Assembly (NCBI GenBank): GCA_958296135.2
Contig: CATQHZ020000001.1
Location: 1,472,001-1,536,000 of the forward strand
Direction: 5' to 3'
DNA: 64,000 bases
DNA from: an uncultured Poribacteria bacterium
Lineage (GTDB): Bacteria > Poribacteria > WGA-4E > WGA-3G
Shown here: piece after piece, positions 1 to 64,000 of the stretch
Layout: each line of letters starts with the position of its first letter
How positions within the stretch are numbered: position 1 is the stretch's first letter
Notes under the pieces: model-generated
What the model was told of the DNA's origin: nothing
Databases searched by the model: none
The model's input: only the letters and a program-made list of their open reading frames with translations
Program-made: the position numbers and the translations under genes

Positions 1-1
1 G

Positions 2-1060
2 GTAGAGTTTGCGCGCGTTGTCCGCTAGGATTTTTCGGCGCAATTCGGGTTTGAGGAAACTCGGCAGAGCCCGGTCGGGCGCGTCGAAGTCCCAATGCGG
101 GTAATCTGTGGCGAACATGAGTTTGTCGTTCATGTCCATCTGCTCAAGCAGTTGTTCAAAATACTCCCGCTTCGGTGGTTCTTCCATTGGTTGCGTGCTG
201 AGCCAGAAGTGGTTTCGGATGTATTCGGATGGTTTGCGTTTGAGTGCTGGCACTTCACGTCGCAGTTTCTTCCATGTCGCATCTAACCGCCAGATGAGCG
301 GTGGCATCCACGCGAAACCGCCTTCGATCAGGACGATTTTGAGCGAGGGGAATCGTTCAAAGATGCCTTCGCAGACGTAACTGATGACCTGCGTATGGAA
401 CGCCTGCGGCATGCCGCCGTGGTCTTCAATATAATAGGAGGGCCACCCTGCGCCGGTAATCGGTCCGGCGACACCGCCAAAGTGGATGCCGATGGGGAGG
501 TTGTATTCCTCCGCGGCTTCGTAGATTTTCCAGTATTTGCGGTTGCCGAGCGGGTCCTTCGTGCGCGCGATGAGCAGGATTTGGACAAAGCCGGGGTTCG
601 GCCCGCAGCGGTGAATCTCTTCGGCGGACAAGTCGCCATCCTCATAAGCGATTACGATGGATGCGCGCAGGCGCGGCTCGGGTTCAACCCAATCGGCGAT
701 TTGCCAGTCGTTTACGGCGCGTGCGAGCGCGGCACCGTATTCCACATTCAGCTGCTCGCCGACAGGAATCAAGGGGTTAAGCACACCGTATTCAATATTC
801 CACGCGTCCAAGAGTTGCTTCTGCATGAACTCCAAGTCTGCACCGGGGGCGAGGCCGGACGGGGGCCACGCGTCGTGTCGGGCGGCGTTGAGTAGGGCAC
901 GCGGATAGTATCCTCCGGCGCGGCCGCGCAAACCGAAGGTTTTGTAGTGCTCTTGCCACCGTTTAGATAGGTATGGCGACAATGCGCCCGGCGGCACGGA
1001 GTTGTGGATGTCACAATCGATGACCGGAAATTTTGAGCGTTTGGTAGTCGTGTTTGCCAT
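2..1060 (-). CDS. Amidohydrolase_2 family metal-dependent hydrolase (last codons run off the window edge)
   Basis: Not in the ORF track because no stop lies in the window. Manual translation from ATG at 1060 gives MANTTTKRSKFPVIDCDIHN...DYPHWDFD...ILADNARKLY; GGAG RBS upstream; paralog of the next gene. Confidence 0.88.
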   Translation of the reverse strand, partial: MANTTTKRSKFPVIDCDIHNSVPPGALSPYLSKRWQEHYKTFGLRGRAGGYYPRALLNAARHDAWPPSGLAPGADLEFMQKQLLDAWNIEYGVLNPLIPVGEQLNVEYGAALARAVNDWQIADWVEPEPRLRASIVIAYEDGDLSAEEIHRCGPNPGFVQILLIARTKDPLGNRKYWKIYEAAEEYNLPIGIHFGGVAGPITGAGWPSYYIEDHGGMPQAFHTQVISYVCEGIFERFPSLKIVLIEGGFAWMPPLIWRLDATWKKLRREVPALKRKPSEYIRNHFWLSTQPMEEPPKREYFEQLLEQMDMNDKLMFATDYPHWDFDAPDRALPSFLKPELRRKILADNARKLY

Positions 1061-1138
1061 TGCGTTTCGCCTCCAATGTGTGATGAAAGCATGATTCGGT
1101 AAGCGGTGCAGTCGACAGACAGATATAGAAATCCACCC

Positions 1139-2266
1139 TTACGAGAGTTGATAGAACGCGCGCGCATTTTCATGCAAAATCTTACGGGTAAGGCGCGCTG
1201 GCAATTCCGATGGTAGCGCGTCATTCGGCGTGTCAAATTGCCAATGCGGATAATCCGTTGAGAACATCAACATCTCCTCGGATTCAAGTTGTCCGATTAT
1301 CTGAAGCAGTTGTTTCGGATCTGGTGGGGCATCGACAGGTTGCAAGGTGAACCGCATGTGTTCCCGCATGTATTCAGATGGCGGCCGTTTCACCCACGGT
1401 GTATTGTTTCGGAGCCCGCGCCACTCTTTGTCAATGCGCCACATCACAGCGGGTAGCCACGTGAAACCGCTTTCGATTAGGACGACGCGAAGGTCTGGAA
1501 ACTGATCGAAGACTCCCTCCGCGACGAGACTAATCACTTGTGCTTGGAACACCTGCGTCATCCCGCTGTATTCCTCTAAATAGGTAGAGGGCCACCCTGT
1601 CGGTGAGGGTTGATTGCCGGGCGCGCCGCCGTAATGGATGCCGATGGCGAGGTTCTCCCGTATTGCTGCTTCATAAATCGGATGATACAACCGACTGCCG
1701 TAAGGCGTGCGCGAACGCACCGGCAGGATTACTTGCACAAACCCCGGGTGCTCCCCGACGCGTTCAATTTCTCTGGCGGCGAGTTCCGGAATTTGACTGG
1801 GGATGACCAGGGAAGCCCGGAGCCGCGGCTCCGGTTCAAGCCAATGTTCTATCTGCCAATCGTTTATCGCCTGCGCGATGGCGGCAGCCAGGTCTGGGTT
1901 ATGGACGCTTTGCACGCGGTAGGCGCAATTGAGGATGCCGTATTCAAGGTTCCAGCTGTCAAGCAGTTGCTCGCGCACATGCGCCAGATCGACTTCCCAT
2001 GGCGGTTTCGCATCTGGGTGTGTCGTTATCGGCGCGCCGCGCGGGTAATCGTTTGCATCGGGCCCTCTGAAGCCAGAGTTGCTGCAGTAATCGCACCAGA
2101 AATCCGAAAGATACGGGAAGAGTGTCTGTAATGATGGCACTTCATTGTGAATATCGCAGTCGATGGCTTGCAACCCCGTTTCAAGCGGGAAAACAGATGC
2201 AGGGCCAGTCCTGCGTTTCTGTTTCTCTTCGTGAGGAGTTGTCTTGCGTTCCTTCTGTTTCTCCAT
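1139..2266 (-). CDS. Amidohydrolase_2 family protein
   Basis: IDCDIH metal motif, FSTDYPHW motif, ILHENARAFY C-terminus. Confidence 0.9.
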   Translation of the reverse strand: MEKQKERKTTPHEEKQKRRTGPASVFPLETGLQAIDCDIHNEVPSLQTLFPYLSDFWCDYCSNSGFRGPDANDYPRGAPITTHPDAKPPWEVDLAHVREQLLDSWNLEYGILNCAYRVQSVHNPDLAAAIAQAINDWQIEHWLEPEPRLRASLVIPSQIPELAAREIERVGEHPGFVQVILPVRSRTPYGSRLYHPIYEAAIRENLAIGIHYGGAPGNQPSPTGWPSTYLEEYSGMTQVFQAQVISLVAEGVFDQFPDLRVVLIESGFTWLPAVMWRIDKEWRGLRNNTPWVKRPPSEYMREHMRFTLQPVDAPPDPKQLLQIIGQLESEEMLMFSTDYPHWQFDTPNDALPSELPARLTRKILHENARAFYQLS

Positions 2267-2274
2267 GGTATCAA

Positions 2275-2370
2275 CCTATCAACTTCGAGGAGTTTAAGGA
2301 CGAGCCGGTCTTTCCCATCATTGGCGGCGTAATGCAGGGCAGTACTCCCTTTGCCAATCTGTCCCGACAA
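2275..2370 (-). pseudogene. Isolated ankyrin-repeat fragment
   Basis: GSTALHYAANDGKDRLVLKLLE matches the ankyrin consensus GxTxLHxAAxxGxxxxVxxLL; the rest of the ORF overlaps the amidohydrolase in another frame. Confidence 0.55.
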
Positions 2371-2382
2371 TCGCTTGAAGAG

Positions 2383-2455
2383 TGGGGCGTACTGGATTTG
2401 AACCAGTGACTTCTACCGTGTGAAGGTAGCGCTCGTACCCCTGAGCTAACGCCCC
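2383..2455 (-). tRNA. tRNA-Val(CAC)
   Basis: GGGGCGTTAGCTCAG...CTACC-TTCACAC-GGTAG...GGTTCAAATCC...ACGCCCCA cloverleaf; CCA not encoded. Confidence 0.95.
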
Positions 2456-2470
2456 ATAGAAAGAGATAGA

Positions 2471-2543
2471 TGGGCCCACTAGGACTCGAACCTAGGACCA
2501 GCCGGTTATGAGCCGGCGGCTCTGACCACTGAGCTATGGGCCC
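2471..2543 (-). tRNA. tRNA with CAT anticodon, probably tRNA-Ile2 (lysidine)
   Basis: GGGCCCATAGCTCAGTGG...GCCGG-CTCATAA-CCGGC...GTTCGAGTC; ileX-like sequence and position downstream of rpoD as in E. coli. Confidence 0.88.
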
Positions 2544-2625
2544 TTTATGATGTTAACATAAAAATTATACCATATTTCCAAGTAAAAAGCAAATTTTTTT
2601 AATATATCGCGATTTTCACAGAAAT

Positions 2626-2677
2626 CGTAGGATGGCGAGGGCTCGGCGATTCGTGCTCGCCGGGCCCTCGCCCTACG
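2626..2677. repeat. GTAG-type REP hairpin, family A (GGCGAGGG...CCCTCGCCCTAC)
   Basis: Long palindrome related to copies at 13559 and 42402; downstream of rpoD. Confidence 0.8.
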
Positions 2678-2693
2678 AAGATGGTGGCGCGTG

Positions 2694-4286
2694 CTAGTGC
2701 AGGAAATCGCGTAATTTCCGGCTGCGTGTGGGATGGCGCAGTTTTCGGAGCGCGTTCGCCTCGATTTGCCGGATGCGTTCCCGGGTTAAACCAAATATGC
2801 GCCCTACTTCCTCAAGGGTTTTCGGGTAACCGCCCTTGATACCGAATCGGAGGACGATAACTTCCCTCTCTTTGTCGCTTAAGTCGGCGAGAACCTCTTG
2901 GATCTGCTCCTTGAGGATGTTCAATTCCGCCTCTTTCACTGGCGAATTGATAGTGGTGTCCTCAATGAAGTCGCCGAGGGAGTTGTCGTCTTCGTCGCCG
3001 ATAGGGGTTTCTAACGAAACCGCTTCCGGTGCTACCTCCAACGCCTCGTTGACCTTGTTCACCGGCATTTTCATATCCTCGGCGATTTGCGCTACAGTCG
3101 GCTCACTGCCTAATTCTTGGAGGAGCGAGCGTTGGACGCGCCGGATCTTGTTAATCCGTTCGTGCATGTGGACGGGGATGCGGATGGGGCGCGCCTGGTC
3201 AGCGATGGCGCGGGTAATGCCTTGTCGGATCCACCATGTGGCATAAGTGCTGAACTTATAGCCGCGCTGGTAATCAAATTTGTCAACGGCGCGCATCAAA
3301 CCGATGTTGCCTTCCTGAATCAGGTCTAGGAATTCTAGGCCGGCAGTCCGGTGTCGATACTTCTTCGCGATGCTGACAACGAGACGGAGATTCGCTTCGA
3401 CGATGGCCATTTTGGCGTCCTGCGCGTCTGCTTCGCCTCGGTCAATCTGATTCGTGAGCTGCTTGAGCTGCTCCCGTGGAACGCCGATTTCGTTCATGTG
3501 CTGCCGAATGTTACGCTGGAGTCGGATGATCTGGACGCGCGCCGCTTTCATCGTGGGTGACATCTCGTCGCGGGGGAGTCCATTGAGCCACGCGTTGGGA
3601 ATACCGTGTTTCTGCTGCAGCGCGCGCGCTTCCTCTTCCCACTTGCTGATTTTCGCTTCGGCCTGCTTAACCTGGTCAGAAATTTTGCTAATTTCCTCCC
3701 GGTCTATCTTGAGTTTATCCAGCGTTGTGATGAGTTTAGCGCGGCCGCGCCACGTTACCGTGCAAGGTTTTCCGTTGGCACTGGGTGCCGGGGTAGCGGC
3801 GGTGAGCCGGTCTTCCTCTAATGCCTCTATCACCTTCAACGCTTTCTTCACCTGGTCTTGAAGTTTGCGTTCTTTGTTCTGAGTGGAGGTGCTAGAGACA
3901 GGCATATCGATAATATCGGAGGCGCGCTTTTTCGCCGTCACGATTTTATAGAGGAGTTTCCGAATCTCAATAATAGCGAGGGGTATGTCAAAAGTCGCTT
4001 CTTGGGCGGCGCGGTGGCCTGCCTCAATCTGTTGCGCGAGTTCCACTTCCTGCTTCTTATTGAGCAGCGGAAATTTCCCCATTTCGCGCATGTAGACTTT
4101 GACCGGGTCGTCCCTATAGCTGGTTGTTTCCGAAGACGCGTAGGCTTCCGGGTCGTAATCGGGTTCATCCATGCTGTCGGTTTCCCAGGAATCGACAGTC
4201 AGAGTATCTCTGAAATTCATCGTTGACAGACTCCTTTTTTTGGGTGCGGTTATTCGGGCCGGTTCATTCGTATGCGCCTGGTTCAT
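2694..4286 (-). CDS. rpoD: Primary RNA polymerase sigma factor RpoD
   Basis: [11 protein letters not shown] (region 1.2), [51 protein letters not shown]; follows dnaG. Confidence 0.96.
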
Positions 4287-6078
4287 GAATCGGCTGTGCG
4301 CCTAGGGCGCGCCGCTGGTCTGAGAGTTTCACCAATTCCTTGAGCGTTTCTAACTCGTCAGCGCCTTCGGCGAGTGCATGCGAACGGACGCGTTGCTCCA
4401 TGTCTTTGAAGATAAAATGCTGCAGTTTGCGGAGGCATCCATCCACTCGTGCTTTTAAATTCGGCGGCGTTTTGCGGAGGAGCGCGTTGGAAATAAGGGC
4501 TCTTAACTTTTCATCGGTGCATTCGTTGAGGAGGCTTTGGATATCGGGCCCGTCGTTTTCTGGGTTCGCTTCCCACAGCAACTGCGCCATCTTCGCGAAG
4601 TGCGGTTCGGTTAAATCCGCGTAGTGAAACTGCGATTTGATGTAGGGAATCAACGTTGGGTTTTGGATTAACGCTTCAATCAGTTGCGCTTCAATTTGCG
4701 CGCGTGGTGACAATTTTTTCGGGGATGCCTTATTCGCCCGGGTCCGATAGGGCGCGGGTGCCTCTTTGAGCCCCAAGTCTCGCAATTCGTGCCACAGCAT
4801 GTCTGTATTGACATGGAGTTCTTTTGCGGCGTATTTAACGTATTCGCTCCGTTCCATCCTGTCTTGGATATGCGTTAGCGTCGCGCTAATCTCTTTCACA
4901 ATCTGCGTTTTGACATCGACGCGGTGGATATTTTGCTGTTGAATCGCGGTCTGAATCTGAAATTCGACCAGGTTTATGGCCTTGTCTGTGAGTTTCGTGA
5001 ACGCCTCGGCTCCGTGTTGCCGTGCGAACGAATCCGGGTCTTCGCCATTTGGCAGTAAGGCGATGCGCACCCGTAATCCTGCTGCGAGTAGGCGGTGCAG
5101 CCCGCGTTGCGCTGCTTGGAAGCCTGCAGTATCGCCATCGTAAACGATGATGACTTCTGGGGTAAACCGCTTCAGCAAAGTGGCGTGGTTTTCGCTCAGG
5201 GATGTGCCGGAGGAGGCAACCACGTTTTCAACGCCACATTGGTAAAGCATCAGCGCGTCCATATAACCTTCGACGAGGAGAGCCGTCCGCTTTTTGTAGA
5301 TGGCTTGACGCGCCTTGTCAAGGTTGTAGAGGATGTTACTTTTATTATACAAAATTGTCTCGGGTGAATTCAAGTATTTCGGCTGTTGTTCTTCTGAGAG
5401 CGCGCGTCCGCCAAATCCGACTGGCACGCCGCGTTCATTCTGAATCGGAAAGAGCAGCCGGTTCCAGAACCTGTCTTGCGGGCCGCGTTCTTCGTTTTTA
5501 ATCAACCCTGCATCGACGAGTTGCTGGATAGTCCAACCTTCGTCTGTCGCGGCTTTTACCAGGTTGCGCCGTGTGGACTTTGCGTAGCCGAGTTGAAACA
5601 GTTTAAGCGTTTTCGGTTGCACGCCGCGGTGCTGGAGATACCGCCTTGCCTGGCCGCCGCTATCTTCGGTGAGCAGGTGGCGGTGGTAATATTGGGCTGC
5701 GAACCGGTTGAGTTCCTCAAGCGATGTGAACCGTTTTCGGTTGGCACTTTCGCGTGCGTTCTGATTCGGTAGCGAGATGTTGAGTCTATCGGCGAGCCAT
5801 GTGAGGGTTTCAATGAAAGATTTTGCTTCATGCTTTTGCACGAAGCTGATGACGTTGCCGCCTGTCTGGCAGCCGAAGCAATAGAAAATCTGCTTCGCCA
5901 CGGAGACGGTAAAAGAGGGCGTTTTTTCGTCGTGAAACGGGCAGAGTGCCTTGTAATCGCGGCCGGCGGGGCGTAACGGGATGCCGCACTCGGAGATAAC
6001 TTCGACAATATCGCTCCGGTGCCGAATTTCATCAATCGTCTCGCGCGGAATCTGGATGTTTGTCCGAGTTCGGTTCAT
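4264..6078 (-). CDS. dnaG: DNA primase
   Basis: [11 protein letters not shown]...CFGC zinc finger, [27 protein letters not shown]; start refined to ATG 6078 with GAGAGG RBS. Confidence 0.96.
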
Positions 6079-6103
6079 GATGTCGTGCCTCTCGGTTGGG
6101 ACA

Positions 6104-8527
6104 TTAGTCCTTGAATGTGACGACGGTAACGCCTTCGCCGCCCTGGCTCTGCGGCGCGAGTTGAAATTGGGTGACGTGCGGGTTGTCTCGCAATTCCTCG
6201 TGAACCGCTTTGCGCAAGGCTCCTGTCCCTTTGCCGTGGAGAATGCGCACCGTTGGCACACCGGCAAGGTAGGCATCGTCAAGGTATTTATCCGTAATCT
6301 CTACCGCCTCGCTCACCAGCATGCCCCGAATGTTGAGTTCACTTTGGATAGTGTTTGCCTTGCTATACTGAATATCCAGCACGGACGTTGAGATGTTTGC
6401 AACCTCACGTTTCGGTTGAATTGTGTCAATGTCACCGTAGGCGACTTGCATGTGCATGTTGCCCACCGCAATTTTAAGCGGGCTACTGCTCTTCGGTACA
6501 ATGGAGGTGACTTCCCCGAATCGGTTCAATTTTTTGAGGCGCACCTTGTCCCCGATAGCAACTTTCGGCGTGGAGGGTTTCGGCTGTTTTTTGACAGGAG
6601 CCTTCGGTTTCAGCTGTTTTTTCGCCGTTTCGATTTTTGCGAACGCGGCTTGGATGCTTGCTTTAGCGGCATTTTCGCGGCGGATATCGGCGATAAGTTT
6701 CTCTACCGTGCGTCGCGCGTTGGAGACGATGTCTATTGCCTCGTTTTCGGCCTTCTCTTTTAAGACGCGCTGTTCTGTTTCAAAACTTTGAACGAGCCGC
6801 TCGTGTTTTTGGGTTGTCGCTTCAGCGTCGCGAATTTTCGCTTGGAGGCGTGCCCGCTCTGTTTCCAAGGCATTTTTCGTCTCTTGCAGTTCGACGAGTA
6901 ACTCTTCGACAGCGACGTTATTGTTGCCTAAGTGGGTTTGCGCTTCGGCGAGTACCTCGGCGGGGATGCCCAATTGCGCCGCAATTTTAATGGCGTTGCT
7001 ACTGCCCGGCACCCCCACCTGCACGCGATATGTCGGGCGTAGCGTCGCCCAGTCGAATTCCATTGAGGCGTTTTCCATCTGTGCTTGGGTATGCGCATAC
7101 GCCTTGAGCGCGCCGTAGTGTGTTGTGACGATGGTGTTAACCTGGTGTTGCGCGAGCCAATCAAGTAGTGCCATGCTGAGCGCGGTGCCTTCACTCGGGT
7201 CTGTGCCGGCACCGATTTCATCTAACAGCACGAGCGTGTGTGTGTTATGAGCATCGGCGATATGTTCAAGCATCTCGGCGATTTTCGTCATGTGCGAGGA
7301 AAAGGTGCTCAGATTCTGTTCGATGCCTTGTTCATCGCCGATGTCGGCGAAGATTTGATGGAAGATAGCGGTTTGACTTCCCTTCGCGGCGGGGATGTGC
7401 AGACCGGATTGCGCCATCAGTGCCAGCAATCCTACTGTTTTGAGGACGACGGTTTTTCCGCCGGTATTCGGTCCGGTGATAACGAGCGTTTTAAACGATT
7501 TGCCGATATGGATGTTTGTTGGCACGACGCGCGGCGGGAGGGTGTTCCTGTCTTGTTCAGTCAGCGGCGGTGATGCCTTTTTCAGATGGAATTCAAGCAG
7601 TGGGTGTCGTGCGTCAACGAGTTTGACAATGCCGCGGGTATTCAACACAGGTTCAACGGCGTTCAGTGTGATGCTGAAACGTGCCTTAGCGTTCAGAAAA
7701 TCGAGTTCCGCCAGCAGTTCCAAGGCGAGTTCAAGTTCGTGTAGGTTCTCCCGCACTTCGTCTGTCAGTGTGAGGAGGATGCGTCGGATTTCGCGAAGTT
7801 CCGCTTCGGCTGCTTCATGGAGCGCGTTGTTCATTTCAACGATGGCTAGAGGTTCCATAAAGAAGGTAGCACCACTCGTCGATTGCCCTTGGACGACACC
7901 GCGGAAAAATGCCCGCGCCTCCTGTTTGATTGGCAAGACGTAGCGATTGTTCCGGGAGGTGATTACCGGTTCCTGAATGGATTTCAGGTAATCCGGTGAG
8001 CGAAGCATCGCCTCTAATTTTTCATGGACATTTTGACGGAGACGCGACAATTTTCGGCGAATGGCACGCAGTTCCGGGCTGGCTCTATCTAGGATTTCGC
8101 CATCGAGGCTGATGCAGTCGGCAACGGCTTTGACTAACGCCGGAAATGATGGGAGCGCGTCCACGATTGAGAAGAGGTGTGGCAGCTCTTCCGGATTGCG
8201 TTTCGCAAACGCGTTGTGGATATCCGATGGAATCCGCGCGACTTTGCTGATATCGAGGAGTTCTTCTGCGTCTAAGATTGAACCGGCTTTGGCGGCGTGA
8301 CGTAGGGAGTTTCCGATGTGTTTTAGGCCACCCAACGGAATCCCGCCGTAGAGTTGCTGGAAAGTTTTTGCTTCGCTGCACAACTTCTGAAGTTGCCGCA
8401 CCGTGTCGACATCATCGTAAGGCGTGAGTGCCTCGACGCGCGCTGCACCGAGTTGCGAGGCGGTATACTTTTTCAGCAGCACCTTCATTTTATCGTATTC
8501 TAAGACTGTTTCAACGCCGGTTAACAT
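6104..8527 (-). CDS. mutS2: Endonuclease MutS2
   Basis: ITGPNTGGKT, LSTFSSHM, LDEIGAGTDP, C-terminal Smr domain (HGKGTGAL, GGEGVT). Confidence 0.95.
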   Translation of the reverse strand: MLTGVETVLEYDKMKVLLKKYTASQLGAARVEALTPYDDVDTVRQLQKLCSEAKTFQQLYGGIPLGGLKHIGNSLRHAAKAGSILDAEELLDISKVARIPSDIHNAFAKRNPEELPHLFSIVDALPSFPALVKAVADCISLDGEILDRASPELRAIRRKLSRLRQNVHEKLEAMLRSPDYLKSIQEPVITSRNNRYVLPIKQEARAFFRGVVQGQSTSGATFFMEPLAIVEMNNALHEAAEAELREIRRILLTLTDEVRENLHELELALELLAELDFLNAKARFSITLNAVEPVLNTRGIVKLVDARHPLLEFHLKKASPPLTEQDRNTLPPRVVPTNIHIGKSFKTLVITGPNTGGKTVVLKTVGLLALMAQSGLHIPAAKGSQTAIFHQIFADIGDEQGIEQNLSTFSSHMTKIAEMLEHIADAHNTHTLVLLDEIGAGTDPSEGTALSMALLDWLAQHQVNTIVTTHYGALKAYAHTQAQMENASMEFDWATLRPTYRVQVGVPGSSNAIKIAAQLGIPAEVLAEAQTHLGNNNVAVEELLVELQETKNALETERARLQAKIRDAEATTQKHERLVQSFETEQRVLKEKAENEAIDIVSNARRTVEKLIADIRRENAAKASIQAAFAKIETAKKQLKPKAPVKKQPKPSTPKVAIGDKVRLKKLNRFGEVTSIVPKSSSPLKIAVGNMHMQVAYGDIDTIQPKREVANISTSVLDIQYSKANTIQSELNIRGMLVSEAVEITDKYLDDAYLAGVPTVRILHGKGTGALRKAVHEELRDNPHVTQFQLAPQSQGGEGVTVVTFKD

Positions 8528-8786
8528 CGTTTTTTCCTCAGAATCGTTCTGGGGCAGGCGTTTTCCTGCGTTAGGAGCTGGTGAGCCATCGCTGTTTGAG
8601 GGTGTTTCAGTTCCTCTTGCGATGCGTCAATTTTTCCTTTTGTTCGCGCTGCTTTTTGGGCTGCGTTGCAACGATGCTCTGGGGGATACCGATGACAACG
8701 GCGATGCGCGCGGTTAACGTCAACAGCGGCATGAAGAGCATATCCAACGTGTCAAAAAGATTTAGCGTGCCTTCCGGGAGAAATGC

Positions 8787-9833
8787 TTAATGCTGCGCTT
8801 GGGGACGCTTGAGTTGTCCCCACGTTGTCGCCAATTTTTGCCGAGGTGCGACAGGCAAGTTGGTAATATCCCGCAGCCACGCAACGACGAATATACTGCC
8901 ATCTACCTCCAGCAGTTCTTCTGTCTCCATCGTCTCAAAATTATACACGTAAAGCGTACCCCACCGGGAATAGACGATGAGAGTGCCGTCGGGTGCCCAG
9001 TCACCCCAATAACCTGTGGCTTTGTCAACATCAAACAGCGGTTCTATCGTTTTTGTTTCAACGTCGATGGTGCAGAACGTGTCGAATTCCCTATTCCAAC
9101 GCAGGAAGAGGATGCGTTCGCCGTCGGGTGCCCACACCGGATAGAAGTCTTTGTTCAGTTCGGTTAAGATTTCTATCTCCTTGGTTTCAACGTCTAGCAG
9201 GTAGAGTTGCTCCAACCACCCGGGTCTGGCGAGTGAGAAGACGAGGCGTTTTCCGTTCGGTGCCCAAGAGATTCCCCAGAAGGAATAAGGCCATCCAAAA
9301 TGCGGTACTTCTGTCACTGTTTCCATTTCCCCGGTTGCGATGTCAAGCACCCAGACCTGGTTTTCTTGCGGTACTTGCTCCATCGTCCACCCGCTGAAGG
9401 CGAGTGTCTGCCCGTTTGGCGATACGGATAGAAACCGATAGGTTCCGGAGATTTGGGTGATACGTTTCTTATTTTTCGGGTTGTCGGGGTTAATGGAGTA
9501 GATGTCGGCTTGCCCGGCATCCCATTGCACGAAATAGAGCAGTTCCCCGCGCGGCCCCCACGAAGGATACATGCCTTTATGATTCAGGGGGAGTGCTTTG
9601 AAGTCTTTGGTACCCCGCAGGGCGGTGGTGTAGAGGTTCCAGTCAAAGCGGCCTAGATTTTCGTCAAAGGCGTTCACGGCATAAGCGAGTCTGCCGTTTG
9701 GCGCGGCGGTAGCGAACGGCACTGCACAGAACAGAAACAGGCATACAACGGCGGTACTGAACGCTATCCACCCGCTCCCTGTTTTTCCGAAATGGGAAGT
9801 GCTAACGATGATACGACTTTTCCTACATTTCAT
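8787..9833 (-). CDS. Secreted TolB-like beta-propeller (PD40) protein with C-terminal KLATTWGQLK motif
   Basis: Signal-like hydrophobic stretch; repeated PSWGP/SPNG/WAPNG/WAPDG motifs; ends VAPRQKLATTWGQLK. Confidence 0.8.
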   Translation of the reverse strand: MKCRKSRIIVSTSHFGKTGSGWIAFSTAVVCLFLFCAVPFATAAPNGRLAYAVNAFDENLGRFDWNLYTTALRGTKDFKALPLNHKGMYPSWGPRGELLYFVQWDAGQADIYSINPDNPKNKKRITQISGTYRFLSVSPNGQTLAFSGWTMEQVPQENQVWVLDIATGEMETVTEVPHFGWPYSFWGISWAPNGKRLVFSLARPGWLEQLYLLDVETKEIEILTELNKDFYPVWAPDGERILFLRWNREFDTFCTIDVETKTIEPLFDVDKATGYWGDWAPDGTLIVYSRWGTLYVYNFETMETEELLEVDGSIFVVAWLRDITNLPVAPRQKLATTWGQLKRPQAQH

Positions 9834-10962
9834 TGGGATGCCCCTTTTCGCCGGTTGGCGAAGTTGTGAGACGTTTGTAGTGAAGGAGCGCGTTTTCGTA
9901 GAGGCGGCGACTTAACCCTAGGTGCTCGAATTCGACAACTTGGTTATAGTTGTAGAGTGCTGTGCTCGCCTGTCCCTCGGCATCGGCGCGGCGGGCGGCT
10001 TGAACGTTGTTTATCAGCGCGGTGGCACTTTTTTCAAAACGCCCAATCTGCTGCCGCAGTTCTGAAGACAAACCGCTCTCAATGTCCTTGTTCACTTTAT
10101 AGGTGTGGATTGCATCCGTATACGCGACGAATGCTTCAAAATAACGCTTTTCTGCTGCCAGTTGCTCGGCGTTTGCGACGGTTAAAGGTTCCTCTTCGCT
10201 AATGAGAGCGATAACCGCTTTTGCGTCCGCGACTTTTTCCATGCTTTTCTGGGCAAGCCCCTCTTCAAGCGTGCTTCGGAATTCGTCCAGAATCTCTTTA
10301 TAGGTAGCGCGCGCCGTGTCCGGGTCCCCTTGTTTTTCGTAGCAGAGGGCCTGGCTAAATTTGGCGTTGGCGAGCACAAACCGCCGAATCTCTGGAGAGA
10401 CATACGGCGTAGCGGGGAATTGCCGAGTCTGATATGCGGCGATGGCTTTTTCGTAGTCGCCTTCCTGCTCGTAGCAGTTGCCTATCGCTTTCTGTGCATA
10501 GAGGCTGTAAATCTGATTTTCGGGTTGATGCGAGTCAATAATCGCTTGGAACTGTGTGCGTGCGCCGGCGTAATCACCCTGATAATAGAGGGTTTTCGCG
10601 TATTGATAGCGCGCCTTGTCGGCGAAGTCGGTATTCGGGTGTTGCTGAAACACCGCCTGAAGCTGCGGTTGCACCGTTTTCAGTGCTTCTTCGCCTTCGG
10701 CGAGTTTCGCTGAGTCGAGAAGGTTTTCCTCCGCGGTCTGGTATGCCTCAGTCGCCTTGTTCAGGGCGATGGCGGCTTCAGCTCGGCGGCTCTCCTGATT
10801 TTGATGATACGCCGCGTAGCCGCCGACTGCGGCGATGACGACGACGATGCCGATGATGATGGTGCGCAGGTTGTCCTTTAGGAACGCGTAGGACTGCAGC
10901 ACCGCCTCAATGAACTTATCTTGCTTGATTTCTTCTTTGGTTAGCCGATCCCTTTGTGCCAT
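9823..10962 (-). CDS. Membrane-anchored tetratricopeptide repeat protein (YfgM-like)
   Basis: EEIKQDKF N-terminus, single TM helix, TPR repeats. Confidence 0.8.
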   Translation of the reverse strand: MAQRDRLTKEEIKQDKFIEAVLQSYAFLKDNLRTIIIGIVVVIAAVGGYAAYHQNQESRRAEAAIALNKATEAYQTAEENLLDSAKLAEGEEALKTVQPQLQAVFQQHPNTDFADKARYQYAKTLYYQGDYAGARTQFQAIIDSHQPENQIYSLYAQKAIGNCYEQEGDYEKAIAAYQTRQFPATPYVSPEIRRFVLANAKFSQALCYEKQGDPDTARATYKEILDEFRSTLEEGLAQKSMEKVADAKAVIALISEEEPLTVANAEQLAAEKRYFEAFVAYTDAIHTYKVNKDIESGLSSELRQQIGRFEKSATALINNVQAARRADAEGQASTALYNYNQVVEFEHLGLSRRLYENALLHYKRLTTSPTGEKGHPNEM

Positions 10963-11024
10963 GGTTTTCCTCTGTCTCCGGTCTGCGCGCGGTGGTAGCG
11001 CGAATTGATTGTTTTCGGAAGTTA

Positions 11025-11096
11025 AGCGGGTGACGGGAATTGAACCCGCGACCCTCAGCTTGGGAAGCTGACGCTCTACCGCTGAGCTACACCCGC
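11025..11096 (-). tRNA. tRNA-Gly(CCC)
   Basis: GCGGGTGTAGCTCAGCGGTAGAGCG-TCAGC-TTCCCAA-GCTGA...GGTTCAATTCC...CACCCGCT. Confidence 0.95.
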
Positions 11097-11178
11097 ATTT
11101 TTAATAGTCTACCACATGCGTACGCGAATTGTCAAGATAAAATTGCAAGGCGACATGTCGTTTTCCCGTGCCCGGTTT

Positions 11179-11208
11179 GTAAGGGCGGATAGAGACATCC
11201 GCCCTTAC
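11179..11208. repeat. REP family C (GGGCGGATAGAGACATCCGCCCTTAC)
   Basis: Near-identical copies at 36017, 46766, 47341 and 53869; degenerate copy at 20693. Confidence 0.85.
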
Positions 11209-11242
11209 GCACTGAGGGAATGTCCCTGCAAATCGGTAGCCC

Positions 11243-11710
11243 CTATTGCAATTTGTCCAACTCGCTTAGCACTGCTTCGGCGCTCAGCGTATTGTTCGGC
11301 GGGGCATCTTCCACGTGTTTGAAAGCGATGTTGCTGTCCTTGTCAATGATAAAGACTCCGCGTGTCGTGATGCCGACTTCCTCTAGTGCCATGCCGAACT
11401 GCTTGGAGATGGCGAGGTTCATGTCGGCGAGGAGCGGGAAATTGACACCACCGAGTGCCTCGCTCCATGCCTTATGCGCGAACGTGGAATCGCGGTTGAT
11501 TGCGATAACTTCGGCCCCTTTCGCTTTGATGGCGGCGAGATTTTCGTTGAAATCCGGCACTTGTTCGGCGCACACCGGCGAGAAAGCGAGCGGATAGAAA
11601 AGCACCACTAAGTTTTGGCCTTCATAGTCGCTTAACGAAACTTCAACGTCTTCATTGTTGAGCGCGCCTGTTAACGTAAACGCTGGCGCAGCACTTCCTA
11701 CTTTTGCCAT
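11243..11710 (-). CDS. Peroxiredoxin (AhpC/TSA, AhpE-like)
   Basis: FYPLAFSPVC peroxidatic motif, RGVFIID; ATG 11710 with GGAGG RBS. Confidence 0.9.
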   Translation of the reverse strand: MAKVGSAAPAFTLTGALNNEDVEVSLSDYEGQNLVVLFYPLAFSPVCAEQVPDFNENLAAIKAKGAEVIAINRDSTFAHKAWSEALGGVNFPLLADMNLAISKQFGMALEEVGITTRGVFIIDKDSNIAFKHVEDAPPNNTLSAEAVLSELDKLQ

Positions 11711-11813
11711 AAATAACCTCCTCATGCTACATTTGGGCTCACCGGAAAGAGCCCATAAAATTCTTAATCTTCATCTGATTCTAACCTGTTTGAGCTCAGC
11801 CGAGCTCAAACGA

Positions 11814-12503
11814 TTACTGCCTTTTTAGAGATGCCCACGAAGTCGCAAGTTTCCCCTGGGGTTCAACCGGTGTGACGGGAGTCATCTCCTGGGTGACGCT
11901 GATATCATCGAAACTGGCTTGCGTATCCCATGTCCAAACCCCCACCGTCCCCGTGGGATAAGTGCTATCTGTGAAGACACCTTGTTGGATGCCGTTAATG
12001 GCCACGGCTATCCGGTCGCCTTCAACTTGCACGCTCAGGATAAACCATTCCTGTTTGGTGATTGTAAGGCCGATCGGTTCGATGTTGTGCTCGATTTCGT
12101 CGCGCCCCTCGAACCCGTCTTTAAACGCGGTGCTGCGGCGATGCCGCCACAGTTCCGATTTGTTCTCTTTCGGGCACAGGAGATACACGTAGTATTCAAA
12201 CTCATTCTGTGCGCGAAAGACGATGCCTGCCCAATGCCCTGCTTCGATGCGCACTTTCGCTGAGAGCCCATGGTCGGTCCACGGTTCGCTGTCTACCACC
12301 AATGCGTGCATGGCTTCGCCCCAGCGCGTCGTCTGCTTATAGACACCGTCCTGCACCTTCCAGGTGCCGTTGGAGGCTACCCAGTCGGCGGTGGCATCGT
12401 CAAATGTCCAGCGTGTTTCTTCTGCCGCGCCAAGCGATGCGAATACGAGAAGTAGTGAAAGTGGGATGAAAGCCTGCATGCGGCAGGTGAACAGTAGTGC
12501 CAT
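11814..12503 (-). CDS. Secreted DUF1080/ConA-like beta-sandwich protein with C-terminal KLATSWASLK motif
   Basis: Signal peptide, GTWKVQDG, AGIVFR, GTVGVW..FDDISV; ends VEPQGKLATSWASLK. Confidence 0.7.
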   Translation of the reverse strand: MALLFTCRMQAFIPLSLLLVFASLGAAEETRWTFDDATADWVASNGTWKVQDGVYKQTTRWGEAMHALVVDSEPWTDHGLSAKVRIEAGHWAGIVFRAQNEFEYYVYLLCPKENKSELWRHRRSTAFKDGFEGRDEIEHNIEPIGLTITKQEWFILSVQVEGDRIAVAINGIQQGVFTDSTYPTGTVGVWTWDTQASFDDISVTQEMTPVTPVEPQGKLATSWASLKRQ

Positions 12504-12531
12504 GAGACATTTCGTTATGTCCAGGGCTCCG

Positions 12532-12601
12532 GTAGGCTCGGTTTGAAAGCGTCTACGGTGTCGCCCTGGTTGGGGTAGGCGCGGTTTTTAGCCGCGCCTA
12601 C
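12532..12601. repeat. Two REP family B hairpins (GTAGGCGCGGTTT..CCGCGCCTAC)
   Basis: Palindromes related to copies at 20648, 26125, 54913 and 56698. Confidence 0.8.
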
Positions 12602-12614
12602 GGTACTGTGCACG

Positions 12615-13376
12615 TTACTTCGCTTTTAGTGATGCCCACTGGGTGGCGAGTTTCCCCTGCGGGTCCACCGAGAGCGTCCCGATTTCTAGGCTCTGGATCT
12701 CTTTCTCTGTCAGCGCGACCCCGTAAATTCGGGATTCCTCGATGTGCGCGTTCAGATCGCCGGGGCCGCCGAGGCCGTCGGTGTGCCGCTTGCCCCAAAT
12801 CGCTTCAGCATCGCCGGTGGGCCAGGTCTTGAGTTCACCTTTGGTATAGCTGCCGAGGCTTTCGCCGTTGCGGTATCCCGTAACCTCGTAATTCCCGCCG
12901 TCATTTTTGTACGTGACGGCTAAGAAAATCATCTCGCCTTCCTTCTTTTCGTTAACGGCTTTCGGGAAATCTTCGGTGCGGTGAAACCAGCTGCTGCCGG
13001 ACATCCACTGATTCGGTTGGCGTTCGGCATAGACGAGTCCGTTAAACTGGTCTTCGGTTTCCTTGTCAAGCGTCAGCGCGGAGCCCGCGGTTGCGGCGAG
13101 GTCGTCCAACGCTACCCACGACATCAAGGTTTTCTCTTCAATATCGGGACCGCCATACTCGAGGGCGTGTGCCCATTTCCCGGTCTCGACAATCAGTTGT
13201 CCGTCCTTGAGTTCGGCACCGTGAAGGGCTACGTCATCCCAGTTGCCCATCTCGTCTTTCTCGCTATCAAAGAGCCACCATCCGAGCAGGTGTTCTTCTT
13301 GCGCGTTTTGCGCGAACGCCGCTAGGGAGAAGCTCAGCATCAGCAGTGCCGCGCATACAGCATAGGCTGTTCTCAT
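12615..13376 (-). CDS. Secreted LamG/ConA-like jellyroll protein with C-terminal KLATQWASLK motif
   Basis: Signal peptide (AAFA), LLGWWLFD, IEESRIYGVALT LamG-type ending; ATG 13376 with GAGG RBS. Confidence 0.75.
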   Translation of the reverse strand: MRTAYAVCAALLMLSFSLAAFAQNAQEEHLLGWWLFDSEKDEMGNWDDVALHGAELKDGQLIVETGKWAHALEYGGPDIEEKTLMSWVALDDLAATAGSALTLDKETEDQFNGLVYAERQPNQWMSGSSWFHRTEDFPKAVNEKKEGEMIFLAVTYKNDGGNYEVTGYRNGESLGSYTKGELKTWPTGDAEAIWGKRHTDGLGGPGDLNAHIEESRIYGVALTEKEIQSLEIGTLSVDPQGKLATQWASLKAK

Positions 13377-13558
13377 TGTCCTTTTCCTCCTCAACTTTCG
13401 TTGTTTCGGTTTGGCAATTTCATATCGCAAGTTACGATATACAGGTTACATATATTATATCATATTTTACGTTAAATGTCAAATATTTTTCACAAACGCG
13501 TTTAATATCCAATTACGTTGATGTGTCAGGTGTATTTACGGCGGAGATGCGCCGGCCT

Positions 13559-13621
13559 CGTAGTCATGGCGAGGGAAACCCTCGGCGATTCGCGCTCGCT
13601 GGGTTTTCCCTCGCGCTACGG
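13559..13621. repeat. REP family A long hairpin; contains the stop codon of the R-M gene
   Basis: GGCGAGGGAAACCCTCGGCGA...CCCTCGCGCTACGG. Confidence 0.8.
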
Positions 13622-16600
13622 GCCCCGGAATTTGTCAGGTAACGCCTCAATAATCTTCAACGTCTCCAAACTGACGGTGATGACTGAACCGATGAGGTTC
13701 ACGATATACCGCGGCTTCTCCGCATCGCTCGGGTCGTTCACAATCCCACTCCTCGGGTCTGACTTGACTCGATACTGGTTCACTACCCACTCTAACGCCG
13801 AATACTGTCCCAACCGATACGCTAAAGCCTCCTGTGGAATCCCCTCCAACGTCAAAAATTGGTTATAGATGAGTTGTGTCTTGTCTTTGGATAACTTCAT
13901 CCGTTTGACGCGGAAATCAAGTTGCTTCGTCGCGTTTTCCACGAAGGTAAGCGGGTACTGCGGTTGTGTCTCATAATGAACGTGGAGTTCGGCGAGCTGC
14001 GCGCCGGCATCGGCAAATGCCCGGAAATCCTCGGCATAGGGAAGGTGCGGTAAATCGCGCTTGAGATCGGCGGTGTAACGTTCGCGATAGTCCGGATGGT
14101 GCAGGATGCCGTAGGTATAGTTGAAAATATCCCACTTCGTGAGGGTGTCGTCGCCGTAGTGCGCGCGGAAGTTTTCTAGTGCCCAATCGGTGATGTTTTC
14201 TCGGCGGTTGGTGCCGTCTTCGTCGTAAATGTAGAAGGGAAAGCACTGGTTGGCATCAAGCGTAATGAGTGCTGTATTCGGGATGACATTTGTCACACAA
14301 CACCAAAACGGCGCGCGGCCACCAGGACCAGGTACACAAATTACGCGATTCTCTCCTTCGGTTTCTGGATTCGGAAAGGTAATCGGGAAGATGGATTTTC
14401 GGTGCGTGAGGACGTTGTCAAAAAATAGGTTCGTTTTCGTAAAGGGACGAAAGAGGGCCCGGCGAATTTTTGATGGCGAAAATTCGGCGCGTTGTCCGCT
14501 CACCAATTTCTGTTTTAGCCCTGAGCTCCACTTGATTTTGGCGTTATCGTCTACGACAAAGTCATCGACGTGTGCGCGGGAGACTTCGGGTGTGCCCTGC
14601 CACCTGAGCATCTCCATATTGTAAGTGTCAATGGTGCATTTGACCTTTTCGGTGAGCGTAGTTCGGTTAAAATTGTAGAGCCAGGCATCTCTCGCGGTCT
14701 GGCATCCTATGCCGTATTGATGGAAAATGGCACCGGAGACTTCGCCTTTGCTTTTTTTCGCTGTCTGACTTCCGATTGGGATGAAGGTGTCAAAGTCTGC
14801 CTGAAGCCCTTCGGTGAGCCAGGTGTGCCGTTTATCGGGTTGAAGCGTTTGCCACTCGATGTTGCCAACGTGTTCGGTTTGCGCGAGGAACTCGAATTTC
14901 TTGCTTTTGTTCCACGTGTCGTCAGTGCGGTAGTAGAAGATGCGCGCTGTCGGGGCTGGGAGGGTTTTCCTATCGGAGGTTGTCGAGACCGGGAGGCCTC
15001 TCCTACTGGAAGTTGTCGGGGCTGAGAGGTCCCTCCTACTGGAAATCGAGACCGGGAGGTCTCTCCTACTGGAAGTCGGGGCTGGGAGGTCTCTCCTACA
15101 GGGGTTTTTGACGAACAGATTGATGCTCACGCCGACTTGGATGCTGAACACGTTCGCGTTGGAGGCGAGTTTGTCTTTCCGTGCGTTTCCACCCAGGTCG
15201 AGGAGCCAGAGCGCGTCAAACTCTTCGGCGAGATGTTTGCGCATGCCATCAAACGACGTGCTGTCCAGGAAGCTGCGATTCGTCACGAGTGCGATGATGC
15301 CTTCTTCCCCAATCCGGTCTGCTGCCCATCGGATTGCTTTGACGTAAGCGTCGCCCAATGCTTTCTTGGTTGATGCAGCCGAGGCCTGCGAGTAGGTTTC
15401 TTGGACCCGCTTGTTTAGTGCTGGGTATTTCTGATTTTTGTTGTTATCGTTCTCATTCTTCTGCCCGACGTTATAGGGCGGATTTCCGATGACGATAAAC
15501 ATCGGTGCTGCCTTCTGCTTCTCGACGCGCTCGGTATTTTCGATGGTTAATAGCGATATCTGCCGGTCTTCCGCCAAATCGAACGTGTCCACGAGGGAGA
15601 TGCCTTTGAAGGGGAGGTATTCTGTCGTGGTATCGTAAAACTCGTGTTCAATGTTAAGGCTGGCGATGTAGTAGGGCAATAACAAGACTTCGTTGCACCA
15701 GATTTCTGAGCGGTATTTCGCCTCAAGTTTCGTTTTGGGGATTTCGCGCATGAGCCGCACGATGAAGTTTCCTGTGCCGACAAACGCATCGATGATGTGA
15801 ACGCCTTCATCGGCGAGGGAGCGTCCGAATTCGGTTTTGAGGAGCTGTTCAACGCTCTTCACCATGAAATCGACAATCGGCTGCGGGGTGTAGACGATGC
15901 CGTGCGTGTCTGCCTTTTTGATGGAGAAGCCTTGGAAAAATTGTTCGTAGACGGTATTGAGGAAGTGCTGTTTCTGCGCGAAGTCAACGAGCGTTGCTGC
16001 CTCGCGTTCGATGGCGCGGTAGAACCGGTCGAGTTTTTGAAGGAACACGCCGCGGCTGAACGCCTTGGATGCGAGTGCATCGATGACCTTCTCGATTTCG
16101 CGTGCGATGACGTTGCGCCGCGTAAAATCGGGCGTGTTAAAAACGGTGCGGAAGGTGCGTTCTGTCAAGAGGTGCTGGATGAGCATTTCCTCCACGGCTG
16201 CCTTGGAGAGGTTTGGGTTAATAGCGGCTTGGCAGAGTTGATGGAAATCGGCGAACGCTGTCTGGAATTGTGTGTTGGTTCGGTGTTGCTTCTTGATGAG
16301 TTCCTGCGCTTCGCGTCCGAGTTCTGGCACACGCACTTTAAATTCAGCGACAGCGGCTTCCCATTCGGCGGCGTTTTCGCGTTCGTAGGAAAAGAATGCT
16401 TCTAGCACGGAGACAAGCGTGCTCGGTTCAGTGATGTTTTCGTCAAGGACGAGGTGTCCGTTCTGATATAAAATGGCGCGTTCGGGGGTTTGGAAGAGGA
16501 TGTTGTCCTGGGGGTAGCCGGCGTTGAATTTCTTTTCGATTTCGGCGCGGAGATTGCCCTTGACACCTTTCGCTTCCCAGGTGCCGCGGGGTAGGCTGTG

Positions 16601-16828
16601 TTCGTCAAGCATCGCGCCATCGAGACGGAGAGGGTTTCTGCCGGGGATGCGGAGCGTGTATTCGCAGATAAGCGTCCAGTCGCGTTGTCGCGCGCATGTG
16701 TCCAAAAGTGCTTGAAAGGCGGCGCGGACGGCAGTTTCGTGGGTTACGCCGTGTTGTTGATACCTGTCGAGGGCGGCGTAATAGGCGGTTATGGATTTGT
16801 GGTTTGGTTTTATGTTAAGTGTTGGCAT
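13616..16828 (-). CDS. Single-polypeptide Type IIG-like restriction-modification enzyme (nuclease + N6-MTase + LlaBIII-type C-terminal specificity domain, no helicase)
   Basis: N-terminal DG...WEAK PD-(D/E)XK motif, GIVYTP, DAFVGTG SAM motif, IGNPPY, RRENITDWAL/DPRSGIVND type ISP C-terminus. Confidence 0.88.
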   Translation of the reverse strand: MPTLNIKPNHKSITAYYAALDRYQQHGVTHETAVRAAFQALLDTCARQRDWTLICEYTLRIPGRNPLRLDGAMLDEHSLPRGTWEAKGVKGNLRAEIEKKFNAGYPQDNILFQTPERAILYQNGHLVLDENITEPSTLVSVLEAFFSYERENAAEWEAAVAEFKVRVPELGREAQELIKKQHRTNTQFQTAFADFHQLCQAAINPNLSKAAVEEMLIQHLLTERTFRTVFNTPDFTRRNVIAREIEKVIDALASKAFSRGVFLQKLDRFYRAIEREAATLVDFAQKQHFLNTVYEQFFQGFSIKKADTHGIVYTPQPIVDFMVKSVEQLLKTEFGRSLADEGVHIIDAFVGTGNFIVRLMREIPKTKLEAKYRSEIWCNEVLLLPYYIASLNIEHEFYDTTTEYLPFKGISLVDTFDLAEDRQISLLTIENTERVEKQKAAPMFIVIGNPPYNVGQKNENDNNKNQKYPALNKRVQETYSQASAASTKKALGDAYVKAIRWAADRIGEEGIIALVTNRSFLDSTSFDGMRKHLAEEFDALWLLDLGGNARKDKLASNANVFSIQVGVSINLFVKNPCRRDLPAPTSSRRDLPVSISSRRDLSAPTTSSRRGLPVSTTSDRKTLPAPTARIFYYRTDDTWNKSKKFEFLAQTEHVGNIEWQTLQPDKRHTWLTEGLQADFDTFIPIGSQTAKKSKGEVSGAIFHQYGIGCQTARDAWLYNFNRTTLTEKVKCTIDTYNMEMLRWQGTPEVSRAHVDDFVVDDNAKIKWSSGLKQKLVSGQRAEFSPSKIRRALFRPFTKTNLFFDNVLTHRKSIFPITFPNPETEGENRVICVPGPGGRAPFWCCVTNVIPNTALITLDANQCFPFYIYDEDGTNRRENITDWALENFRAHYGDDTLTKWDIFNYTYGILHHPDYRERYTADLKRDLPHLPYAEDFRAFADAGAQLAELHVHYETQPQYPLTFVENATKQLDFRVKRMKLSKDKTQLIYNQFLTLEGIPQEALAYRLGQYSALEWVVNQYRVKSDPRSGIVNDPSDAEKPRYIVNLIGSVITVSLETLKIIEALPDKFRGP
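14948..15102. repeat. Five tandem REP family D units (about 30-33 nt) in frame within the R-M gene
   Basis: Alternating TCGGGGCTGGGAGG..CCTAC and TCGAGACCGGGAGG..CCTAC units; same motif is intergenic at about 29607. Confidence 0.88.
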
Positions 16829-16834
16829 GCTGTT

Positions 16835-16864
16835 AGTATACCTTAAGTTTACAATACGTTGCAA
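16835..16864 (-). promoter_or_regulatory. Sigma70 promoter of the R-M gene (probably leaderless mRNA)
   Basis: TTGCAA-N18-TATACT, ATG 6 nt downstream, no SD. Confidence 0.55.
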
Positions 16865-16890
16865 GTTAAAATTTTTGTGCTGAAAAGGTT

Positions 16891-16919
16891 TTGACATTTG
16901 CCGCGAGTTATGCTATAAT
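16891..16919 (+). promoter_or_regulatory. Consensus sigma70 promoter of the PIN gene
   Basis: TTGACA-N17-TATAAT with extended TG. Confidence 0.8.
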
Positions 16920-17006
16920 TTCTATGAGGAACAACGGACTGGAAGTTTGCAATACATTCCATCAGGCATTTCGGAATTTAGCCCGATTTGAAAAAAAAGG
17001 AATTTT

Positions 17007-17735
17007 ATGTTAACCTATACTGTGGCAAACCTGCTTATCTATCTTGATACGACGGTTGTTAGTTATTTCGCGGCGGACCTCAGCGATAACCCGCAAGTAG
17101 CCTTGTGGCAACGGGAGAGCCGCCGTTTTTGGAACGACTATCAAGACAGATTTGATTTTGTGGTTTCTGACACGGTGATTACTGAAGCGGGCCGCGGCAA
17201 CGTAGCGAAAGCGCAACGTCGACTTGATGCGCTGGCCCATCTCCGCATCTTACCTATGACTTCGTCGGCTCGTGTGCTCGCTCAGAACCTGATCGCCGCA
17301 CGCGCAATGCCAGAAAACTTGCATGCGGACGCGGAACATATCGCTATTGCCACCGTCCATGGTGTTGCATACCTCGTGTCGTGGAACCACAAACATCTCG
17401 TGAATGAAAACCAGTTGCGGCAGATTAACCGCGTCGTTGCGGCAGCAGGCTTTCGTCCTGTTACCATCTGCACGCCGACAACCTTCATGGAGGAATTTAT
17501 TATGAAAGAACCAGTTGGAAAGTGTTATCTCCCCGGCTTCGATCCGGAGACTTACACGGACCCGATTCTTGAAGAATGCTATGAGATAAAACGCGAGCTC
17601 AACGCTGAGTTCAAAAGCCTTGACGAGTTCCACGACTATTTGGTAGCGCATGAGATAGAACAGCGGAAGAAGGGCCGGAAATATCTCCCGGTTCCGCCGA
17701 ACTTGGCTCGGTATCCGCACCAAGAGGATGACTAA
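17007..17735 (+). CDS. PIN-domain (VapC-like) toxin fused in frame to its putative antitoxin
   Basis: IYLDTTV, DAEHIAIA, LVSWNHKHLVN, ICTP; C-terminal DPILEECYEIKREL module with internal GGAGG-N8-ATG at 17502. Confidence 0.8.
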   Translation: MLTYTVANLLIYLDTTVVSYFAADLSDNPQVALWQRESRRFWNDYQDRFDFVVSDTVITEAGRGNVAKAQRRLDALAHLRILPMTSSARVLAQNLIAARAMPENLHADAEHIAIATVHGVAYLVSWNHKHLVNENQLRQINRVVAAAGFRPVTICTPTTFMEEFIMKEPVGKCYLPGFDPETYTDPILEECYEIKRELNAEFKSLDEFHDYLVAHEIEQRKKGRKYLPVPPNLARYPHQEDD

Positions 17736-17755
17736 TCCTGCAAACGGAGGGAAGC

Positions 17756-20641
17756 GTGAAACGATTGCTGCTATTTCTGCTGATGCTGTGCATCGGTGTC
17801 TATTCGTCTGCATCTTTCTCACAGACACGTTCGGTTCAAACCGCGCAGGCCCGCGAGCCGGCTCGGCTTACCGGCAAGGTAATCTGGCCGGGCCACGATG
17901 TGTCCCATGCAAGCGTGTCTGTCTATCGGGATGAAGGGCTCACGCAACCTTACCTCAGTGGTATCCCGCAGCGTAGCGATGGGTATTTCTCTCTCAGTGT
18001 AGAAGCTGGGCGGTATTACCTCGTCGCGTATGTGGATGTGGACAAGTCCGGTCGTTTCGGTGCTGGCGATGGGTTCGGCATCTTCGGTGTCACGCAGTGG
18101 ACAGACACCTCACAAAACTACCAGGTAGTTGAGGTGCGTGAAGGACAAAGGGTTCAGGGACTTAACATCCCGATAACTGCCCGTGCCCAACTGGAAGATG
18201 GCGCGGTTAAAATTGTGCCTGTGTCGCAATATCGGCCCAGCGAAGACCAGGAGTTTCAAACGGCATTAAGCAAAGCGACAAGTGGCTGCCGTGGTAGGCT
18301 CATATTGGGAGATGCCTCCGATTCGGCGATTGATTTGTCGGGGCGTCGCGCCTTAATTCTCGCCTATACCGATTTATCGTGGAAATATCGCGCGGGCATC
18401 GCGCCGGTAGCCTCTTCCGGTGATTGGGCACTCAACTTGGCCCCTGGGAAGTATTACCTCATGGCGATTCTGGATAACAACGGTACGAATAGCCTGGATG
18501 CCGGTGACAATTTCGGGTTCTACGGGGTTGAAAATATGCGGGGACGCGGCGCGATTCCGCAGCCTGTGCTGGTTTCGGCCAACAAGTTCACCGAGAATCT
18601 GGCGATAGCCATTACCGCTACGTATGATGCTGTCCGCAAGAACGAGCGGTATCAGGCGATGCTTGCAGCGGGTGTGCCCATAACCGTCACCGGCACGGTA
18701 TCGCCGTCGCAATCGGCACCGGTGCGTATTCACGCCTATGCCGACACGGCCTTCGTTACACCGCTTGCTAGTGCCGAGACTGATGAGAGTGGGACGTTTC
18801 GCTTCAAACTGCCGCCCGGTGACTACTACCTCATCGCTACGCTGGATGCCGATGAAAATGGCAGATACAGCGAGGGCGACGGATTGGGTGGCTACGGGAC
18901 GATGGACATCACGGCGCAACGGCCTACGGCGTTAGTGCTGTCGGAAGGCGAATCCGAGCGCGCCGTGGACATCCTCATCAGCGCGCGCTACGATGCGAAG
19001 GGGCAGCTCCACGCCGAGCTGCCGGGCATTGAGACAGATATTGAACAGGGCGGCATTGCCGGCCGAATCACGTTTGATGGAAAGCCGCCTGTCTCCGGGC
19101 GCGCTTCCAGAGCGCGCCTACTTAAAAATGCAGAAGTGCAAGATGTGACAACGTCACTTCGGACAGAGGTTCAAGGTGTCCTAAGCCTTGCCTATACCCC
19201 GGATTTCCAGTCGCCGGTTCCGATGCCTATCATGCTGACGGACGCTGGAACGTATCATGTCAACGTGCTACCTGGGCGTTACTACGTGATGGCTGTTATC
19301 GACAGGAACGGCGATGGGAACATCGGCATCGCGGATGGCGTTGGGCTTTACGGCACCCGCTTCCCTGTGCGCGGTGAGCCTACGCCGGTCATCGTCTATC
19401 CTGGCCGCACGACATCACACATTGATATTGAGATGTTCGCAACCTACATTGACGAAAAGGGCACGATGGCAGAAATTGAGGATGGCGGCCGTTGGGAGAT
19501 GCGGAGACGTTACGGACAACCGGAGGATGTTTTCAGATTCACTCGCAATGGGCAGCAATACGAGGAGTGGAAATATTGGGCGCGGGGCATCGGATTCCTA
19601 TGGCAGGCGGATGGCACAGGCTGGGATTTCGTTGGGGGTGAAGAGTTTAAGCCGAAAAAAGCGGCACTTGCTGACGAGGGCGAGGGGCTGCATGGCGATG
19701 TGGCAAGCAATCCGACAGAACCGATGCGCAGCGGCGAGGGGATAGCAGTTTCAGGCTTTCCATTGGCAGAACGGCACCTCATCTATTTTGCGTATGACAA
19801 CGTCGTCTGGCACCTTTCCGCCGTTGCTGGGTTGGTGGCGTTAGGTGCCGGCACTCACCCCACGGTTGCCAGCGATGGTGCCCTGCTCTATCAGGCTCCA
19901 GAGGGCTCTATTGTCTTCCACGATAACGCCGCGCCGAAAGGGCGCGTGGTGCTGCACGCGCGGGCGATGGCACGCGATGCCGCCCTCTCGCCGGATGCGA
20001 ACTATATCGCCTACATCCGCACCGAGTTTGGGAATCGCAGCCGCGTCGTCATTCGGCACATTCGGAGTCAGGAGGAGTTTATTGTCCCTTCCACGGCGCA
20101 GCACAGTTTCACGCCCGCGTGGAATGCGGATGGAACACTGCTCGCCTACGTCACAGAAGAAACGGTTGAAAGTTCACCAGAAATGCGAGACTTGACAACG
20201 CCAAGTCTGCCTGCTAAGACAGAGCGACATCCCCCGGTAGCAGCCAGACAACCGCTAGGAAATACAGCCAATATTTACGCCTTCGACCGGGTGAGAAACA
20301 GCGTTGAGCCGATTGTCGTCTCCCCACATGCCGATACGGAACCCACCTGGTCTTCATCAAATCCGAATCAGCTCGCCTTCACCCGAACTGCAGGGGCAGA
20401 TGGGATGCCACAGATTTGGCTCGTCACCTATTCTGGTACCGGTGTGCCGACAGAACAACAGTTGACGCAGCGCGGCGGTGGCCATCCGGTGTGGATGTCC
20501 CCCGAGGGCCGCTGGATTTTGTATGAAAACAACGGACAGCTCTGGACAATTGATACGCTGAGCCCCGAAACTAGCGAGATGCCGCTGCTGCATAACGGAC
20601 AGGTGGTATTCGGGCATCAGCCGGCTGTTGTTAGCCGTTAA
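17756..20641 (+). CDS. Large secreted protein: four beta-sandwich repeats with DxDxxG Ca-binding loops plus C-terminal TolB-like propeller
   Basis: Signal peptide; four G(R/K/D)YY(L/V)xAxxDxx(x)GxxxxxDxxGxxG repeats; PAWNADG/PTWSS/PVWMSP PD40 motifs. Confidence 0.72.
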   Translation: MKRLLLFLLMLCIGVYSSASFSQTRSVQTAQAREPARLTGKVIWPGHDVSHASVSVYRDEGLTQPYLSGIPQRSDGYFSLSVEAGRYYLVAYVDVDKSGRFGAGDGFGIFGVTQWTDTSQNYQVVEVREGQRVQGLNIPITARAQLEDGAVKIVPVSQYRPSEDQEFQTALSKATSGCRGRLILGDASDSAIDLSGRRALILAYTDLSWKYRAGIAPVASSGDWALNLAPGKYYLMAILDNNGTNSLDAGDNFGFYGVENMRGRGAIPQPVLVSANKFTENLAIAITATYDAVRKNERYQAMLAAGVPITVTGTVSPSQSAPVRIHAYADTAFVTPLASAETDESGTFRFKLPPGDYYLIATLDADENGRYSEGDGLGGYGTMDITAQRPTALVLSEGESERAVDILISARYDAKGQLHAELPGIETDIEQGGIAGRITFDGKPPVSGRASRARLLKNAEVQDVTTSLRTEVQGVLSLAYTPDFQSPVPMPIMLTDAGTYHVNVLPGRYYVMAVIDRNGDGNIGIADGVGLYGTRFPVRGEPTPVIVYPGRTTSHIDIEMFATYIDEKGTMAEIEDGGRWEMRRRYGQPEDVFRFTRNGQQYEEWKYWARGIGFLWQADGTGWDFVGGEEFKPKKAALADEGEGLHGDVASNPTEPMRSGEGIAVSGFPLAERHLIYFAYDNVVWHLSAVAGLVALGAGTHPTVASDGALLYQAPEGSIVFHDNAAPKGRVVLHARAMARDAALSPDANYIAYIRTEFGNRSRVVIRHIRSQEEFIVPSTAQHSFTPAWNADGTLLAYVTEETVESSPEMRDLTTPSLPAKTERHPPVAARQPLGNTANIYAFDRVRNSVEPIVVSPHADTEPTWSSSNPNQLAFTRTAGADGMPQIWLVTYSGTGVPTEQQLTQRGGGHPVWMSPEGRWILYENNGQLWTIDTLSPETSEMPLLHNGQVVFGHQPAVVSR

Positions 20642-20647
20642 TGTTCC

Positions 20648-20721
20648 GTAGGCGCGGTTTCAAATCGCGCCTATAAGGCAGCTTTGGCTAACGGGCGGAT
20701 ATGAACGACATCAGCCCTTAC
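20648..20721. repeat. REP family B and C hairpins
   Basis: GTAGGCGCGGTTTCAAATCGCGCCTAT and GGGCGGAT...ATCAGCCCTTAC. Confidence 0.75.
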
Positions 20722-20848
20722 AGTCGGGGGCGATGGCCGCAGCGTTGCCGATGCAGGCCGCCCGGAAAAAATTGTCCGATTTCATACTGAAACTTCAGGC
20801 GAGCTGGTTTCCCGACAGAACGATAATGACGAATCTACGGAGAGAAAC

Positions 20849-22171
20849 ATGATTGCACCAAAGACGTTATTGAACGTATTGCGAACAGCAAAAATCTGCT
20901 TTTTGTTCGTCGTTGCGAACACTGCCGCGGCGCAGTGGCTCTTAGTGCCGATGGAGCAAGGCGCGCAAACCAACCATCTCAAGGCGTACGGCCTCACTTA
21001 TTGGGCATTAGAAGCACCGCGTGAATACCGATGCTATTGGTGGCTGAACTACCGTGGCGGCGCGTTTATTCTCCCGGATGTGCCAGACGTGCGCGTGCGC
21101 GCAGCATTCATGGGCGTGCGTTTTGAACCGATGAGCCTTGCCGAATACAACACTATTAAGGATACGGTTCTCCAGAGCAACAACATGGACGAGATTCTGT
21201 TGGAGAAAGCACCGAAGATTGCTGTCTACGCGCCATCGGAGAAATCGCCGTATCGCGACCCGTGGGACGATGCCGTTAAGATCGCGCTGGATTACGCGCA
21301 AATCCCCTACGACGAAATCTGGGACAAAGAGGTGCAGAGCGGTGTCCTCCAAACGCAAGGCTATGACTGGCTGCATCTCCATCACGAGGACTTCACCGGC
21401 CAGCACGGCAAATTCCACGCCGCCTTCTCCACGCAAGTCTGGTATCAGCAGCGCATGTTAATGTTTGAAAAGGCCGCCGCCGAGGCGGGTTTTCGGCGCG
21501 TTGCACGCCACAAGGGACAGACAGCGCAGATGATTGCAGACTACATCGCCAACGGCGGATTTATCTTCGCTATGTGCTCTGCGCCAGAGACGTTGGACAT
21601 CGCGCTCGCAACTGGCGGTGGTGCAGTGGACATCGTTGCGCCTGAATTGGATGGCACGCCAGTAGATGCGAACGGGCAGGCGAGATTGGACTTTCAGCGC
21701 ACACTCGCGTTTGAGAATTTCACACTCTACACCAATCCGTTCCGCTATGAATTTTCGGATATAGACAACCCGCGCCCGGACATGGATGCACAGAGCGGCG
21801 TTGAGGATTTTACGCTGTTTGAATTTGCTGCTAAGCACGATCCGATTCCGACGATGCTCACGCAAAACCATGTCAGCATCGTCCCTGGTTACCTTGGGCA
21901 GACGACATCGTTTAACATGGGGACTATCCGCGGTTCTATTACGATTTTAGGGCAGGTGGAAGGCACCAACTATGCGAAGTATATCCACGGCAAACTTGGC
22001 AAAGGCACTTTCACGTTCCTTGGTGGGCACGATCCGGAGGATTACCGTCACCTCGTTGGCGAGGGGAAAATTCCGACGAATTTGGATTTGCATAAACATT
22101 CGCCGGGGTATCGGTTGATATTGAATAATATCCTGTTTCCGGCCGCGCGTAAGAAGCCGCAGAAGACATGA
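20849..22171 (+). CDS. Conserved secreted protein of the FCB-group family often labelled 'asparagine synthetase B' (function uncertain)
   Basis: QTNHLKAYG, DWLHLHHEDFTGQHGKF, FAMCSA, GGHDPEDY, SPGYRLILNNILFPAA. Confidence 0.7.
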   Translation: MIAPKTLLNVLRTAKICFLFVVANTAAAQWLLVPMEQGAQTNHLKAYGLTYWALEAPREYRCYWWLNYRGGAFILPDVPDVRVRAAFMGVRFEPMSLAEYNTIKDTVLQSNNMDEILLEKAPKIAVYAPSEKSPYRDPWDDAVKIALDYAQIPYDEIWDKEVQSGVLQTQGYDWLHLHHEDFTGQHGKFHAAFSTQVWYQQRMLMFEKAAAEAGFRRVARHKGQTAQMIADYIANGGFIFAMCSAPETLDIALATGGGAVDIVAPELDGTPVDANGQARLDFQRTLAFENFTLYTNPFRYEFSDIDNPRPDMDAQSGVEDFTLFEFAAKHDPIPTMLTQNHVSIVPGYLGQTTSFNMGTIRGSITILGQVEGTNYAKYIHGKLGKGTFTFLGGHDPEDYRHLVGEGKIPTNLDLHKHSPGYRLILNNILFPAARKKPQKT

Positions 22172-22312
22172 CGTTTGCGAAGGTTTGTCCTACGGGCTGT
22201 GGGGTTGTCCCATTTCTGTATTTGAGCTCGCCTGAGTTCAAACAGGGCTGGCTCGTTATTGATTTTCACGGTGGTTTCCATCAAAACGGAATGCCTCTGG
22301 GGGATAAAACGG

Positions 22313-24460
22313 ATGAGGACGATAGTGGCAACGTGCAATCTCAATCAGTGGAGTCTTGACTTTGAAGGCAACACGGCGCGCATTATTGAGTCAATAGAAA
22401 TAGCGAAAGCGCGCGGTGCTCGGTATCGGTTGGGGCCGGAATTGGAAATCACCGGCTATTCCTGCGAAGACCATTTTTTGGAGCAGGATACGCTGCGCCA
22501 TAGTTGGGAAGCCCTTGCTTGCATTCTTGCGGGCGGTTATACGGATGGCATCTTGTGCGATATCGGTATGCCGGTGATGCACAAAAATGTCCGGTATAAC
22601 TGCCGTGTCTTCGTTTTAGATGGCGAGGTGTTGCTTATTCGTCCGAAACTGATCCTTGCAGGCGATGGCAATTATCGCGAGCCGCGCTGGTTTGCCGCGT
22701 GGCAGCACGGTTGGACAACCGAGCCCTATCCGCTTCCCGGCGAGATTGCGGAGATTACCGTGCAAAGCACTGTGCCTATCGGCATCGCCGCTATCGCGTT
22801 AGGCGATACCCTCTTGGCATCGGAGACGTGCGAGGAGTTGTTTGCCCCGCTGAGCCCGCACATCGCCTTTGGCAACGCCGGCGTAGAAATCATCGGCAAT
22901 GGCTCAGGTTCACACCATGAGTTACGCAAATTGGATACCCGTATCGCGCTTATCCGGAACGCAACGGCGAAGAATGGCGGCGTTTACCTCTATGCGAATC
23001 AGCAGGGTTGCGATGGGGGCCGTCTCTATTTTGATGGTTGCGCGCTCATTGCGCAAAACGGCGAAATCCTCGCGCAAGGTTCACAATTCTCGCTTGCGGA
23101 TGTAGAAGTCGTCACGGCGGCGGTGAACTTACACGATGTCCGTTCTTATCGTGGGGCCAAGGCGAGTCGCGCCGTGCAGGCGAGCCAAACGGGGCAGCTG
23201 CCGCAGATTGATGTCGATTTTAAGTTCGCTGAGGTTCGTGGCACGGCGAGGGCCAGGCCCTCGCCCTACGGGAATGAGGAAGTTTGGGGCACGGCGAGGG
23301 CCAGGTCTTTGCCTTACGGGAATAAGGAGGTGCCGCGCTATCACACGCCGGAAGAAGAAATTGCCCTCGGTCCAGCCTGTTGGCTGTGGGATTACCTGCG
23401 CCGTTCGGGTGCAGAAGGTTACTTCATTCCGCTTTCCGGCGGTGCGGATAGCGGTGCAGTTGCGACGCTCGTCGGTTCAATGTGTCAACTCGTCGCGAAA
23501 GCCGTTCGCGAGCGAGAGGCGACGGTTATCGCTGACGTAGAACGGTGGCTGCGAGATAATGAAACGCCTGACGTTTTCGCGGACCCGAGTGTGCTAGCCA
23601 ATCGGCTGCTCTATACTTGCTACCTCGGCACAGAGAACAGTTCCCGCGACACACAGAAGCGCGCCAAACAACTTGCTGAGCAGATAGGTGCGTATCATTT
23701 GGATATCAACATGGACGCGCTCGTTGGTGCCTTGAAAACGCTCTTTACGCGCATCACCCGAAAGACACCGCGTTTCAAAGTGGAGGGTGGGACGCACACG
23801 GAGAATCAGGCACTCCAAAATATCCAGGCGCGTTTGCGGATGGTGCTCAGTTATTTGTTCGCGCAAATGCTGCCATGGGTGCGCAATCGGCGGGGGACGT
23901 TGCTTGTCTTAGGCACCGGTAACGTTGACGAGGCCCTGCGCGGCTACCTCACCAAATACGATTGCAGCAGCGGCGACATCAACCCTATCGGTGGGATTAG
24001 CAAGCGCGACCTGCGCCGATTTTTGGGATGGGCGCAGTGCCACCTCGGTTATACCGCGCTTGGCGAGATTGTGGCGGCACCGCCAACCGCCGAGTTGGAA
24101 CCTATCACCGAGAACTATACGCAGACAGACGAGGAAGATATGGGGATGTCCTATGCCGAATTGAGCCGATTCGGGCAGCTCCGAAAAATGGAGCGGTGTG
24201 GGCCTGTCAGTATGTTTGAAAAATTAGTCGAGGAGTGGGATACCTTGCAGCCGCGCGCGGTCGCGGAGAAGGTGAAGCACTTTTTTACCTATTATGCCAT
24301 CAATCGGCACAAAATGACGACGTTAACGCCATCTTACCATGCCGAGTCCTATTCGCCGGACGATAATCGGTTCGATCTTCGGCAGTTCCTCTATCAGACG
24401 CGCTGGACGTGGCAGTTCCGCCGTATTGACGCGCTCGTGAAGAAATTGGAGGGGCCGTAG
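22313..24460 (+). CDS. nadE: Glutamine-dependent NAD+ synthetase, eukaryotic (NADSYN1/Qns1) type
   Basis: Nitrilase domain ([16 protein letters not shown]), synthetase motifs [32 protein letters not shown]. Confidence 0.93.
23231..23326. repeat. Two 48-nt tandem REP family A units in frame in the nadE linker
   Basis: GGCACGGCGAGGGCCAGGCCCTCGCCCTACGGGAAT x2, encoding [24 protein letters not shown]. Confidence 0.88.
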
Positions 24461-24480
24461 TGTCGCGTAGTTCCCATTAC

Positions 24481-24520
24481 CGTAGGGCGAGGCGTAGGGC
24501 GAAGGGCTGTCCCTCGCCGT
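24481..24520. repeat. REP family A
   Basis: CGTAGGGCGAAGGGCTGTCCCTCGCCGT. Confidence 0.75.
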
Positions 24521-24531
24521 GCTTGTCACTT

Positions 24532-26115
24532 ATGGTTTCCATCGTTTCAGTTGCGTGCTTCTTCTGGCTGGCTTCAGCACACGCCGCGCCCAATCCGCCG
24601 CTGACTCTGGATGGCTGGGTAACCGAGGCCCTCGCCAAATTGGAGACAGATGGCATCACCGGCGGCTTCCATCGTCACACCGCGCCGCTCTCCCGCGCGG
24701 AGGTGGTAGAGATACTGCATCGAGCCGAAGCGCGCATTCAAGCAGGGGTGGTTGTGCCCTCGGAGATAGATAGAAAACTCTTAGTTAAGTTAAAACGCGA
24801 GTTTGATAAAGAACAGCAAGGCTGCCGCCCTGCACAGCACCAGTTATTCCCAACGAACGCATTGCGAACGACAAAAATTTTTCCGCAGTTGCGCGCCACA
24901 AGTGAGAAAATCGCGCCTGCGCTTGAAGGCGCGTTTTATTATCATCAGGGAAACTTGACGCTCTATACCGAATGTGAGGCGCACAATTTTGATGAACCTT
25001 ATCGCGCAGACAATTTTCTATATCCCCCTGTTGCGCAAGGCACATCTGCAGAACAACGTCTTGAACGGTGGCGCGGCGGATATACCGGGAACGTCAAAAG
25101 AGGATATGTGCAGCTGAACATCCCTCTGAACGTAGCGCGGGGGGCTGTCCCTCGCGGTCCCACACTTCATCTTGTTGCAGGCAGGGACTGGATTTTCTGG
25201 GGCGCGAGCCCGCATACGTCTGTGGGCATTTCAGATAACTCGCCACCGTTTGACCAGGTGCGGCTCACCGGCACGTTTGGGAAGTTCAAAGCCACCGCCT
25301 TCACGGCGCAGTTAGATGCAACGTGGAACGATGAGAATATCCGTTACTTGGCGAAACGCTATCTCAGTGGGCATCGGTTGGACTATCAACACAACGATAG
25401 ACTGGAAATCGGCATCGCGGAGTGGGTGCTTTACGGCGGCGATGCACAGACGCTGGATTTCAAATACGCGAATCCGGTCACTTTTTACTACGCCTTGCAA
25501 TACAATGCCAAGACAGACGATAACATCATGTTCGCTTTTGACGTATCCTTCCGTCCCGTTGATGGGTTGCGCCTCTACGGTGAATGGTTAGCTGACGATT
25601 TTCAGTATGTGCCCGGTGCGCAGGACCCGCACGCTGTCGCTTGGCTCTGTGGTGTAGAGTGGTATCCGCAAAAACTCGCGCGCCAACTCGGCATCCATAC
25701 CGAGTACGCCCGCGTCAACCGATGGGCCTATACGCACCTCGTCCCGGATAACCAGTTCACACACTTCGGCGACATGATCGGACATCCCATCGGCACCGAT
25801 GCAGATACACTCACGCTGCGCGGTTCCTATCAGTTCACTGTCTCTACGAAGGCAGAGTTTGCCGCGCGCGTTTCACGCAATGGAGAGGGCACCGTCGCCG
25901 GCCGGTTTTATGGCGAAGATTTCAACGCGTTGCCGTTTCCTACGGGTGTCGTTGAACGCATCACGGCGTTCGGCGGTACGGTGACATATCGGCCGCGCCG
26001 CGCATGGAATGCGCGACTCACTTACGCGTGGCAACACATTCACAATTATCAGCATACCGAGGGGAAAACGCAGCAAGCACACCGGGTATTTCTGCAACTC
26101 GGATATCTGTGGTAG
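24532..26115 (+). CDS. Capsule assembly Wzi family outer-membrane protein
   Basis: Signal peptide, GRDWIFWG, SDNSPPFD, YLSGHRL, YGEWLADD, GHPIGTD; start uncertain because the upstream ORF extension is REP-derived. Confidence 0.78.
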   Translation: MVSIVSVACFFWLASAHAAPNPPLTLDGWVTEALAKLETDGITGGFHRHTAPLSRAEVVEILHRAEARIQAGVVVPSEIDRKLLVKLKREFDKEQQGCRPAQHQLFPTNALRTTKIFPQLRATSEKIAPALEGAFYYHQGNLTLYTECEAHNFDEPYRADNFLYPPVAQGTSAEQRLERWRGGYTGNVKRGYVQLNIPLNVARGAVPRGPTLHLVAGRDWIFWGASPHTSVGISDNSPPFDQVRLTGTFGKFKATAFTAQLDATWNDENIRYLAKRYLSGHRLDYQHNDRLEIGIAEWVLYGGDAQTLDFKYANPVTFYYALQYNAKTDDNIMFAFDVSFRPVDGLRLYGEWLADDFQYVPGAQDPHAVAWLCGVEWYPQKLARQLGIHTEYARVNRWAYTHLVPDNQFTHFGDMIGHPIGTDADTLTLRGSYQFTVSTKAEFAARVSRNGEGTVAGRFYGEDFNALPFPTGVVERITAFGGTVTYRPRRAWNARLTYAWQHIHNYQHTEGKTQQAHRVFLQLGYLW

Positions 26116-26124
26116 TTGCCCCTG

Positions 26125-26151
26125 GTAGGCGCGGTTTGAAACCGTACCTAC
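26125..26151. repeat. REP family B
   Basis: GTAGGCGCGGTTTGAAACCGTACCTAC. Confidence 0.75.
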
Positions 26152-26228
26152 GGGCCCAGTACCGTTAGCACCAGAAACGTAGTCATCAACAACGAACGTC
26201 ATTGCACCAACAAACTTAATCGAACGCA

Positions 26229-26906
26229 TTGCGAAATACAAAAATACGCACCCTTTTCTTCATCATCGCAACGCTAGCCCTCATCGTCTTGTTCAATTCT
26301 GTTATTGACAGCACGTTGGATTTTCGGTTGTTTGCGCTGTCCCCGAAGATTCTCAAATACCGGCGGCCGCTCCAGCAGCATGCCCGGGAACAGAGCCTGG
26401 ATTGGCTATTGGTAGGCGCGCTCATCGTGCAGGAATCTGGGTTTGATGAGCATGCCATTAGTGCTGTCGGCGCGCAAGGATTGGCACAACTGATGCCGGC
26501 GACGGCGAGAGAGCTCGGTGTCCGCGACCCGTTTGATGCAGGGCAGAACATTGAAGGCGCGACAAAATACCTGCGTCAGTTATATGATGCGTTTTCTGGT
26601 GTTGAGCCCGAGGCGCGTATTCGGCTTGCGCTTGCGAGTTACAACGGCGGCAAGGGACGCGTCCGAGATGCACAGGCGATTGTTCGGTATCAGCAGGGGA
26701 ATCCGTTGGAATGGGGAGAGGTTAGCGGCGCGCTCTTTCTGTTGACAGAGGAGGCGGCGCAGTTACACCGCCGCGTGTGGCCAGAGAATGGGAAGCCGCC
26801 GCACCGCTATTTCCAGGGCGCGAACGAGACGCGGGACTACGTTGAGAAGGTGATGCTTTACTATGAGCGGCTCCGATTTTATCGGGGCGTGCTGTTTTTT
26901 CTGTAG
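26229..26906 (+). CDS. Lytic transglycosylase (SLT domain, MltF-like)
   Basis: QESGF catalytic Glu, GAQGLAQLMP, ALASYNGG, ETRDYV. Confidence 0.88.
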   Translation: MRNTKIRTLFFIIATLALIVLFNSVIDSTLDFRLFALSPKILKYRRPLQQHAREQSLDWLLVGALIVQESGFDEHAISAVGAQGLAQLMPATARELGVRDPFDAGQNIEGATKYLRQLYDAFSGVEPEARIRLALASYNGGKGRVRDAQAIVRYQQGNPLEWGEVSGALFLLTEEAAQLHRRVWPENGKPPHRYFQGANETRDYVEKVMLYYERLRFYRGVLFFL

Positions 26907-26980
26907 GGGCTCGGTGCAGTGGCGATAACTCTATGAGATACTAGGAGAACCTACCCTAATCTAGCAGTGTGCATTTTTAT

Positions 26981-27009
26981 TTGCATTCCGCTTGAATTTG
27001 TGGTAGAAT
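26981..27009 (+). promoter_or_regulatory. tnpB promoter
   Basis: TTGCAT-N17-TAGAAT with extended TG; predicted TSS about 27016, at the start of the structured leader. Confidence 0.7.
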
Positions 27010-27015
27010 GTAGTT

Positions 27016-27097
27016 ACCGTTGGGGGCGAGACTGCTAGGCGCGGCTGCCCGCCGTGTCTCTCGCCCCACCTATCTAGCAGAAGGTGACACCCAACGG
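27016..27097 (+). ncRNA. Candidate structured 5' leader RNA of tnpB (three stems plus pseudoknot)
   Basis: P1 CCGTTGG/CCAACGG, P2 GGCGAGA/TCTCGCC, P3 CACCT/AGGTG, pseudoknot CTGCTAGG/TCTAGCAG; same fold at 49838. Confidence 0.6.
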
Positions 27098-27110
27098 GAA
27101 CGGTGATTCT

Positions 27111-28337
27111 ATGGCACTACGAGCCCAGAAGATAGCACTCAAACCTAGCGAGAAACAAGTTGCGATGTTCTGTCGTCACGTGGATTTCGCCCGTGTCGCC
27201 TATAATGCGGCGCACTCGGAATCCCGTGACGCCGCGCGTTGGATGTCTGTCTACGACATTAAGAAGGCATTCAACTCTCGCAAACGTGACGTGTTCCCCG
27301 AATTCGCGGACTGCTCGCAGAACGCTGGTAAGAATGCTATCCACGCCTTTGAGGATGCTCGCCAACGTTGGAAGTCCGGACAGAACAATCGTCCCAAGCG
27401 GAAGACGCATAAATCAAAGCCATCGTTCCAAATTGACAACGGCGTTGGCACTGTCCGTATCACGGCGGATGGTAACGCTGCTGTCCTCCCGAAAATAGGT
27501 CATGTGAGGTTGCGAGAGAAACCACGCTATGTCGGCGAGATTCGCCGCGCCTTCATATCCCGAAAGGCAAGCACCTGGTTTATCAGCATCCTCGTCGAAG
27601 TTGATGTCCCGGAACCGCCCGACACGTCAGCACTGCCCCCTGCAGGTTGTGATGTCGGCATCTCTGCCCTCGCCACAATGGACGATGGCACTGTCTATGA
27701 AAATCCGCGTGCCTTGCGCGTCAATGAACGCAAACTACGCCGTGCAAATAAGGCACTCTCCCGCAAGACGTTCCTGAGCCGCAACTGGTGGAAGGCGAAG
27801 GAACGCCTCGCTCGCCTGCATGCCCGTATCGCAAATATCCGGAGCGATGCCCATCATCAGGCGACACATCGCATCCTGCAAGGCATCTCGGCACTTGGCA
27901 TCGAGAGCCTCACCGTGAAAGGTTTGATGAAAAATCGCAAGCTTAGCAAGGCACTCGCTGACGCAAGCCTCGGTGGTTTTCTCGTCAAACTTAAATACAA
28001 AGCGGTGCGCCGTGGTATCCGCATTGTGTCGGCAGATCAGTTCTGGCCGTCAACACAGCGATGCAGTTCCTGTGGCTACGTCAAACGTGGCGAATTCAAA
28101 CTGACGCTCAAGGACAGAGAATACCACTGCGGTGTTTGTGGATTCGTTGAAGATCGGGATGTCAACGCCGCTATAAACCTTCGACAACTCGCGTCTAGCA
28201 CGGACGAGAGTCTAAACGCCTGTGGAGATGCTGTCACACCTACTTTGGTAGGCTGGCATCAGAACCCGCGTGTGCGCGGAAGAAGCAGGAAACCGCTGAC
28301 CGAACAGAGACTCGTAGACTTTGCACATGGCAGATAA
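27111..28337 (+). CDS. tnpB: RNA-guided endonuclease TnpB
   Basis: RuvC D (GCDVG), E (GIESL) and D (DRDVNAA) intact; CSSCG...CGVCG zinc finger. Confidence 0.93.
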   Translation: MALRAQKIALKPSEKQVAMFCRHVDFARVAYNAAHSESRDAARWMSVYDIKKAFNSRKRDVFPEFADCSQNAGKNAIHAFEDARQRWKSGQNNRPKRKTHKSKPSFQIDNGVGTVRITADGNAAVLPKIGHVRLREKPRYVGEIRRAFISRKASTWFISILVEVDVPEPPDTSALPPAGCDVGISALATMDDGTVYENPRALRVNERKLRRANKALSRKTFLSRNWWKAKERLARLHARIANIRSDAHHQATHRILQGISALGIESLTVKGLMKNRKLSKALADASLGGFLVKLKYKAVRRGIRIVSADQFWPSTQRCSSCGYVKRGEFKLTLKDREYHCGVCGFVEDRDVNAAINLRQLASSTDESLNACGDAVTPTLVGWHQNPRVRGRSRKPLTEQRLVDFAHGR

Positions 28338-28397
28338 GTCTACATTTGACGAGATTCTCATAGGTTATGTAGTGCGGCTTAAACGGACTTTGCATGG
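28188..28397 (+). ncRNA. Predicted omegaRNA (reRNA) scaffold plus guide of tnpB-1
   Basis: Shares GAGAG, TAAACGCYTGTGGAG, TGTCA and GAAGCAGGAA with the second element; subterminal hairpin; guide would be the right flank. Confidence 0.6.
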
Positions 28398-28441
28398 CGA
28401 GGGCCTATAGGGACTGTAGCGCGGGGGCCTGTCCCCCGCGG
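28392..28441. repeat. REP family A-like hairpin
   Basis: GTAGCGCGGGGGCCTGTCCCCCGCGG. Confidence 0.7.
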
Positions 28442-28564
28442 TCGTTCAACGATGATGAATTTCATGATGCTTTCTCTTTTTTGCCATCGCTAGGAAGAAA
28501 AACGTCTTGCAACGGTGTGGCGATGTCCGGTTCCAATTATTTTAACCGATTTGCCTTGGTTTTG

Positions 28565-29038
28565 TCAAGTGCCCAGTTGCGCCAATTTTTCGGCGCGATA
28601 TGCGAAAATCTTTTCGATATCCCGTCTCACGAACAACGCATTTACGATTGAATTTCCCCACACGGCGTATGCCACCTCATCCCCAACGACGGTGCCGCCC
28701 GGTGTCTCAGCGAACGTATGCGTATGCCGCCAGCGACGATAGGGGCCTCGGCGTTGCTCATCAACGAAGTAGGCGTGCCCTCCCGGTTTTGATACGTTAG
28801 CGCGCGGGGGCTCCCATGCGGTTATCTCACTCTGCCAACGGAGGGGGATGCCGCGGAGTTTCAACTGATAGTCAATCAACGTGCCGACTTGCATCGTAAT
28901 CGGTGCTGGTGTCAGCACTTCAAACCGAAGCCATGGCGGTGTAATCGCCGCGAGGTTGTGCGCATCCGAAAAGAACGCGAAGACTTCGGCGATAGGCTTC
29001 TCAATCGTCTGCTGCGTTGTGAAACGGAAGGTTTTCAT
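28565..29038 (-). CDS. SRPBCC family protein
   Basis: VFAFFSDAHNLAAITPPWL, WQSEITAWEPP, FVDEQRRGPYRRWRHTH, IFAYR. Confidence 0.88.
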   Translation of the reverse strand: MKTFRFTTQQTIEKPIAEVFAFFSDAHNLAAITPPWLRFEVLTPAPITMQVGTLIDYQLKLRGIPLRWQSEITAWEPPRANVSKPGGHAYFVDEQRRGPYRRWRHTHTFAETPGGTVVGDEVAYAVWGNSIVNALFVRRDIEKIFAYRAEKLAQLGT

Positions 29039-29070
29039 GGTTTGCACAGGGCGAAGAGAGACATCCACCT

Positions 29071-29400
29071 TTACGATTCTTCTGTCTCCAATTGTGAGAG
29101 CCGTTTGTCCAACGCTTTCTGCTGCTGCTCTACCCGCAGCACGTAAAGCATGAATACCAACCAGATAACGAAGTATGCACCGGCGAGGTATTTGAGACGG
29201 TTCCGTTGCGCCGTTTCTAATTTCGCGACAGCGAGTTGGGTGGCGGCGGTGACTTCCTCTTCATCAACGTTAATTTGTGCTTCGGCGATTGCATCCGACA
29301 CCGCGGTGGATACCTCGTCCGCTGTTAAGGTTACGGGAATCTGGGTTGTTAAAAAGAGCGCGAGAGGAATTAAAAAAGTGGCTAAGATGAGTATTCTCAT
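29071..29400 (-). CDS. CcmD family protein with N-terminal extension
   Basis: C-terminal YLAGAYFVIWLVFMLYV...QQKAL; downstream of ccmC. Confidence 0.68.
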   Translation of the reverse strand: MRILILATFLIPLALFLTTQIPVTLTADEVSTAVSDAIAEAQINVDEEEVTAATQLAVAKLETAQRNRLKYLAGAYFVIWLVFMLYVLRVEQQQKALDKRLSQLETEES

Positions 29401-29425
29401 AAAGGTTTCTCCTAGTGCGATGGCT

Positions 29426-29675
29426 CGCGAGGGACAGGCCCTCGCGCTACGGTTGAGTGGCTATTCTTTCCCGTAGGGCGAGGGCCTGTCCCTCGCCATG
29501 TCTCGGTTCTGGGGAGTTTGCGAGGGCCTGTCCCTCGTGCTCCGGTTGCCGAAAGGCCCTGCAATCGGGACAAGGATGTTCCTCTGCAATCTGTCCCTCA
29601 CAAGCATCGAGACCGGGAGGGCTCTCCTACAAGGGAGGATGTCCCTCCTACTGCAATCTGTCCCTCTTGCTACGG
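29426..29675. repeat. Mosaic cluster of REP families A and D (BIME-like)
   Basis: Several GCGAGGG..CCCTCG hairpins, GAGACCGGGAGGGCTCTCCTAC and repeated CTGCAATCTGTCCCTC. Confidence 0.8.
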
Positions 29676-30332
29676 GCCTGGGACGTTGTGAATCATTTCA
29701 TAGCGGGCCTCTGTCTTCTTCAACTGATACCGCAGCCCTGTGAGGAGGACAAAAAGCAGAATGAACGCGACAAGCGATACCATCCATGTCCACTGCATGG
29801 GCGGTGCGAGGTTCCACTTCGTGCCCCGGTCGGGATGTAATCCGCCTTGCCAGATATCCACGGCGTAGTAGACAATCGGCACGTCGAGGTAGGCGATGAT
29901 GCCGAGTACGGCTGAATAGATTCTGCGTTTGTCCTCTGCGAACGCCGAACGCAAGATAAAGTAGCCGACATACATCAACCACAAGATCAGCGTGCTAGTG
30001 AGTCTCGGTTCCCAATTCCACCACGTATTCCATGCGTACCGTGCCCAAATCGGTCCGGAGAGGAGTGCTATGGTGCAGAAGACGAGGCCGAGTTCAGCGG
30101 CGGCGGCGGCGAGCAAATCGTCTGTCGGTTTGCGTTTGATGAGGTATTTGATGCTCATTACAAAGTTCACGCCGAATGCAACGAAGACGGTGAGTGCGGC
30201 GGAGACGTGGAAGTAGAAAATCTTCTGGACTTCCAGCATGGTGCTTTCAATCGGTGCGTACCCGAAGACGAGATAAAGTGAGATGAAAAGTAGGGTTGCG
30301 GTAAAAATCGTGATAATTTTCATGATATCCAA
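29670..30332 (-). CDS. ccmC: Heme exporter / cytochrome c biogenesis protein CcmC
   Basis: IFYFHV, GPIWARYAWNTWWNWEPRLTS tryptophan-rich motif, LHP. Confidence 0.9.
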   Translation of the reverse strand: MDIMKIITIFTATLLFISLYLVFGYAPIESTMLEVQKIFYFHVSAALTVFVAFGVNFVMSIKYLIKRKPTDDLLAAAAAELGLVFCTIALLSGPIWARYAWNTWWNWEPRLTSTLILWLMYVGYFILRSAFAEDKRRIYSAVLGIIAYLDVPIVYYAVDIWQGGLHPDRGTKWNLAPPMQWTWMVSLVAFILLFVLLTGLRYQLKKTEARYEMIHNVPGP

Positions 30333-31105
30333 ATGGGGCTCTCCGTGAGAATTTCTGGGCCGTCCGACAGCACCGCTACAGTATGTTCAAAGAAAGCGGA
30401 GAGACTGCTGTCTGTTGTTGCGATAGTCCATCCGTCTTCTAGGCATTCCACTTCTGCTCCGCCTGCATTCACCATGGCTTCGATGGCGAGCACCATCCCG
30501 GTTCTCAGCCGTGTGCCTCTCTCTGGGGTGCCGAAACAGGGGAGTTCTGGTTTCTCATGGAGGTGGCGTCCGATGCCGTGTCCTGCGTAATTCTGAATGA
30601 CAGAGAACCCGGCGGATTCTGCGACGGTTTGCAATTGCGATGCGATGTCGCCGACGCGGTTGCCCGGCTTCGCCTGTGCAATGGCGGCGTATAGCGATGC
30701 TTTTGTGATATCAAGGAGCCGTTGCGCTTGGGGTGAGACATCGCCGACGGGGAAAGTGAAGGCGTTATCGCCGTGATACCCGCCGAGTTTGACTGCCGTG
30801 TCGACTCCGATGATGTCCCCGGTGTGCAATTTCTCATGCTTGTTTGGGATGCCGTGTATGACGACATCGTTGCGTGAGACGCAGATGCGTGCGGGATAGG
30901 GTGGATGTTCGGGGATTCGATAGTTCAGAAACGAGGGGATAGCGTTAACAGCGGCTGTCGCCTCCTTTGCCACCTGTTCCAGTTCTGCGGTAGAGATGCC
31001 GGGCTGAATTGCTTCTGCGATTCGGTGTAGCACGTGTGCGGCGGCTTTTCCGCTTTGGCGCATCCGTTCAATTTCGCGTTGGTTTTTAATCGTAAGTTTG
31101 TGCAT
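30320..31105 (-). CDS. map: Methionine aminopeptidase type I
   Basis: VVIHGIP, YHGD, GHGIGRHLHE, AIE, FEHTV. Confidence 0.93.
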   Translation of the reverse strand: MHKLTIKNQREIERMRQSGKAAAHVLHRIAEAIQPGISTAELEQVAKEATAAVNAIPSFLNYRIPEHPPYPARICVSRNDVVIHGIPNKHEKLHTGDIIGVDTAVKLGGYHGDNAFTFPVGDVSPQAQRLLDITKASLYAAIAQAKPGNRVGDIASQLQTVAESAGFSVIQNYAGHGIGRHLHEKPELPCFGTPERGTRLRTGMVLAIEAMVNAGGAEVECLEDGWTIATTDSSLSAFFEHTVAVLSDGPEILTESPIWIS

Positions 31106-31276
31106 GGTATTCTGTGGATGAGGGCAACGAGGTGTAATACCAAATTAAGTTGATTTGTCGCGCGCCTCTAGATGAAGTTCGCCGGATTTGGACCCGCATG
31201 TCATACAGGGCATGGCTCGGATTCTCTTCCCAGCTCAGTGCCGGGCTCAGGCTGCTTCGCAGGAAACCCGAACGAC

Positions 31277-32518
31277 TCAGGTTAATTTGGTATAAGCCCG
31301 CGTCAGTTCTACTTCAGTATCTGCGATGTTGCATAAACCGGCGTATTCTTGCTGAATTTTTTCATGCGCAACCTTGCCGCCGATCTGGTAGAGACAAATT
31401 TTCTCTGCCACTTTTCGGTTGGGCTGCGCGGTAATCATGCGTTGCCGCGTTTCGTCCCAGAGGAGGCCTGCCCACGGGGTATTAGCGAGTTCCATTGGGA
31501 TTTCCGAGATGCGTCTAGTGGTTTCTTTTTCGCACCCCCCTGAATCCTTCGCGTGTCTGACGACGTGCGCTATCATCAGAAGTCCCAGGGGCCGGAAAAG
31601 GAGGTGTCCGCCGTTGCTGTGGCGATAGCGTTTTGTAATATGCGCGTCCGGCTGGTTTGCGAGTACCTCATTGATAGGTGGAAATGCCGCTGCCAGCGTG
31701 TTCCAGAAGCGTTCACTTTTGGCGTAAAATTCGGCGAGGGTGCTATCCGCCGGCCGATGCCGCTTGAATTCATCCCATCCCTTTTCCGTTCTAAACAAGA
31801 TGTCCAAAACATCGTAAAGCGTCGTAATTGTCGTCCAGTTCCTATTATCTTCTGCGAGGGTTTTCGTTGTCGCGAGCGAAATTTTCTCTTGAAAGAGCGG
31901 GTGGTTTTCAACGAGTTGCCGCGTTGTGATTGCGATGATGTCGTCCTCATCCTGCGCGACAATCTCGCTTTTACTGCTAGGTTTCGCGGCGCGGTTCAGC
32001 GTTGCGAAAAGCCTGCGCGTCCGCGCTATTCCCACCGCATCTTTCCGATGCGAGACGAAGATGACGCTTACTTCTTCGCGGTTGAGTTCTTCGCTTTCTG
32101 CAAGTGCCTTTTTAATGCCTTCAACGCGGTGCTGTCCATCAATCGCGAACAGCGTCTCCGCGCCATCAAGCCGGAGGATGCCGAGGGCTCCCTCCAAATA
32201 GAGTGGGAGTGCCTCTGCGTCAAAGTGGCGGTTCGTGCCAATTGCCAATTCATACCAATCCGGCGAGCCTCCGTAAACGCCAACGATGAGGGCATTAAAG
32301 AACCGCTGCGGTTGATTTAGCAGGTAGTCCGAGATTTCACCGGCGCGCTTGGCAATCTGCTGTTGCACCATCGCCTTGAGTGTTGGGCTTGAGTGGATTT
32401 CCTCGGCGATGTGGACGCGCTTGGCAATCTCTTCCATTTGAAGAAAGGTGACATAGTAAACCCAATCGCCCATGTGGGCTCTCAGCGCAGGGAGAAGAAG
32501 TTCGTTGGTTTTTGTCAT
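31277..32518 (-). CDS. DGQHR-domain (DndB/ParB-superfamily) protein
   Basis: MGDWVYY, RFFNALIV, FAIDGQHR, TRRLFATLN. Confidence 0.88.
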   Translation of the reverse strand: MTKTNELLLPALRAHMGDWVYYVTFLQMEEIAKRVHIAEEIHSSPTLKAMVQQQIAKRAGEISDYLLNQPQRFFNALIVGVYGGSPDWYELAIGTNRHFDAEALPLYLEGALGILRLDGAETLFAIDGQHRVEGIKKALAESEELNREEVSVIFVSHRKDAVGIARTRRLFATLNRAAKPSSKSEIVAQDEDDIIAITTRQLVENHPLFQEKISLATTKTLAEDNRNWTTITTLYDVLDILFRTEKGWDEFKRHRPADSTLAEFYAKSERFWNTLAAAFPPINEVLANQPDAHITKRYRHSNGGHLLFRPLGLLMIAHVVRHAKDSGGCEKETTRRISEIPMELANTPWAGLLWDETRQRMITAQPNRKVAEKICLYQIGGKVAHEKIQQEYAGLCNIADTEVELTRAYTKLT

Positions 32519-32748
32519 TAGAAAACACCTCTGACGCGACGAACCCCTGAAGGGAGCTGCTCATTACAAGGCGGCACGAACGAAGTGCTGAGTGCATCTT
32601 CTATTTCGTGAATCCGTTCAACTTGCGGAATTACCGCATAACAGAAATGGAGATAGCCTTGATACTTGTTCAACAACCGCAAGATGTTTGAGCGTCCTGC
32701 TGGATTGTTCTGCTCACGAAGATACTCGTTGATCGGGAGCCCAAACAA
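32518..32748 (-). pseudogene. 5'-truncated partner gene, possibly the C-terminal half of a GIY-YIG-like nuclease
   Basis: EYLREQ...RSNILRLL...EIEDAL...PPCN; TAATG stop/start coupling to the DGQHR gene; no good start or RBS, abuts the miaB stop. Confidence 0.5.
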
Positions 32749-32770
32749 GTCAAGATCCGACGAGTTTTAC

Positions 32771-34207
32771 CTATAGAACAATCTGCCCTATCAACGTATG
32801 CGCCGTGGTGCTCTCAATGCAAACATCAACCATGTCCCCTACCGCGCTGTTCGCCATCGGAAACACCGTCGTTTTGAAGCCGTCTGTTTTTCCGTAATAC
32901 CGGTTTGCGTCGCGGCGGGATTCGCCTTCTACCAGCACAGTAAACGTCTCGCCGATAGCGGCATCGTTAATCTCTGCAGAGATTTTCTCTTGGAGCGCGA
33001 TAATTTCCCTGAGTCGTCTCCCCTTCTCCGTTTCCTGCACATCGTCTGGGAACGCCTTATGCGCGAGGGTGCCCTCCCGGTCGGAATACTTGAACATGAA
33101 CGCCGAATCGTAACGGATGTCTGCCATCATCTCATACGTCTGCATGAATTCCGCTTCGGTTTCACCACAGAACCCGACGATGATATCTGTGGTGAGGACG
33201 ATGTTGGGGATGCGTTCGCGGAGTTTCGCGACTAAGTCGCGGTATTCCTCCGCCGTATAGGTGCGGCGCATCCGCTCCAACACCGATGTAGAACCGGATT
33301 GCAGCGGCAGGTGCAGGTGGTTACAGACGTTTGGCGAGTTCGCCATTGCGTCTATCATGCTGTCGGTGGCATCTGCTGGGTGCGGAGACGTAAAGCGCAC
33401 GCGTTCTAGTCCGTTCACGTTGCTAACGGCATGGAGCAATTCGCCGAAGTCAGAACCACTTGTTCCGGTGGGCGTGTTCTCCCTATTTTGACTTTCATAG
33501 CGATAGGAGTTGACAGTCTGGCCGAGGAGGACTACCTCCTTGAACCCCTGTTCTACTAGTTTTTCGACATCTTCGACGAGCAGTTTGAGCGGCAGGCTTC
33601 GTTCTCTGCCTCGCACGAACGGGACGATACAGAAGGTGCACATCTTATCGCATCCCCGCTGGATTGTGAGCCAGGCGCGAATTCCCTCCTTTCGGATAGG
33701 GGCGATATCGGCGTAATCCTCGCTTTTGTCCAACCGCACGCCTAAAAACGGGTCGCGATTTGTCACAGCATTCAGTGCCATCGGCAGGTTCCGATAGGCA
33801 TCGGGGCCCATCACCAGATCGACGTACGGTGCGGCCTCCACCAGCCGGTCGCGGAGGTGCTGCGCCATGCAGCCACACACGCCGATGATGAGCTCCGGGT
33901 CGCGGCGTTTACGGTGGTTCAACTGCTTTAACCGATTGAGCACCTTCGTCTCGGCATTCTCCCGAATGGCGCAGGTGTTGAGTAGCACGACATCTGCATC
34001 GTCCAAGTGTGACACCGTCCGATGTCCACTTTGAGTGAGAATGCCGGCCATCAGTTCGCTGTCGCTGACGTTCATCTGACAGCCGTAAGTCTCGATGTAT
34101 ATCTTACGCGCTTGCGAGAGGGCCGCGGTGTGTTGTAACCCTGCTTTCTGATAGATGGGTAAACGAGTGATTGTGCTTTTTTCCACGTTTTGTGCCTCTA
34201 TAGCCAT
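32771..34207 (-). CDS. miaB: tRNA-2-methylthio-N6-dimethylallyladenosine synthase
   Basis: TYGCQMN, NTCAIRE, GCDKMCTFC radical SAM motif, RFTSPHP, TRAM domain. Confidence 0.95.
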   Translation of the reverse strand: MAIEAQNVEKSTITRLPIYQKAGLQHTAALSQARKIYIETYGCQMNVSDSELMAGILTQSGHRTVSHLDDADVVLLNTCAIRENAETKVLNRLKQLNHRKRRDPELIIGVCGCMAQHLRDRLVEAAPYVDLVMGPDAYRNLPMALNAVTNRDPFLGVRLDKSEDYADIAPIRKEGIRAWLTIQRGCDKMCTFCIVPFVRGRERSLPLKLLVEDVEKLVEQGFKEVVLLGQTVNSYRYESQNRENTPTGTSGSDFGELLHAVSNVNGLERVRFTSPHPADATDSMIDAMANSPNVCNHLHLPLQSGSTSVLERMRRTYTAEEYRDLVAKLRERIPNIVLTTDIIVGFCGETEAEFMQTYEMMADIRYDSAFMFKYSDREGTLAHKAFPDDVQETEKGRRLREIIALQEKISAEINDAAIGETFTVLVEGESRRDANRYYGKTDGFKTTVFPMANSAVGDMVDVCIESTTAHTLIGQIVL

Positions 34208-34430
34208 TAAGCTCTTAAGGGTTTTTTATTCGGAATGGGGCTTTTTTGTGATTGCCTCATCGGTTCTGCTTTTGCGAGAACTGCGTTCATCTGAATGCTA
34301 TGCGTTAATTATACCATAATATCTGTGTTAATGCAAATTGATTTGCATTTTGCCGAGGGAATAGGTTACACTATATTGAGATAAGTCGCGACCTTGCGAA
34401 AAAATAAGACATTTGAAAGGAGGGCGCATC

Positions 34431-35141
34431 ATGCCCGTCATCGGAATCACGTCCAAAGATAGGACAGGGATGACTAATTATATCAATGCAATTCAGGAAT
34501 TCGGTGGAGAACCGCTTGTCTTTGCTTCACTAGACAGATCTGTTCGCGCGCACCACGCGGCTATTCCCGAATACCTCGATCAAATTGATGGACTGCTGCT
34601 GCCGGGCGGCGGCGACATCAATCCATGCCTTTATTTTCAGGAACGGCACCGTAACGTTAGAGGTGTTAGTAGATCGCGCGATGCACTAGAGATATGGCTG
34701 TTCCAAAATGCTTTGGAAGCCAACCTTCCGGTCCTCGGCATCTGCCGCGGCATCCAGATTATGAGTGTTGCGATGCGAGGAAGTCTGTATCAGGATATTG
34801 CGGATACGGTGCCGCGGGATACCTTATGTCATACACGAGTGGATGGCACCGATTCTCGGCATGACATTGAGATAGATGATGGCAGTTTACTGCGTCACAT
34901 CGTGGGTAGTCGCGGTGCTGAGGTGAATTCGGCGCATCATCAGGCAGTGGACGCAGGTGGTGAAGGGCTCGTCGTCACAGCGCGTAGCACCGAGGATGGC
35001 ATCATTGAGGCTATTGAGCGTCCCGACAAGCGGTTTATGCTCGGCGTGCAATATCACCCGGAACGGATGCTCAAGGCGCGCGAGTTGCGCGAACACGGTG
35101 CGAAACTCTTTACGGCGTTCATTGAAGCGGCGGCTTCCTAA
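34431..35141 (+). CDS. Peptidase C26 / gamma-glutamyl-GABA hydrolase (PuuD-like)
   Basis: LLLPGGGD, GICRGIQ, VNSAHHQ, GVQYHPE. Confidence 0.9.
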   Translation: MPVIGITSKDRTGMTNYINAIQEFGGEPLVFASLDRSVRAHHAAIPEYLDQIDGLLLPGGGDINPCLYFQERHRNVRGVSRSRDALEIWLFQNALEANLPVLGICRGIQIMSVAMRGSLYQDIADTVPRDTLCHTRVDGTDSRHDIEIDDGSLLRHIVGSRGAEVNSAHHQAVDAGGEGLVVTARSTEDGIIEAIERPDKRFMLGVQYHPERMLKARELREHGAKLFTAFIEAAAS

Positions 35142-35147
35142 TTATTA

Positions 35148-35293
35148 CCGTAGGGCGAGGGTCTGTCCCTCGCCGTGCGCCGATAGCTACGGCTTGTTTC
35201 CGTAGGGCGAGGGTCTGTCCCTCGCTGTGCGCCGATAGCTACGGCTTGTTTCCGTAGGGCGAGGGCCTGTCCCTCGCCGTGCGCCGATAGCTA
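35148..35293. repeat. 52-bp tandem repeat (about 2.8 copies) of a REP family A unit
   Basis: CCGTAGGGCGAGGGTCTGTCCCTCGCCGTGCGCCGATAGCTACGGCTTGTTT starting at 35148, 35200 and 35252. Confidence 0.9.
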
Positions 35294-35315
35294 GATAAAA
35301 AAAGGAGCACACAAC

Positions 35316-36005
35316 ATGTCCCCTATTATCGGAATCACGTTAACAGACAATATTGCGGACACCGGGATGAATAACTATACGTGCGCTGTGGAGCAGCACG
35401 GTGGAGTCGTTCGCTGCATCACCCCGGGTGAAGAACCTAGCATCTCTGGGCTTGATGGGCTGCTGCTCACCGGCGGCGGCGATATCCATCCCGACTACTT
35501 TCACCAACCGTGGCACCCCTCGCTGAAATACGTTAACGAAGCGCGCGACGAACTGGAGATACCGCTGTTTCAACAAGCGTTGGAGGCAGACATCCCTGTC
35601 TTCGGGATTTGCCGCGGCATCCAAATTATGAGCATCGCGATGGCCGGAAGTCTGTATCAGGATATTGAGGATACGGTGCCGCGGGATACCTTATGTCATA
35701 CACGAGTGGGCATCACCGATTCTCGGCATGACATTGAGATAGATGATGGCAGTCTACTGCGTCACATCGTAGGCGGGCGCGTCGCCGAGGTGAATTCGGC
35801 GCATCATCAAGCAGTGAATGAACTCGGCGAGGGATTCGTCGTCACGGCGCGCACCGAAGATGGCATAATTGAGGCGATGGAGAATCCGTCCAAACGGTTT
35901 ATGCTCGGCGTGCAATATCACCCGGAACGGATGCTCAAGGAGCACGAGTTGCGCGAACATGGAGCGAAACTTTTTGAGGCGTTTATCAGGGCAGCGGCCT
36001 CCTGA
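35316..36005 (+). CDS. Peptidase C26 / PuuD-like hydrolase (tandem paralog)
   Basis: Same motifs as 34431..35141; AAGGAG RBS. Confidence 0.9.
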   Translation: MSPIIGITLTDNIADTGMNNYTCAVEQHGGVVRCITPGEEPSISGLDGLLLTGGGDIHPDYFHQPWHPSLKYVNEARDELEIPLFQQALEADIPVFGICRGIQIMSIAMAGSLYQDIEDTVPRDTLCHTRVGITDSRHDIEIDDGSLLRHIVGGRVAEVNSAHHQAVNELGEGFVVTARTEDGIIEAMENPSKRFMLGVQYHPERMLKEHELREHGAKLFEAFIRAAAS

Positions 36006-36016
36006 GAATTGGCGGC

Positions 36017-36042
36017 GGGCGGATAGAGACATCCGCCCATAC
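36017..36042. repeat. REP family C
   Basis: GGGCGGATAGAGACATCCGCCCATAC. Confidence 0.8.
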
Positions 36043-36125
36043 AATCCGAGGCAGAGGCATTTCAGCAGACATGAAGGAATGTCCTAACGGCACTAAAGAA
36101 ACGTGTGGCGGTGTGACATCCTGCG

Positions 36126-37049
36126 TTAAAAATTTGCCACTAACGAGAACCGATGCGTTAACCCTAACACTCCGAACGGCACCAGCGCGTAATCGATCTG
36201 GAACCGCCGAAGCGTGAGCCCAAAACCGCCTGTTAACCCAGAAGTGCCGCCTAAATCGTTGCCGCCCAACTTGTATTTGTAGCCGGTGCGCAGTTGCAAG
36301 ATGCTGGCTATTGTATAGGCGGCACCCACGCCGGTGGTAATGTCATTATCAGAAGGACGCACGACATCGGCTGTTAGCATGAAGGCATCGCCCCACGGAC
36401 GGTAAGCCGCGCCGAACCGAAACGTAAACGGCAACCCGAACGCCTCCTCTACGAACCTCACGCGTGGTCCGACGTGCTGCGCGTTGAAGCCGAGAGATAG
36501 GGGAAGTTTTGGGAACGTGTAAAGCCCCCCGAAATCGAAGGCGATGCCGGTGCCGCTCTCATCGGCAATCTGCTCGCGCAGGAACTTTGCATTTGCGCCG
36601 AACGCGAGATTCGGGGTAACGGCGTTCGCATACGAGACGATAAGTGCCAGATCATAGGGCCGGAAGATAGTTGTCTCGTTGCCATCCCGGTCGCGGCCTT
36701 GCAATTCGCCGAAGGATAAGTAATTCGCGCTCGCGCCGATTGTCCCGATATCGCCGATTGGGAGCGCGAAGCCGATGAATTCGTGGTTGATGCCCGCGAA
36801 CCATTCGTTATGCATCAGCGCGAGTTGCGGCTGCTGGAGCCGTGCGAGGCCGGCGGGGTTCCAGTAGGATGCGTAAAGATCATCGGTTGCGGCGACGTGT
36901 GATTCGCCCATGCCCATCGCCTTCGCGCCGATTCCGATTTTGAGGAATGTCATTGCGCGGGTGCCGGCGTTTTGGTGGATGTCGGTATTTTGTGCCGCTG
37001 CTGGTATGGCTGCGATGATGAGGGTTATGATGAGGAGAAATCGGTTCAT
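36126..37049 (-). CDS. PorV/PorQ family outer-membrane beta-barrel protein
   Basis: FLKIGIGAKAMGMG, YWNPAGL, C-terminal THRFSLVANF. Confidence 0.85.
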   Translation of the reverse strand: MNRFLLIITLIIAAIPAAAQNTDIHQNAGTRAMTFLKIGIGAKAMGMGESHVAATDDLYASYWNPAGLARLQQPQLALMHNEWFAGINHEFIGFALPIGDIGTIGASANYLSFGELQGRDRDGNETTIFRPYDLALIVSYANAVTPNLAFGANAKFLREQIADESGTGIAFDFGGLYTFPKLPLSLGFNAQHVGPRVRFVEEAFGLPFTFRFGAAYRPWGDAFMLTADVVRPSDNDITTGVGAAYTIASILQLRTGYKYKLGGNDLGGTSGLTGGFGLTLRRFQIDYALVPFGVLGLTHRFSLVANF

Positions 37050-37062
37050 GCAGTGTCTCCGG

Positions 37063-40000
37063 TTAGTCGGTTGAGTCTTCGTCGGTATCGTCGGTGCTTT
37101 CGTAATAGGCCAGAACTGCTTTCATGTCCCGCCAGTGTCGCTCCACAAACCGAAGCGTTATCTGACGGTTGCCGAGTTTCAAGGGAACTGAAAAATTGCC
37201 TGAATTTGAAACCATCAGCAAATTTTTCAATTCCTCCATTGCTTCGGGCACTTGCTTGATAAACTCCTTGTATTGTGGTGAGCACTTTGGACAGAGAGCC
37301 AAGAATTGCGCCTCGTACTCTTTCGTGAAACAGTCTTTCAGAACTTCAACGGCAGCAAAGTGGTACTCACCGCTGCGGTTCTTAAAAGGCATTTCCTCGT
37401 GACATATCTGGCACACCATCTGGTCTGCCTCGTTCGTGTACGACTGCTTCAGATAAGTCTTTGGGAAAATCCAGTCTCTTGAAGCTCGAACGCTTTTCAT
37501 CTGATGCTCGTACTTCTGATCCGGGGCTTCGTCAAGGTCTGCTAAGGTTCTCCTTGTTCTCTGTGCAGGATCTGGCACGGGCCTTTCTGGAAAATGGGGA
37601 GATGTGGAAGGAATTAGGATAGGTTTAGGCTCGGGCGGGAAGAGAATAGCCGATAGTTCCTCTGGAGTTCTCTCCATTATGTTTGCCAGTCTACGGATGA
37701 GGCTTGACAGATCGTCGCGCTCACTTTGCATACCTAGTTGGTTCGCTAGCCGCTCATCACGTTTGAATGAGTCCGGAAGTTGGTCTAGGGTAAGTTCGCT
37801 GGGTTTGCACAGGGTTCCATTGGCCCCTGGGAGCCACGCCGTATCAATCAGTAAACGCCCAAAATGTTGGGATACTGTTTCCACGACATCATAAGTTGAT
37901 GCGAAAGACGAAAAATCCTGTCGGCTTGACCAGATGACCTTCCCACTAATGCAGTGACAATAAGGGATCGCTAAGCGGTTCCAGATTATCTCGCTTTTTG
38001 CAGGTGATGGGTTCATCAAGGCATTTTCGAGACCGTCAATTTTGATGTCTGGATCAAACCCTTCTAATCCGCGTCTGTAGCAGTCGCTTCTAGAATCAGG
38101 ATATATGGAATTGTTAAGATGAATATCATATGTCGTTCCAGGGGTTGACTCGCAAGTGACACGAATACTCCGTGAAACCCCTAATTCCTTGAGCATGTCA
38201 TGATGTCCTTCAGCATATTCAGGACTGACAAACTGATAGGAAGCGTATCCCTCAAAATACACGCGCAACTCATTGGTTGGAAGATAGAGTTCCTCGGGTT
38301 TCCGATAAACCGGGCCGTTTTCGTCCAGACTTTCGACAAGAATAAACGGTGTCTCCTGCAGCGCGTTTCGGAGTCGCCTTCTCGCCTTGTCGGAATCTGT
38401 GTTATTGGCGCGTTCGATTCTGTCAAAATCTCTTCTGTGAGTTTCAACAGGGACTATAGAGGAAGCGTCCTTATATTTCGGTAGGATATTTCTGATGACA
38501 TCCTCAACGATATCCCACTCGCGAAGCCCCAGATTTTCCAGAAATCGGCGAGCTTCTTCATCTTGAGAGATTTCCAACATCACAATCGGCAATGAAGTAT
38601 CAGTATCCGTTCCGATGGGCAAATACGCGTTAGGTGGGCCGTCTGCCGCGAATGGACTAACGTGCGTCCTGTCCTGGAGGCGGAGGATAGGCTCTGTCCG
38701 GAGGATATGTGCCACTGCCGTTTGGTCTAATAAGAACCTATAGAATTCAATAAACCAATCGTTAGGTTGCACGGAGAGGAACGGTATGGATAGTCGGCGC
38801 GCGAACATAACCGGAGTGACTTCTTCAATACCCAAGTCCATGAGGTACCGACGAAGAGTAAGCGTGCGATCTAACGTAATGTCGGCGGATAACCACTTGA
38901 TTTCGCTCTCATCCCTGGGAAACAACTCTCCTAATTGGGCGTGGCTGAGAAGATTTCTAATAGCATCCCCACGCGCAAGTTTGGCGTTTTGTGCAGAAAC
39001 AAACGTGCCATCGTTAGCGGGAAGAAACTCCTGCGTTCTGAAGGCTTCGCACGCTTCGCTGTGTATAGGGTAAAATAGGTTCCCTCCCTCCAGATTTTTC
39101 AGACTACTCGCGAGTGTGTCAAGGAAACAAACGGTTAAGAGTTTCTGCTCCTTTAAGAGAGGGAATAGTCCGGAAGTGACTACATCGGCAACGCAGTCGA
39201 TCAACCAGTGATTCCAGAGATTGTCTTGCTGAATGCGTTCGCGCGAACTTGTTAGAATGAAATCGGCGTTGATTAAAAATGGAAAATCCGTGTCGGATAC
39301 AGGCAGATAGGCGAAAATCTTTTTGATACCCGTGGAATTTTCATCTAGCGGAAATGCGATTGAGACACCTCGATCTGCTATTCCTTCCCGCTTTTCGTGA
39401 TGAATTTCCGTTGGTTTGTGAAAGGTTTTGGTACACACTAAAAACTCATCAACGGTGGAGAAAGAATCCTCTTGTTTACTACCTTCAACGAGGACCTCAA
39501 TTTTGGGGAACTCATCAGCGTTTTTCAAAATTGCTAAATCGGTTCCGGTATCTGTCTCTATTCGGATTTCCTGTAATTTTGACAGAAAAAGGATAGTTTC
39601 CGGCTCGATCTCTAGGAGCATTTCTTCGATTTTATCATAGCCAAATTCCGCCTTCGTTAGCGGCAGGATGATATTGGTTTGGGAGAGATCTAAACCTTCC
39701 GGCGATGTATCAACCCATTGCGGTACGATGTATCCAAGTCCTGTTTGCTCATCGCGTTCCGGCAGACAGAAATGGTAGCCGTTGGAAAAAATGTGAGGGT
39801 TTTCCGTTACGCGAAAAACAGACTTAAAACCGATCCCTTTTTCCCCGATATAACCTTGTGCCTTCTCCTTTGTTGTTTCACCAACAGCACAGATAGCATC
39901 CACATTACGATCTGTAAAGCCGGTTTCGTTGTTGTGGATAATCAGCGCGCCATCGGCCCCTTCGCTACCGGTTGGGTCTATTTTCGTTAACCGGAAGGAG

Positions 40001-40203
40001 AGAGAAGGCGAAGACTCATGATAAGAGTTGTCTTCAGCGTTCTGAATCAACTCAAAGATAAAATGGGTATGTTTGTTGTATAGGTCGTCCGCAAGAGTCC
40101 GAACTGAATTGTTCAGGCTATCTTTAAGACGCTTAAGTTGTTCGCTGGCCGGCTGAAAGTCATTCCGAATTTGCTGAATGTGGAGAAATTGTTTGCTTGG
40201 CAT
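37063..40203 (-). CDS. Sacsin/NO VEIN-like GHKL ATPase with C-terminal HNH-like zinc module
   Basis: HFIFELIQNAEDN, IGEKGIGFKSVF, PFLINADFILTSSRE; C-terminal CQIC...LALCPKC; ATG 40203 with AAGGAGG RBS. Confidence 0.8.
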   Translation of the reverse strand: MPSKQFLHIQQIRNDFQPASEQLKRLKDSLNNSVRTLADDLYNKHTHFIFELIQNAEDNSYHESSPSLSFRLTKIDPTGSEGADGALIIHNNETGFTDRNVDAICAVGETTKEKAQGYIGEKGIGFKSVFRVTENPHIFSNGYHFCLPERDEQTGLGYIVPQWVDTSPEGLDLSQTNIILPLTKAEFGYDKIEEMLLEIEPETILFLSKLQEIRIETDTGTDLAILKNADEFPKIEVLVEGSKQEDSFSTVDEFLVCTKTFHKPTEIHHEKREGIADRGVSIAFPLDENSTGIKKIFAYLPVSDTDFPFLINADFILTSSRERIQQDNLWNHWLIDCVADVVTSGLFPLLKEQKLLTVCFLDTLASSLKNLEGGNLFYPIHSEACEAFRTQEFLPANDGTFVSAQNAKLARGDAIRNLLSHAQLGELFPRDESEIKWLSADITLDRTLTLRRYLMDLGIEEVTPVMFARRLSIPFLSVQPNDWFIEFYRFLLDQTAVAHILRTEPILRLQDRTHVSPFAADGPPNAYLPIGTDTDTSLPIVMLEISQDEEARRFLENLGLREWDIVEDVIRNILPKYKDASSIVPVETHRRDFDRIERANNTDSDKARRRLRNALQETPFILVESLDENGPVYRKPEELYLPTNELRVYFEGYASYQFVSPEYAEGHHDMLKELGVSRSIRVTCESTPGTTYDIHLNNSIYPDSRSDCYRRGLEGFDPDIKIDGLENALMNPSPAKSEIIWNRLAIPYCHCISGKVIWSSRQDFSSFASTYDVVETVSQHFGRLLIDTAWLPGANGTLCKPSELTLDQLPDSFKRDERLANQLGMQSERDDLSSLIRRLANIMERTPEELSAILFPPEPKPILIPSTSPHFPERPVPDPAQRTRRTLADLDEAPDQKYEHQMKSVRASRDWIFPKTYLKQSYTNEADQMVCQICHEEMPFKNRSGEYHFAAVEVLKDCFTKEYEAQFLALCPKCSPQYKEFIKQVPEAMEELKNLLMVSNSGNFSVPLKLGNRQITLRFVERHWRDMKAVLAYYESTDDTDEDSTD

Positions 40204-40471
40204 GCGATAGCCTCCTTTGCCTTTAATTTTACCGAAGTCTGGACAATTTGCATCAAGTTCCCGTTGCTTTATCAAACTACGAAATAAACTCTATGGAGTT
40301 GCAGTGCCGAATCTCAATTGCCGACGCTGCAAGTTGACTGCCTCCGTCTTTGAGTCGTCGGGGGTTACGAAGCGCGAGACGCGCGCTTATGCCGATGCGG
40401 GAATGGATCCGATGCAACCGTTCGCATCCCCGCGCGTTCTGACAAATTGTCCAAACTTTAAGATAATGTTA

Positions 40472-40501
40472 ATTATACCACAATTCGGCGGCATTTGTCA
40501 A
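40472..40501 (-). promoter_or_regulatory. Sigma70 promoter upstream of the sacsin-like gene
   Basis: TTGACA-N18-TATAAT with extended TG. Confidence 0.6.
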
Positions 40502-40625
40502 GAGAAAAAATGCGCGCCTGTTCAGAACAATTCAGGTACGTAGCGGGCAAAGTCTGCCGTGTTGAACTGCTGTTGCTATCGCCGATTTCGTTGTGGCGAC
40601 ATGCAGTGCGTCTATGCCGGAGGGA

Positions 40626-42314
40626 TTAAGTCATCCGCACTGCTTGTTCCGCTACCGCTAAAATCCTATTAAGTACTTCGGAGACTTCGGTGTCAATCGC
40701 ATCCGTGGGAACATATTGGACGAGCCGGTGATAGTTCGTTTTGCGCATAAGATTGTCAACTCCCAGTTTTTTGAAAAATGCTTCAAAAAGGGGGTCGAGA
40801 AAATCATCGCTGGCTTTGGTATCTGGAGACCAGGGTGAGCCGTCACCAATTTCTGAAATCGCTTCTTCCATTATGTTAGCCCAATGCGCGGAAAAGAGAG
40901 ACCCGCCAATCTGTTTTTCTGCTTCGTCTCGTGCCCATGCGATGAGAACCTCTTTGTGGCAAAGGTAATTCTCGATTTCTCGCCGCTGCCACGTATGCCC
41001 CTGCAACTCAGGCGTGTTTTGAAATGCTGTTTCTAGCCGGTCGAAGAGACAGAATCCAACCAAGTCCGGTTTCGCTTCTCGCAATCCATAAAAATGTTTG
41101 CGGGCATCCACGGGTTTGTTGTTTCTTATGTATACCACATAAGGGCTCTCCAAGACATCCTTCGCGGGATGCTCAAGTTTCTCAGCAAACGCTTTTAAGA
41201 TCGCTAAGTCCGTTGCACCCTCAAGATAGAGAACCCAACCTTGCAGGGCCGCCTGATAATAGTTCTCAAAGCCAATCTCCTTAAGCGATTTCAGGAGGTG
41301 GCTGCCCCGGTTATCAATGCGATGCGGCTTACCCAGAAAAGCGATGACGACATCCCGATCGGCGGCCTCGTTTAAGATAACCTCGGAGTGGCTGGCGGCG
41401 ACGATTTGGCTGTTATGTTCCGTTGCCAACTCGGTGAGCGTCTGGTAAATCTGTCGTTGCCGGAGGATTTCCAGATGTGCGTCTGGTTCGTCGAGAAGCA
41501 GCACTGAGCCCGGGTGCACGGCGATATAGGCGAGCAAGAGGAGCGTCTGTTGAAGCCCACGTCCCGATGAAGAAAGGTCTAGCGATATGCCCTCCCGGTC
41601 TTTATAGCTCATTGCAATCTCACCACGTTCCAAAATGTAATCGGGTTTATCTAGTTGAACACCGAACAACTTTTGGATTTGCTCGCGGATTGTTTGCCAT
41701 GTTTCGCCGTTTTGCCGCTCAACTGAAACTTGATAGCACAGATTGCGCAGCACTTCTGCGGTGCGTCCTTCGCCAATCCGGACGTTGATTGCACCCGGAT
41801 CGAGTCGTGTCTCGTTTGATGCGAGCCCAGACATCGGTGGTAGAAAGGCGACATCAAGAGTTGCCGCCTCGTCAGGAACCGGCATTCGTTCGGTATCTGA
41901 GAGTCGAAGGGGACGGCAGTAAAAGGATTCGGGATTGCCGTAATAGAATTCCAAGCCACATTCCCACTTCTTTTCCGCAGTCATACCCTCAACGATGATG
42001 TCGATACAGATGTTTCTACCGCCGGGTCTCTGAGCATCCCGAACGCGCAAATTTTGCCAGAGCAATCTTGCGTTCGGAACAGGGACAGAGATGAGGTCGC
42101 GGCGGTTAATTGTAACACCGGGACGCTTTGCAGGGTTAGCTTGCCCCTTCCGGTTCTCGTTCCACCGTTTGAGCCCGATTTCCCATAATGCAAGGGCCTG
42201 CAGCGCGGTTGTTTTTCCGGAGTTATTCGGGCCGATGAATACGACAGGATTTCCTAATTCGACCTCGATCTCCTCGAAGCATTTGAAGTTGCGGCAGATA
42301 AGTTTCGTAAGCAT
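40626..42314 (-). CDS. ABC-type AAA ATPase with TOPRIM-like C-terminus (OLD-like ATP-dependent nuclease)
   Basis: GPNNSGKT, SSGRGLQ signature, LLDEPDAHL, YLEGATD, RREIENY. Confidence 0.82.
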   Translation of the reverse strand: MLTKLICRNFKCFEEIEVELGNPVVFIGPNNSGKTTALQALALWEIGLKRWNENRKGQANPAKRPGVTINRRDLISVPVPNARLLWQNLRVRDAQRPGGRNICIDIIVEGMTAEKKWECGLEFYYGNPESFYCRPLRLSDTERMPVPDEAATLDVAFLPPMSGLASNETRLDPGAINVRIGEGRTAEVLRNLCYQVSVERQNGETWQTIREQIQKLFGVQLDKPDYILERGEIAMSYKDREGISLDLSSSGRGLQQTLLLLAYIAVHPGSVLLLDEPDAHLEILRQRQIYQTLTELATEHNSQIVAASHSEVILNEAADRDVVIAFLGKPHRIDNRGSHLLKSLKEIGFENYYQAALQGWVLYLEGATDLAILKAFAEKLEHPAKDVLESPYVVYIRNNKPVDARKHFYGLREAKPDLVGFCLFDRLETAFQNTPELQGHTWQRREIENYLCHKEVLIAWARDEAEKQIGGSLFSAHWANIMEEAISEIGDGSPWSPDTKASDDFLDPLFEAFFKKLGVDNLMRKTNYHRLVQYVPTDAIDTEVSEVLNRILAVAEQAVRMT

Positions 42315-42401
42315 GTTTCTGCGCCAAATTTGATTAAGATTTACGGAAATTTTAAACGAATTCCATTTTTTTTGTCAAGCGAAACCGTGGGTAGCTCTGT
42401 G

Positions 42402-42454
42402 CATGGCGAGGGGAGCCCTCGGCGATTCGCGTTCGCCGGGCCCTCGCCCTACGG
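42402..42454. repeat. REP family A long hairpin
   Basis: Homologous to copies at 2626 and 13559. Confidence 0.8.
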
Positions 42455-42488
42455 AGATTCGGCGGGAGATTGGAAGACGGCTCGCATC

Positions 42489-45400
42489 TCATTCCACTTC
42501 AAGGATGCCATACGCCACGGCTTCTGTCGTAATCTCGGCTGTCCTTATTGCTTCATCCAGTTCCTGAATGCGGCGGTTGTAGTCTGCTTGCGCGTTGGCG
42601 ATTTCGCTTTCGCGCATCCGGCGGATGTTCGCCTCCTGCACCCGGTCGCGTTGGCTTTCAAGGAGTGCGATGCGTTTCTGATGACTCGTTGACAAATTCT
42701 TTTTGCGGTGATTTGCCAAGTCTCGCGTGCGCCGCTGGTGTTCTTCACGTGCCTCAGCCCACAGCTGCTGATGCGCCGTTTCTAACGCCTCACGTTCCGG
42801 CGGTGAATCACTCTCTCGGATGTGACTATCCGCCGCTTTCTCCAGAAGCTTGTTCAGATGCGGCGTTAATGCCGCCGAGGAAGAGACCGGTTTCAGCACC
42901 AGATTCCCCTTAATGCCGTGAAACTGCCATTGGTAAATGGCGAAATCATAACGGCCGGCGGGGACATCGCGCGTGCGCGTCTTCAATTTGGCGAAGACGT
43001 TGGGTTCAATTTTTAACCGCGCCGCCGCCTGTTTCACCAACGGGTGCGTCGGCACGATGAAGGTAGCCTCCGGATGCTGTCGTTTGCACTCCGAATCAAA
43101 GGTGATGGACAAATGCGGGACTGCACTCTTCAACCAGTCTTCCCACTCACGATAGACGGGGCTTCTTTCTCTGGAGAGTTCCCGGAAATCTTGCAGCAGT
43201 GTGTTACGCGCCTCTTCGGAAAGCCGAAGCGTTTTCAGCGTTCTTTCGCCGAGGATGAATTCCCTGTCCTGCCCGAAGTGCTGCTGCAGATAGTGCGTGA
43301 CGAGCCGCTGGATGGAGTACGCGGATAACCAGAAATTGGTGGCGTTTTCGACATCTTTCTCCATCTGTTTATCCGGGAGATGAATGCTGAAGAGCTCTAA
43401 CTGCTGCGCTTCGAGGCTTTCATGTTCCTGCATCAGCCGGATTTGGTTATCCGCCAATTGTTGGAGTTTCTCCTTCCGTTCTTCTCTGCTGAGTGCATGG
43501 TTTTCGGCGATATTCTGGATTTCGGTGGTGATTTCGCCGAGGATTTCTTCGGTGCCGCCGAGGGCACTCTCGAACACACCGATGCGGAGGAAGCACCGTT
43601 CGTAGATGTCGGCATCGACAGTGCCGGGGGTAATTAGGTTGATGATGGTAACCCGTTCGCTTGTTTGCCCCTTCCTGTCGATGCGGCCGATGCGTTGTTC
43701 AATTTTCATCGGATTCCACGGCAAATCATAGTTGACGATGCAGTCGCAGAACTGATAATCCAACCCTTCGCATCCGACTTCGGAAAACAGCATGACATCA
43801 ATGCAGTCGTCCGCGGTTTTTGGTTTCTCAAACCGATTTCGCAGCGCGAGGCGTTCTTCGTCCGGCACACCGCCGTGAATCATCCCGACGCGCACGCCGT
43901 CCGATTTGAGGTACTTGTAAAGGTAGGCGAGCGTGTGCCGGAAGCTGCTGAACAGCATGATTTTGTTGTTGCGCAACCGTTGCCGCTCTCGGACAATTTT
44001 GCGGAGAGATGCCAGTTTCAAATCGTCGGAATCGACAGATTGCGCTTGGTTCAGAACCTCTTCGACTTGAGCGCGAATCCGAGGGATGGCTTCCTCATTC
44101 GGCATCGCGTCGACAGCATCAGCTTCCGCCCAGGCGAATTCGTCAAGGTGGCGATGCAAGATATCCTCAAGGAGCGGTTCAAGTCCGTAGAGGCAGCTTG
44201 CAAGTTGGCGGCGCAGCGTCGTCATCATGAAATTGACGTTCCTGTCTCCGTGAAGCGTGCGGAATATCTCCTCTTGCATTTCCAAGAGTGCGTTGTGAAG
44301 TTCCTCCTGGTCTGCCGATAATTCAACCTCTACGGTTCGTGGCTGTCGCAGGGTAAACTCGCCGATGTCGCGCCGACGCGTGCGGTTGATTATCCCTGAG
44401 AAGGTGTGCTGCGCTTCCATCTCTGTGATGAGTTGCACCCGTTCTTCCGGCGTAACGCGCCCGGAGGCAATGTGCCGTTGGATGCGCTGGAATTCCGGGT
44501 TGTCCTTGAGGAACGATTGTCCCCAGGCGGTGGCTACTGCCTTGTCCAATTCTCTAGCGGCTTGCTGCGTCCATCCCCGTGTTTGCGCCCGTGCCACGTC
44601 AACAGCGCGGTTAATAAACGGGTTCGGTTCCGCCATGTCATTGAAACTCTCCTCGTCTAAAACCAGGTCTGGACGTAGCACGTTGAGCAGCACGAACAAA
44701 TCATGGCTGCCGAGTTGGATAGGGGTGGCGGTGAGGAAGACTGCTGCCTCCGCATGCACGCAGAAGAAGCGAACTGCCTCGTGATTCGCAGTGTTCTGGT
44801 TTCGGATGTGATGTGCCTCATCGACAATAACCAAGTCAAAGCGTGGCGGCGGATCCAGATCCAACAGTCCCTTGCGGCTTTTTTGCCTGCGCCTTCCCTC
44901 GGGTCCAAAAAGGAGCGTCTTATCTAACAGCGAATAGGGAATAATTACCTTCTGATGCTGCACGGGCCACTCGCCATCAAGATGTGTCTCGCTGATGCAG
45001 TATCGCAACGTTTTTCCATCTAGCGGCGTGAAACTTTCGTCAAACCGCTTCATCTCCTGCTCCCATTTTTTCTCAGCGACGAGGGGCCGCGGGCAGATAA
45101 TAAGCGCGGATTTAATTTCGCGGCGTGCTTGGAGTTCCCGCAAAATCAGGCCTGCCTCGATGGTTTTGCCCACACCGACACTATCGGCGATGAGTATCCT
45201 CGGCAGTTCTGCCTTGATGAATTTCATCACTGGCCGATACTGATAGGGGATGAAGTCAATGCTTGCCGTGTTAAGCGAATAGAGCGAGGATAACACCGGG
45301 TAGCGGATATGAAGAGCGGTGAGATAGGCGTGAAACGCGTCGCCAGATAACCCTTGAAAGGCTTCAACAGGACGTGTTTCAACCTGTAACTGCGAAGCGT

Positions 45401-45563
45401 AAAAGGTTTGAACGTTTCCGTTCAGGAAGACGTTGAATCGGTTTTCAGGTGTGCCCGGTAACACGGCGACTACCGCGCCGCGGATAGACGGGTTTGATTG
45501 CAGGCACACAATTTGGCCTGGAGAGAACTCCAAAGCCGGAGGCGTGTTTGCATCCATGTTCAT
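42489..45563 (-). CDS. SNF2/RapA-like helicase (DrmD-like architecture)
   Basis: ILIADSVGVGKT, VDEAHH, LTATP, SEVGCEGLD, YDLPWNP, EQRIGRIDR; C-terminal coiled coil. Confidence 0.88.
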   Translation of the reverse strand: MNMDANTPPALEFSPGQIVCLQSNPSIRGAVVAVLPGTPENRFNVFLNGNVQTFYASQLQVETRPVEAFQGLSGDAFHAYLTALHIRYPVLSSLYSLNTASIDFIPYQYRPVMKFIKAELPRILIADSVGVGKTIEAGLILRELQARREIKSALIICPRPLVAEKKWEQEMKRFDESFTPLDGKTLRYCISETHLDGEWPVQHQKVIIPYSLLDKTLLFGPEGRRRQKSRKGLLDLDPPPRFDLVIVDEAHHIRNQNTANHEAVRFFCVHAEAAVFLTATPIQLGSHDLFVLLNVLRPDLVLDEESFNDMAEPNPFINRAVDVARAQTRGWTQQAARELDKAVATAWGQSFLKDNPEFQRIQRHIASGRVTPEERVQLITEMEAQHTFSGIINRTRRRDIGEFTLRQPRTVEVELSADQEELHNALLEMQEEIFRTLHGDRNVNFMMTTLRRQLASCLYGLEPLLEDILHRHLDEFAWAEADAVDAMPNEEAIPRIRAQVEEVLNQAQSVDSDDLKLASLRKIVRERQRLRNNKIMLFSSFRHTLAYLYKYLKSDGVRVGMIHGGVPDEERLALRNRFEKPKTADDCIDVMLFSEVGCEGLDYQFCDCIVNYDLPWNPMKIEQRIGRIDRKGQTSERVTIINLITPGTVDADIYERCFLRIGVFESALGGTEEILGEITTEIQNIAENHALSREERKEKLQQLADNQIRLMQEHESLEAQQLELFSIHLPDKQMEKDVENATNFWLSAYSIQRLVTHYLQQHFGQDREFILGERTLKTLRLSEEARNTLLQDFRELSRERSPVYREWEDWLKSAVPHLSITFDSECKRQHPEATFIVPTHPLVKQAAARLKIEPNVFAKLKTRTRDVPAGRYDFAIYQWQFHGIKGNLVLKPVSSSAALTPHLNKLLEKAADSHIRESDSPPEREALETAHQQLWAEAREEHQRRTRDLANHRKKNLSTSHQKRIALLESQRDRVQEANIRRMRESEIANAQADYNRRIQELDEAIRTAEITTEAVAYGILEVE

Positions 45564-45577
45564 ATTTTCTTCCTTGA

Positions 45578-46735
45578 TTAGCGCATTAGCGTAACAATCA
45601 GCGTTGTGATGGCAGAGGCAGTGGAGACGATGGTGCTTACCAAACCCCAATTCCATTGAAACCGCTTATCTACCTCCAAAATGTCGCCCGGGTAGAGTAA
45701 AATCGCGTCCGTGCCTATGTTGAATGTAAACGGATGCTCAAGACTGGTGCCATCGCGACGATGAATCGTGACATTTTTCCGGTCTGCCGCTTCTTCAAAC
45801 CCACCCGTTAAGGCAATAGCCTGTGCAATCGTCAGTGGGCCGCGGATGCGCTGCGCGCCGGGAATGCGCACGTAGCCGATGACGTAAATCGGCTCTACCT
45901 TGAACGCATTCGGCACGAACAGCACATCCCCATCGGACAGTAGGATAGCCCTTCCTGTCTCGGCATTTGCCGCTCGGTTCGGCGTGGATTTCCAAAACTG
46001 CTCTGTCACGCTGAATTCGGAGAGGGCTCCGTCGCGGCTCACCTTGACGAGTGCCCCGAGGTCTGCCTCTTCCGTAGAGCCGCCGGCCCTTGCCAACGCT
46101 TCGGCGATGCCGATTGTGCCGCGGATAAAAAGTTTGCCCGGCACCTGTACCTGTCCCTGAACCTCCACCACGCTGAGCGGCATGACGAACACTAAATCGC
46201 TGACATTCACTTGGACATCGCGGTAAGGTTGATTTATGGAGATATCATAGGTTTCAACCTTTCCCGCGGTAGGCACGGTTTTCAAGCGCGCCCGCTCACG
46301 AATGAGTTGCACCTGTTGGACATCAGCATTCTCTGCCATTCCGCCTGCAAGGGTTATCGCGCGGTATAGCCCGATGTCTGTTTTTGGTGAGATAACGTAA
46401 CGCCCCGGGGTTTTCACTGCGCCGCCGACGAAAATGCCGTTCTCTTGCGGCACAGGGGATACCATGATGACGGGATTGCTGACGAGGTTCTCCGAGACGA
46501 GAAAGTCACGAATGCGTTGGCTCACCGCGTCCGCTGTCTTGCCGGCGACGTGAAGATCGCCGATGAAGTAGCTCATCATGCCGTCTTCTCGGACTTGCAC
46601 GGTTTGCGTATATTCGGGTTGCCCGATGATGGCAATGAGGAGCGTATCGCCTTCGCGGATGCGATACACATCGCCGAGAACCGAATTGTTCGCTGTCCAA
46701 ATAAGGAAAATTAGGGTGAAGAGAATTTTTTGCAT
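45578..46735 (-). CDS. Polysaccharide export protein with SLBB domains (Wza-like)
   Basis: YRIREGD, VREDG, GAVKTPGRY, repeated AxxxAGG SLBB motifs. Confidence 0.85.
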   Translation of the reverse strand: MQKILFTLIFLIWTANNSVLGDVYRIREGDTLLIAIIGQPEYTQTVQVREDGMMSYFIGDLHVAGKTADAVSQRIRDFLVSENLVSNPVIMVSPVPQENGIFVGGAVKTPGRYVISPKTDIGLYRAITLAGGMAENADVQQVQLIRERARLKTVPTAGKVETYDISINQPYRDVQVNVSDLVFVMPLSVVEVQGQVQVPGKLFIRGTIGIAEALARAGGSTEEADLGALVKVSRDGALSEFSVTEQFWKSTPNRAANAETGRAILLSDGDVLFVPNAFKVEPIYVIGYVRIPGAQRIRGPLTIAQAIALTGGFEEAADRKNVTIHRRDGTSLEHPFTFNIGTDAILLYPGDILEVDKRFQWNWGLVSTIVSTASAITTLIVTLMR

Positions 46736-46829
46736 GCGCGCTTCCCTTGTTACAAAAATCCCAATGCGGATGTCTCTATCCGCCCGTGTCCATCGGAGAA
46801 AGATGCCCTGTTTATTTCCTTAATCTTCA

Positions 46830-47102
46830 TTAGGGCTGCCACGTCTCTAGGGAATCAAAATAGGTTTTGAGGCATTCCCGTGCTTGCGGGAGAGAATCTG
46901 CTGGCACGAGGACATCGCCCCATTCGGATTTTCCTGCGTTACCCTTAAGGGCACCGCCATAGGCAGGTGTGTCGTGTGGCCGTAGGTAGACAGCGATACC
47001 TGCCTCTTCCAAAACGCTTTTAATGATATTTCCCGCGACTTCATTCGGCACGGATTCGATGGCATGCCAGTTATCAGACTCTGGTTTCGCAAAAAAAGAC
47101 AT
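46830..47102 (-). CDS. DUF2007 family small protein
   Basis: IIKSVLEEAGI...VLVP..A...L pattern. Confidence 0.7.
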   Translation of the reverse strand: MSFFAKPESDNWHAIESVPNEVAGNIIKSVLEEAGIAVYLRPHDTPAYGGALKGNAGKSEWGDVLVPADSLPQARECLKTYFDSLETWQP

Positions 47103-47237
47103 GGGTTTTTCCTCTGTGTCTAGCGTCGTGTTTCTATGATAGCATACACGCGGGAATTTGTCAAATTCTGATGCGTCTGATGAAATGTAAAAAATGTGAC
47201 ATTCCGAGACATTTTGTGGTATACTTAAAAATCACTC

Positions 47238-47318
47238 GCGAGCGAAGAGGAGATTCTTGATGCCTATTCCCATTTAACCAAAGCGGACATTCAGGCGTGC
47301 CTGAGTTATGCCGCGCGT
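47238..47318 (+). pseudogene. DUF433 antitoxin C-terminal remnant
   Basis: Translates ASEEEILDAYSHLTKADIQACLSYAAR (DUF433 consensus); no start codon, followed by a REP. Confidence 0.7.
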
Positions 47319-47340
47319 TGCCACCCGACTGCATGTCGCG

Positions 47341-47369
47341 GTAGGGCGGGTAGAGACATCCGCCCTTAC
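47341..47369. repeat. REP family C
   Basis: GTAGGGCGGGTAGAGACATCCGCCCTTAC. Confidence 0.8.
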
Positions 47370-47436
47370 CCTCCCGGCACGTGCACGCTTTCCGAAGAGA
47401 CCGGACGACTGAATGCTTCTGGCTTCTTTAGGGAAA

Positions 47437-48258
47437 CTATTTGTTGAATTCCCAGAGCCGCAACGCTGTTTTCCCCAAAACCCATTCCCTATCTTCAGGC
47501 GTGAAGAAGTCCATTTCGTCGCGCACAACCGCCAGCGTTTGCGCATAACTTGCACGCTTCAAGCAGACGGGCCAATCCGTGCCCCACATTATCCGATTGC
47601 CGCCGAAGGCGTGATATACCCGCTTCACCTGGGCGAACGTATCTGTCCACGGATACCCTGTGTTGGAGAGGGACCAGGTATGGCTAATCTTGACATAGAC
47701 GCGCGGGAATCGCGCGAGGTTCAGGAGCCATTCAAGTTTTTCGGGTGCCGCAGGCGAACAATCCGCCATGTGGTCTACCACGACATCCAGGGCCTCATGC
47801 TGTTCCAAGAGTGGCACCAGGTCAGCGAGTCGTTCGGGCCCCGTCAAGATAAGCATGGGCACGCGGAGTGTTTCGGCGCGTTTGAAGATGGGTGGCATTA
47901 AGGGCCCGGTGAACCAATCGCCGGCGGGGCCGACAGCAGGACTCAGTCGAACGCCATGGAAACCGTGTTCCTCTGTCCAGCGGCTGAGGTGCTCTGGTGC
48001 GCCCGGGTCTTCCGGGTTAATTCGGCATACGCCCATGAGTTTATCGGGATACCTCTTCATCGCGTCTGCGGCGTAACTGTTGTCCCACCGATAGTGGATG
48101 ACTTGGACGAGTACAGTCTTTTCAACGCCGTTGGCTGCCATCAATTCCAGCAACATCTCCGCTGTGGCATCTTCGGTAGGTGGGTTCGTTGTCTCTGGTG
48201 CCCACGGGAACCTCGGGTCATTTTTCCATACGTGAACGTGCGGGTCGATAATTCTCAT
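47437..48258 (-). CDS. Amidohydrolase family protein (lactonase-like)
   Basis: IIDPHVHVW, VVDHM, MWGTDWP. Confidence 0.88.
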   Translation of the reverse strand: MRIIDPHVHVWKNDPRFPWAPETTNPPTEDATAEMLLELMAANGVEKTVLVQVIHYRWDNSYAADAMKRYPDKLMGVCRINPEDPGAPEHLSRWTEEHGFHGVRLSPAVGPAGDWFTGPLMPPIFKRAETLRVPMLILTGPERLADLVPLLEQHEALDVVVDHMADCSPAAPEKLEWLLNLARFPRVYVKISHTWSLSNTGYPWTDTFAQVKRVYHAFGGNRIMWGTDWPVCLKRASYAQTLAVVRDEMDFFTPEDREWVLGKTALRLWEFNK

Positions 48259-48259
48259 G

Positions 48260-49297
48260 CTATTTCTCCTTTACAGGTTCGTGCTGCGTCTGTCCGAATA
48301 AGAATCCGAACGCGCCTAAAGGCAGGCAATACAACAAAATCATCAGGTGGAGGCTAAACCCGACGACGGTGCCAGTCTCTTTTGAGGTGCCGAAGAGGTG
48401 GAGCAGCCATACAAACGGAAACTCGGTTGTTCCGAAGTTGCCGACGGTTTGGATAGGTAGCAGGTTAAATCCATTTGTAAAGACGAGCGCGAACAGCACC
48501 TCAATCAACGGAATCTCAACGCCCATTTCGGCGACGAGGTAGCACTGAAACCCAAAACGAATTGCGAGGCAGAGGCATGAATATGCCCAAACCTTCAGAA
48601 ACGGATGGATGTGGCTTTTCATGGCCGTGGCCATCCGGACAATCTGCGTTACTTCGCGAATGACAGCCATTCCCTTGTTGACTATCCATGTGAGCGGCGT
48701 TTTATTAAGCCGCAGCAGCGGCATTGCGCATCTCTCGGCGAGAGCCGTGCAAGAATTGGGTGCAGCGCAAGCGAAAACCAGCACTGTCAGCAGCCCGCCT
48801 CCGATAAGCAGCGGCATCAGATAGAGCAATGTCCAACTGATGCTTTGCAAGCGCGCTTGCAGGAGTGAGGCTGTGCCTACCATCAAACCGATTAACAGGA
48901 GTAGATCGATGAGACTTGCGACGAGAAGCGATGCGATGCCTTGCGTTGCATTGACTTTCTGCCGCCGTTGCATCAGATAGACATAGGAGACATCCCCGGT
49001 CCGCATCGGCAGGAAATTCCCCCAGAAGGTGTGCAAGGCGAGAATGGGGAAGAGTTGATGCACCGGGCGGCTCTCCAATCCCAGTAATTCGCGGAAGCGG
49101 AGCGTTTTGCACCACACCAGCAGGCAGTAACAGCCGAATCCGATGAGCAGTGCCTTGATGGACAGTCGGCTCAGCGTTTTCGGTATCTCTCGGATGTCGA
49201 TTTCCTTTAATAGAAAGGAGGTGATGATTATCGCCAGTGCCGTGGGTAAGACGATTTTGGCAATTTGCCGGCATCGCGTTGTGTTTAAAAGCAGCAT
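48260..49297 (-). CDS. Lysylphosphatidylglycerol synthase TM (flippase-like) protein
   Basis: Multi-TM; NFLPMRTGD, LPIQTVGNFGTTE. Confidence 0.8.
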   Translation of the reverse strand: MLLLNTTRCRQIAKIVLPTALAIIITSFLLKEIDIREIPKTLSRLSIKALLIGFGCYCLLVWCKTLRFRELLGLESRPVHQLFPILALHTFWGNFLPMRTGDVSYVYLMQRRQKVNATQGIASLLVASLIDLLLLIGLMVGTASLLQARLQSISWTLLYLMPLLIGGGLLTVLVFACAAPNSCTALAERCAMPLLRLNKTPLTWIVNKGMAVIREVTQIVRMATAMKSHIHPFLKVWAYSCLCLAIRFGFQCYLVAEMGVEIPLIEVLFALVFTNGFNLLPIQTVGNFGTTEFPFVWLLHLFGTSKETGTVVGFSLHLMILLYCLPLGAFGFLFGQTQHEPVKEK

Positions 49298-49303
49298 TAT
49301 GTG

Positions 49304-49594
49304 CTATTTGCGTTTAAGTGCTTCCTGCGCGCGCCGCAGCGCGAAACGGGCATCAACATCATTTGGGTTTTGTTGAATCGCCGCCTTGAAGTCCTCAATA
49401 GCGGTATCAAGTTGCCCCAACCGATCCTTCGCCATTCCACGATTGTAGTAGGCATCAACGCGAGGGTTGAGTTGGATTGCCTTGTTATAGTTGACAATAG
49501 CGGCATGATATTGCCCAAGCATGTTCTTTGGCTCTCCCTGATTACGGAATGCTTCGGCACCCGCCTGTTTGGTTTGCATAATAGTATCCTCCAC
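49304..49594 (-). CDS. Small TPR protein
   Basis: YNKAIQLNP..AYYNRG..AIEDFKAAIQQNP. Confidence 0.75.
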   Translation of the reverse strand: MEDTIMQTKQAGAEAFRNQGEPKNMLGQYHAAIVNYNKAIQLNPRVDAYYNRGMAKDRLGQLDTAIEDFKAAIQQNPNDVDARFALRRAQEALKRK

Positions 49595-49670
49595 ATTTCT
49601 AAATCTTATTGAAGTTTACCTGATAAAGTATACCACGAAAATTTGTTTTTGTCAATTTTTACGAAAAAGT

Positions 49671-49700
49671 TTGACATAAGAATGCGAACTATGGTATGCT
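49671..49700 (+). promoter_or_regulatory. Probable native mutS promoter (now upstream of the tnpB element)
   Basis: TTGACA-N18-TATGCT with extended TG; divergent TTGACA-N17-TATACT promoter at 49627..49655. Confidence 0.6.
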
Positions 49701-49837
49701 ATATTAGGAAGATTTTTATGTCGCTTGCGAAGTTTGGGTTAAATAAATCACTGAAAGGAGGACGTTCCTAGCCCCCGAAAATCGAGCCACATCGTGGTAA
49801 AAGCGGATTTATCGTGATAAACGCCAACATAAGTGTT

Positions 49838-49900
49838 ACCGTGTTGGGCAATGATATCACCGCCAGCGCATTGCCCACCTTGTGATAAAGGCAAACACGG
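49838..49900 (+). ncRNA. Candidate structured 5' leader RNA of tnpB-2
   Basis: P1 CCGTGTT/AACACGG, P2 GGGCAATG/CATTGCCC, P3 CCTT/AAGG, pseudoknot TATCAC/GTGATA. Confidence 0.6.
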
Positions 49901-49916
49901 CATACGGGAACACCTC

Positions 49917-50996
49917 ATGAAAACGCACAATATTGCACTGCGCCCGACAGCGGCACAGGTTACCCAATTCCATCAGCACGCGGGCTATCGCCGATTTGTC
50001 TATAACGCTGCTTTGTCCGATTTCAAAGCAGGCTTAGCTGAAGGCGAATGGCGAAACGGCCGCACGTTGCGCACTCGGTTTAATGCCGTGAAGGACGCGC
50101 AGTTTGCGTGGCAGCAGCCGCTCATTGCGCGTGTTGCATCACATGCCTTCGATGATTTTAACACGGCGTGTCAACGGTGGAAAAACAAACTTGCCAAGTT
50201 TCCAAAGTATAAGCGGAAGTCGGGAAAGCAGTCCTTCCGCGTTGACAATAAACGTAACGCCATAACTTGTGATGGCAAGCGGCTTTTCCTGCCGAAGATA
50301 GGCTGGGTGCGGACGTTTGAAGCGTTGCGGTTCAAAGGCGACGTGATGCGCGTAGTGATTAAGAAGCGAGGGCATCGTTGGTTTGCATCGGTGCTCGTCG
50401 AAACCATGCCACTAGCCAAACCCGATTTACGCGGTTTGCCTACCGTGGGCATCGATGTGGGTATCAACACCCTCGCCACTTGCTCTGATGGACGCACCTT
50501 TGGAAACCCACGCGCCTTGGCCCGTTATCAACGTCAACTTTGCCGTGCGCAACGCGCCCTGAGTCGTTCAGTCTATCGCAGTCAGAATTGGTGGAAGAAG
50601 AAGGAACGTGTTGTCCGTATCCACTATCGCATCGCTTGCATCCGTGAGGATGCACATCACAAGGCAAGCACGGCGATTGTGCAGGGCGTGTCGGCGATAG
50701 GCATTGAGTCTCTGAACGTCAAAGGTATGCTCAAGAACCGTCGGCTTGCGAAAGCATTGTCGGACGCTGCACTGGGTGGATTCCTCACCAAGTTAAAGAC
50801 GAAGGCACAGGCACTCGGCGTGCGGATTGAGGAAGCCTCTCAGTGGTTCGCTTCATCGAAGACGTGCAGTGCATGCGGACATAAAAAGGATACCCTCACG
50901 TTATCGGAACGTGAGTATCACTGCAGTGACTGTGGGTTGCGGGCGGACCGCGACTGGAACGCTGCTATAAATTTAACCCCCTCGCCGCTGGTTTGA
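49917..50996 (+). CDS. tnpB: RNA-guided endonuclease TnpB
   Basis: GIDVG, GIESL and DRDWNAA RuvC residues; CSACG...CSDCG zinc finger. Confidence 0.93.
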   Translation: MKTHNIALRPTAAQVTQFHQHAGYRRFVYNAALSDFKAGLAEGEWRNGRTLRTRFNAVKDAQFAWQQPLIARVASHAFDDFNTACQRWKNKLAKFPKYKRKSGKQSFRVDNKRNAITCDGKRLFLPKIGWVRTFEALRFKGDVMRVVIKKRGHRWFASVLVETMPLAKPDLRGLPTVGIDVGINTLATCSDGRTFGNPRALARYQRQLCRAQRALSRSVYRSQNWWKKKERVVRIHYRIACIREDAHHKASTAIVQGVSAIGIESLNVKGMLKNRRLAKALSDAALGGFLTKLKTKAQALGVRIEEASQWFASSKTCSACGHKKDTLTLSEREYHCSDCGLRADRDWNAAINLTPSPLV

Positions 50997-51172
50997 CGGA
51001 GAGGTATGGGTGTTACCTCTCGTATCCGAGAGTTAATACCTTAAACGCTTGTGGAGCTCGTGTCAGACTTCGTTTGGAAGCAGTGAGTGTTGAAGCAGGA
51101 ACTTTAGAAATCGGACATAAGTATCCAGATATGTCTCGATTTCAGGGAACAGAACGATATGCCACGTGTAAG
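50981..51172 (+). ncRNA. Predicted omegaRNA of tnpB-2; guide overlaps the mutS start
   Basis: Scaffold motifs shared with element 1; subterminal hairpin AAATCGGACATA..TATGTCTCGATTT. Confidence 0.6.
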
Positions 51173-53846
51173 ACTGTCCGAACCTTCGTTGATAGAAATC
51201 TATAAACAGGTTAAAAAACAGCATGAGGATGCCATCCTGCTTTGCCGGGTGGGTGATTTCTACGAGGCTTTCTATGAAGACGCGGAGTTAATCGCGCGCC
51301 TGTTGGAAATTACCCTGACGGCCCGGAGCCACAAGAACCAGAAAAAACCGTCGCCGCCGATGGCAGGTATCCCGCACCACGCGCTTGATTCCTACCTCTA
51401 TAAATTGGTGAAAGCCGGGCACAAAGTCGCCATTTTGGAACAGACGGAAGACCCGAGGCAGGCGCGCGATGAGAACCGTCTTGTCAAGCGCGATGTCGTC
51501 CGCATCGTGACACCCGGCACCGTCACCGATCCGAAGGTGCTTGAGCGTAAGGTGAACAACTACCTCATCTCGCTCTATCTGCGCAAGGGTACCTACGGGT
51601 TCGCCGCCGCCGATCTCTCCACCGGCGAATTTCTCGTCACAGAAGTGGCGGAGCTCTCCAAACTCTGGGCTGAAATCCATCGGTTTGCGCCGAAGGAATT
51701 CCTCTTCTCGGAAACCTTCAACGATGAGGAGATGTTGGAGCGGCTCAAAACCGAAGTGAAAGCGACGCTCAACTTTCTACCGGAGTGGCGGTTTGAATTC
51801 GACACCGCGCGCACCGAACTCCTGCAACACTTCCGCACGGTTTCACTGGATGGGTTTGGATGCGAACATCTGCCGATGGCTATCTGTGCCGCCGGCGCGC
51901 TCATCTATTACCTCCACGAAACCCAGAAGCAGGAGGTAGAACATATTCTGTCCCTCCAGCCCTATACGCTCTCGGATTTTATGGTGCTGGATGCCGATAC
52001 ACAGCGCAACCTGGAGTTGACGGCCTCTATTCGCGATGGCACTTCAAAGGGCACACTGCTTGAAGTGTTGGACCAGACGGCTACCTCGATGGGCGGCAGA
52101 AAGATTCGGCAGTGTCTCTTGCAACCGTTGCTTTCAACGGTAGAGATTGCGGCGCGCCTAGATGCAGTTGACGAGCTCAAGACGCAGATTAACCTTCAGG
52201 AAGAATTGCGGGAAGCCCTCGGACAGATGTATGATATGGAGCGGCTCATCTCCCGTATCAGCCTCGGGTCTGTGAACGGCCGCGACCTGCATTCACTCAA
52301 GGACTCGCTGTGCCTGATACCCGCGGTCAAGGCGCAGCTGGAGCACTGTGAGTCCCCGTTGTTAGTCGCGCAAAACGAGGCACTCGATCCGAGGACAGAT
52401 TTGGTGGCATTGATTGAGCGTGGTATTCATCCGAAGCCTCCGGTAACGATTCGCGAAGGTGGCATCATTCGCGATGGGTATAGCGAGGAGCTTGATGAGC
52501 TCCGACAGATTGTCGGGCAGGGGAAGGAGTGGATGGACGCGCTACAAGAGGCGGAACGCAAGAGCAGCGGCATTACCTCCCTGAAAATCGGATACAACCA
52601 GGTCTTCGGCTATTACATTGATGTGACGAAACCGAACCTGCACATGGTGCCGGACTACTACATCCGGAAGCAGACTTTGCGTAATTCCGAACGGTTCATT
52701 ACGCCGGAGCTTAAGGAGAAAGAAGCAATGGTGCTGAACGCGGAGGACCGGATTCAGACGCTGGAATACGAGCTCTTCTGTCAGATTCGGGAGGAGGTGG
52801 CGAAATGGACGAAGGCGATTCAAACTGTTTCTGCTGTTATCGCGATGGTTGACGTTATCGCAAACTTCGCTTATGTCGCCTCCAGATACAACTACGCCAA
52901 ACCTACTGTGGAGGATAGTGACGAGGTGATTATCCGCGATGGACGGCACCCGGTAGTGGAGCAATTGTTCACGCAAGAGGGATTCGTTCCGAACGACACG
53001 CGGCTTAACTGCGCCGATGAGCAGCTGCATATCATTACAGGCCCGAATATGAGCGGGAAAAGCACCTATTTGCGCCAGACAGCCCTCATCGTGTTGATGG
53101 CACAAGTGGGGAGTTTTGTGCCGGCCTCCGCTGCGAAAATCGGGTTAGTCGACCGGATTTTCACGCGCGTTGGCGCGTCTGACAACCTTGTGATGGGACA
53201 AAGCACGTTCCTCGTCGAGATGAACGAAACGGCGAACATTCTCAACAACGCCAGCAGTAAAAGCCTCGTCATTTTGGACGAAGTCGGGCGCGGCACTAGC
53301 ACATTTGATGGGCTCAGCATCGCGTGGGCAGTCTCGGAGTATTTGCTAGACGAAAAGCGGATGGGCGCGAAGACGCTCTTCGCCACGCACTACCACGAGC
53401 TGGTGGAGCTCGCTAGCAAGTACAAGCGCGCGAAGAATTACAACGTCGCCGTTCATGAAGATGGCGAAAAGGTGACGTTTCTCCGGAAAGTCGTGCCCGG
53501 TGGCGCAGACCAGAGTTACGGCATCCACGTCGCGCGATTGGCAGGATTGCCGCACGCGGTGATTGCGCGTGCGCAGCAGATTCTGGAGGTGTTGGAACAG
53601 CACAATATCAGCGTTGAGGCGGACAGCGCGACGGGACGGCCGCCGAAGGCGCATCCGAAGATGCCGCGGCCGCGGCGGCGTACCTCTCGTCAAACGCTGC
53701 AGAGCGACGCGTTGCAGATGGCACTCTTTACGCCGAAGACGCATCCCCTCGTTGAGGAAATCCGGCGGCTAGAGCTCTCGCAGGTGACACCTTTGGATGC
53801 GGTGAACATTCTCTACGATCTGAAGGCGCGGGCGGAAGAGGCGTGA
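51159..53846 (+). CDS. mutS: DNA mismatch repair protein MutS
   Basis: RVGDFYEAF, RIVTPGT, ITGPNMSGKST, STFLVEM, LDEVGRGT, SYGIHVA. Confidence 0.97.
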   Translation: MPRVRLSEPSLIEIYKQVKKQHEDAILLCRVGDFYEAFYEDAELIARLLEITLTARSHKNQKKPSPPMAGIPHHALDSYLYKLVKAGHKVAILEQTEDPRQARDENRLVKRDVVRIVTPGTVTDPKVLERKVNNYLISLYLRKGTYGFAAADLSTGEFLVTEVAELSKLWAEIHRFAPKEFLFSETFNDEEMLERLKTEVKATLNFLPEWRFEFDTARTELLQHFRTVSLDGFGCEHLPMAICAAGALIYYLHETQKQEVEHILSLQPYTLSDFMVLDADTQRNLELTASIRDGTSKGTLLEVLDQTATSMGGRKIRQCLLQPLLSTVEIAARLDAVDELKTQINLQEELREALGQMYDMERLISRISLGSVNGRDLHSLKDSLCLIPAVKAQLEHCESPLLVAQNEALDPRTDLVALIERGIHPKPPVTIREGGIIRDGYSEELDELRQIVGQGKEWMDALQEAERKSSGITSLKIGYNQVFGYYIDVTKPNLHMVPDYYIRKQTLRNSERFITPELKEKEAMVLNAEDRIQTLEYELFCQIREEVAKWTKAIQTVSAVIAMVDVIANFAYVASRYNYAKPTVEDSDEVIIRDGRHPVVEQLFTQEGFVPNDTRLNCADEQLHIITGPNMSGKSTYLRQTALIVLMAQVGSFVPASAAKIGLVDRIFTRVGASDNLVMGQSTFLVEMNETANILNNASSKSLVILDEVGRGTSTFDGLSIAWAVSEYLLDEKRMGAKTLFATHYHELVELASKYKRAKNYNVAVHEDGEKVTFLRKVVPGGADQSYGIHVARLAGLPHAVIARAQQILEVLEQHNISVEADSATGRPPKAHPKMPRPRRRTSRQTLQSDALQMALFTPKTHPLVEEIRRLELSQVTPLDAVNILYDLKARAEEA

Positions 53847-53868
53847 GCCTCTCACGAGGCGAAAAAAT

Positions 53869-53894
53869 GGGCGGATAGAGACATCCGCCCTTAC
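53869..53894. repeat. REP family C
   Basis: GGGCGGATAGAGACATCCGCCCTTAC between convergent genes. Confidence 0.8.
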
Positions 53895-53907
53895 GCATTG
53901 TCGAGAA

Positions 53908-54876
53908 CTACAACGTAATTGAGTTGCCGGTTCTAGCACATTCATAGATGGCCATGTTCAGCGCGACAGAACGCTTGCCTTCGTGGCCGTCTACCGCTGG
54001 GGATGCGCCATCGTTGATAACGCGGAGCGCGTCCTCAATGACATTGTTCGGATAAGGCGGCAGTTCGATGTTCGGTTCGTCGCCATCCGTGAATTCCCAC
54101 ATATCTGGCCCGAGCCCGACGATGCCTTTTTCGCCGTGGACGTGAATCATGGAGACGCTGCTGCCGGGGAACGTCGTCGTTGTGAGGACGTGTCCGAGTG
54201 CGCCGCTTTCAAATTCCAGAATGGCGGATGTCATATCCTCGGTTTCGCAATTCCCGTGGTCATAGACATCAAAATGCGCGCCGATGACACGCTTGACGGG
54301 CCCCATAAACCAGAGCATCAAATCGATGTAATGCACGCCTTGGTTCATAATGGAGCCGCCGCCGTCCAATTTCCACGTGCCGTGCCAGCCGACGTAGTAA
54401 CTATCGGGGCGTTTCCATTTCATGCGGAGTTCGCATAGCAATGGTCTGCCGATTTCCCCTTGTTGCAGCGCGGCTTGGATGCGCCGGTTGTGGGTGCCGT
54501 AGCGTTCCCCGAAGTCAACAAGCAGTTTGACCTCGTTGTTCTCGCAAGTTTGGATGAGTGCGTCGCAATTTTCGACGCTGACATCCATCGGTTTGGTGGT
54601 GATGACGTGCTTGCCGCGCATCGCTGCCGCCCTGCCAAACTTGCCGTGGAGGCCGCTCGGTGTCATAATCATCGCAACGTCAATATCGTCCCGGTCAAAC
54701 ATTTCAAGCGCGTCGCCGTGGCTTTCGCAGCCGAAGCGTTCTTCTGCGGTTTTCCGGCGTTCCTCAACCAGGTCTGCAACAGCGACGAGCTCGGCACCGT
54801 CTGTCTGGTGAATCATGCCGGACCGGTTCATACCCATGCCGAGTCCGACAACGCCAAAACGTAGTGTATTAGCCAT
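53908..54876 (-). CDS. Gfo/Idh/MocA family oxidoreductase
   Basis: FGVVGLG, TPSGLH, GKHVITTKPM, GGGSIMNQGVHYID. Confidence 0.9.
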   Translation of the reverse strand: MANTLRFGVVGLGMGMNRSGMIHQTDGAELVAVADLVEERRKTAEERFGCESHGDALEMFDRDDIDVAMIMTPSGLHGKFGRAAAMRGKHVITTKPMDVSVENCDALIQTCENNEVKLLVDFGERYGTHNRRIQAALQQGEIGRPLLCELRMKWKRPDSYYVGWHGTWKLDGGGSIMNQGVHYIDLMLWFMGPVKRVIGAHFDVYDHGNCETEDMTSAILEFESGALGHVLTTTTFPGSSVSMIHVHGEKGIVGLGPDMWEFTDGDEPNIELPPYPNNVIEDALRVINDGASPAVDGHEGKRSVALNMAIYECARTGNSITL

Positions 54877-54912
54877 GAGAAAATCTCCTATAGGACTTAC
54901 GAACTGAGTGCC

Positions 54913-54947
54913 GTAGGCGCGGGCGCGGGGTTTCCAACCGCGCCTAT
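54913..54947. repeat. REP family B
   Basis: GTAGGCGCGG...CCGCGCCTAT. Confidence 0.7.
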
Positions 54948-55021
54948 TTGTGGAAAATACGGCATTTGCGTAAGTCCTCTCCTATAAACGAATTTTCACC
55001 ATTATAGCACACTGCTGAGTT

Positions 55022-56653
55022 ATGCGATACAAAAAAATAGTCTTCGTCGCGATATTCTCTCTCGTGCTTCTCGCCATGCCCTGCGCAGATGCCCAGATTT
55101 TTACGGATGTGACAGCAGCATTCAGAACCCTTCGGTTCCGCCACATCAATGGCGCGAGCGGACAGAAGTATTTTATTGAACCCCTCGGAAGTGGTGTCGC
55201 GCTCTTCGATTTTGATAATGATGCCGGTCTGGAGCTCTATTTTGTTAACGGCAGCGTGCTGCCCGGGTCTGCCGATTCAATTCCGCCTACAAACGTCCTG
55301 TATCGCAATGATGATGGCAGGTTTACGGACATCACGCGCGAAGCATCTGTCGGCGATACCGGCTATGGGTTCGGTTGTTGCGTCGGCGATTACAATAACG
55401 ATGGATTCCGCGACCTTTATGTGACAAACTACGGCACAAATGTGCTTTATGAAAATAACGGTGATGGCACGTTCACAAATGTGACAGAAAGAGCGGGCGT
55501 TGGCGGTGCGATGCTCAGCACCGGATGTGCCTTCGTTGACTATGATACAGATGGATGGCTAGATCTCTACGTTGTCAATTATGTCCAATTTAGCACTGAG
55601 GCGAATCCGGAATGCTCGCGGCAGGGTATTCGCACTTACTGTACCCCGGAGGCACTCCGCGCCGAGGCGGATATCCTCTACCGTAACAATGGCGATGGCA
55701 CGTTCACAGATGTGACGCAGGCGGCAGGCATTGCTGAATCTCTTGGAAAAGGGTTAGGTGTTGTCTGCGGCGATATAGATAACGATGGGGATGTGGACAT
55801 CTTCGTCGCGAACGATACCACGCCGAATTTTCTCTACCTGAATAACGGCGATGGCACGTTTACAGAAGACGCGCTCTTCGCTGGGGTTGCGCTCAGCGAA
55901 GAGGGCCGCGCCTATAGCGGCATGGGCGCAAACCTCGGCGACTTTGATAACGATGGGTATCTTGACATCGTCATCACCAATTTTCAGGAGCAAACTAACA
56001 GTCTCTACCACAATGCGCAAGATGGGTTTTTCACCGAGGTCAGCTTTGCCAAAGGTGTCGGTGAGAAGAGCCTGCCTTATCTGGCGTGGGGTGTTGATTT
56101 TGTCGACTTTGATAACGACGGTTGGCTGGAGTTGTTTATTGCCAACGGCCACCTTGACGATAATGTCGCGAAGATCGATCCGGTTGGCACGTATGCACAA
56201 CCGAATCAACTTTTTTGGAACGACCGGGGCGACAGTTTTGCCGCGTCTGTTTTAACGGAACGGCGCGTCTATAGCAGTCGCGGTGCCGCCTTCGGCGATA
56301 TAGATAACGATGGGGATGTGGACATTGTCGTCTCTAATATGAACGACGTGCCAACGCTGCTGCGAAACGATAGTGGAAACGCTAGGCGATGGCTGCGCCT
56401 CAAGTTGGTGGGCACGCACTGCAATCGGGATGCGATTGGTGCACGGGCGACGGTTGTCTCTGGGGAATTAACGCAGATTCGTGAGGTGAAGAGCGGTTCT
56501 GGATACCTTAGCCAGAATGAGCTGCAATTACACTTCGGATTGGGTGATGCAGAAAAGGTTGATTCAGTGACAGTCAGATGGCCGTGTGGACAGATTGACA
56601 CCGTGCGAGAGGTAAAGACGAGTCAGATGCTGGTTGTGGAAGAATCCCGATAA
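55022..56653 (+). CDS. CRTAC1 / ASPIC-UnbV family protein (FG-GAP repeats)
   Basis: Repeated GDxDNDG motifs, NRDAIGAR, SGYLSQ, LHFGLG, VRWP. Confidence 0.92.
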   Translation: MRYKKIVFVAIFSLVLLAMPCADAQIFTDVTAAFRTLRFRHINGASGQKYFIEPLGSGVALFDFDNDAGLELYFVNGSVLPGSADSIPPTNVLYRNDDGRFTDITREASVGDTGYGFGCCVGDYNNDGFRDLYVTNYGTNVLYENNGDGTFTNVTERAGVGGAMLSTGCAFVDYDTDGWLDLYVVNYVQFSTEANPECSRQGIRTYCTPEALRAEADILYRNNGDGTFTDVTQAAGIAESLGKGLGVVCGDIDNDGDVDIFVANDTTPNFLYLNNGDGTFTEDALFAGVALSEEGRAYSGMGANLGDFDNDGYLDIVITNFQEQTNSLYHNAQDGFFTEVSFAKGVGEKSLPYLAWGVDFVDFDNDGWLELFIANGHLDDNVAKIDPVGTYAQPNQLFWNDRGDSFAASVLTERRVYSSRGAAFGDIDNDGDVDIVVSNMNDVPTLLRNDSGNARRWLRLKLVGTHCNRDAIGARATVVSGELTQIREVKSGSGYLSQNELQLHFGLGDAEKVDSVTVRWPCGQIDTVREVKTSQMLVVEESR

Positions 56654-56697
56654 TACGCAATGAGTTGGACTGACACAAATGCCATAATTCCTCTGCC

Positions 56698-56724
56698 GTA
56701 GGCGCGCTTTCAAAGTGCGCCTAC
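56698..56724. repeat. REP family B providing the stop codon of the HhH-GPD gene
   Basis: GTAGGCGCGCTTTCAAAGTGCGCCTAC; CTA at 56721-23. Confidence 0.8.
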
Positions 56725-57410
56725 GGGGTTCTTCTGCGTAAGTCCTCTGTATAATACACACACGCGTGCCGCAAACTGCATTCCTCACATTTGGGCGTTT
56801 TTTGGCAGATTCTCGCGCCGTGCCGAACGATGAGCGCGTGATATTCATTGAACAGTTGGACATCGTGTGGGAGGTTCTCCATGAAGAGGTGGCGCAGTTT
56901 CGCGTAGTGATAGTTCCCTTCAATCCATCCCAACCGCGAGAAGAGGCGATGCGTATAGGCATCGACGACAAAGCTTGGTTTCTCGGCGGCGTAGAGGAGG
57001 ATAGTATCCGCTGTCTCCGGTCCGATGCCGTAGATGGAGAGCAGTTCCTCGCGTAATTCCGAGATGGTTTGTTCAAACATCACGTGCATTGGGCGTTTTG
57101 CGAGGTGTTCCACAAATGCGCGCACCTTTTTCGCCTTGGCGCGATAATAGCGAGAGGGCCGCAGGAGTTTTTCAAGTTCGCTTTGGCTAGTGGCGCGAAT
57201 CTGTGCGGGTGTCCAAGCACCGGCGGTTTTGAGGTTCTCAAAAGCCTTTTCCACGTTTCTCCACGACGTGGCTTGCGTTAAGATGCCGCCGAGTGCCACT
57301 TCAAAGGGTGTTTCTGCGGGCCACCACATCAGCGCGCCGTGTTGCAAACGGAGTTGCTCGTAGAGGGCGAACAACTTTTCATTGAGGTTTTCTTGACAAA
57401 CAATTCGCAT
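56721..57410 (-). CDS. HhH-GPD endonuclease III-related protein
   Basis: WWPAETPFEV, ILTQ, GIGPETAD, VVDAYT, C-terminal 4Fe-4S Cys cluster; promoter TTGACA-N17-TAGAAT at 57418..57446. Confidence 0.9.
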   Translation of the reverse strand: MRIVCQENLNEKLFALYEQLRLQHGALMWWPAETPFEVALGGILTQATSWRNVEKAFENLKTAGAWTPAQIRATSQSELEKLLRPSRYYRAKAKKVRAFVEHLAKRPMHVMFEQTISELREELLSIYGIGPETADTILLYAAEKPSFVVDAYTHRLFSRLGWIEGNYHYAKLRHLFMENLPHDVQLFNEYHALIVRHGARICQKTPKCEECSLRHACVYYTEDLRRRTP

Positions 57411-57599
57411 GAATTGAATTCTATCATCATTTCGTTTTTGTGTCAATATCAGGATGATTTCGTTTTCAATTGCCGGTCTCTCCATTGTCATGGTAGATGT
57501 CTATATCTGTCCTGACTGTTTATCCGAGAGCTGAATTGTTCTGGTGTCGGCCTGACATTCGGTTGCGATTTAACCGGCTTTGTGTTAAACTATTGGGAA

Positions 57600-58718
57600 A
57601 TGAACAACCAATTACAGCCTAAATCACACAGAATAGCGATTCTCGCAGAAGGTTCGTTTGGCATCCTAGCATCGAAGACAGCGACGGTGCTGGTGCGTTA
57701 TCTTCCGGACAACGTTGTCGCCGTGATTGATAGCGCGAAGGCGGGACGAGACGTTAGCGAGGTTATTGAGATTGGGGCGGGTATCCCGGTAGTCCGCGAC
57801 CTGGCGGAGGCGATGCAGTTTCAACCGACGATGCTGGCCATCGGCATCGCGCCGCCCGGTGGCGAGTTACCGAGTGCGTGGCGCGCTGTTCTTCGCGAAG
57901 CCATCGCTGGCGGGTTGCATGTCATGAGCGGGCTTCATCGATTTCTGAGCGAAGATGCCGAACTCGCCGAGCTCGCCGCGAAGCACGATGTTGTCTTGTG
58001 GGACGCGCGGAAACCGCCGGCTCATTTGCCGGTGGCGACGTGCAAAGCTGCGGAAGTGAAATCCACCGTTATCCTCACCGTCGGTTCGGATTGCCGCGTT
58101 GGGAAGATGTTGTCGGGCATAGAGGTGACGAACGCTGCGAAGGCACGCGGGGTCCGCGCCGAATTTTGTCCAACGGGACAGAACGGCATTATGGTATGGG
58201 GATGGGGTATTGCGATTGATGCTGTCGTCTCCGATTTCACTGCTGGTGCTGCTGAGCAGATTGTGCTGGCAGGCACGCGGGCCCATGATGTGTTACTCGT
58301 TGAGGGCCAGGGTTCCCTTGTCCATCCGGGGTATTCCGGCGTGACGTTAAGTCTGCTCCACGGAAGCCTACCGGATGCGATGATATTTTGTCATCAACCG
58401 TCGCGGGACACGGTGGCGCGTTATACGGTGCCGTTGCCTTCGCTGCTGCAGATGATTGCGCAATATGAGATGATGGCTGCGCCGATTAAACCGGCGAAGG
58501 TTATCGGTTTGGCGTTGAATTGCTTCGATTTATCTGAATCGGAGGCACTTGCAGCTATCGCTGCGGCGGAGGCGGAAACGGGCCTGCCGGCGACAGATGT
58601 GGTGCGGTTTGGTGCGGATAAGTTGGTGGATGCAATTCTGAAGGTGCATCCGGCAAAGTCGGCTGAGGAGAATGAGCATGCGCGAAATAAAACAATGTCA
58701 CACTCCCCCGAACGTTGA
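57600..58718 (+). CDS. DUF1611 family protein (DgcN-like)
   Basis: SKTATVLVRY, VGSDCRVGKM, TGQNGI, VEGQGSL, LLHGS. Confidence 0.88.
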   Translation: MNNQLQPKSHRIAILAEGSFGILASKTATVLVRYLPDNVVAVIDSAKAGRDVSEVIEIGAGIPVVRDLAEAMQFQPTMLAIGIAPPGGELPSAWRAVLREAIAGGLHVMSGLHRFLSEDAELAELAAKHDVVLWDARKPPAHLPVATCKAAEVKSTVILTVGSDCRVGKMLSGIEVTNAAKARGVRAEFCPTGQNGIMVWGWGIAIDAVVSDFTAGAAEQIVLAGTRAHDVLLVEGQGSLVHPGYSGVTLSLLHGSLPDAMIFCHQPSRDTVARYTVPLPSLLQMIAQYEMMAAPIKPAKVIGLALNCFDLSESEALAAIAAAEAETGLPATDVVRFGADKLVDAILKVHPAKSAEENEHARNKTMSHSPER

Positions 58719-60153
58719 AATTTCGGTTAGAAATTTTGGCCCGATAGTTGAAGGCACGGTGGATTTGCGTCCGCTGATGGTATTTGTCGGTCCGAGCAAT
58801 ACTGGGAAAACCTATTTTGCGACGCTTCTCTATGCGTTGCACGGCGTTTCTAGCGGTTTCTCGCGCTTCTTGTTGCCGAGAGCACTCGGGGGTCTGATTG
58901 AGAAATTCGGCGGACGTTCTCGTACCGCGCTTTCGGCTGCTTTCGCAGCGTCGTCACTGGAAGAAACTCGCCGTATCGTCAACAAATTGATGGAGAGCGG
59001 CCGGCCTTTCACCTTCAGGGATCTGCCACAAGCTACGCGTGAGTTAGTGCAGGAGAGTTTCAAGCAATCGGAACTTTTTGGGCAGGAGTTGGCGGCAGAG
59101 CTCATCCGTTGTTTTGACATCAAAGCCGTTTCGGAGATGATTCCGTTAACCGAAGAAAATGAGATGGCGGTAGGGTTGAGAGTCAGTGAGGAAATGCAAG
59201 AACTCTGGCAGTTCAAGATGCGGGCGACGGATTCGGATATCAACACGGAGAGCGCGTTCAACGAGGATATGGTTATCCTCTCCAAGGAGAATTGGCGCGG
59301 GAAGAAGAGTCTCAGCCATGACGAGCTCTCAGTCCTTTTTCCAGAATTTTTCCATGGGCTGAAGGGTGCAGCACGCCAGCGTTACTATTTGCCGGCTGCT
59401 CGGAGCGGCATTATTCAGAGTCACCGTATCATTGCAAGTTCGCTTGTTGAGCGGGCGGCGCGTGTGGGTTTGGCCCCCTTGGAGGTTCCAACGTTTTCAG
59501 GCGTGATAGCAGATTTCATGAAAAACCTCATCCTCTACGATGAATCTGATGAGCCTGATGAGCGGATAACTTCCCTTGCTGATGCCTTGGAGTCAGAAGT
59601 TCTTGCCGGACAGATATTCATGAAGCCCGGGCGCGGAGGATATCCGGAGTTTTTCTATCGGACAAAAAAACTGAAAGAGGCGGTTCGTTTGACTCGGGTT
59701 TCGTCAATGGTATCTGAACTTGCGCCATTAGTGTTACTGCTCCGCGGCGGCATCGGTCCAGGGGATACGCTCATCATTGAGGAACCGGAGGCTCACTTGC
59801 ATCCGGGGGCTCAGTCAGAAATGGCGGTAACTTTAGCGCGCTTAGTCCGCGCGGGGGTGCGTGTGGTGCTCACGACGCACAGCGACTGGTTGCTCAAAGA
59901 GATTGCGAACCTGATTCGGCTGGGTGAACTCAAGCAGAAAGGCGGATGCTGGGAGGATGGGGACATCCGGACGAATTGGCTGTTACCGGAGGAAGTTGGA
60001 GCGTGGTGGTTTCATGAGGGAGACGCGGTAAAGCCTATTCCGTTCAACCGCGGTGTCGGCGTGGAACCGTCGGATTATGAAGACGTAGCTGATAAACTCT
60101 ATAACAGGTCCGTTCATCTCCAAGACCGGCTTGAGGAAATTGATAGGAGGTAG
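58672..60153 (+). CDS. AAA_15/AAA_21-type ABC ATPase
   Basis: RNFGPI, GPSNTGKT, YLPAARSG, SSMVSEL, IIEEPEAHLHP, TTHS. Confidence 0.88.
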   Translation: MSMREIKQCHTPPNVEISVRNFGPIVEGTVDLRPLMVFVGPSNTGKTYFATLLYALHGVSSGFSRFLLPRALGGLIEKFGGRSRTALSAAFAASSLEETRRIVNKLMESGRPFTFRDLPQATRELVQESFKQSELFGQELAAELIRCFDIKAVSEMIPLTEENEMAVGLRVSEEMQELWQFKMRATDSDINTESAFNEDMVILSKENWRGKKSLSHDELSVLFPEFFHGLKGAARQRYYLPAARSGIIQSHRIIASSLVERAARVGLAPLEVPTFSGVIADFMKNLILYDESDEPDERITSLADALESEVLAGQIFMKPGRGGYPEFFYRTKKLKEAVRLTRVSSMVSELAPLVLLLRGGIGPGDTLIIEEPEAHLHPGAQSEMAVTLARLVRAGVRVVLTTHSDWLLKEIANLIRLGELKQKGGCWEDGDIRTNWLLPEEVGAWWFHEGDAVKPIPFNRGVGVEPSDYEDVADKLYNRSVHLQDRLEEIDRR

Positions 60154-60159
60154 GAACAG

Positions 60160-60687
60160 GTGATATTGAGTGAAGTTCTTGGCGAAATTCGGAGGCAGGT
60201 AAGTGGGCAATGCCTTTGTCATTCGTGTAGTGGCGACGGATGCCGTGTCTACCTGACTGATGTCCCGCCCGAGCGGGTTATCGTCGATCTGGAATGTGAG
60301 TTTAGACAGCGCAAAACACACACGCGCCGATGTGATTATGTCTTGTTCTACGCCGACGTTGCACAAAGTAGTCTGGTTATCGTCCTGATTGAACTCAAGA
60401 GCGGCACTTTCAAAGCATCGATGGTGGCCAGCCAATTGCAAGGTGGGGCTGACTATGTTTCAGACATATTTGGACGTTTGAACGAAGAAGTCCGTTCGGC
60501 TCTCAGCGCGTTCAAAACTACCTGCGTTCCGATTCTGTTTCACGGCGGTGGAATGGATAGGGCGCAGCGCTACAAACTTGAACGTGCCAAAGTCCGCTTT
60601 CGGAACCAGAATGCAGCGATTAAGAAGAGTAAATGCGGACAAAGCAGGAATTTGGCAGCGGTTTTGTCCGATGCCGGTAATCTCTAA
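60160..60687 (+). CDS. Hypothetical protein, PD-(D/E)XK nuclease-like
   Basis: RRCDYVLF...LIELKSG...QL motif; GGAG RBS 6 nt after the ATPase stop region. Confidence 0.65.
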   Translation: MILSEVLGEIRRQVSGQCLCHSCSGDGCRVYLTDVPPERVIVDLECEFRQRKTHTRRCDYVLFYADVAQSSLVIVLIELKSGTFKASMVASQLQGGADYVSDIFGRLNEEVRSALSAFKTTCVPILFHGGGMDRAQRYKLERAKVRFRNQNAAIKKSKCGQSRNLAAVLSDAGNL

Positions 60688-60704
60688 TCTGCTGAAGGTT
60701 TGGC

Positions 60705-61808
60705 TCAGTTCCGATTCCGCGCTGCAACCTCCCACGTTTCCCGGCAATACCCATCTGTATCCACCACATAGTAAAATTGATGCAATGCCACCGAAGGGCA
60801 GATATGCGTCGGACAGACGTAGACTTCCTGTCCGATGCAAACGGAGTTCCCCGCTGGGACGTTAGCTGCCCAGTGTTCCTCATGCTGTTTGTCTACCTCA
60901 GCACTGGGCACGTTTAAGATGACACCGCGCACGCCGTCCGGGTCTGCAGCGATGGCTTTGTGCCCTAAATCTAGGGTAAAGCGGTTTTCGGTAGGAATGC
61001 TAATGACGCGGCTTAGCAACAACGCCGCGGGCGTAAACCCGAGGTCTGGGTAACGCGTAGCATAACCGGCATCGTGGAAGACGAACGTGCCGGGCGATGC
61101 CTCAACCCCCGGTGTCTTTGCATAAATGGGGAATGTGGGTGTGCCGCCCATAACGACTAAGGGCACGTTGAGGCCCTTGGCAGTGAGTCTATCCTGCATT
61201 TCTTCGACCTGGGCGAGACTGTGGTTGCAAGAGACGCGGCGTTCGGCGATGTCTTCATCGTGGATATGCCCATCGTAGACGTGCAATCCCCACGGTTCCA
61301 ATCCAGCAGCACGTTCGATCTGCGCGTATATCTCCACGGCGGCATCGCCAATGGAAATGCCGGTGCGATTCATTCCGACGTTCAGGTCGAGCATGACTTT
61401 GAGGGTTAACCCGTGCTTCGTCATCGCGGCAGAGAGGGCAGCGACGATGTCGGGATGGTCTGCCAGAATCTTGAAATCGGTATTCGGGAACGCTTGCTGT
61501 AGCGAAACGAGCCGAGCGATATTTGGGCCGACTAGTTGATACGCGATCAGAATATCCTCGACTCCCGCCTGCGCCAGCATTTCCGCTTCGCGCAAAGTGG
61601 AGCATTTGTGCTTGAGGATGCCTGCCTCGCGCGCCAGCGCGACAACCTCCACTGTCTTATGCGTCTTGACGTGCGGCCGGAGTTTGGAGGTATCTCCTTC
61701 GACGAGCGCGATGGCGCGTGCAATATTCTGCTTGACAATTGCTAAATAAACGACGAGCGAAGGGCTCGGTATCTCGTTAAGGTTGTGGATGCGATATTTT
61801 ATGTCCAT
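60705..61808 (-). CDS. D-TA family PLP-dependent enzyme (D-threonine aldolase/D-serine dehydratase-like)
   Basis: LRPHVKTHK, VGMNRTG, YDGH, EEH, PTHICP. Confidence 0.9.
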   Translation of the reverse strand: MDIKYRIHNLNEIPSPSLVVYLAIVKQNIARAIALVEGDTSKLRPHVKTHKTVEVVALAREAGILKHKCSTLREAEMLAQAGVEDILIAYQLVGPNIARLVSLQQAFPNTDFKILADHPDIVAALSAAMTKHGLTLKVMLDLNVGMNRTGISIGDAAVEIYAQIERAAGLEPWGLHVYDGHIHDEDIAERRVSCNHSLAQVEEMQDRLTAKGLNVPLVVMGGTPTFPIYAKTPGVEASPGTFVFHDAGYATRYPDLGFTPAALLLSRVISIPTENRFTLDLGHKAIAADPDGVRGVILNVPSAEVDKQHEEHWAANVPAGNSVCIGQEVYVCPTHICPSVALHQFYYVVDTDGYCRETWEVAARNRN

Positions 61809-61811
61809 TTT

Positions 61812-62366
61812 TTACCTACCATTAAACCGATTCATTGCGGTGAGAATTCCGTCACTGACGAAGGTTTCAATCGCTTCAACGGCGCGTTGGATGGCTTCTT
61901 CTATCGCCGGTTCCTCTGCTTCTGAAAATTCGCTGAGGACATAATCTACCTGCGCGCCGGTGGGTTCTCCAACCCCGATGCGTAAGCGCGGAAACTCATT
62001 TGTGTGCAGGCTGCCGATGATAGACTTCATGCCGTTATGGCCGCCGTCGCTTCCCTTCCGGCGCATCCGAATTGTGCCGACATCCAAGTGAATATCGTCA
62101 TAGACGACACAGAGTTCCGTGGGCGGCACTGCCAGTTGATTCACTAGTGCTGCGATGGCTCTGCCGCTGTTGTTCATATAGGTAAGCGGCTTTGCAAGGA
62201 CAATGGGTGTTTCGTGAAGCGTTGTCTCCATGACGAGAGAGTTGTAGCGCGGTACGATTTTGTTACGTCCCCGCTCCATCAGGGTGTCAAGCACGCGAAA
62301 ACCGACGTTATGTCTCGTGTTTGCGTAGCGCGGCCCGGGGTTTCCCAACCCGATGATGAGTTTCAC
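61812..62366 (-). CDS. pth: Peptidyl-tRNA hydrolase
   Basis: GLGNPG..TRHNVG, KPLTYMNNSG, GGHNG, RLRIGVG. Confidence 0.96.
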   Translation of the reverse strand: MKLIIGLGNPGPRYANTRHNVGFRVLDTLMERGRNKIVPRYNSLVMETTLHETPIVLAKPLTYMNNSGRAIAALVNQLAVPPTELCVVYDDIHLDVGTIRMRRKGSDGGHNGMKSIIGSLHTNEFPRLRIGVGEPTGAQVDYVLSEFSEAEEPAIEEAIQRAVEAIETFVSDGILTAMNRFNGR

Positions 62367-62469
62367 AGGTTTGTTTCTCCATCAGGACTCATACCAAATT
62401 AACTACTGTAGTTTGGGCTCGCAACCCTCCGATGTTAGTGACATAAGAAGTTGCGTCAGGTTATCCGTG

Positions 62470-63030
62470 TTAAAACCGCAAGGGTTGCGAAAGATTCAGG
62501 TGCCCGGCAAGTGTCTCAACTTCGTTACCATCAATGAGAAACTGCACCTGTTTGATTTTATCTGGGAATGCGTCAAAGACAGTTTTCAGGATAGCCGCCA
62601 CGGTCAGAAATTCTGCTTGGGTTCCGCCGATGTGTCCGTCGGTGAGGTGTCGTGAAAAATCCAAATAAGCGGTGCCTTGGCTATCGACATAGACTTCGTG
62701 AAGTTGGGTTCCGCCTGGGATGGGGTTTCTGAAGTTGGGTGGTTTCGCCTGAATGAGTGCTGTGACTATCTGTTTGAGGCGTTTGGTTCTTTCTGCGTAG
62801 AGTCGCCGGTCGGTTTTCACGGGGACGAGTTTGAGCGTTGTGGGTTGTAAAAGAAAGAGGTTGACATTTTGAGGCGGCGGCGTATCAGTTGGGTTTGCCG
62901 CTGCTGGCAATGGGGGTGGCGGCAGCGGAATTGCTGTCAGCTTTGACTGGGAAATCAGGTATAGCGTTGCGGCGAGTCCAATTGCGATGCCGGCTAAGGT
63001 GATGCCCCATACTAGCAAGAGTCTTTTCAT
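62470..63030 (-). CDS. GerMN domain protein
   Basis: N-terminal TM, IPGGTQL, AYLDFS, VQFLIDG..TLAGH. Confidence 0.85.
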   Translation of the reverse strand: MKRLLLVWGITLAGIAIGLAATLYLISQSKLTAIPLPPPPLPAAANPTDTPPPQNVNLFLLQPTTLKLVPVKTDRRLYAERTKRLKQIVTALIQAKPPNFRNPIPGGTQLHEVYVDSQGTAYLDFSRHLTDGHIGGTQAEFLTVAAILKTVFDAFPDKIKQVQFLIDGNEVETLAGHLNLSQPLRF

Positions 63031-63153
63031 TGGTTTTACCTCTATCCTTTTTCTTGTGCAGGCGAGGGACAGTGGACATCTCTGCAGCGGGATTGCAGAG
63101 ATGACAACGTTGAAGGTAGCGTGCTAACGCGGGGCGACACACGCACATTTTCT

Positions 63154-63248
63154 GTAGGCGTGACCGTAACGGCCCTCGCCCTACGGTAAAGGCTGCTGAG
63201 AGATGCACGGCGAGGGCCAAAAACGAAGGAAAGTCCCTCGCCCTACGG
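63154..63248. repeat. REP family A cluster
   Basis: Two CCCTCGCCCTACGGTAAAGG copies and CACGGCGAGGGCC. Confidence 0.75.
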
Positions 63249-63273
63249 TAAAGGGCAAATTTGAAATCAACGA

Positions 63274-64000
63274 TTACTGGCTAACGGAAGCGCGGTATGT
63301 CTGGATAGCACGGGCGATTGCCTGCGCTATGCTTGTAATATGCTCTCGGTTGGCGAGTCTGCCTGAATCTTCCGCATGAGAGAGGTATCCGAGTTCCACC
63401 AGCACGGCCGGCATATAGGCCTTTGACAATGCCACAAGCGGTAATTCGGTGATGACTACCGGGGTTTCTGTCAAGAAATTGAGTTCCTTCTGCAGCACTG
63501 CGGCAAATTCTTGGCTCTGTTTCAGAAAATTGGCTTGGGATAAAATCTTTAATCGGTTTCCAGTCAGCGTTGAATTCGCAGCGGTTGGGAAACGGAGTTG
63601 CCCTTTGGGGTTATTGAGGTAAATCCGAATGCCTTTTTCCTGCGGTGAAAAGGAGGCGTTGCAGTGTAAACTGAGCAAGAGTTTGCCCTGATTTCGGTTT
63701 GCAATCCGAAGACGCTCAAGCTGCGTTTTTTTCACATCCGTTTCACGGGTAAGGTGCACCTGATATCCGTGCTGTCTGCTGATGATTTGGACTTGTCTCG
63801 CCAGCGCGAGGACGACATCTTTCTCAAGAAGCCCGGTGCTGCTTTCACATCCCCGGTCGGTTGGGCCGCCGTGCCCCGGGTCGATGATGACTGTCCATTC
63901 TGGCGCGGTTCCTGCCTCGGAAGGTTCCCAGACAGTTTTCGGCATGAGCCGGATGCGCTGTAAACTGGGATTGTAAAGCACCTCGATGTCGTCTAGAACA
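63274..64000 (-). CDS. N-acetylmuramoyl-L-alanine amidase (Amidase_3), 5' end outside the window
   Basis: IIDPGHGG, EKD, LSLHCNA, PAVLVELGYLS. Confidence 0.88.
   Translation of the reverse strand, partial: VLDDIEVLYNPSLQRIRLMPKTVWEPSEAGTAPEWTVIIDPGHGGPTDRGCESSTGLLEKDVVLALARQVQIISRQHGYQVHLTRETDVKKTQLERLRIANRNQGKLLLSLHCNASFSPQEKGIRIYLNNPKGQLRFPTAANSTLTGNRLKILSQANFLKQSQEFAAVLQKELNFLTETPVVITELPLVALSKAYMPAVLVELGYLSHAEDSGRLANREHITSIAQAIARAIQTYRASVSQ

What the first reader, a model, noticed from the sequence alone, without database searches (positions are those of the whole stretch)
7533..46294. Intergenic GTAG-type REP families repeatedly inserted in frame inside protein-coding genes
Seen: three of the four palindromic families found between genes (A GGCGAGGG..CCCTCGCCCTAC, B GTAGGCGCG..CGCGCCTAC, D GAGACCGGGAGGGCTCTCCTAC) also occur inside about eight intact ORFs in only 64 kb. 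These are mutS2, the R-M enzyme, the 961-aa secreted protein, nadE, wzi, SRPBCC, miaB and the SLBB protein (twice). They occur in different frames and orientations and at different stages of decay. Known: REPs mobilised by RAYT transposases are almost always extragenic; coding insertion is the hallmark of Rickettsia palindromic elements. Inference: a lineage-wide process creating new peptide loops, including in housekeeping enzymes.
Basis: partly seen in the sequence, partly recalled or inferred. Interest (0 to 1): 0.8.

Follow-up and report, generated by a model that had tools for sequence, protein, structure and literature searches.

The report
REP hairpin repeats inserted inside genes
Short mobile DNA hairpins that normally sit between genes have landed in frame inside many working genes of this sponge-symbiont-like bacterium, adding small extra peptide loops; the phenomenon is real and unusually frequent here, but it has been described before in other bacteria.

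Summary
The core observation holds. The genome carries about 2,000 GTAG-tagged REP hairpins in several families. Two Y1 (RAYT-type) transposase genes are each flanked by arrays of the same REPs.

Most units are intergenic: 1,750 of 2,027. However, 151 exact-core units lie deep inside ORFs of at least 300 aa, at 103 sites in 95 ORFs. Codon-shuffled controls give 0-3.

In the window, five genes carry REP inserts that the same-genus orthologue lacks:
- the Type ISP enzyme
- the 961-aa protein
- nadE
- wzi
- the SRPBCC protein

One SLBB site is an older insert shared by the genus. The miaB insert is only faintly REP-like. The mutS2 site, the other SLBB site and the miaB "SDREGT" site are not REP insertions.

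The same DNA unit is read in up to five frames. The frame that would read TAG in frame occurs 0 of 151 times. Spacing between in-gene units is a multiple of 3 in 41 of 42 pairs. In RsgA, close relatives carry 1-5 tandem 11-aa units.

Intragenic GTAG REPs were catalogued in 2013 (Opitutus terrae and others). This is therefore a new, very dense member of a known kind, in Candidatus Poribacteria.

The parts
14939..15103 (-). Tandem array of 4-5 D-family REP units (GTAGGAGAGNCCTCCCGGTCTC type), read in frame as PCRRDLPAPTSSRRDLPVS... (55 aa). It sits inside the Type ISP R-M gene between the methyltransferase and Type_ISP_C domains.
   Evidence: D profile hits at 27.6, 14.1, 36.8 and 22.4 bits; 18 of 19 other orthologues or paralogues aligned have no comparable insert. 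The G002 orthologue carries a different, A-type insert at the same site.
13616..16897 (-). Host gene: Type ISP restriction-modification enzyme, a member of a family of dozens of paralogues.
   Evidence: Type_ISP_C 334.8 bits, ISP_coupler, N6_Mtase, Eco57I; 38 matches in G000.
19093..19152 (+). 60-nt in-frame insert in the 961-aa CarboxypepD_reg/PD40 protein. It holds a B-family REP (19098-19121, GCGCGCTTCCAGAGCGCGCCTAC) followed by a second small hairpin.
   Evidence: empty site in G002; B profile 16.7/17.3 bits.
20195..20263 (+). Second 23-aa insert in the same protein relative to G002. It is not a REP. It carries a copy of a motif (ACAACCGCTAGGAA) that elsewhere sits just upstream of about 26 start codons.
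23240..23320 (+). Two direct A-family REP units read antisense as [11 protein letters not shown]...[11 protein letters not shown] (27 aa). They lie in the linker between the CN_hydrolase and NAD_synthase domains of nadE.
   Evidence: 30 loci aligned including G000's own; 22 of the 29 orthologues have a short linker of about 14-16 aa, and G001/G002 carry different inserts; A profile 32.3 bits; the segment is a gap against solved chain 6ofb_A.
25120..25156 (+). One A-family unit (AACGTAGCGCGGGGGGCTGTCCCTCGCGGT) read in sense as IPLNVARGAVPR, inside wzi.
   Evidence: absent in both same-genus orthologues; empty site in G002; 29.6 bits; it falls between predicted strands 185-198 and 211-217, but the model is poor (mean pLDDT 59).
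28769..28798 (-). 30-nt unit GTAGGCGTGCCCTCCCGGTTTTGAT... (D/B hybrid type), read antisense as NVSKPGGHAY inside the SRPBCC (Polyketide_cyc) protein.
   Evidence: empty site in G002; the Pfam envelope spans the site.
46267..46294 (-). B-like REP remnant read as RARLKTVPT in the Poly_export/SLBB protein. It is shared by the genus, and G001 has three tandem copies.
   Evidence: 18.1 bits.
33452..33487 (-). 12-aa insert (NRENTPTGTSGS) in miaB relative to G002, with only faint REP likeness.
   Evidence: no profile hit.
33061..33083 (-). miaB SDREGTLAH site. It resembles a D fragment but is not an insertion.
   Evidence: no indel of 4 aa or more here against G002; no hit.
7502..7594 (-). mutS2 variable loop. 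It is neither a REP nor an insertion.
   Evidence: a loop is present in all 30 loci aligned; no indel against G002; no hit.
45940..45961 (-). SLBB site 1, a weak D look-alike with 3 mismatches. Not supported.
24477..24522 (.). A-family units between the nadE stop and the likely wzi start. They are intergenic.
29423..29653 (.). Intergenic REP cluster: an inverted A pair with 26-nt arms, plus D units.
35145..35282 (.). Three direct intergenic A units spaced 52 nt apart, which is not a multiple of 3.
63060..63253 (.). Intergenic REP cluster of A-type and long-form units.
12575..12601 (.). Intergenic B-family palindrome GTAGGCGCGGTTTTTAGCCGCGCCTAC. Further B units lie at 20646-20673, 26124-26150, 54911-54946 and 56696-56726. 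Long A forms lie at 2624-2682, 13567-13624 and 42399-42455.

Best explanation
These are genus-specific REP elements: 25-35 nt G+C-rich hairpins with a GTAG tag. They belong to a REP-RAYT system and are mostly intergenic. Copies have also been fixed inside protein-coding genes wherever the inserted length is a multiple of three, the frame in use has no stop, and the site is a tolerant loop or inter-domain linker.

Once inside a gene, units can duplicate or be lost in steps of whole units. This gives in-frame length variation between close strains. The added peptides are rich in Arg, Pro and Gly and are most likely neutral or slightly deleterious passengers.

Shown: the insertions, their DNA-level origin, the frame filter and the REP-flanked RAYT genes. 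Inferred: that the RAYTs perform the insertion, that the inserts are translated, and that they are mostly neutral.
For: (1) REP system. The commonest 14-mers in the genome are GTAG-tagged palindromes. There are 2,027 exact-core units, 1,750 of them intergenic.

(2) Transposases. There are two Y1_Tnp genes. The one at C1:3734400-3734870 scores 127.6 bits against NCBIfam REP_Tyr_transpos (cut-off 80) and has D arrays on both sides. The one at C1:4791068-4791604 scores 29.8 bits against Pfam Y1_Tnp (cut-off 23) and has A/C arrays on both sides.

(3) Insertion state. Five window genes have the REP where the same-genus orthologue has an empty site. Inserted lengths are 30, 36 and 60 nt.

(4) Not chance. 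There are 151 deep in-gene units against 0-3 in 10 codon shuffles. Profile hits of at least 15 bits number A 106, D 97 and B 109, against 0, 0 and 1 in shuffled CDS. That is 195 sites in 168 ORFs.

(5) DNA origin, not a protein motif. The same unit is read in up to 5 frames and orientations, as VARGPVPR, RSAGACPPR, (A/G)DRP(S/P)RYG, GQA(L/P)ALR and RGTGPRAT. The sense frame that reads TAG occurs 0 of 151 times.

(6) The frame is maintained. In-gene unit spacing is a multiple of 3 in 41 of 42 pairs, against 162 of 443 intergenic pairs. At 83 of 103 sites both 80-codon flanks score best in the host frame.

(7) Real genes. In a random sample of 40 of the 95 hosts, 37 have Pfam domains. By my reading:
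- 15 inserts lie within one domain: RsgA, two PfkB kinases, UPF0182, S13 peptidase, P-type ATPase, GT9, DUF6785, AP_endonuc_2, DctM, FtsJ, Wzy_C, ABC_tran, DAO and MnmE.
- 9 lie between two domains: RecG, ClpB, Type ISP and others.

(8) Copy-number variation. RsgA homologues more than 90% identical carry 1-5 tandem 11-aa units (324-367 aa). More distant Poribacteria proteins of 313-318 aa have none.

(9) Composition. R+P+G make up 42% of REP-coded residues against 19% in the rest of the host proteins.
Against: - No expression or protein evidence: no RNA run holds the stretch.
- No insert-free allele was seen. The only runs holding the stretch are contigs of one sample, probably the source of the assembly.
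- 20 of 103 sites have a weak coding score on one flank. These may be ORF extensions or fusions called by my crude gene finder.
- Family C (225 units) never occurs deep in genes although three of its frames are open. The stop filter alone does not explain this.
- No target-site rule could be read from the few empty sites.
- No RAYT was found in G001, which is 86% complete, although it has REPs.
- RAYT2 is below the NCBIfam cut-off (57.4 against 80).
- Both structure models were poor.
Confidence: 0.85

Rival explanations
1. The in-gene matches are chance or convergent look-alikes, or conserved protein motifs, rather than inserted elements.
For: This is true for some cited sites. mutS2, SLBB site 1 and the miaB SDREGT site show no indel and no profile hit.
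Against: 151 observed against 0-3 in codon shuffles. Orthologues have empty sites. The same DNA is read in several frames.
Confidence: 0.02
2. The host ORFs are pseudogenes, miscalled fusions or assembly artefacts, so the REPs are not really in coding sequence.
For: 20 of 103 sites have one weak flank. My gene calls come from a home-made codon-usage caller. 3 of 40 sampled hosts have no Pfam domain.
Against: By my reading, 24 of 40 sampled hosts have domain matches on both sides of, or spanning, the insert in one frame. Spacing is a multiple of 3 in 41 of 42 pairs. The TAG frame occurs 0 of 151 times. RsgA proteins with inserts come from several independent assemblies.
Confidence: 0.05
3. The REP segments reach and spread within genes mainly by recombination, gene conversion or replication slippage rather than by RAYT-catalysed insertion. 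The RAYT association is then incidental for the coding copies.
For: Tandem arrays with unit-wise copy-number change in RsgA and the SLBB protein fit slippage. Three Type ISP paralogues carry D arrays at the same codon, which could be inheritance or conversion. No target-site signature was found.
Against: Single units appear at otherwise empty, unrelated sites in many unrelated genes. Different families occupy the same loop in sister species: A in G000 against D in G001/G002 for nadE, and D against A for the Type ISP gene.
Confidence: 0.12
4. The inserts are selected for a function, such as variable surface loops or linker-length tuning, rather than being passengers.
For: The same loops are hit repeatedly in different lineages: the nadE linker, a wzi hairpin, the Type ISP junction and an SLBB loop. 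Close strains differ in in-frame copy number.
Against: The hosts are unrelated cytoplasmic, membrane and secreted proteins. REPs are about seven-fold depleted in deep coding sequence, 7.4% against 51% for random positions. Repeated hits are also expected if only a few sites are tolerant.
Confidence: 0.1

Closest known systems
Intragenic GTAG-tagged REPs of Opitutus terrae, Thauera, Xanthomonas and others (Di Nocera, De Gregorio & Rocco 2013, BMC Genomics 14:522, PMC3733652; passages and a supplement search read)
   Same: Short GTAG-tagged hairpins. RAYT genes are flanked by the same repeats. Most copies are intergenic, but singles, dimers and clusters sit in frame inside known genes and encode roughly 7-80 aa. 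DNA-repair genes are among the hosts (uvrA in that paper; UvrA-like and RecG here).
   Different: The phylum is different: record titles say Candidatus Poribacteria. The REP sequence families are new and genus-restricted. The load is higher: 151 exact units at 103 sites here, against 70 supplement rows for O. terrae. This work also documents unit-wise copy-number variation between close strains and different families at the same loop in sister species.
Rickettsia palindromic elements (RPE). The source here is the review PMC10969869 (passages read), which cites 44 insertions in R. conorii genes. The original Ogata et al. papers are recalled, not read.
   Same: Palindromic repeats inserted in frame into many unrelated genes, including housekeeping genes, and tolerated as extra peptide segments.
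   Different: The review describes RPEs as about 150 bp, and they have no known cognate transposase (recalled). Di Nocera et al. place RPE-4 and RPE-6 in the CGTC class, not the GTAG class. Here the units are 25-35 nt, GTAG-tagged and associated with RAYT genes.
Classical REP/BIME/REPIN-RAYT systems of Escherichia coli and Pseudomonas
   Same: A GTAG tag, imperfect palindromes, hundreds of copies, inverted doublets, and a Y1 HUH transposase flanked by its own REPs.
   Different: Those are described as essentially extragenic. Here 7% of exact units lie deep inside long ORFs.

Membership tests
RAYT-associated GTAG REPs | Short (20-40 nt) imperfect palindrome able to form a hairpin | tested here: met
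   Family consensus blocks of 25-41 nt have 7-bp G+C stems such as GCGAGGG/CCCTCGC. The B units GTAGGCGCG...CGCGCCTAC are full palindromes.
RAYT-associated GTAG REPs | Conserved GTAG (CTAC) tetranucleotide at one end | tested here: met
   The unbiased top 14-mers all carry CCGTAG or GTAGG; see also the consensuses.
RAYT-associated GTAG REPs | High copy number, predominantly intergenic | tested here: met
   2,027 exact-core units, 1,750 of them intergenic. Random positions are only 14% intergenic (2,815 of 20,000).
RAYT-associated GTAG REPs | A Y1 (HUH) transposase gene of RAYT type flanked by the same REPs | tested here: met
   RAYT1 scores 127.6 bits against NF047646 (cut-off 80) and has D arrays on both sides. 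RAYT2 scores 29.8 bits against Pfam Y1_Tnp (cut-off 23) but only 57.4 against NF047646 (below cut-off), and has A/C arrays on both sides. HVH and HFH motifs are read directly in the translations. The catalytic Tyr was not assigned.
RAYT-associated GTAG REPs | Mobilisation of the REPs by the RAYT | not testable with these tools
   Only indirect evidence: orthologues have empty sites, and REP families and counts differ between sister species.
Intragenic REPs (sensu Di Nocera et al. 2013) | The REP lies entirely within an ORF of a known protein, in frame, with shorter homologues lacking it | tested here: met
   Five window genes. By my reading, 24 of 40 sampled hosts have Pfam matches on both sides of, or across, the insert.
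Rickettsia palindromic elements | Sequence or size class of the RPE families (about 100-150 bp; CGTC tag for RPE-4/6) | tested here: not met
   Units here are 25-41 nt with a GTAG tag. No sequence comparison with RPEs was run.

The most novel reading that the evidence does not exclude
In this lineage the REP-RAYT system may act as a generator of in-frame, length-variable peptide loops, in effect coding VNTRs, at a limited set of permissive hot-spot loops. That would give strain-level protein variation in envelope proteins (Wzi, the SLBB exporter, a secreted 961-aa protein) and in the linker of dozens of Type ISP restriction enzymes. Part of this variation could be selected in the sponge-symbiont setting rather than merely tolerated.
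Probability: 0.1. Interest if true: 0.8.

Novelty: new member of a known kind. Interest (0 to 1): 0.5.

Why it matters
This appears to be one of the densest known cases of palindromic-repeat insertion into coding sequence:
- about 100 exact-core sites, or about 195 sites by profile, in 5-8% of long ORFs here;
- 44 RPE insertions cited for R. conorii (PMC10969869);
- 70 supplement rows for O. terrae (PMC3733652).

Unlike Rickettsia RPEs, the candidate transposases are identifiable and sit among their own repeats. That makes the question "are in-frame palindromic insertions made by RAYTs?" directly testable in vitro.

There are practical consequences too. Gene callers and orthology or length-based quality checks on Poribacteria genomes will meet many lineage-specific Arg/Pro/Gly-rich inserts. 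REP-driven length variation may also confuse strain-resolved assembly.

Tried and rejected
- Sequencing runs. No RNA holder was listed. The four runs that hold the stretch are contigs of one sample, probably the source of the assembly. They show the insert-bearing form with 0 differences. The 'joints' reported there are other REP copies. No empty-site allele was seen, and contigs cannot show absence.
- RsgA structure model from a 20-sequence alignment. Mean pLDDT was 37, so it was unusable for mapping the insert.
- wzi model. Mean pLDDT was 59 and pTM 0.62. It is used only as a weak hint that the insert lies in a hairpin between two strands.
- A k=11 repeat-word map was too noisy because of common coding words. 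It was replaced by k=13, then exact cores and profiles.
- A strict GTAG...CTAC full-palindrome scan found only 3 sites, because most families carry the tag at one end only.
- Target-site inference from the G000/G002 empty-site alignments was ambiguous. The automatic DNA alignments for nadE and the R-M gene picked other REP copies and were not used.
- Earlier-findings look-up returned nothing for this genome.
- Literature. A search for Poribacteria + palindromic + repeat listed 31 papers. None of the 15 shown had a title or abstract start concerning REPs. A search for intragenic + 'repetitive extragenic palindromic' + RAYT found only 2 papers.
- Palindrome integrity of in-gene against other A units: 58% of 77 against 43% of 1,070 have a perfect second arm within 18 nt. 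The test is confounded by the long-loop variants, so no conclusion on age was drawn.


Full report
**What is in the window.**
- GTAGGCGCG: 8 matches against 0.66 expected.
- CCCTCGCCCTAC with at most 1 mismatch: 13 against 0.17.
- The 22-nt D motif with at most 3 mismatches: 4 against 0.

The window is G000:C1:1472001-1536000 of a 5.19-Mb genome in four contigs. The commonest 14-mers of the whole genome are GTAG-tagged G+C-rich palindromes, for example:
- CCGTAGCGCGAGGGCCTGTCCCTCGCGAT, component 14-mers at 230-490 copies.
- CCGTAGGGCGAGGG, 281 copies.
- GTAGGAGAGACCTC, 237 copies.
- CCGTAGGGCGCGGT, 218 copies.

Sources also name RsgA homologues that way. The lineage is therefore very probably Poribacteria.

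**Site-by-site check against orthologues.** I called genes with a simple codon-usage caller and named the hosts with Pfam. I then aligned each host with orthologues from 30 relatives and with the syntenic 80 kb of the same-genus genome G002.

Five genes carry a REP-bearing segment where G002 has an empty site:
- **Type ISP enzyme.** 55 aa made of 4-5 D units lie between the methyltransferase and specificity domains.
- **961-aa protein.** A 60-nt insert holds a B unit.
- **nadE.** Two A units (27 aa) lie in the inter-domain linker. The segment is a gap against the solved homologue 6ofb_A.
- **wzi.** One A unit codes 12 aa.
- **SRPBCC protein.** One 30-nt unit codes 10 aa.

One SLBB site (46267-46294) is a B-like remnant. 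It is present in all three genus members and missing in other genera. G001 has three tandem copies. It is an older insertion.

miaB has a 12-aa insert relative to G002, but with only faint REP likeness and no profile hit.

Three cited sites fail:
- **mutS2.** The loop is present at similar length in all 30 loci aligned.
- **SLBB site 1.** It has no indel and no profile hit.
- **miaB SDREGTLAH.** It has no indel. From memory it resembles a conserved methylthiotransferase motif; I did not test that.

The A units at 24477-24522 lie upstream of the likely wzi start.

**Genome-wide picture.** There are 2,027 exact-core units in nine sub-families:

| Location | Units |
|---|---|
| Intergenic | 1,750 |
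| Gene edges | 68 |
| Shallow in genes | 58 |
| Deep in genes | 151 |

"Deep" means at least 50 codons from both ends of an ORF of at least 300 aa. Of 20,000 random positions, 51% are deep.

REPs are thus strongly depleted in coding sequence but far from absent. The 151 deep units make 103 sites in 95 ORFs. Permuting codons within genes gives 0-3 matches in 10 trials.

Profile HMMs built from intergenic copies find more, including decayed units:

| Family | Real deep CDS, hits ≥15 bits | Shuffled CDS |
|---|---|---|
| A | 106 | 0 |
| D | 97 | 0 |
| B | 109 | 1 |
| C | 1 | 0 |

Merged, and counting both-strand hits of palindromes once, this is 267 non-overlapping hits at 195 sites in 168 ORFs.

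**Evidence that these are DNA insertions in working genes.**
- The same DNA unit is translated in several frames and both orientations. The A family gives VARGPVPR, RSAGACPPR, (A/G)DRP(S/P)RYG, GQA(L/P)ALR and RGTGPRAT. The D family gives VGETSRSR, RRDLPVS, IETGRSLL and RDREVSP.
- The one sense frame that reads TAG as a codon occurs 0 of 151 times.
- Adjacent same-strand units inside genes are spaced by a multiple of 3 in 41 of 42 pairs, against 162 of 443 intergenic pairs.
- At 83 of 103 sites both 80-codon flanks score best in the host frame. The other 20 are doubtful.

I drew a random sample of 40 of the 95 hosts. Of these, 37 have Pfam domains at E ≤ 1e-5. Comparing unit positions with domain envelopes, I read the sample as follows:

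| Position of the insert | Hosts |
|---|---|
| Inside one domain | 15 |
| Between two different domains | 9 |
| Domains on one side only | 8 |
| Unclear | 4 |
| No domain, or a match below cut-off | 4 |

- The 15 inside one domain are RsgA GTPase, two PfkB kinases, UPF0182, S13 peptidase, P-type ATPase hydrolase domain, GT9, DUF6785, AP_endonuc_2, DctM, FtsJ, Wzy_C, ABC_tran, DAO and MnmE N-domain.
- The 9 between two domains include RecG, the ClpB middle region and Type ISP.

REP-coded residues are 18% Arg, 12% Pro and 12% Gly.

**Dynamics.**
- The A pattern occurs 473 times in G000, 766 in G001, 3,907 in G002, and 0-1 times in the 28 other relatives.
- The D pattern occurs 206, 68 and 714 times in G000, G001 and G002. 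It occurs 6 times in G004, 1-3 times in one other genus, and was not found in the remaining relatives.
- Sister species carry different elements at the same loop. In the nadE linker, G000 has two A units while G001 and G002 have a D-like unit plus a microsatellite. At the Type ISP junction, G000 has a D array while G002 has an A pair.
- RsgA proteins more than 90% identical outside the insert have 1, 2, 3, 4 or 5 tandem 11-aa units (324, 335, 346, 357 and 367 aa). Poribacteria homologues at about 80% identity have none (313-318 aa).

So units are gained at new sites, and arrays expand or contract unit by unit while keeping the frame.

**The likely engine.** Two Y1 transposase genes exist.
- RAYT1 matches NCBIfam 'REP-associated tyrosine transposase' at 127.6 bits (cut-off 80). 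It lies between D arrays.
- RAYT2 passes Pfam Y1_Tnp (29.8 bits, cut-off 23) but not the NCBIfam cut-off (57.4 bits). It lies between A/C arrays.
- RAYT-family matches above cut-off occur in 17 of 31 genomes of the order. Other genera may therefore run their own REP families; I did not test this.

That the RAYTs insert the coding copies is an inference from this association and from what is known of IS200/IS605-type enzymes.

**Comparison with what is known.** Di Nocera et al. 2013 (PMC3733652; abstract, passages and a supplement search read) define GTAG and CGTC REP super-families. They report REPs inside genes of several species, note repair genes among the hosts, and list most intragenic GTAG REPs in Opitutus terrae (70 supplement rows). 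They equate R. conorii RPE-4 and RPE-6 with CGTC REPs.

A 2024 review (PMC10969869, passages read) calls the 44 RPE insertions in R. conorii genes unusually frequent.

The present case has the same nature. What it adds is a new phylum, new families, a higher load, identifiable RAYTs, and visible unit-wise copy-number variation. I found no paper on REPs in Poribacteria in the searches named under Tried and rejected.

**Verdict.** About a third of the cited sites are not REP insertions, and the phenomenon is already in print for other bacteria. It is a new and very dense member of a known kind.

Noticed in passing
window 13616-16897, and genome-wide: The Type ISP R-M-like enzyme belongs to a very large paralogue family: 38 matches in G000, 44 in G002 and 50 in G004. 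Most copies are about 1,030-1,050 aa. Length differences concentrate at the same junction (query aa about 576-626) where REP arrays sit.
   Followed up: partly
window 20195-20263; C1 genome-wide: A motif with consensus ...CAGCTGAACAACCGCTAGGAACAACAAAAAATG occurs about 26 times, typically ending at a start codon, like a shared leader or RBS region. One copy lies in frame inside the 961-aa gene as part of a 23-aa insert that G002 lacks.
   Followed up: partly
window 11177-11208, 36016-36038, 46766-46787, 47351-47370, 53869-53894: A further palindromic family, GTAAGGGCGGATGTCTCTATCCGCCC, has 35 exact core copies on C1. All five window copies lie between genes and none was seen inside a window gene.
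   Followed up: partly
L034 (G004 wzi), same loop as window 25120-25156: G004 has a 16-aa insert at the same wzi hairpin. Its DNA (GTAGCGCAAGGTTCCCGTGCCTCAGCG) looks like a decayed A unit, although the A pattern occurs only once in the whole G004 genome. Either this is an old relic that G001 and G002 lost precisely, or the same loop was hit independently.
   Followed up: partly
G002 genome: G002 holds 3,907 exact A-pattern units in 5.7 Mb, about eight times the G000 count. This is an exceptional REP load for a bacterial genome.
   Followed up: no
G000 contigs C2 and C4: Contig C2 (143,886 bp) has 36.8% G+C against 54% for the chromosome. Only 40% of it is called coding by the chromosome-trained model, so it may be foreign or a contaminant. 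C4 contains a run of more than 100 C.
   Followed up: no
C1:221439-227123, 513547-516093 and others: Several near-identical 848-aa WD40-repeat paralogues each carry two D units (GEIETGRSLL...) near the C-terminus. These in-gene REPs were multiplied by gene duplication, not by separate insertions.
   Followed up: no
Genome-wide: Family C (GTAGGGCGCGGT..., 225 units) and sub-family A4 (68 units) never occur deep in genes, although three or more frames are stop-free. Family D1 does so in 60 of 309 units.
   Followed up: partly

Follow-up and report, generated by a model that had tools for sequence, protein, structure and literature searches.

Two IS607-type tnpB units and their leaders

The window, a stretch of 64,000 nt, holds two solo tnpB units on the + strand. 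Element 1 (26910-28377), bounded where the similarity among 11 sibling copies begins and ends, starts with CTCGGTGCAG after the flank TAGGGG and closes with GTAGTGCGG; its tnpB (27111-28337, +, 408 aa) matches Pfam OrfB_IS605 (3.1e-24) and Cas12f1-like_TNB (2.2e-18). Element 2 (49761-51152), bounded by comparison with 8 sibling copies, starts with GACGTTCC after the flank AGGAG and closes with CAGGGAACAG, 6 nt before the ATG of mutS; its tnpB (49917-50996, +, 359 aa) matches OrfB_IS605 (3.1e-25), Cas12f1-like_TNB (2.7e-19) and HTH_OrfB_IS605 (2.5e-08). GTTAC was considered as an element end and rejected, since conservation among the copies extends about 100 nt further upstream. PMC13565253 describes the IS607 family as lacking terminal inverted repeats and as having GG or G-rich junctions, a TnpB with a RAGATH-18-type omegaRNA and, in full copies, the serine recombinase TnpA. 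This description fits the G-rich left flank and the GG terminus of element 1, which ends in GCGG, and the same source reports AGGAG as a TAM of IS607 TnpB. Likeness to RAGATH-18 is weak in these units, the 3' omegaRNA part of element 2 (51048-51101, +) scoring 20.0 bits against a gathering score of 44.9 (E 1.2). The name IS607-type used by the sequence-only reading was right, as the ends are G-rich or GG and the sibling copy L004 carries a Resolvase-domain ORF (2.3e-18) immediately before its tnpB, which is 93% identical; this sibling has no leader of the kind described below.

The leader of element 1 (27013-27101, +) is set about 100 nt in from the left end and 10-98 nt before the start of tnpB, with the omegaRNA-like region at the opposite end of the element. 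P1 pairs 27017-27024 with 27090-27097, and P2 consists of P2a (27025-27031 with 27059-27065), a bulge and the P2b mini-hairpin (27038-27045 with 27051-27058). P3 (27067-27071 with 27082-27086) carries the loop CTAGCAG (PK2, 27074-27080), which is complementary to CTGCTAG in the P2 bulge (PK1, 27032-27038). RNAfold returned exactly the nested part of this fold (-48.4 kcal/mol, z = -3.44), and 0/200 shuffles were as good. The leader of element 2 (49835-49911, +) has the same architecture, with P1 at 49839-49845 and 49894-49900, P2 at 49846-49853 and 49869-49876, P3 at 49878-49881 and 49888-49891, and a pseudoknot between TATCAC in the terminal loop of P2 (PK1, 49855-49860) and GTGATA in the loop of P3 (PK2, 49882-49887). 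Its minimum free energy structure contains the same three helices and is weak taken alone (z = -1.71, 8/200 shuffles as good). The shared fold of P1, P2, P3 and a loop-loop pseudoknot, originally proposed from these two copies, therefore stands as it was described. In four siblings of element 2, P2 contains an insertion of about 230 nt and the tnpB frame is nevertheless intact; retention of the gene therefore does not strictly require the leader.

Each element also has two direct repeats, 20 nt apart, at its left end, read from the sequence: ATACTAGGAG and AATCTAGCAG in element 1 (26938-26967, +), and ATCGTGGTAAA and ATCGTGATAAA in element 2 (49791-49821, +). The second repeat of element 1 has the 9-mer ATCTAGCAG in common with the P3 loop of the leader, and the second repeat of element 2 is identical at 14/17 positions to 49880-49896 in its P3 loop region. 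The element 1 repeats are unchanged in copies with a different pseudoknot sequence.

Covariation of the helices and the pseudoknot

The sibling copies of element 1 carry the pseudoknot strands ATCCAAG/CTTGGAT and CCTACTAAG/CTTAGTAGG in place of CTGCTAG/CTAGCAG. For a wider comparison, the covariance model was built without the pseudoknot, whose pairing thus lay outside the model that made the alignment. The resulting alignment (A6) comprised 83 matches with 79 distinct sequences, and 34 pairs were tested. All helices covaried, and changes on both sides were found in all 34 tested pairs. Paired cells made up 91.0% of the helices, compared with 62.2% in shuffled alignments and 36.6-42.2% with slid partners, while the covariation score was 0.708 against 0.200 and 0.055-0.076, respectively. 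The pseudoknot alone was paired in 85.1% of cells across the 79 distinct sequences (69.1% shuffled, 22-48% slid). Double changes occupied 70 of its cells, compared with 19.6 +/- 3.5 in shuffles, its covariation score was reached by 0/500 shuffles, and its two strands were read in at least 15 different complementary versions. The fold is real, and compensating mutations support it strongly. A model made from element-1-type rows alone (R1) matched the element 2 leader at exactly 1419-1495 of locus L024 (19.3 bits, E 0.016 in 86 kb, filters off), which bears out the kinship claimed for the two leaders.

Outside the helices, few nucleotides are invariant. The junction strands are 0-1, 0-3 and 3-6 nt long with a consensus in the A-rich J3/1 only, and about a dozen positions of the leader are conserved at 90% or more. 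A G-U pair at columns 34/84 is retained in 58/79 sequences, P2b is capped by GCAA or GCGA loops in 29/79, and the model scored 116.9 bits on the forward strand of locus L001 and 16.2 bits on the reverse. The kept G-U pair, the GNRA caps and the strand asymmetry suggest that the leader acts as an RNA of the + strand.

Scanned against Rfam 15 at gathering thresholds, the window gave three tRNAs and nothing else. E-value scans of both elements and of six further motif loci gave no match on the leader at E up to 10 or 1, which agrees with the supposed absence of a described family; the IS605-orfB and Poribacteria-1 motifs are known RNA families and are covered if they are within Rfam 15. We rejected the leader as an omegaRNA, as it lies upstream of tnpB and the omegaRNA-like region is at the 3' end. 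The covariation, including that of the pseudoknot, supports the idea that the solo tnpB units carry, in addition to the 3' omegaRNA, another conserved and structured RNA at their 5' end.

Promoter position, second P1 partner and distribution

A sigma70-like, TG-extended promoter (TTGCAT-17 nt-TAGAAT, 26981-27009, +) was located inside element 1 by motif scan and is kept in the sibling copies. The scan, in which one site was found and 0.3 were expected from shuffles, reported it as TTTGCA-N18-TAGAAT (equal to TTGCAT-N17-TAGAAT, 9/12 matches) ending at 27009. The promoter named in the sequence-only reading was thus recovered, and the leader begins near its predicted start. No consensus promoter was found by the promoter scan upstream of the element 2 leader. 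Across the family, the fold begins at the predicted start of a sigma70-like promoter in 73/75 leaders, where the distance from the end of TANNNT to the first P1 base is 1-14 nt (mode 7); on average, the hexamers match at 4.9/6 positions for the -10 and 4.1/6 for the -35.

P1 has two tandem copies of its 3' strand, of which copy 1 closes the junction. Copy 2 of element 1 (AACGGTGA, 27099-27106, +) has pairing potential with TTACCGTT at 27014-27021, holds the Shine-Dalgarno-like GGTGA and ends 4 nt before the ATG; that of element 2 is ATACGG/ACGGGAAC (49902-49911, +). At least six contiguous pairs to the 5' strand were found within 15 nt after copy 1 in 63/75 leaders, compared with control rates that are themselves high (25% with foreign 5' strands, 18% with shuffled windows). 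Copy 1, copy 2 and the 5' strand change together across subfamilies, and the gap between copy 2 and the ATG is 3-8 nt in 49/62 leaders. Copy 2 is also a mere repeat of copy 1, and pairing with the 5' strand is weakly separated from repetition of copy 1 by the 23/68 leaders in which its pairing extends further 5' than that of copy 1. When either copy was forced to close the junction, the two conformers were nearly isoenergetic (median difference +1.3 kcal/mol, n = 62), which is almost automatic because copy 2 repeats copy 1. In tnpB-type leaders the 5' strand (T)ATCAC resembles the 16S tail GGATCACC (16S 3' end: GGATCACCTCCTTT) and copy 2 is GTGAT or GGTGA, and in the large CCAGTTT-type subfamily copy 2 has no Shine-Dalgarno-like sequence. 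Two mutually exclusive helices can therefore be formed computationally, one of them covering the stretch immediately ahead of the start codon. The earlier suggestion of a translational regulator fits this second partner adjoining the ATG.

The covariance model without the pseudoknot gave at least 650 matches in 90/151 Poribacteria genomes, with up to 36 copies per genome; two other phyla (151 + 151 genomes) yielded no match. The leaders thus form a family of cis-acting 5' untranslated RNAs for which Poribacteria is the only phylum with matches here. All 21 model matches in the window's own genome lie upstream of tnpB or tnpB fragments, one leader variant there preceding two tnpB families merely 47% identical, and in genome G005 (33 matches) all 30 fetched loci lie upstream of tnpB. 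Among 107 loci fetched from other genomes, 65 are upstream of tnpB and 42 upstream of other genes, and none of the six matches in genome G110 precedes tnpB. Among the other genes, Pfam recognised orphan N6/N4 and D12 DNA methyltransferases, GIY-YIG nucleases and an RpoA-CTD-like protein; a family of small secreted-looking proteins with a hydrophobic N-terminus was also found. The tnpB, methyltransferase, GIY-YIG nuclease and small protein genes share no pathway or function. The motif is thus widespread in Poribacteria, as an apparently undescribed mRNA 5' leader that also precedes genes other than tnpB. Since it occurs upstream of other genes, it is probably a switch of general use, acting on translation or on mRNA stability, rather than a partner specific to TnpB.

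A proposed two-state leader and its alternatives

Our preferred reading is a cis-acting 5' UTR switch or stabiliser, and we put the whole proposal, a Poribacterial leader family that would toggle between two states to control translation or stability, at a probability of roughly 0.5. Transcription would begin at or a few bases from the leader's first nucleotide, driven by its own sigma70-like promoter. The RNA folds into a three-way junction of closing P1, a long P2 hairpin with a 5' bulge and a short P3 hairpin, locked by a pseudoknot of 6-9 bp that joins the P2 bulge to the P3 loop. Copy 1 closes the junction, and copy 2, mostly 3-8 nt before the start codon, is able to pair with the same 5'-terminal strand. 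With copy 1 paired, the ribosome-binding region would be free, and with copy 2 paired it would be occluded. The 5' end would be base-paired in either state, which should slow 5'-end-dependent decay. Promoter and leader together would make a portable expression module, which may have taken the place of tnpA before the IS607-type tnpB genes of the window's genome; in other genomes it stands upstream of GIY-YIG nucleases, orphan DNA methyltransferases and the small proteins that look secreted. A bolder version, which we hold only tentatively and consider rather unlikely, makes the leader a new regulatory RNA class, a bistable pseudoknot-locked 5' switch that may sense a ligand or protein or cleave itself and would serve Poribacteria and their mobile elements as a portable gate on the expression of selfish nucleases (TnpB, GIY-YIG), orphan DNA methyltransferases and secreted proteins. 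If so, each copy would owe an identity of its own to its pseudoknot, whose sequence covaries freely.

The strongest competitor, possible but clearly behind the two-state proposal, is a pure 5'-terminal mRNA stabiliser, in which the junction would shield the transcript from 5'-end-dependent nucleases and pyrophosphohydrolase and copy 2 would be a spare that takes no part in switching. 5'-terminal stem-loops stabilise bacterial mRNAs, P1 lies a few bases from the predicted start in 73/75 leaders, and both the few invariant nucleotides outside the helices, as a structural element would show, and the lack of a common function downstream agree with such a role. A simple hairpin would suffice for it, however, and a covarying pseudoknot with a conserved, covarying second partner by the ATG exceeds that need.

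We regard as unlikely that the leader belongs to a new class of ligand-sensing riboswitch or self-cleaving ribozyme, with the junction and bulge-loop contact as sensing or catalytic core and the tandem P1 partners as an expression platform or as a hold on the cleavage product. RAGATH RNAs and small ribozymes were found in gene neighbourhoods of tnpB, DNA methyltransferases and homing-type nucleases, as seen here, and the multi-copy occurrence, the conserved A-rich J3/1 and the resemblance of the junction and loop contact to purine riboswitches and hammerhead ribozymes point the same way. RAGATH-18 is linked with IS607 TnpB in PMC13565253. Against this class stand the shortness of the junction strands, the lack of a match between the eight scanned instances and any ribozyme or riboswitch model of Rfam at E up to 1-10, and the downstream genes, which suggest no ligand because no metabolic theme unites them.

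An element specific to TnpB, either an autoregulatory binding site for TnpB or the omegaRNA or an IS607-type transposition cofactor, as had also been suggested, would explain the tnpB-only loci of the window's genome and G005 and the majority elsewhere. We consider it very improbable given the 42/107 other loci and G110, the single variant serving divergent tnpB families, the complete IS607 copy L004 without a leader, and the position of the leader about 100 nt inside the left end, away from the recombination site. Least credible is a DNA-level feature without any role as RNA, namely inverted repeats or hairpins that a transposase or recombinase would recognise. In its favour, both elements repeat the pseudoknot loop sequence directly in their left ends, and IS607 ends carry repeat units according to a figure legend of PMC13565253. 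Against it, the left-end repeats do not covary with the pseudoknot, the conserved G-U pairs would be C-A mismatches on the opposite strand, GNRA loops are present, the model score is strongly asymmetric between the strands, the position is fixed relative to promoter and ATG, and the motif also lies at non-transposon genes.

Compared with known systems, the proposed two-state leader resembles the omegaRNA/RAGATH-18, the guide RNA of IS607-type TnpB, in that both are structured RNAs from a single element. Whereas the omegaRNA lies at the 3' end, overlapping the tnpB end and the right end and followed by the guide, the leader occupies the 5' end, has another fold and occurs also without tnpB. The purine riboswitch aptamer and the hammerhead ribozyme are three-way junctions with a loop-loop or bulge-loop contact, and the leader likewise has three helices at a junction with two arms brought side by side by long-range pairing. 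The hammerhead core consists of CUGANGA between stems, GAAA and a cleavage triplet at the junction; the leader's junction strands are nearly absent, and neither that core nor a purine pocket is readable. With no Rfam hammerhead match either, the leader was rejected as a hammerhead ribozyme, and its contact differs from both RNAs in being a Watson-Crick helix of 6-9 bp with freely covarying sequence. Anti-SD/anti-anti-SD leaders and the 5' fold-back control of transposase or toxin mRNAs (IS10, IS200, hok) also give one strand two possible partners, one choice covering the ribosome-binding region, and also stand upstream of selfish genes usually kept at low expression. Unlike them, the leader showed no antisense RNA or known trigger, and its partners are tandem P1 3' strands of a pseudoknot-locked junction predicted to start at +1. 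Finally, ompA-type 5'-terminal stem-loops are mRNA stabilisers that place a helix a few nucleotides from the 5' end, as predicted for the leader, which is far more elaborate: it spans about 85 nt, includes a pseudoknot and has its closing strand in duplicate.

Ends and class of the two elements

The tnpB genes of element 1 (27111-28337, 408 aa) and element 2 (49917-50996, 359 aa) both encode OrfB_IS605 and Cas12f1-like TNB domains according to Pfam. The own genome holds 36 tnpB matches, 30 of which were fetched as loci for comparison, and the copies remain similar for ~100 nt upstream of GTTAC. The limit of similarity among element-1-type copies places the left end of element 1 at ...AGGG followed by CTCGGTGCAG (window 26910), and that among element-2-type copies places the left end of element 2 at ...AGGAG followed by GACGTTCC (window 49761). 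The right ends, from the same copy comparison, are ...GTAGTGCGG (28377) and ...CAGGGAACAG (51152). IS607-family units as described in PMC13565253 agree with what is seen here: left flanks rich in G, a terminal GG and, in element 2 (51048-51101), a weak likeness to RAGATH-18. Considering also that the sibling locus L004 carries an ORF with a Resolvase domain immediately 5' of a 93% identical tnpB, the sequence-only reading was right to call the elements IS607-type solo tnpB units. L004 had no leader, either in the own-genome copy comparison or in the scan with R1, a covariance model of the leader. In the window elements, promoter and leader sit within the left end, at the place of tnpA in full copies. 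We discarded the idea that an IS200/IS605-type element with a DNA hairpin inserts or ends at GTTAC, given the additional ~100 nt of upstream similarity and the IS607-like ends. Y1 transposase gave just two weak matches in the own genome, both elsewhere.

An upstream SLT-domain gene has an intrinsic-terminator-like hairpin and T-run at 26870-26899, which stop ~10 nt short of where element 1 begins. Element 2 stops 6 nt upstream of the mutS ATG (51159), and a promoter-like TTGACA-N18-TATGCT is present at 49672-49705 (+), outside the element. Since element 2 lies between this site and mutS, transcription of mutS may now pass through the tnpB and omegaRNA (the TnpB guide RNA at the 3' end) of element 2.

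Fold, covariation and start of the leader

Both leaders (element 1, 27013-27101; element 2, 49835-49911) begin GTTACCGT upstream of tnpB and contain the complementary stretches listed by the sequence-only reading, whose nested P1 (closing helix), P2 (long hairpin) and P3 (short hairpin) were returned by RNAfold in each case. The predicted energy was -48.4 kcal/mol for element 1 (z = -3.44, 0/200 shuffles as good) and -26.3 kcal/mol for element 2 (z = -1.71, 8/200 shuffles as good), the latter weak when taken alone. Direct reading of the sequence gives the loop-loop pairings CTGCTAG/CTAGCAG in element 1 and TATCAC/GTGATA in element 2.

The leader lies directly 5' of tnpB in 21 of the 30 own-genome loci and is missing in 9. 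These copies display compensation already: the pseudoknot is CTGCTAG/CTAGCAG, ATCCAAG/CTTGGAT or CCTACTAAG/CTTAGTAGG, and P2 is GGCGAGA/TCTCGCC or GGTGAGA/TCTCACC, with one pair broken in some copies (L003, L008, L012, L018, L020). The leader with the CCTACTAAG pseudoknot precedes two tnpB families that are 47% identical (L009 and L011 vs L015 and L018-L022). As such, the leader moves independently of the protein, and the shared variant would imply that elements exchange their 5' module by recombination.

A MAFFT alignment of all own-genome variants (A1) was misaligned in its 3' half, so an ungapped subset (A2) was used; R1 rests on 9 ungapped rows of element-1 type and models nested helices only. 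With default filters, R1 missed the element 2 leader and several divergent leaders; with filters off, it recovered these divergent leaders and placed that of element 2 precisely where predicted (19.3 bits, E 0.016 in 86 kb). A second model, R2, draws on 17 diverse hits, and its alignment contains 83 hits from 85 loci (four loci had no hit at E <= 0.001 and two had a second hit), giving 79 distinct rows. Changes on both sides were found at all 34 pairs tested. Paired cells made up 91.0%, vs 62.2% in shuffles and 36.6-42.2% when partners were slid by 1-3 columns, and the covariation score was 0.708 vs 0.200 and 0.055-0.076, respectively; the alignment was fitted to the nested helices, which therefore lean towards structure, and the sequences are related, so these figures are not probabilities. 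The pseudoknot is outside the model and is thus a cleaner test than the nested helices. By itself it was 85.1% paired, vs 69.1% shuffled and 22-48% slid, with 70 double-change cells vs 19.6 +/- 3.5 in shuffles and a covariation score of 0.399 vs 0.144, a value reached in 0/500 shuffles. The covarying fold that had been proposed, loop-loop pairing included, is therefore upheld.

The first paired P1 base follows the end of a TANNNT hexamer by 1-14 nt (mode 7) in 73 of 75 distinct leaders (77 distinct rows minus 2 in which no copy-1 pairing of 6 or more was found), with a mean match of 4.9/6 to TATAAT and of 4.1/6 to TTGACA at 16-18 nt spacing. From this spacing we infer that the fold would begin near position +1 of the transcript that carries it. 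The start at a predicted TSS holds for element 1, where such a promoter-like site ends at 27009, and does not extend to element 2, in which the promoter scan found none.

Several further observations concern the leader region. Just upstream of the promoter region, a stretch resembles the P3 loop region (26950-26967 vs 27064-27080 in element 1, where both hold the identical 9-mer ATCTAGCAG; 49812-49828 vs 49880-49896 in element 2, 14/17 positions identical). It may represent the remains of another leader or a set of protein-binding repeats, and it showed no covariation with the pseudoknot among sibling copies. A role of the left-end repeats as decoys for the P2-side pseudoknot strand (PK1) in read-through transcripts was considered and set aside, the repeats being unchanged in copies with other pseudoknot sequences. 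Four loci (L026, L027, L028, L030) carry a MITE-like insertion of ~230 nt, ~230 nt upstream of tnpB, which begins TCGGTCGAGCGTGCAGTG like an IS607-type left end and lies in the P2 5' strand of an element-2-type leader, after TTGGGC; their tnpB frames are intact (359-360 aa) despite it. Another insertion of ~100 nt with the hairpin GTGTCATTCG...CGAATGACAC lies between left-end repeats and promoter in L016, L018 and L020. Near-identical tnpB copies of another Poribacteria genome (G005, L141-L158) vary in 4-5 bp of the pseudoknot (TGTCA/TGACA, TATCA/TGATA, TGTTA/TAACA, TACGA/TCGTA), with a mismatch in several copies and a truncated tnpB frame in many.

The duplicated closing strand

The P1 3' strand is tandemly repeated, which the sequence-only reading did not see, and both copies change along with the 5' strand. 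Copy 1 and copy 2 read CCCAACGG-gAACGGTGA in element 1, AACACGG-c-ATACGG in element 2, and AAACTGG-AACTGG, AAGCTGG-AAGCTGG, ACTGTGA-ACTGTGA or CCTGATA-CCTGATA in other leaders. In 63/75 leaders the 15 nt following copy 1 can form an uninterrupted run of 6 or more pairs with the 5' strand; with the 5' strand swapped for that of an unrelated leader the figure is 25%, and in shuffles 18%. Pairing by copy 1 extends deeper towards P2 in 56/68 leaders, and pairing by copy 2 extends further to the 5' end in 23/68. From the end of copy 2 to the ATG there are 3-8 nt in 49 of 62 leaders (68 minus 6 without an ATG in range). When each helix was forced in these 62, the median energy difference between the two was +1.3 kcal/mol (range -6.3 to +13.0). 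We infer from these pairings a candidate switch between the two partners, although copy 2 is also a plain repeat of copy 1; a pure stabiliser, with copy 2 as a spare partner, is a rival explanation.

In element 1, copy 2 contains GGTGA, and the 16S 3' end of the own genome is GGATCACCTCCTTT. Many tnpB-type leaders have ATCAC in the 5' strand and GTGAT in copy 2, which by its letters is a putative anti-SD, decoy and SD arrangement; the large CCAGTTT subfamily shows no such resemblance. The conserved GGGAAC is explained in this way, too: in each window element, ACGGGAAC can base-pair with GTTACCGT at the extreme 5' end of the leader.

Distribution, downstream genes and significance

The nearest tnpB relatives are in records titled Candidatus Poribacteria. 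R1 found 21 sites in the own genome, every one before tnpB or a tnpB fragment, and matched 4/60 other related genomes. R2 matched 90/151 Poribacteria genomes (E <= 0.01), with up to 36 copies per genome and at least 650 instances (150 listed plus 500 further matches); by family, the matches fall in 83/99 genomes of f1, 6/26 of f3 and 0/25 of seven other families. R2 found nothing in 5 genomes of other phyla holding tnpB relatives, in 151 + 151 genomes of two other phyla, or in 646 kb of viral contigs, which also served as a negative control. The 69 and 9 stretches that two exact core patterns had found in viral contigs were thus chance matches, and a phage link was dropped.

Among 107 loci fetched from other genomes, a tnpB-like sequence (tblastn E < 1e-6, within 1.45 kb downstream) follows the leader in 65 and none in 42. 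By genome, loci before tnpB were 30/30 in G005, 18/23 in G098, 6/7 in G004, 3/7 in G016, 2/5 in G077 and 0/6 in G110; the sample favours high-scoring hits and few genomes, so these fractions are not phylum-wide estimates. Pfam on 20 representatives confirmed 5/5 suspected TnpBs and identified N6_N4_Mtase (L124, L169, L114, L184), a D12 methyltransferase (L132), GIY-YIG (L186, L172), NUMOD3 with GIY-YIG just under the cut-off (L183) and RNA_pol_A_CTD (L133), with no Pfam family for L116, L117, L137, L170 and L131. In at least 13 loci the leader stands before the gene of a 116-132 aa protein from one family, which has no Pfam match and whose hydrophobic N-terminus is a putative signal peptide. 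Small-protein genes of other Poribacteria genomes (L034, L035, L116-L138) and element 2 (49908-49926) have GGAACACCTCATGAAAAC in common, a sequence that spans the start codon and the first two codons, so that the module and the beginning of the reading frame may have been exchanged as one piece.

Taken together, the RNA is real and is not a private partner of TnpB. We read the leader as a portable promoter-plus-leader module, in which a 5'-terminal three-way junction, locked by the pseudoknot, would let its closing strand pair with either of two tandem partners. Because the second partner would overlap the ribosome-binding region, the module would set translation and probably also 5'-end-dependent decay. 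A new riboswitch or ribozyme is a rival to this reading; comparison of 8 motif instances with Rfam 15, a check proposed earlier, gave no matching family. An element specific to TnpB agrees with the own-genome R1 sites and is not borne out by the 42/107 loci without downstream tnpB. A DNA-level site is the weakest rival, considering that a G-U pair retained in 58/79 rows and GCAA or GCGA loops capping P2b in 29/79 point to RNA read from the + strand; R1 scored L001 at 116.9 bits forward vs 16.2 bits on the reverse strand.

The expression and restraint of solo tnpB are poorly understood, and published work has centred on the 3' guide RNA. Here a defined promoter-plus-leader module stands in place of tnpA in IS607-type units and is also found at methyltransferase and homing-nuclease genes. 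Its hundreds of natural variants are a ready-made compensatory-mutation experiment, and the unusual tandemly duplicated closing strand is directly testable. A 2017 catalogue of candidate RNAs reportedly includes a 'Poribacteria-1' motif. A literature search of main texts, including passages of PMC13565253, found no description of a tnpB 5' leader or Poribacteria RNA motif. This large structured-RNA family, well supported by covariation, belongs to an uncultured phylum of sponge symbionts and is apparently uncatalogued. Structured leaders that regulate in cis are a known kind of element; what appears to be new is this leader family and the duplication of its closing strand.

What the first reader, a model, noticed from the sequence alone, without database searches (positions are those of the whole stretch)
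49741..51180. tnpB element splits the mutS Shine-Dalgarno from its start codon; its guide RNA would be the mutS 5' end
Seen: a strong orphan SD (GAAAGGAG, ending 49760) precedes the element and AACGAT-ATG of mutS follows it directly. Both junctions carry AG and the ends are imperfect inverted repeats. Precise excision gives GAAAGGAG-AACGAT-ATG. Known: IS607-family elements excise precisely at a dinucleotide core, and TnpB guides come from the right flank and cut the empty site. Inference: mutS is now translated from a weak substitute SD on a tnpB-mutS transcript whose omegaRNA processing would take away the mutS start region, while TnpB kills revertants. This could be an element-enforced hypomorphic mismatch-repair (mutator) state or a reversible switch.
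Basis: partly seen in the sequence, partly recalled or inferred. Interest (0 to 1): 0.82.

Follow-up and report, generated by a model that had tools for sequence, protein, structure and literature searches.

The report
IS607 tnpB element splits mutS Shine-Dalgarno
A small mobile element carrying an RNA-guided nuclease gene sits exactly between the ribosome-binding site and the start codon of the DNA-repair gene mutS, and this turns out to be the usual landing place of its whole transposon family, not something special to mutS.

Summary
A 1,392-bp tnpB-only element (window 49761-51152) separates GAAAGGAG (ends 49760) from AACGAT-ATG of an intact mutS. A same-genus genome carries the empty site (…CACTGAAAGGAG then AACGCT ATG). 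AG lies at both junctions, with no target duplication.

It is a non-autonomous IS607-family element:
- TnpB has an intact RuvC triad.
- The guide-RNA scaffold is a weak RAGATH-18 look-alike with covarying stems.
- Two autonomous copies in the same genome share its end motifs and encode a MerR-HTH serine recombinase.
- The target consensus from 8 copies is RRGAG. This matches the published AGGAG TAM of IS607 TnpBs.

Splitting the ribosome-binding site from the start codon is a family habit:
- 8 of 10 AG-core copies in this genome have a start codon 4-12 nt after the right end.
- So do 9 of 15 RAGATH-18-bearing IS607 loci from Firmicutes and others.
- Random-position baselines are 5-10%.

SD/anti-SD pairing falls from -9.0 to -4.9 kcal/mol.

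The mutator or switch idea is unsupported. mutS shows dN/dS of about 0.05 with no excess change on this lineage, and no RNA data exist.

The parts
49671..49700 (+). Promoter-like site (TTGACA, 18 nt, TATGCT with TG) upstream of the element. It corresponds to the conserved promoter-like motif seen upstream of mutS in relatives.
   Evidence: 10 of 12 matches. Relatives' upstream regions show TTGACA...GGTATT 55-85 nt before the ATG.
49753..49760 (+). Orphaned mutS Shine-Dalgarno GAAAGGAG. Its last five bases AGGAG (49756-49760) are the inferred target/TAM, and AG (49759-60) is the left copy of the core dinucleotide.
   Evidence: SD/anti-SD -9.0 kcal/mol in the reconstructed empty site.
49761..51152 (+). 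Non-autonomous IS607-family element, 1,392 bp, tnpB only. The boundary can be shifted by 2 nt because AG is at both junctions.
   Evidence: 8 copies at 83-92% nt identity. Empty sites in relatives.
49761..49830 (+). Left end with the motif CCTAGCCCCCGAAAATCGAG, shared with the autonomous IS607 copies. Inverted-repeat arm at 49774-49793.
49917..50996 (+). tnpB, 359 aa, RuvC D180/E264/D346 invariant in the 6 aligned copies.
   Evidence: Pairwise dN/dS 0.08-0.15 among 8 intact copies.
51010..51152 (+). Predicted guide-RNA (omegaRNA/reRNA) scaffold. RAGATH-18-like core at 51048-51101, terminal stem 51107-51117 paired with 51132-51143, then single-stranded AGGGAACAG (51144-51152). The 5' limit is approximate.
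   Evidence: RF03064, 20 bits, E 0.18 in a 231-nt search, below the gathering score of 44.9. (24.3 bits in copy c3). (57 predicted pairs, 11 with both-side changes).
51153..51172 (+). Predicted 20-nt guide, i.e. the first bases of the right flank. It includes the SD-start spacer AACGAT and the mutS start codon (51159-51161).
   Evidence: Inference from position. The guide length of 20 nt is taken from PMC11061315 (passages).
51159..53846 (+). mutS, 895 aa, all five MutS domains, intact.

Best explanation
This is a non-autonomous IS607-family insertion sequence (tnpB plus its guide RNA, no tnpA).

How it got there (inferred). The family's serine transposase exchanges strands at an AG core and prefers RRGAG targets. 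TnpB has the matching AGGAG-type TAM. That motif is the core of the Shine-Dalgarno sequence, so the element lands a few bases before start codons, in the orientation of the host gene. At mutS it separated AAGGAG from AACGAT-ATG.

What follows (inferred, not shown).
- tnpB, the guide RNA and mutS are read from the native mutS promoter as one transcript.
- The guide is the mutS start region. With TnpB it can cut only the empty site (TAM AGGAG). It cannot cut the occupied site, where AACAG stands in the TAM position. Excision events are therefore repaired back to the occupied state.
- mutS is now translated from a weaker SD-like AGGGAA in the right end, probably at a lower level. The gene has still been kept under strong purifying selection.

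The placement at mutS is one instance of a family-wide habit, not a dedicated mutS switch.
For: Identity of the element:
- Pfam domains and an invariant RuvC triad.
- Closest solved chains are TnpBs, including 8iaz at E 2.7e-45.
- A weak but correctly placed RAGATH-18 match and covarying stems.

IS607 membership:
- AG at both junctions in 8 of 8 copies, with no duplication.
- Scarless empty sites at 3 of 3 loci where a same-genus orthologue aligned: mutS, TPP enzyme and macro-domain gene.
- Two 1.85-kb elements with a MerR-HTH + Resolvase tnpA and a tnpB share GAG|...CCCCGAAAATC at the left end and GGAACAG| at the right end.

The literature gives AGGAG as the TAM of IS607 TnpBs (PMC11061315 and PMC13565253, passages). 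It also describes the core-dinucleotide mechanism and discrimination of self at position -3 (bioRxiv 10.1101/2023.11.20.567912, passages).

Family habit of landing before start codons:
- 8 of 10 AG-core copies in this genome.
- The 71-72% identical copy in a same-genus genome.
- 9 of 15 RAGATH-18-positive loci from other phyla.
- AAGGAG left flanks in 3 Bacillus loci.
- Baselines are 9.7% and 5.2%. GG-core families in the same genome give 5 of 22 (Fisher P 0.005).

Expression context: promoter upstream, none inside, no terminator. SD pairing is -9.0 before and -4.9 after insertion.

mutS is retained: pairwise dN/dS 0.05-0.065 against same-genus genomes. dN from G000 to outgroup G004 (0.071) is lower than for G001 (0.090) or G002 (0.084).
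Against: - No RNA or protein data. No RNA run holds the locus, so co-transcription, guide-RNA maturation and the MutS level are all inferred.
- The RAGATH-18 match is far below Rfam's gathering score (20-24 against 44.9 bits).
- TAM-contact residues of ISFba1 TnpB are only partly conserved in the pairwise alignment: N121 kept, K80 to R, K83 to S, N122 to K (my reading).
- Two of the 8 family copies are not at gene starts.
- Enrichment over a generous null is about P 3e-3 only. This null treats every RGAG outside long ORFs, plus all SD sites, as equally likely, giving 24% (my arithmetic from the counts). Selection on where insertions survive, rather than target choice alone, could therefore explain part of the pattern.
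- Whether the two autonomous copies can mobilise this element is untested. One of them has an altered motif around the catalytic serine.
- The promoter/terminator scan is a simple consensus scan.
Confidence: 0.8

Rival explanations
1. The insertion is a functional, element-enforced hypomorphic mismatch-repair allele (mutator state) or a reversible mutS switch. TnpB kills revertants, and guide-RNA processing removes the mutS start region from the shared transcript.
For: - The SD is displaced by 1.39 kb and the substitute pairs with the anti-SD at -4.9 instead of -9.0 kcal/mol.
- The scaffold's terminal stem and the TnpB binding site end 6 nt before the ATG.
- The guide would include the start codon.
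- Serine transposase genes with matching ends exist in the genome, so excision is conceivable.
- There is only one MutS1-type gene.
Against: - The same arrangement is found at 7 other unrelated genes in this genome and in 9 of 15 loci of other phyla, so nothing singles out mutS.
- mutS is intact, with dN/dS about 0.05 and no excess non-synonymous change on this lineage.
- The element copies differ by dS 0.11-0.58. If they diverged in place, the insertion is old and mutS has stayed constrained throughout.
- No empty-site form was seen among the contigs of the one sample that holds the locus. Contigs drop rare variants, so this is weak.
- No expression or mutation-rate data exist.
Confidence: 0.1
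2. The position at start codons reflects survival, not targeting. The element inserts at any RRGAG or AG, and only insertions in short non-coding stretches survive. The SD-start pattern would then be a by-product of purifying selection with no target preference beyond the motif.
For: - RGAG is frequent: 72,679 sites, of which 2,347 lie 4-9 nt before an ATG opening >=100 aa.
- Two copies sit just past the stop codons of convergent genes.
- IS607 itself is reported to have little specificity beyond its core (PMC6188088, passages).
Against: - Even if all RGAG outside long ORFs plus all SD sites are taken as equally available (24%), 6 of 8 or more is expected with P about 3e-3 (my arithmetic).
- An insertion that removes the SD should be more harmful, not less, than one elsewhere in a spacer.
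- GG-core IS607 families in the same genome, under the same selection, show 5 of 22 against 8 of 10.
Confidence: 0.1
3. It is an IS200/IS605-family element moved by a Y1 (HUH) transposase as single-stranded DNA, with GGAG as its left-flank target.
For: - The closest solved TnpB by sequence includes ISDra2 TnpB, an IS200/IS605 member (E 3.8e-46).
- The genome has two Y1_Tnp matches.
Against: - Neither Y1 gene lies at a tnpB listed; the nearest tnpB is about 8 kb away.
- The end motifs are shared with elements that carry a serine recombinase gene.
- The same dinucleotide at both junctions is the IS607 signature.
- The guide scaffold resembles RAGATH-18, which accompanies IS607 TnpBs.
Confidence: 0.03

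Closest known systems
[quoted passage not shown] ISFba1 (Ren et al. 2024, Cell Res, PMC11061315; passages read)
   Same: - TnpB of similar size, with the guide scaffold downstream of tnpB ending at the right end.
- AG-rich TAM (AGGAG) next to the left end.
- RuvC D-E-D triad.
- The conserved scaffold motif UGUGGAG...GUUGAAGCAGGAA is present.
- 15 of 20 more distant relatives fetched here carry a RAGATH-18 above the gathering score.
   Different: - About 30% protein identity to the solved chain 8iaz.
- The RAGATH-18 match is far below threshold.
- No tnpA in this copy.
- The host is related to a record titled Candidatus Poribacteria, not Firmicutes.
- The -5 position of the target is A or G.
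- That paper's main text never mentions Shine-Dalgarno, ribosome or start codon (0 occurrences). Its supplements could not be read.
CboIStron / IS607-family restorative homing (Zedaveinyte et al., bioRxiv 10.1101/2023.11.20.567912; passages read)
   Same: - A serine transposase with a core dinucleotide present at both junctions.
- Scarless donor joint.
- TAM equals the transposase target.
- The last two scaffold bases equal the last two TAM bases.
- Self is told apart at position -3. There it is TGGG against TCGG; here it is RGAG against ACAG.
   Different: - The core is AG, not GG.
- There is no group I intron, so the host transcript is not repaired by splicing.
- The insertion is in a 5' leader rather than in a coding sequence.
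IS607 of Helicobacter pylori / IS1535 (Chen et al. 2018, eLife, PMC6188088; passages read)
   Same: No target duplication. Subterminal short repeats. MerR-type HTH + serine recombinase TnpA in the autonomous relatives. tnpB is dispensable cargo.
   Different: IS607 uses a GG core with a (G)GG preference and no further target pattern. Here the core is AG with a G at -3 and purines at -4 and -5.
TldR, nuclease-dead TnpB-derived RNA-guided repressors
   Same: A TnpB-type protein whose guide matches the 5' region of a host gene.
   Different: The RuvC triad and C-terminus are intact in all copies. The element is multicopy and mobile. The occupied site lacks the TAM, so no binding to the resident locus is expected.

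Membership tests
IS607 family | Serine-recombinase TnpA with an N-terminal MerR-type HTH, encoded in the element | tested here: not met
   This copy and its 7 sisters have no tnpA. Two 1.85-kb elements in the same genome with the same end motifs encode a 207/208-aa protein with Resolvase (E 3.5e-17) and MerR/HTH_17 matches. The copy is therefore filed as a non-autonomous member.
IS607 family | No target-site duplication; the same core dinucleotide at both junctions and in the empty target | tested here: met
   AG at both junctions in 8 of 8 family copies and 2 of 2 autonomous copies. Empty sites in same-genus genomes at mutS, the TPP-enzyme gene and the macro-domain gene contain a single AG and no extra bases.
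IS607 family | GG core dinucleotide (stated for most members) | tested here: not met
   The core is AG. Two other tnpB families in the same genome do use GG, with target AGGG and right ends ...GCGG. AGGAG-type TAMs, which end in AG, are published for IS607 TnpBs.
TnpB RNA-guided nuclease | OrfB_IS605 / Cas12f1-like TNB domains with a complete RuvC D-E-D triad | tested here: met
   Pfam E 3.1e-25, 2.7e-19 and 2.5e-08. D180, E264 and D346 are invariant in 6 aligned copies and align with the RuvC motifs of solved TnpBs.
TnpB RNA-guided nuclease | Guide-dependent, TAM-dependent DNA cleavage | not testable with these tools
   Only inferred from conservation (dN/dS 0.08-0.15 among 8 copies).
RAGATH-18 RNA (Rfam RF03064) as TnpB guide scaffold | Match to the covariance model at or above the gathering score, located between tnpB and the right end | tested here: inconclusive
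   20.0 bits (window 51048-51101, E 0.18 in a 231-nt search) and 24.3 bits (copy c3, E 1.1 in 18.6 kb), against a gathering score of 44.9. No hit at E<=1 in the first 5-kb search. The position (51-61 nt before the right end) and the conserved motifs fit. Stems covary.
AGGAG-TAM IS607 TnpB clade | AGGAG (or GAGGG) immediately 5' of the left end | tested here: met
   The 5-mers before the junction are AGGAG (4 copies), GGGAG (2), GAGAG and AAGAG in the 8 copies, and AGGAG in the same-genus relative. The TAM itself was not assayed.
IS200/IS605 family | Y1 (HUH) transposase gene associated with the element family | tested here: not met
   Two Y1_Tnp matches in the genome, neither at a tnpB listed; the nearest tnpB is about 8 kb away.
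TldR (nuclease-dead TnpB repressor) | Loss of RuvC catalytic residues or a truncated C-terminus | tested here: not met
   The triad and C-terminus are intact.

The most novel reading that the evidence does not exclude
IS607 elements with AGGAG/GAGGG TAMs are Shine-Dalgarno-seeking transposons across phyla. By matching their target and TAM to the ribosome-binding motif, they routinely lodge between SD and start codon. This has three consequences:
- They borrow the host gene's promoter for tnpB and the guide RNA.
- Their guides fall on conserved start-codon regions, which would favour homing into naive alleles.
- Host genes are left dependent on whatever SD-like sequence the right end offers.

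At mutS this could give a heritable, TnpB-protected reduction of mismatch repair.
Probability: 0.3. Interest if true: 0.75.

Novelty: new member of a known kind. Interest (0 to 1): 0.55.

Why it matters
The element itself is an ordinary member of a recently characterised class: IS607 TnpB with a RAGATH-18-type guide and an AGGAG TAM.

What seems under-appreciated is the consequence of that TAM. It is the Shine-Dalgarno core, and the copies examined here mostly sit between a gene's ribosome-binding site and its start codon. This holds for 8 of 10 copies in this genome and 9 of 15 in other phyla. The guide then covers the start codon.

I found no paper linking the two:
- TnpB + Shine-Dalgarno + insertion + start codon returned 7 papers, 6 listed, none relevant.
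- IS607 + Shine-Dalgarno returned 3 unrelated papers.
- IS607 + ribosome binding site + target site returned 3 unrelated papers.
- TnpB + AGGAG + ribosome returned 0 papers.
- RAGATH-18 returned 22 papers, none on this by its listing.
- Ren et al. has 0 occurrences of these words.

If general, the pattern bears on several questions: how these elements are expressed, why they are tolerated, how host genes cope, and how to read TnpB-adjacent genes in annotation. For mutS specifically, it raises a testable but so far unsupported possibility of lowered mismatch repair.

Tried and rejected
- **RNA evidence.** No RNA holder was listed for the locus. The four runs laid were contigs only. They cross both junctions in the occupied form and show no joint across the element. 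This says nothing about rare empty alleles or about expression.
- **More family copies elsewhere.** Two metagenome scans found nothing closer than 43% identity. The genome-collection scan found one copy at 71%. Among 40 relatives, only one same-genus genome has a match at E<=1e-130.
- **Rfam first pass.** 48000-53000 at E<=1 gave only a chance microRNA match. The RAGATH-18 resemblance appeared only in narrower searches.
- **TAM-contact residues.** Comparison with the solved chain 8iaz was inconclusive.
- **Empty sites for the other copies.** For the M24-peptidase copy only a family-level orthologue was found, with SD AAGGAG but diverged flanks. For the ABC-ATPase copy the same-genus orthologues have a different gene junction, ATGA overlap in G001. 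These two sites are therefore not counted as confirmed empty sites.
- **Autonomous family C element.** The resolvase gene next to a 45% tnpB at G000:C1:3726105 seems to lack the N-terminal HTH, and the family C left-end motif was not found within 3 kb. I did not resolve this.
- I made no structure prediction or complex prediction, as neither would change the reading. Supplementary files of Ren et al. (TAM logos, element tables) could not be read and may bear on whether insertion next to an SD was noted there.

Full report
**What is there.** The window stretch 49400-51500 reads ...AATCACTGAAAGGAG (ending 49760). A 1,392-bp insert follows, then AACGAT and the ATG of a long ORF at 51159.
- Pfam finds HTH_OrfB_IS605, OrfB_IS605 and Cas12f1-like_TNB in the 359-aa ORF 49917-50996.
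- All five MutS domains are found in the 895-aa ORF 51159-53846.

**Boundaries.** The same genome (G000, 5.19 Mb, 4 contigs) has 8 copies at 83-92% nucleotide identity.
- Similarity starts at GAG|GACGTTCCTAGC and ends at ...TTTCAGGGAACAG in all 8.
- The bases before the junction are always purine-purine-G-A-G: AGGAG in 4 copies, GGGAG in 2, plus GAGAG and AAGAG.
- The bases after the right end are unrelated between copies.
- AG therefore stands at both junctions, and there is no target duplication.
- The subterminal regions form an imperfect inverted repeat (49774-49793 against 51128-51147, 80%).

**The empty site exists.** I fetched mutS from 40 relatives and read the upstream sequence of 30 loci, one of them G000 itself.
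- None of the 29 others has the element.
- The same-genus genome G001 reads ...ATCACTGAAAGGAG followed directly by AACGCT ATG. This is the predicted excision product with one substitution.
- G002 reads ...AAGGAG followed by AACACT ATG.
- Most family-level relatives have AAGGA(G/A) 6-8 nt before the ATG.
- At two further insertion sites, the same-genus genomes also show the exact junction with a single AG. The TPP-enzyme gene reads ...ACAAGGAG then ACACCCC ATG. The macro-domain gene reads ...GGAG then AAACAAACC ATG.
- GAG therefore belongs to the host and the insertion is scarless.
- Contigs of one public sample cross both junctions in the occupied form, so the arrangement is not an assembly error.

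**What kind of element.** The genome holds about 33 tnpB genes in three families.
- Two families use a GG core with AGGG targets and right ends ...GCGG.
- One copy of those families follows a resolvase-type gene.
- Two 1.85-kb elements carry a 207/208-aa gene with MerR-type HTH and Resolvase domains plus a distant tnpB.
- Their ends share with our family the junction GAG|, the left-end motif CCCCGAAAATC(C)GAG and the right-end terminus GGAACAG|.
- The published IS607 mechanism has a serine transposase, a core dinucleotide present at both junctions and in the target, and a scarless donor joint (PMC6188088 and bioRxiv 10.1101/2023.11.20.567912, passages only).
- On this basis the mutS element is a non-autonomous IS607-family member with an AG core.
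- The two Y1 transposase matches in the genome are not next to any tnpB listed. That speaks against IS200/IS605.

**TnpB and its guide RNA.**
- All 8 copies have open tnpB frames. Pairwise dS is 0.11-0.58 and dN/dS 0.08-0.15.
- D180, E264 and D346 are invariant and align with the RuvC motifs of solved TnpBs.
- Downstream of tnpB, an alignment of 9 copies folds into nested stems. Of 57 predicted pairs, 11 keep pairing through changes on both sides.
- Rfam gives a weak, full-length RAGATH-18 match 51-61 nt before the right end: 24.3 bits in copy c3 and 20.0 bits at window 51048-51101. The gathering score is 44.9.
- The conserved UGUGGAG...GUUGAAGCAGGAA motif is present.
- RAGATH-18-derived RNAs are the published guides of IS607 TnpBs. 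Their TAM is AGGAG in 18 of 22 strains and GAGGG in 4 of 22, with best activity at a 20-nt guide (PMC11061315, passages; review PMC13565253, passages).
- In the occupied locus the TAM position holds AACAG. It differs from RRGAG at -3, the position that tells self from target in the studied IStron system.

**The main new point: this is a family habit.**
- In this genome, 8 of the 10 elements with these ends have a start codon of an ORF of at least 100 aa 4-12 nt after the right end, on the same strand.
- The downstream genes are mutS, a TPP enzyme, an M24 peptidase, an ABC ATPase (directly after the stop codon of the upstream gene), a macro-domain protein, a 101-aa ORF, and two ORFs next to the autonomous copies.
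- The two exceptions lie just past the stop codons of convergent genes.
- The 71-72% identical copy in a same-genus genome reads ...CCATAGGAG | element | AAAATA ATG.
- At 200,000 random positions the same criterion is met by 9.7% (3.4% for ATG only).
- Among all 72,679 RGAG sites, 3.2% are followed by such an ATG.
- Even a generous null of 24% gives about P 3e-3 (my arithmetic).
- The GG-core families in the same genome reach 3 of 10 and 2 of 12 (Fisher P 0.005).
- I then took 20 distant relatives (28-33% TnpB identity) from other phyla out of the 80 loci. They were chosen for being mostly Firmicutes.
- 15 of those 20 carry a RAGATH-18 above the gathering score.
- In 9 of these 15, a start codon of an ORF of at least 80 aa lies 6-9 nt after a conserved right end (...GTAGCAG| or ...GTAACGG|). 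The baseline in these loci is 5.2%.
- The other 6 loci did not show this.
- In the three Bacillus loci where the left end could be placed, it is preceded by AAGGAG.
- The 5 loci without a RAGATH-18 hit were not analysed.

**Consequences for mutS: which steps are shown and which inferred.**
- Shown: a promoter-like site (TTGACA, 18 nt, TATGCT) at 49671-49700. It matches the conserved motif upstream of mutS in relatives.
- Shown: no + strand promoter or terminator match inside the element.
- Shown: the best pairing of the 22 nt before the ATG with the 16S rRNA tail falls from -9.0 kcal/mol in the empty arrangement to -4.9 kcal/mol (AGGGA in the right end). Five other sites show similar drops.
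- Inferred: tnpB, the guide RNA and mutS share a transcript.
- Inferred: TnpB bound to the scaffold, and trimming of the RNA to guide length, compete with mutS translation.
- Inferred: MutS is made at a lower level.

Against a strong effect:
- mutS is intact.
- Its pairwise dN/dS to the two same-genus genomes is 0.049 and 0.065.
- Its dN to the outgroup G004 (0.071) is lower than that of G001 (0.090) or G002 (0.084).
- mutL is intact, and there is one MutS1-type gene.
- If the element copies diverged in place (dS 0.23 to the nearest copy), the insertion is old and mutS has stayed constrained.

**Verdict.**
- Observation: confirmed.
- Interpretation: partly supported. Family, excision product, guide and TAM are right. 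The mutator or switch reading has no support and loses its specificity, because the same arrangement is the norm for this transposon clade.
- The element is a new member of a known kind.
- The link between the AGGAG TAM and Shine-Dalgarno sites was not found in print. The searches and their counts are listed under Why it matters (one search listed 12 of 328 papers holding 3 of 4 terms, none on this by title). Ren et al. does not mention it in the main text, and its supplements were not readable.
- That link is the part worth following up.

Noticed in passing
window 27117-28181 (+), right end about 28377: A second tnpB in the window, 47% identical in protein to the one at mutS. It belongs to a 12-copy GG-core IS607 family (target AGGG, right end ...GTAGTGCGG).
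   Followed up: partly
window about 6929-7486 (-): A second MutS_V-domain match (129.5 bits, 840-aa open frame), probably a MutS2-type paralogue.
   Followed up: no
G026, G029, G035 mutS loci: In three same-order genomes of one genus, the mutS match is split around residue 626-645 by several hundred extra in-frame codons without stops (open frames of 1277-1302 aa). This looks like an intein in the ATPase domain.
   Followed up: no
G000:C1 copies at 1930892, 3036004, 3386330, 4547368: Four of the 8 family copies carry an extra module of about 200 bp in the left end. Three copies of the 54% family carry a different extra module of about 150 bp at the equivalent place. Both contain hairpin-like repeats.
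   Followed up: no
window 51003-51043 and alignment A2: The guide-RNA region differs between copies by whole hairpins. A 36-nt hairpin just after the tnpB stop is present in 4 copies, including the mutS one. A 22-nt insert in the loop of the RAGATH-18-like core is present in the 4 others. The skips seen in the laid contigs at 51004-51043 are these other copies.
   Followed up: partly
window 50014-50027 and 51104-51117: A 14-nt stretch near the 5' end of tnpB is 93% complementary to one arm of the terminal scaffold stem. It could be chance or a long-range pairing in the tnpB mRNA.
   Followed up: no
G000:C1:4836194-4838050 (L248, L232): One of the two autonomous AG-core IS607 copies has a changed sequence around the presumed catalytic serine (ICFGFRVSG against ICYCRVSG in the other copy), so it may be inactive.
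   Followed up: no
G000:C1:3726105-3727840 (L230): The resolvase-type gene directly upstream of a GG-core tnpB starts only a few residues before the catalytic motif (171 aa from the first start codon, 194-aa open frame). It appears to lack the HTH domain. The family's left-end motif was not found within the 3-kb locus.
   Followed up: partly
run X5, laid on window 49756-49830: A low-depth contig from a second study carries the left junction of another family copy (the one before the macro-domain gene). That insertion is therefore present in a second sample.
   Followed up: no
window 49297-49596 (-): The 99-aa ORF divergent from mutS has no Pfam match. A strong promoter-like site for it (TTGACA, 17 nt, TATACT) lies back to back with the mutS promoter.
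   Followed up: no
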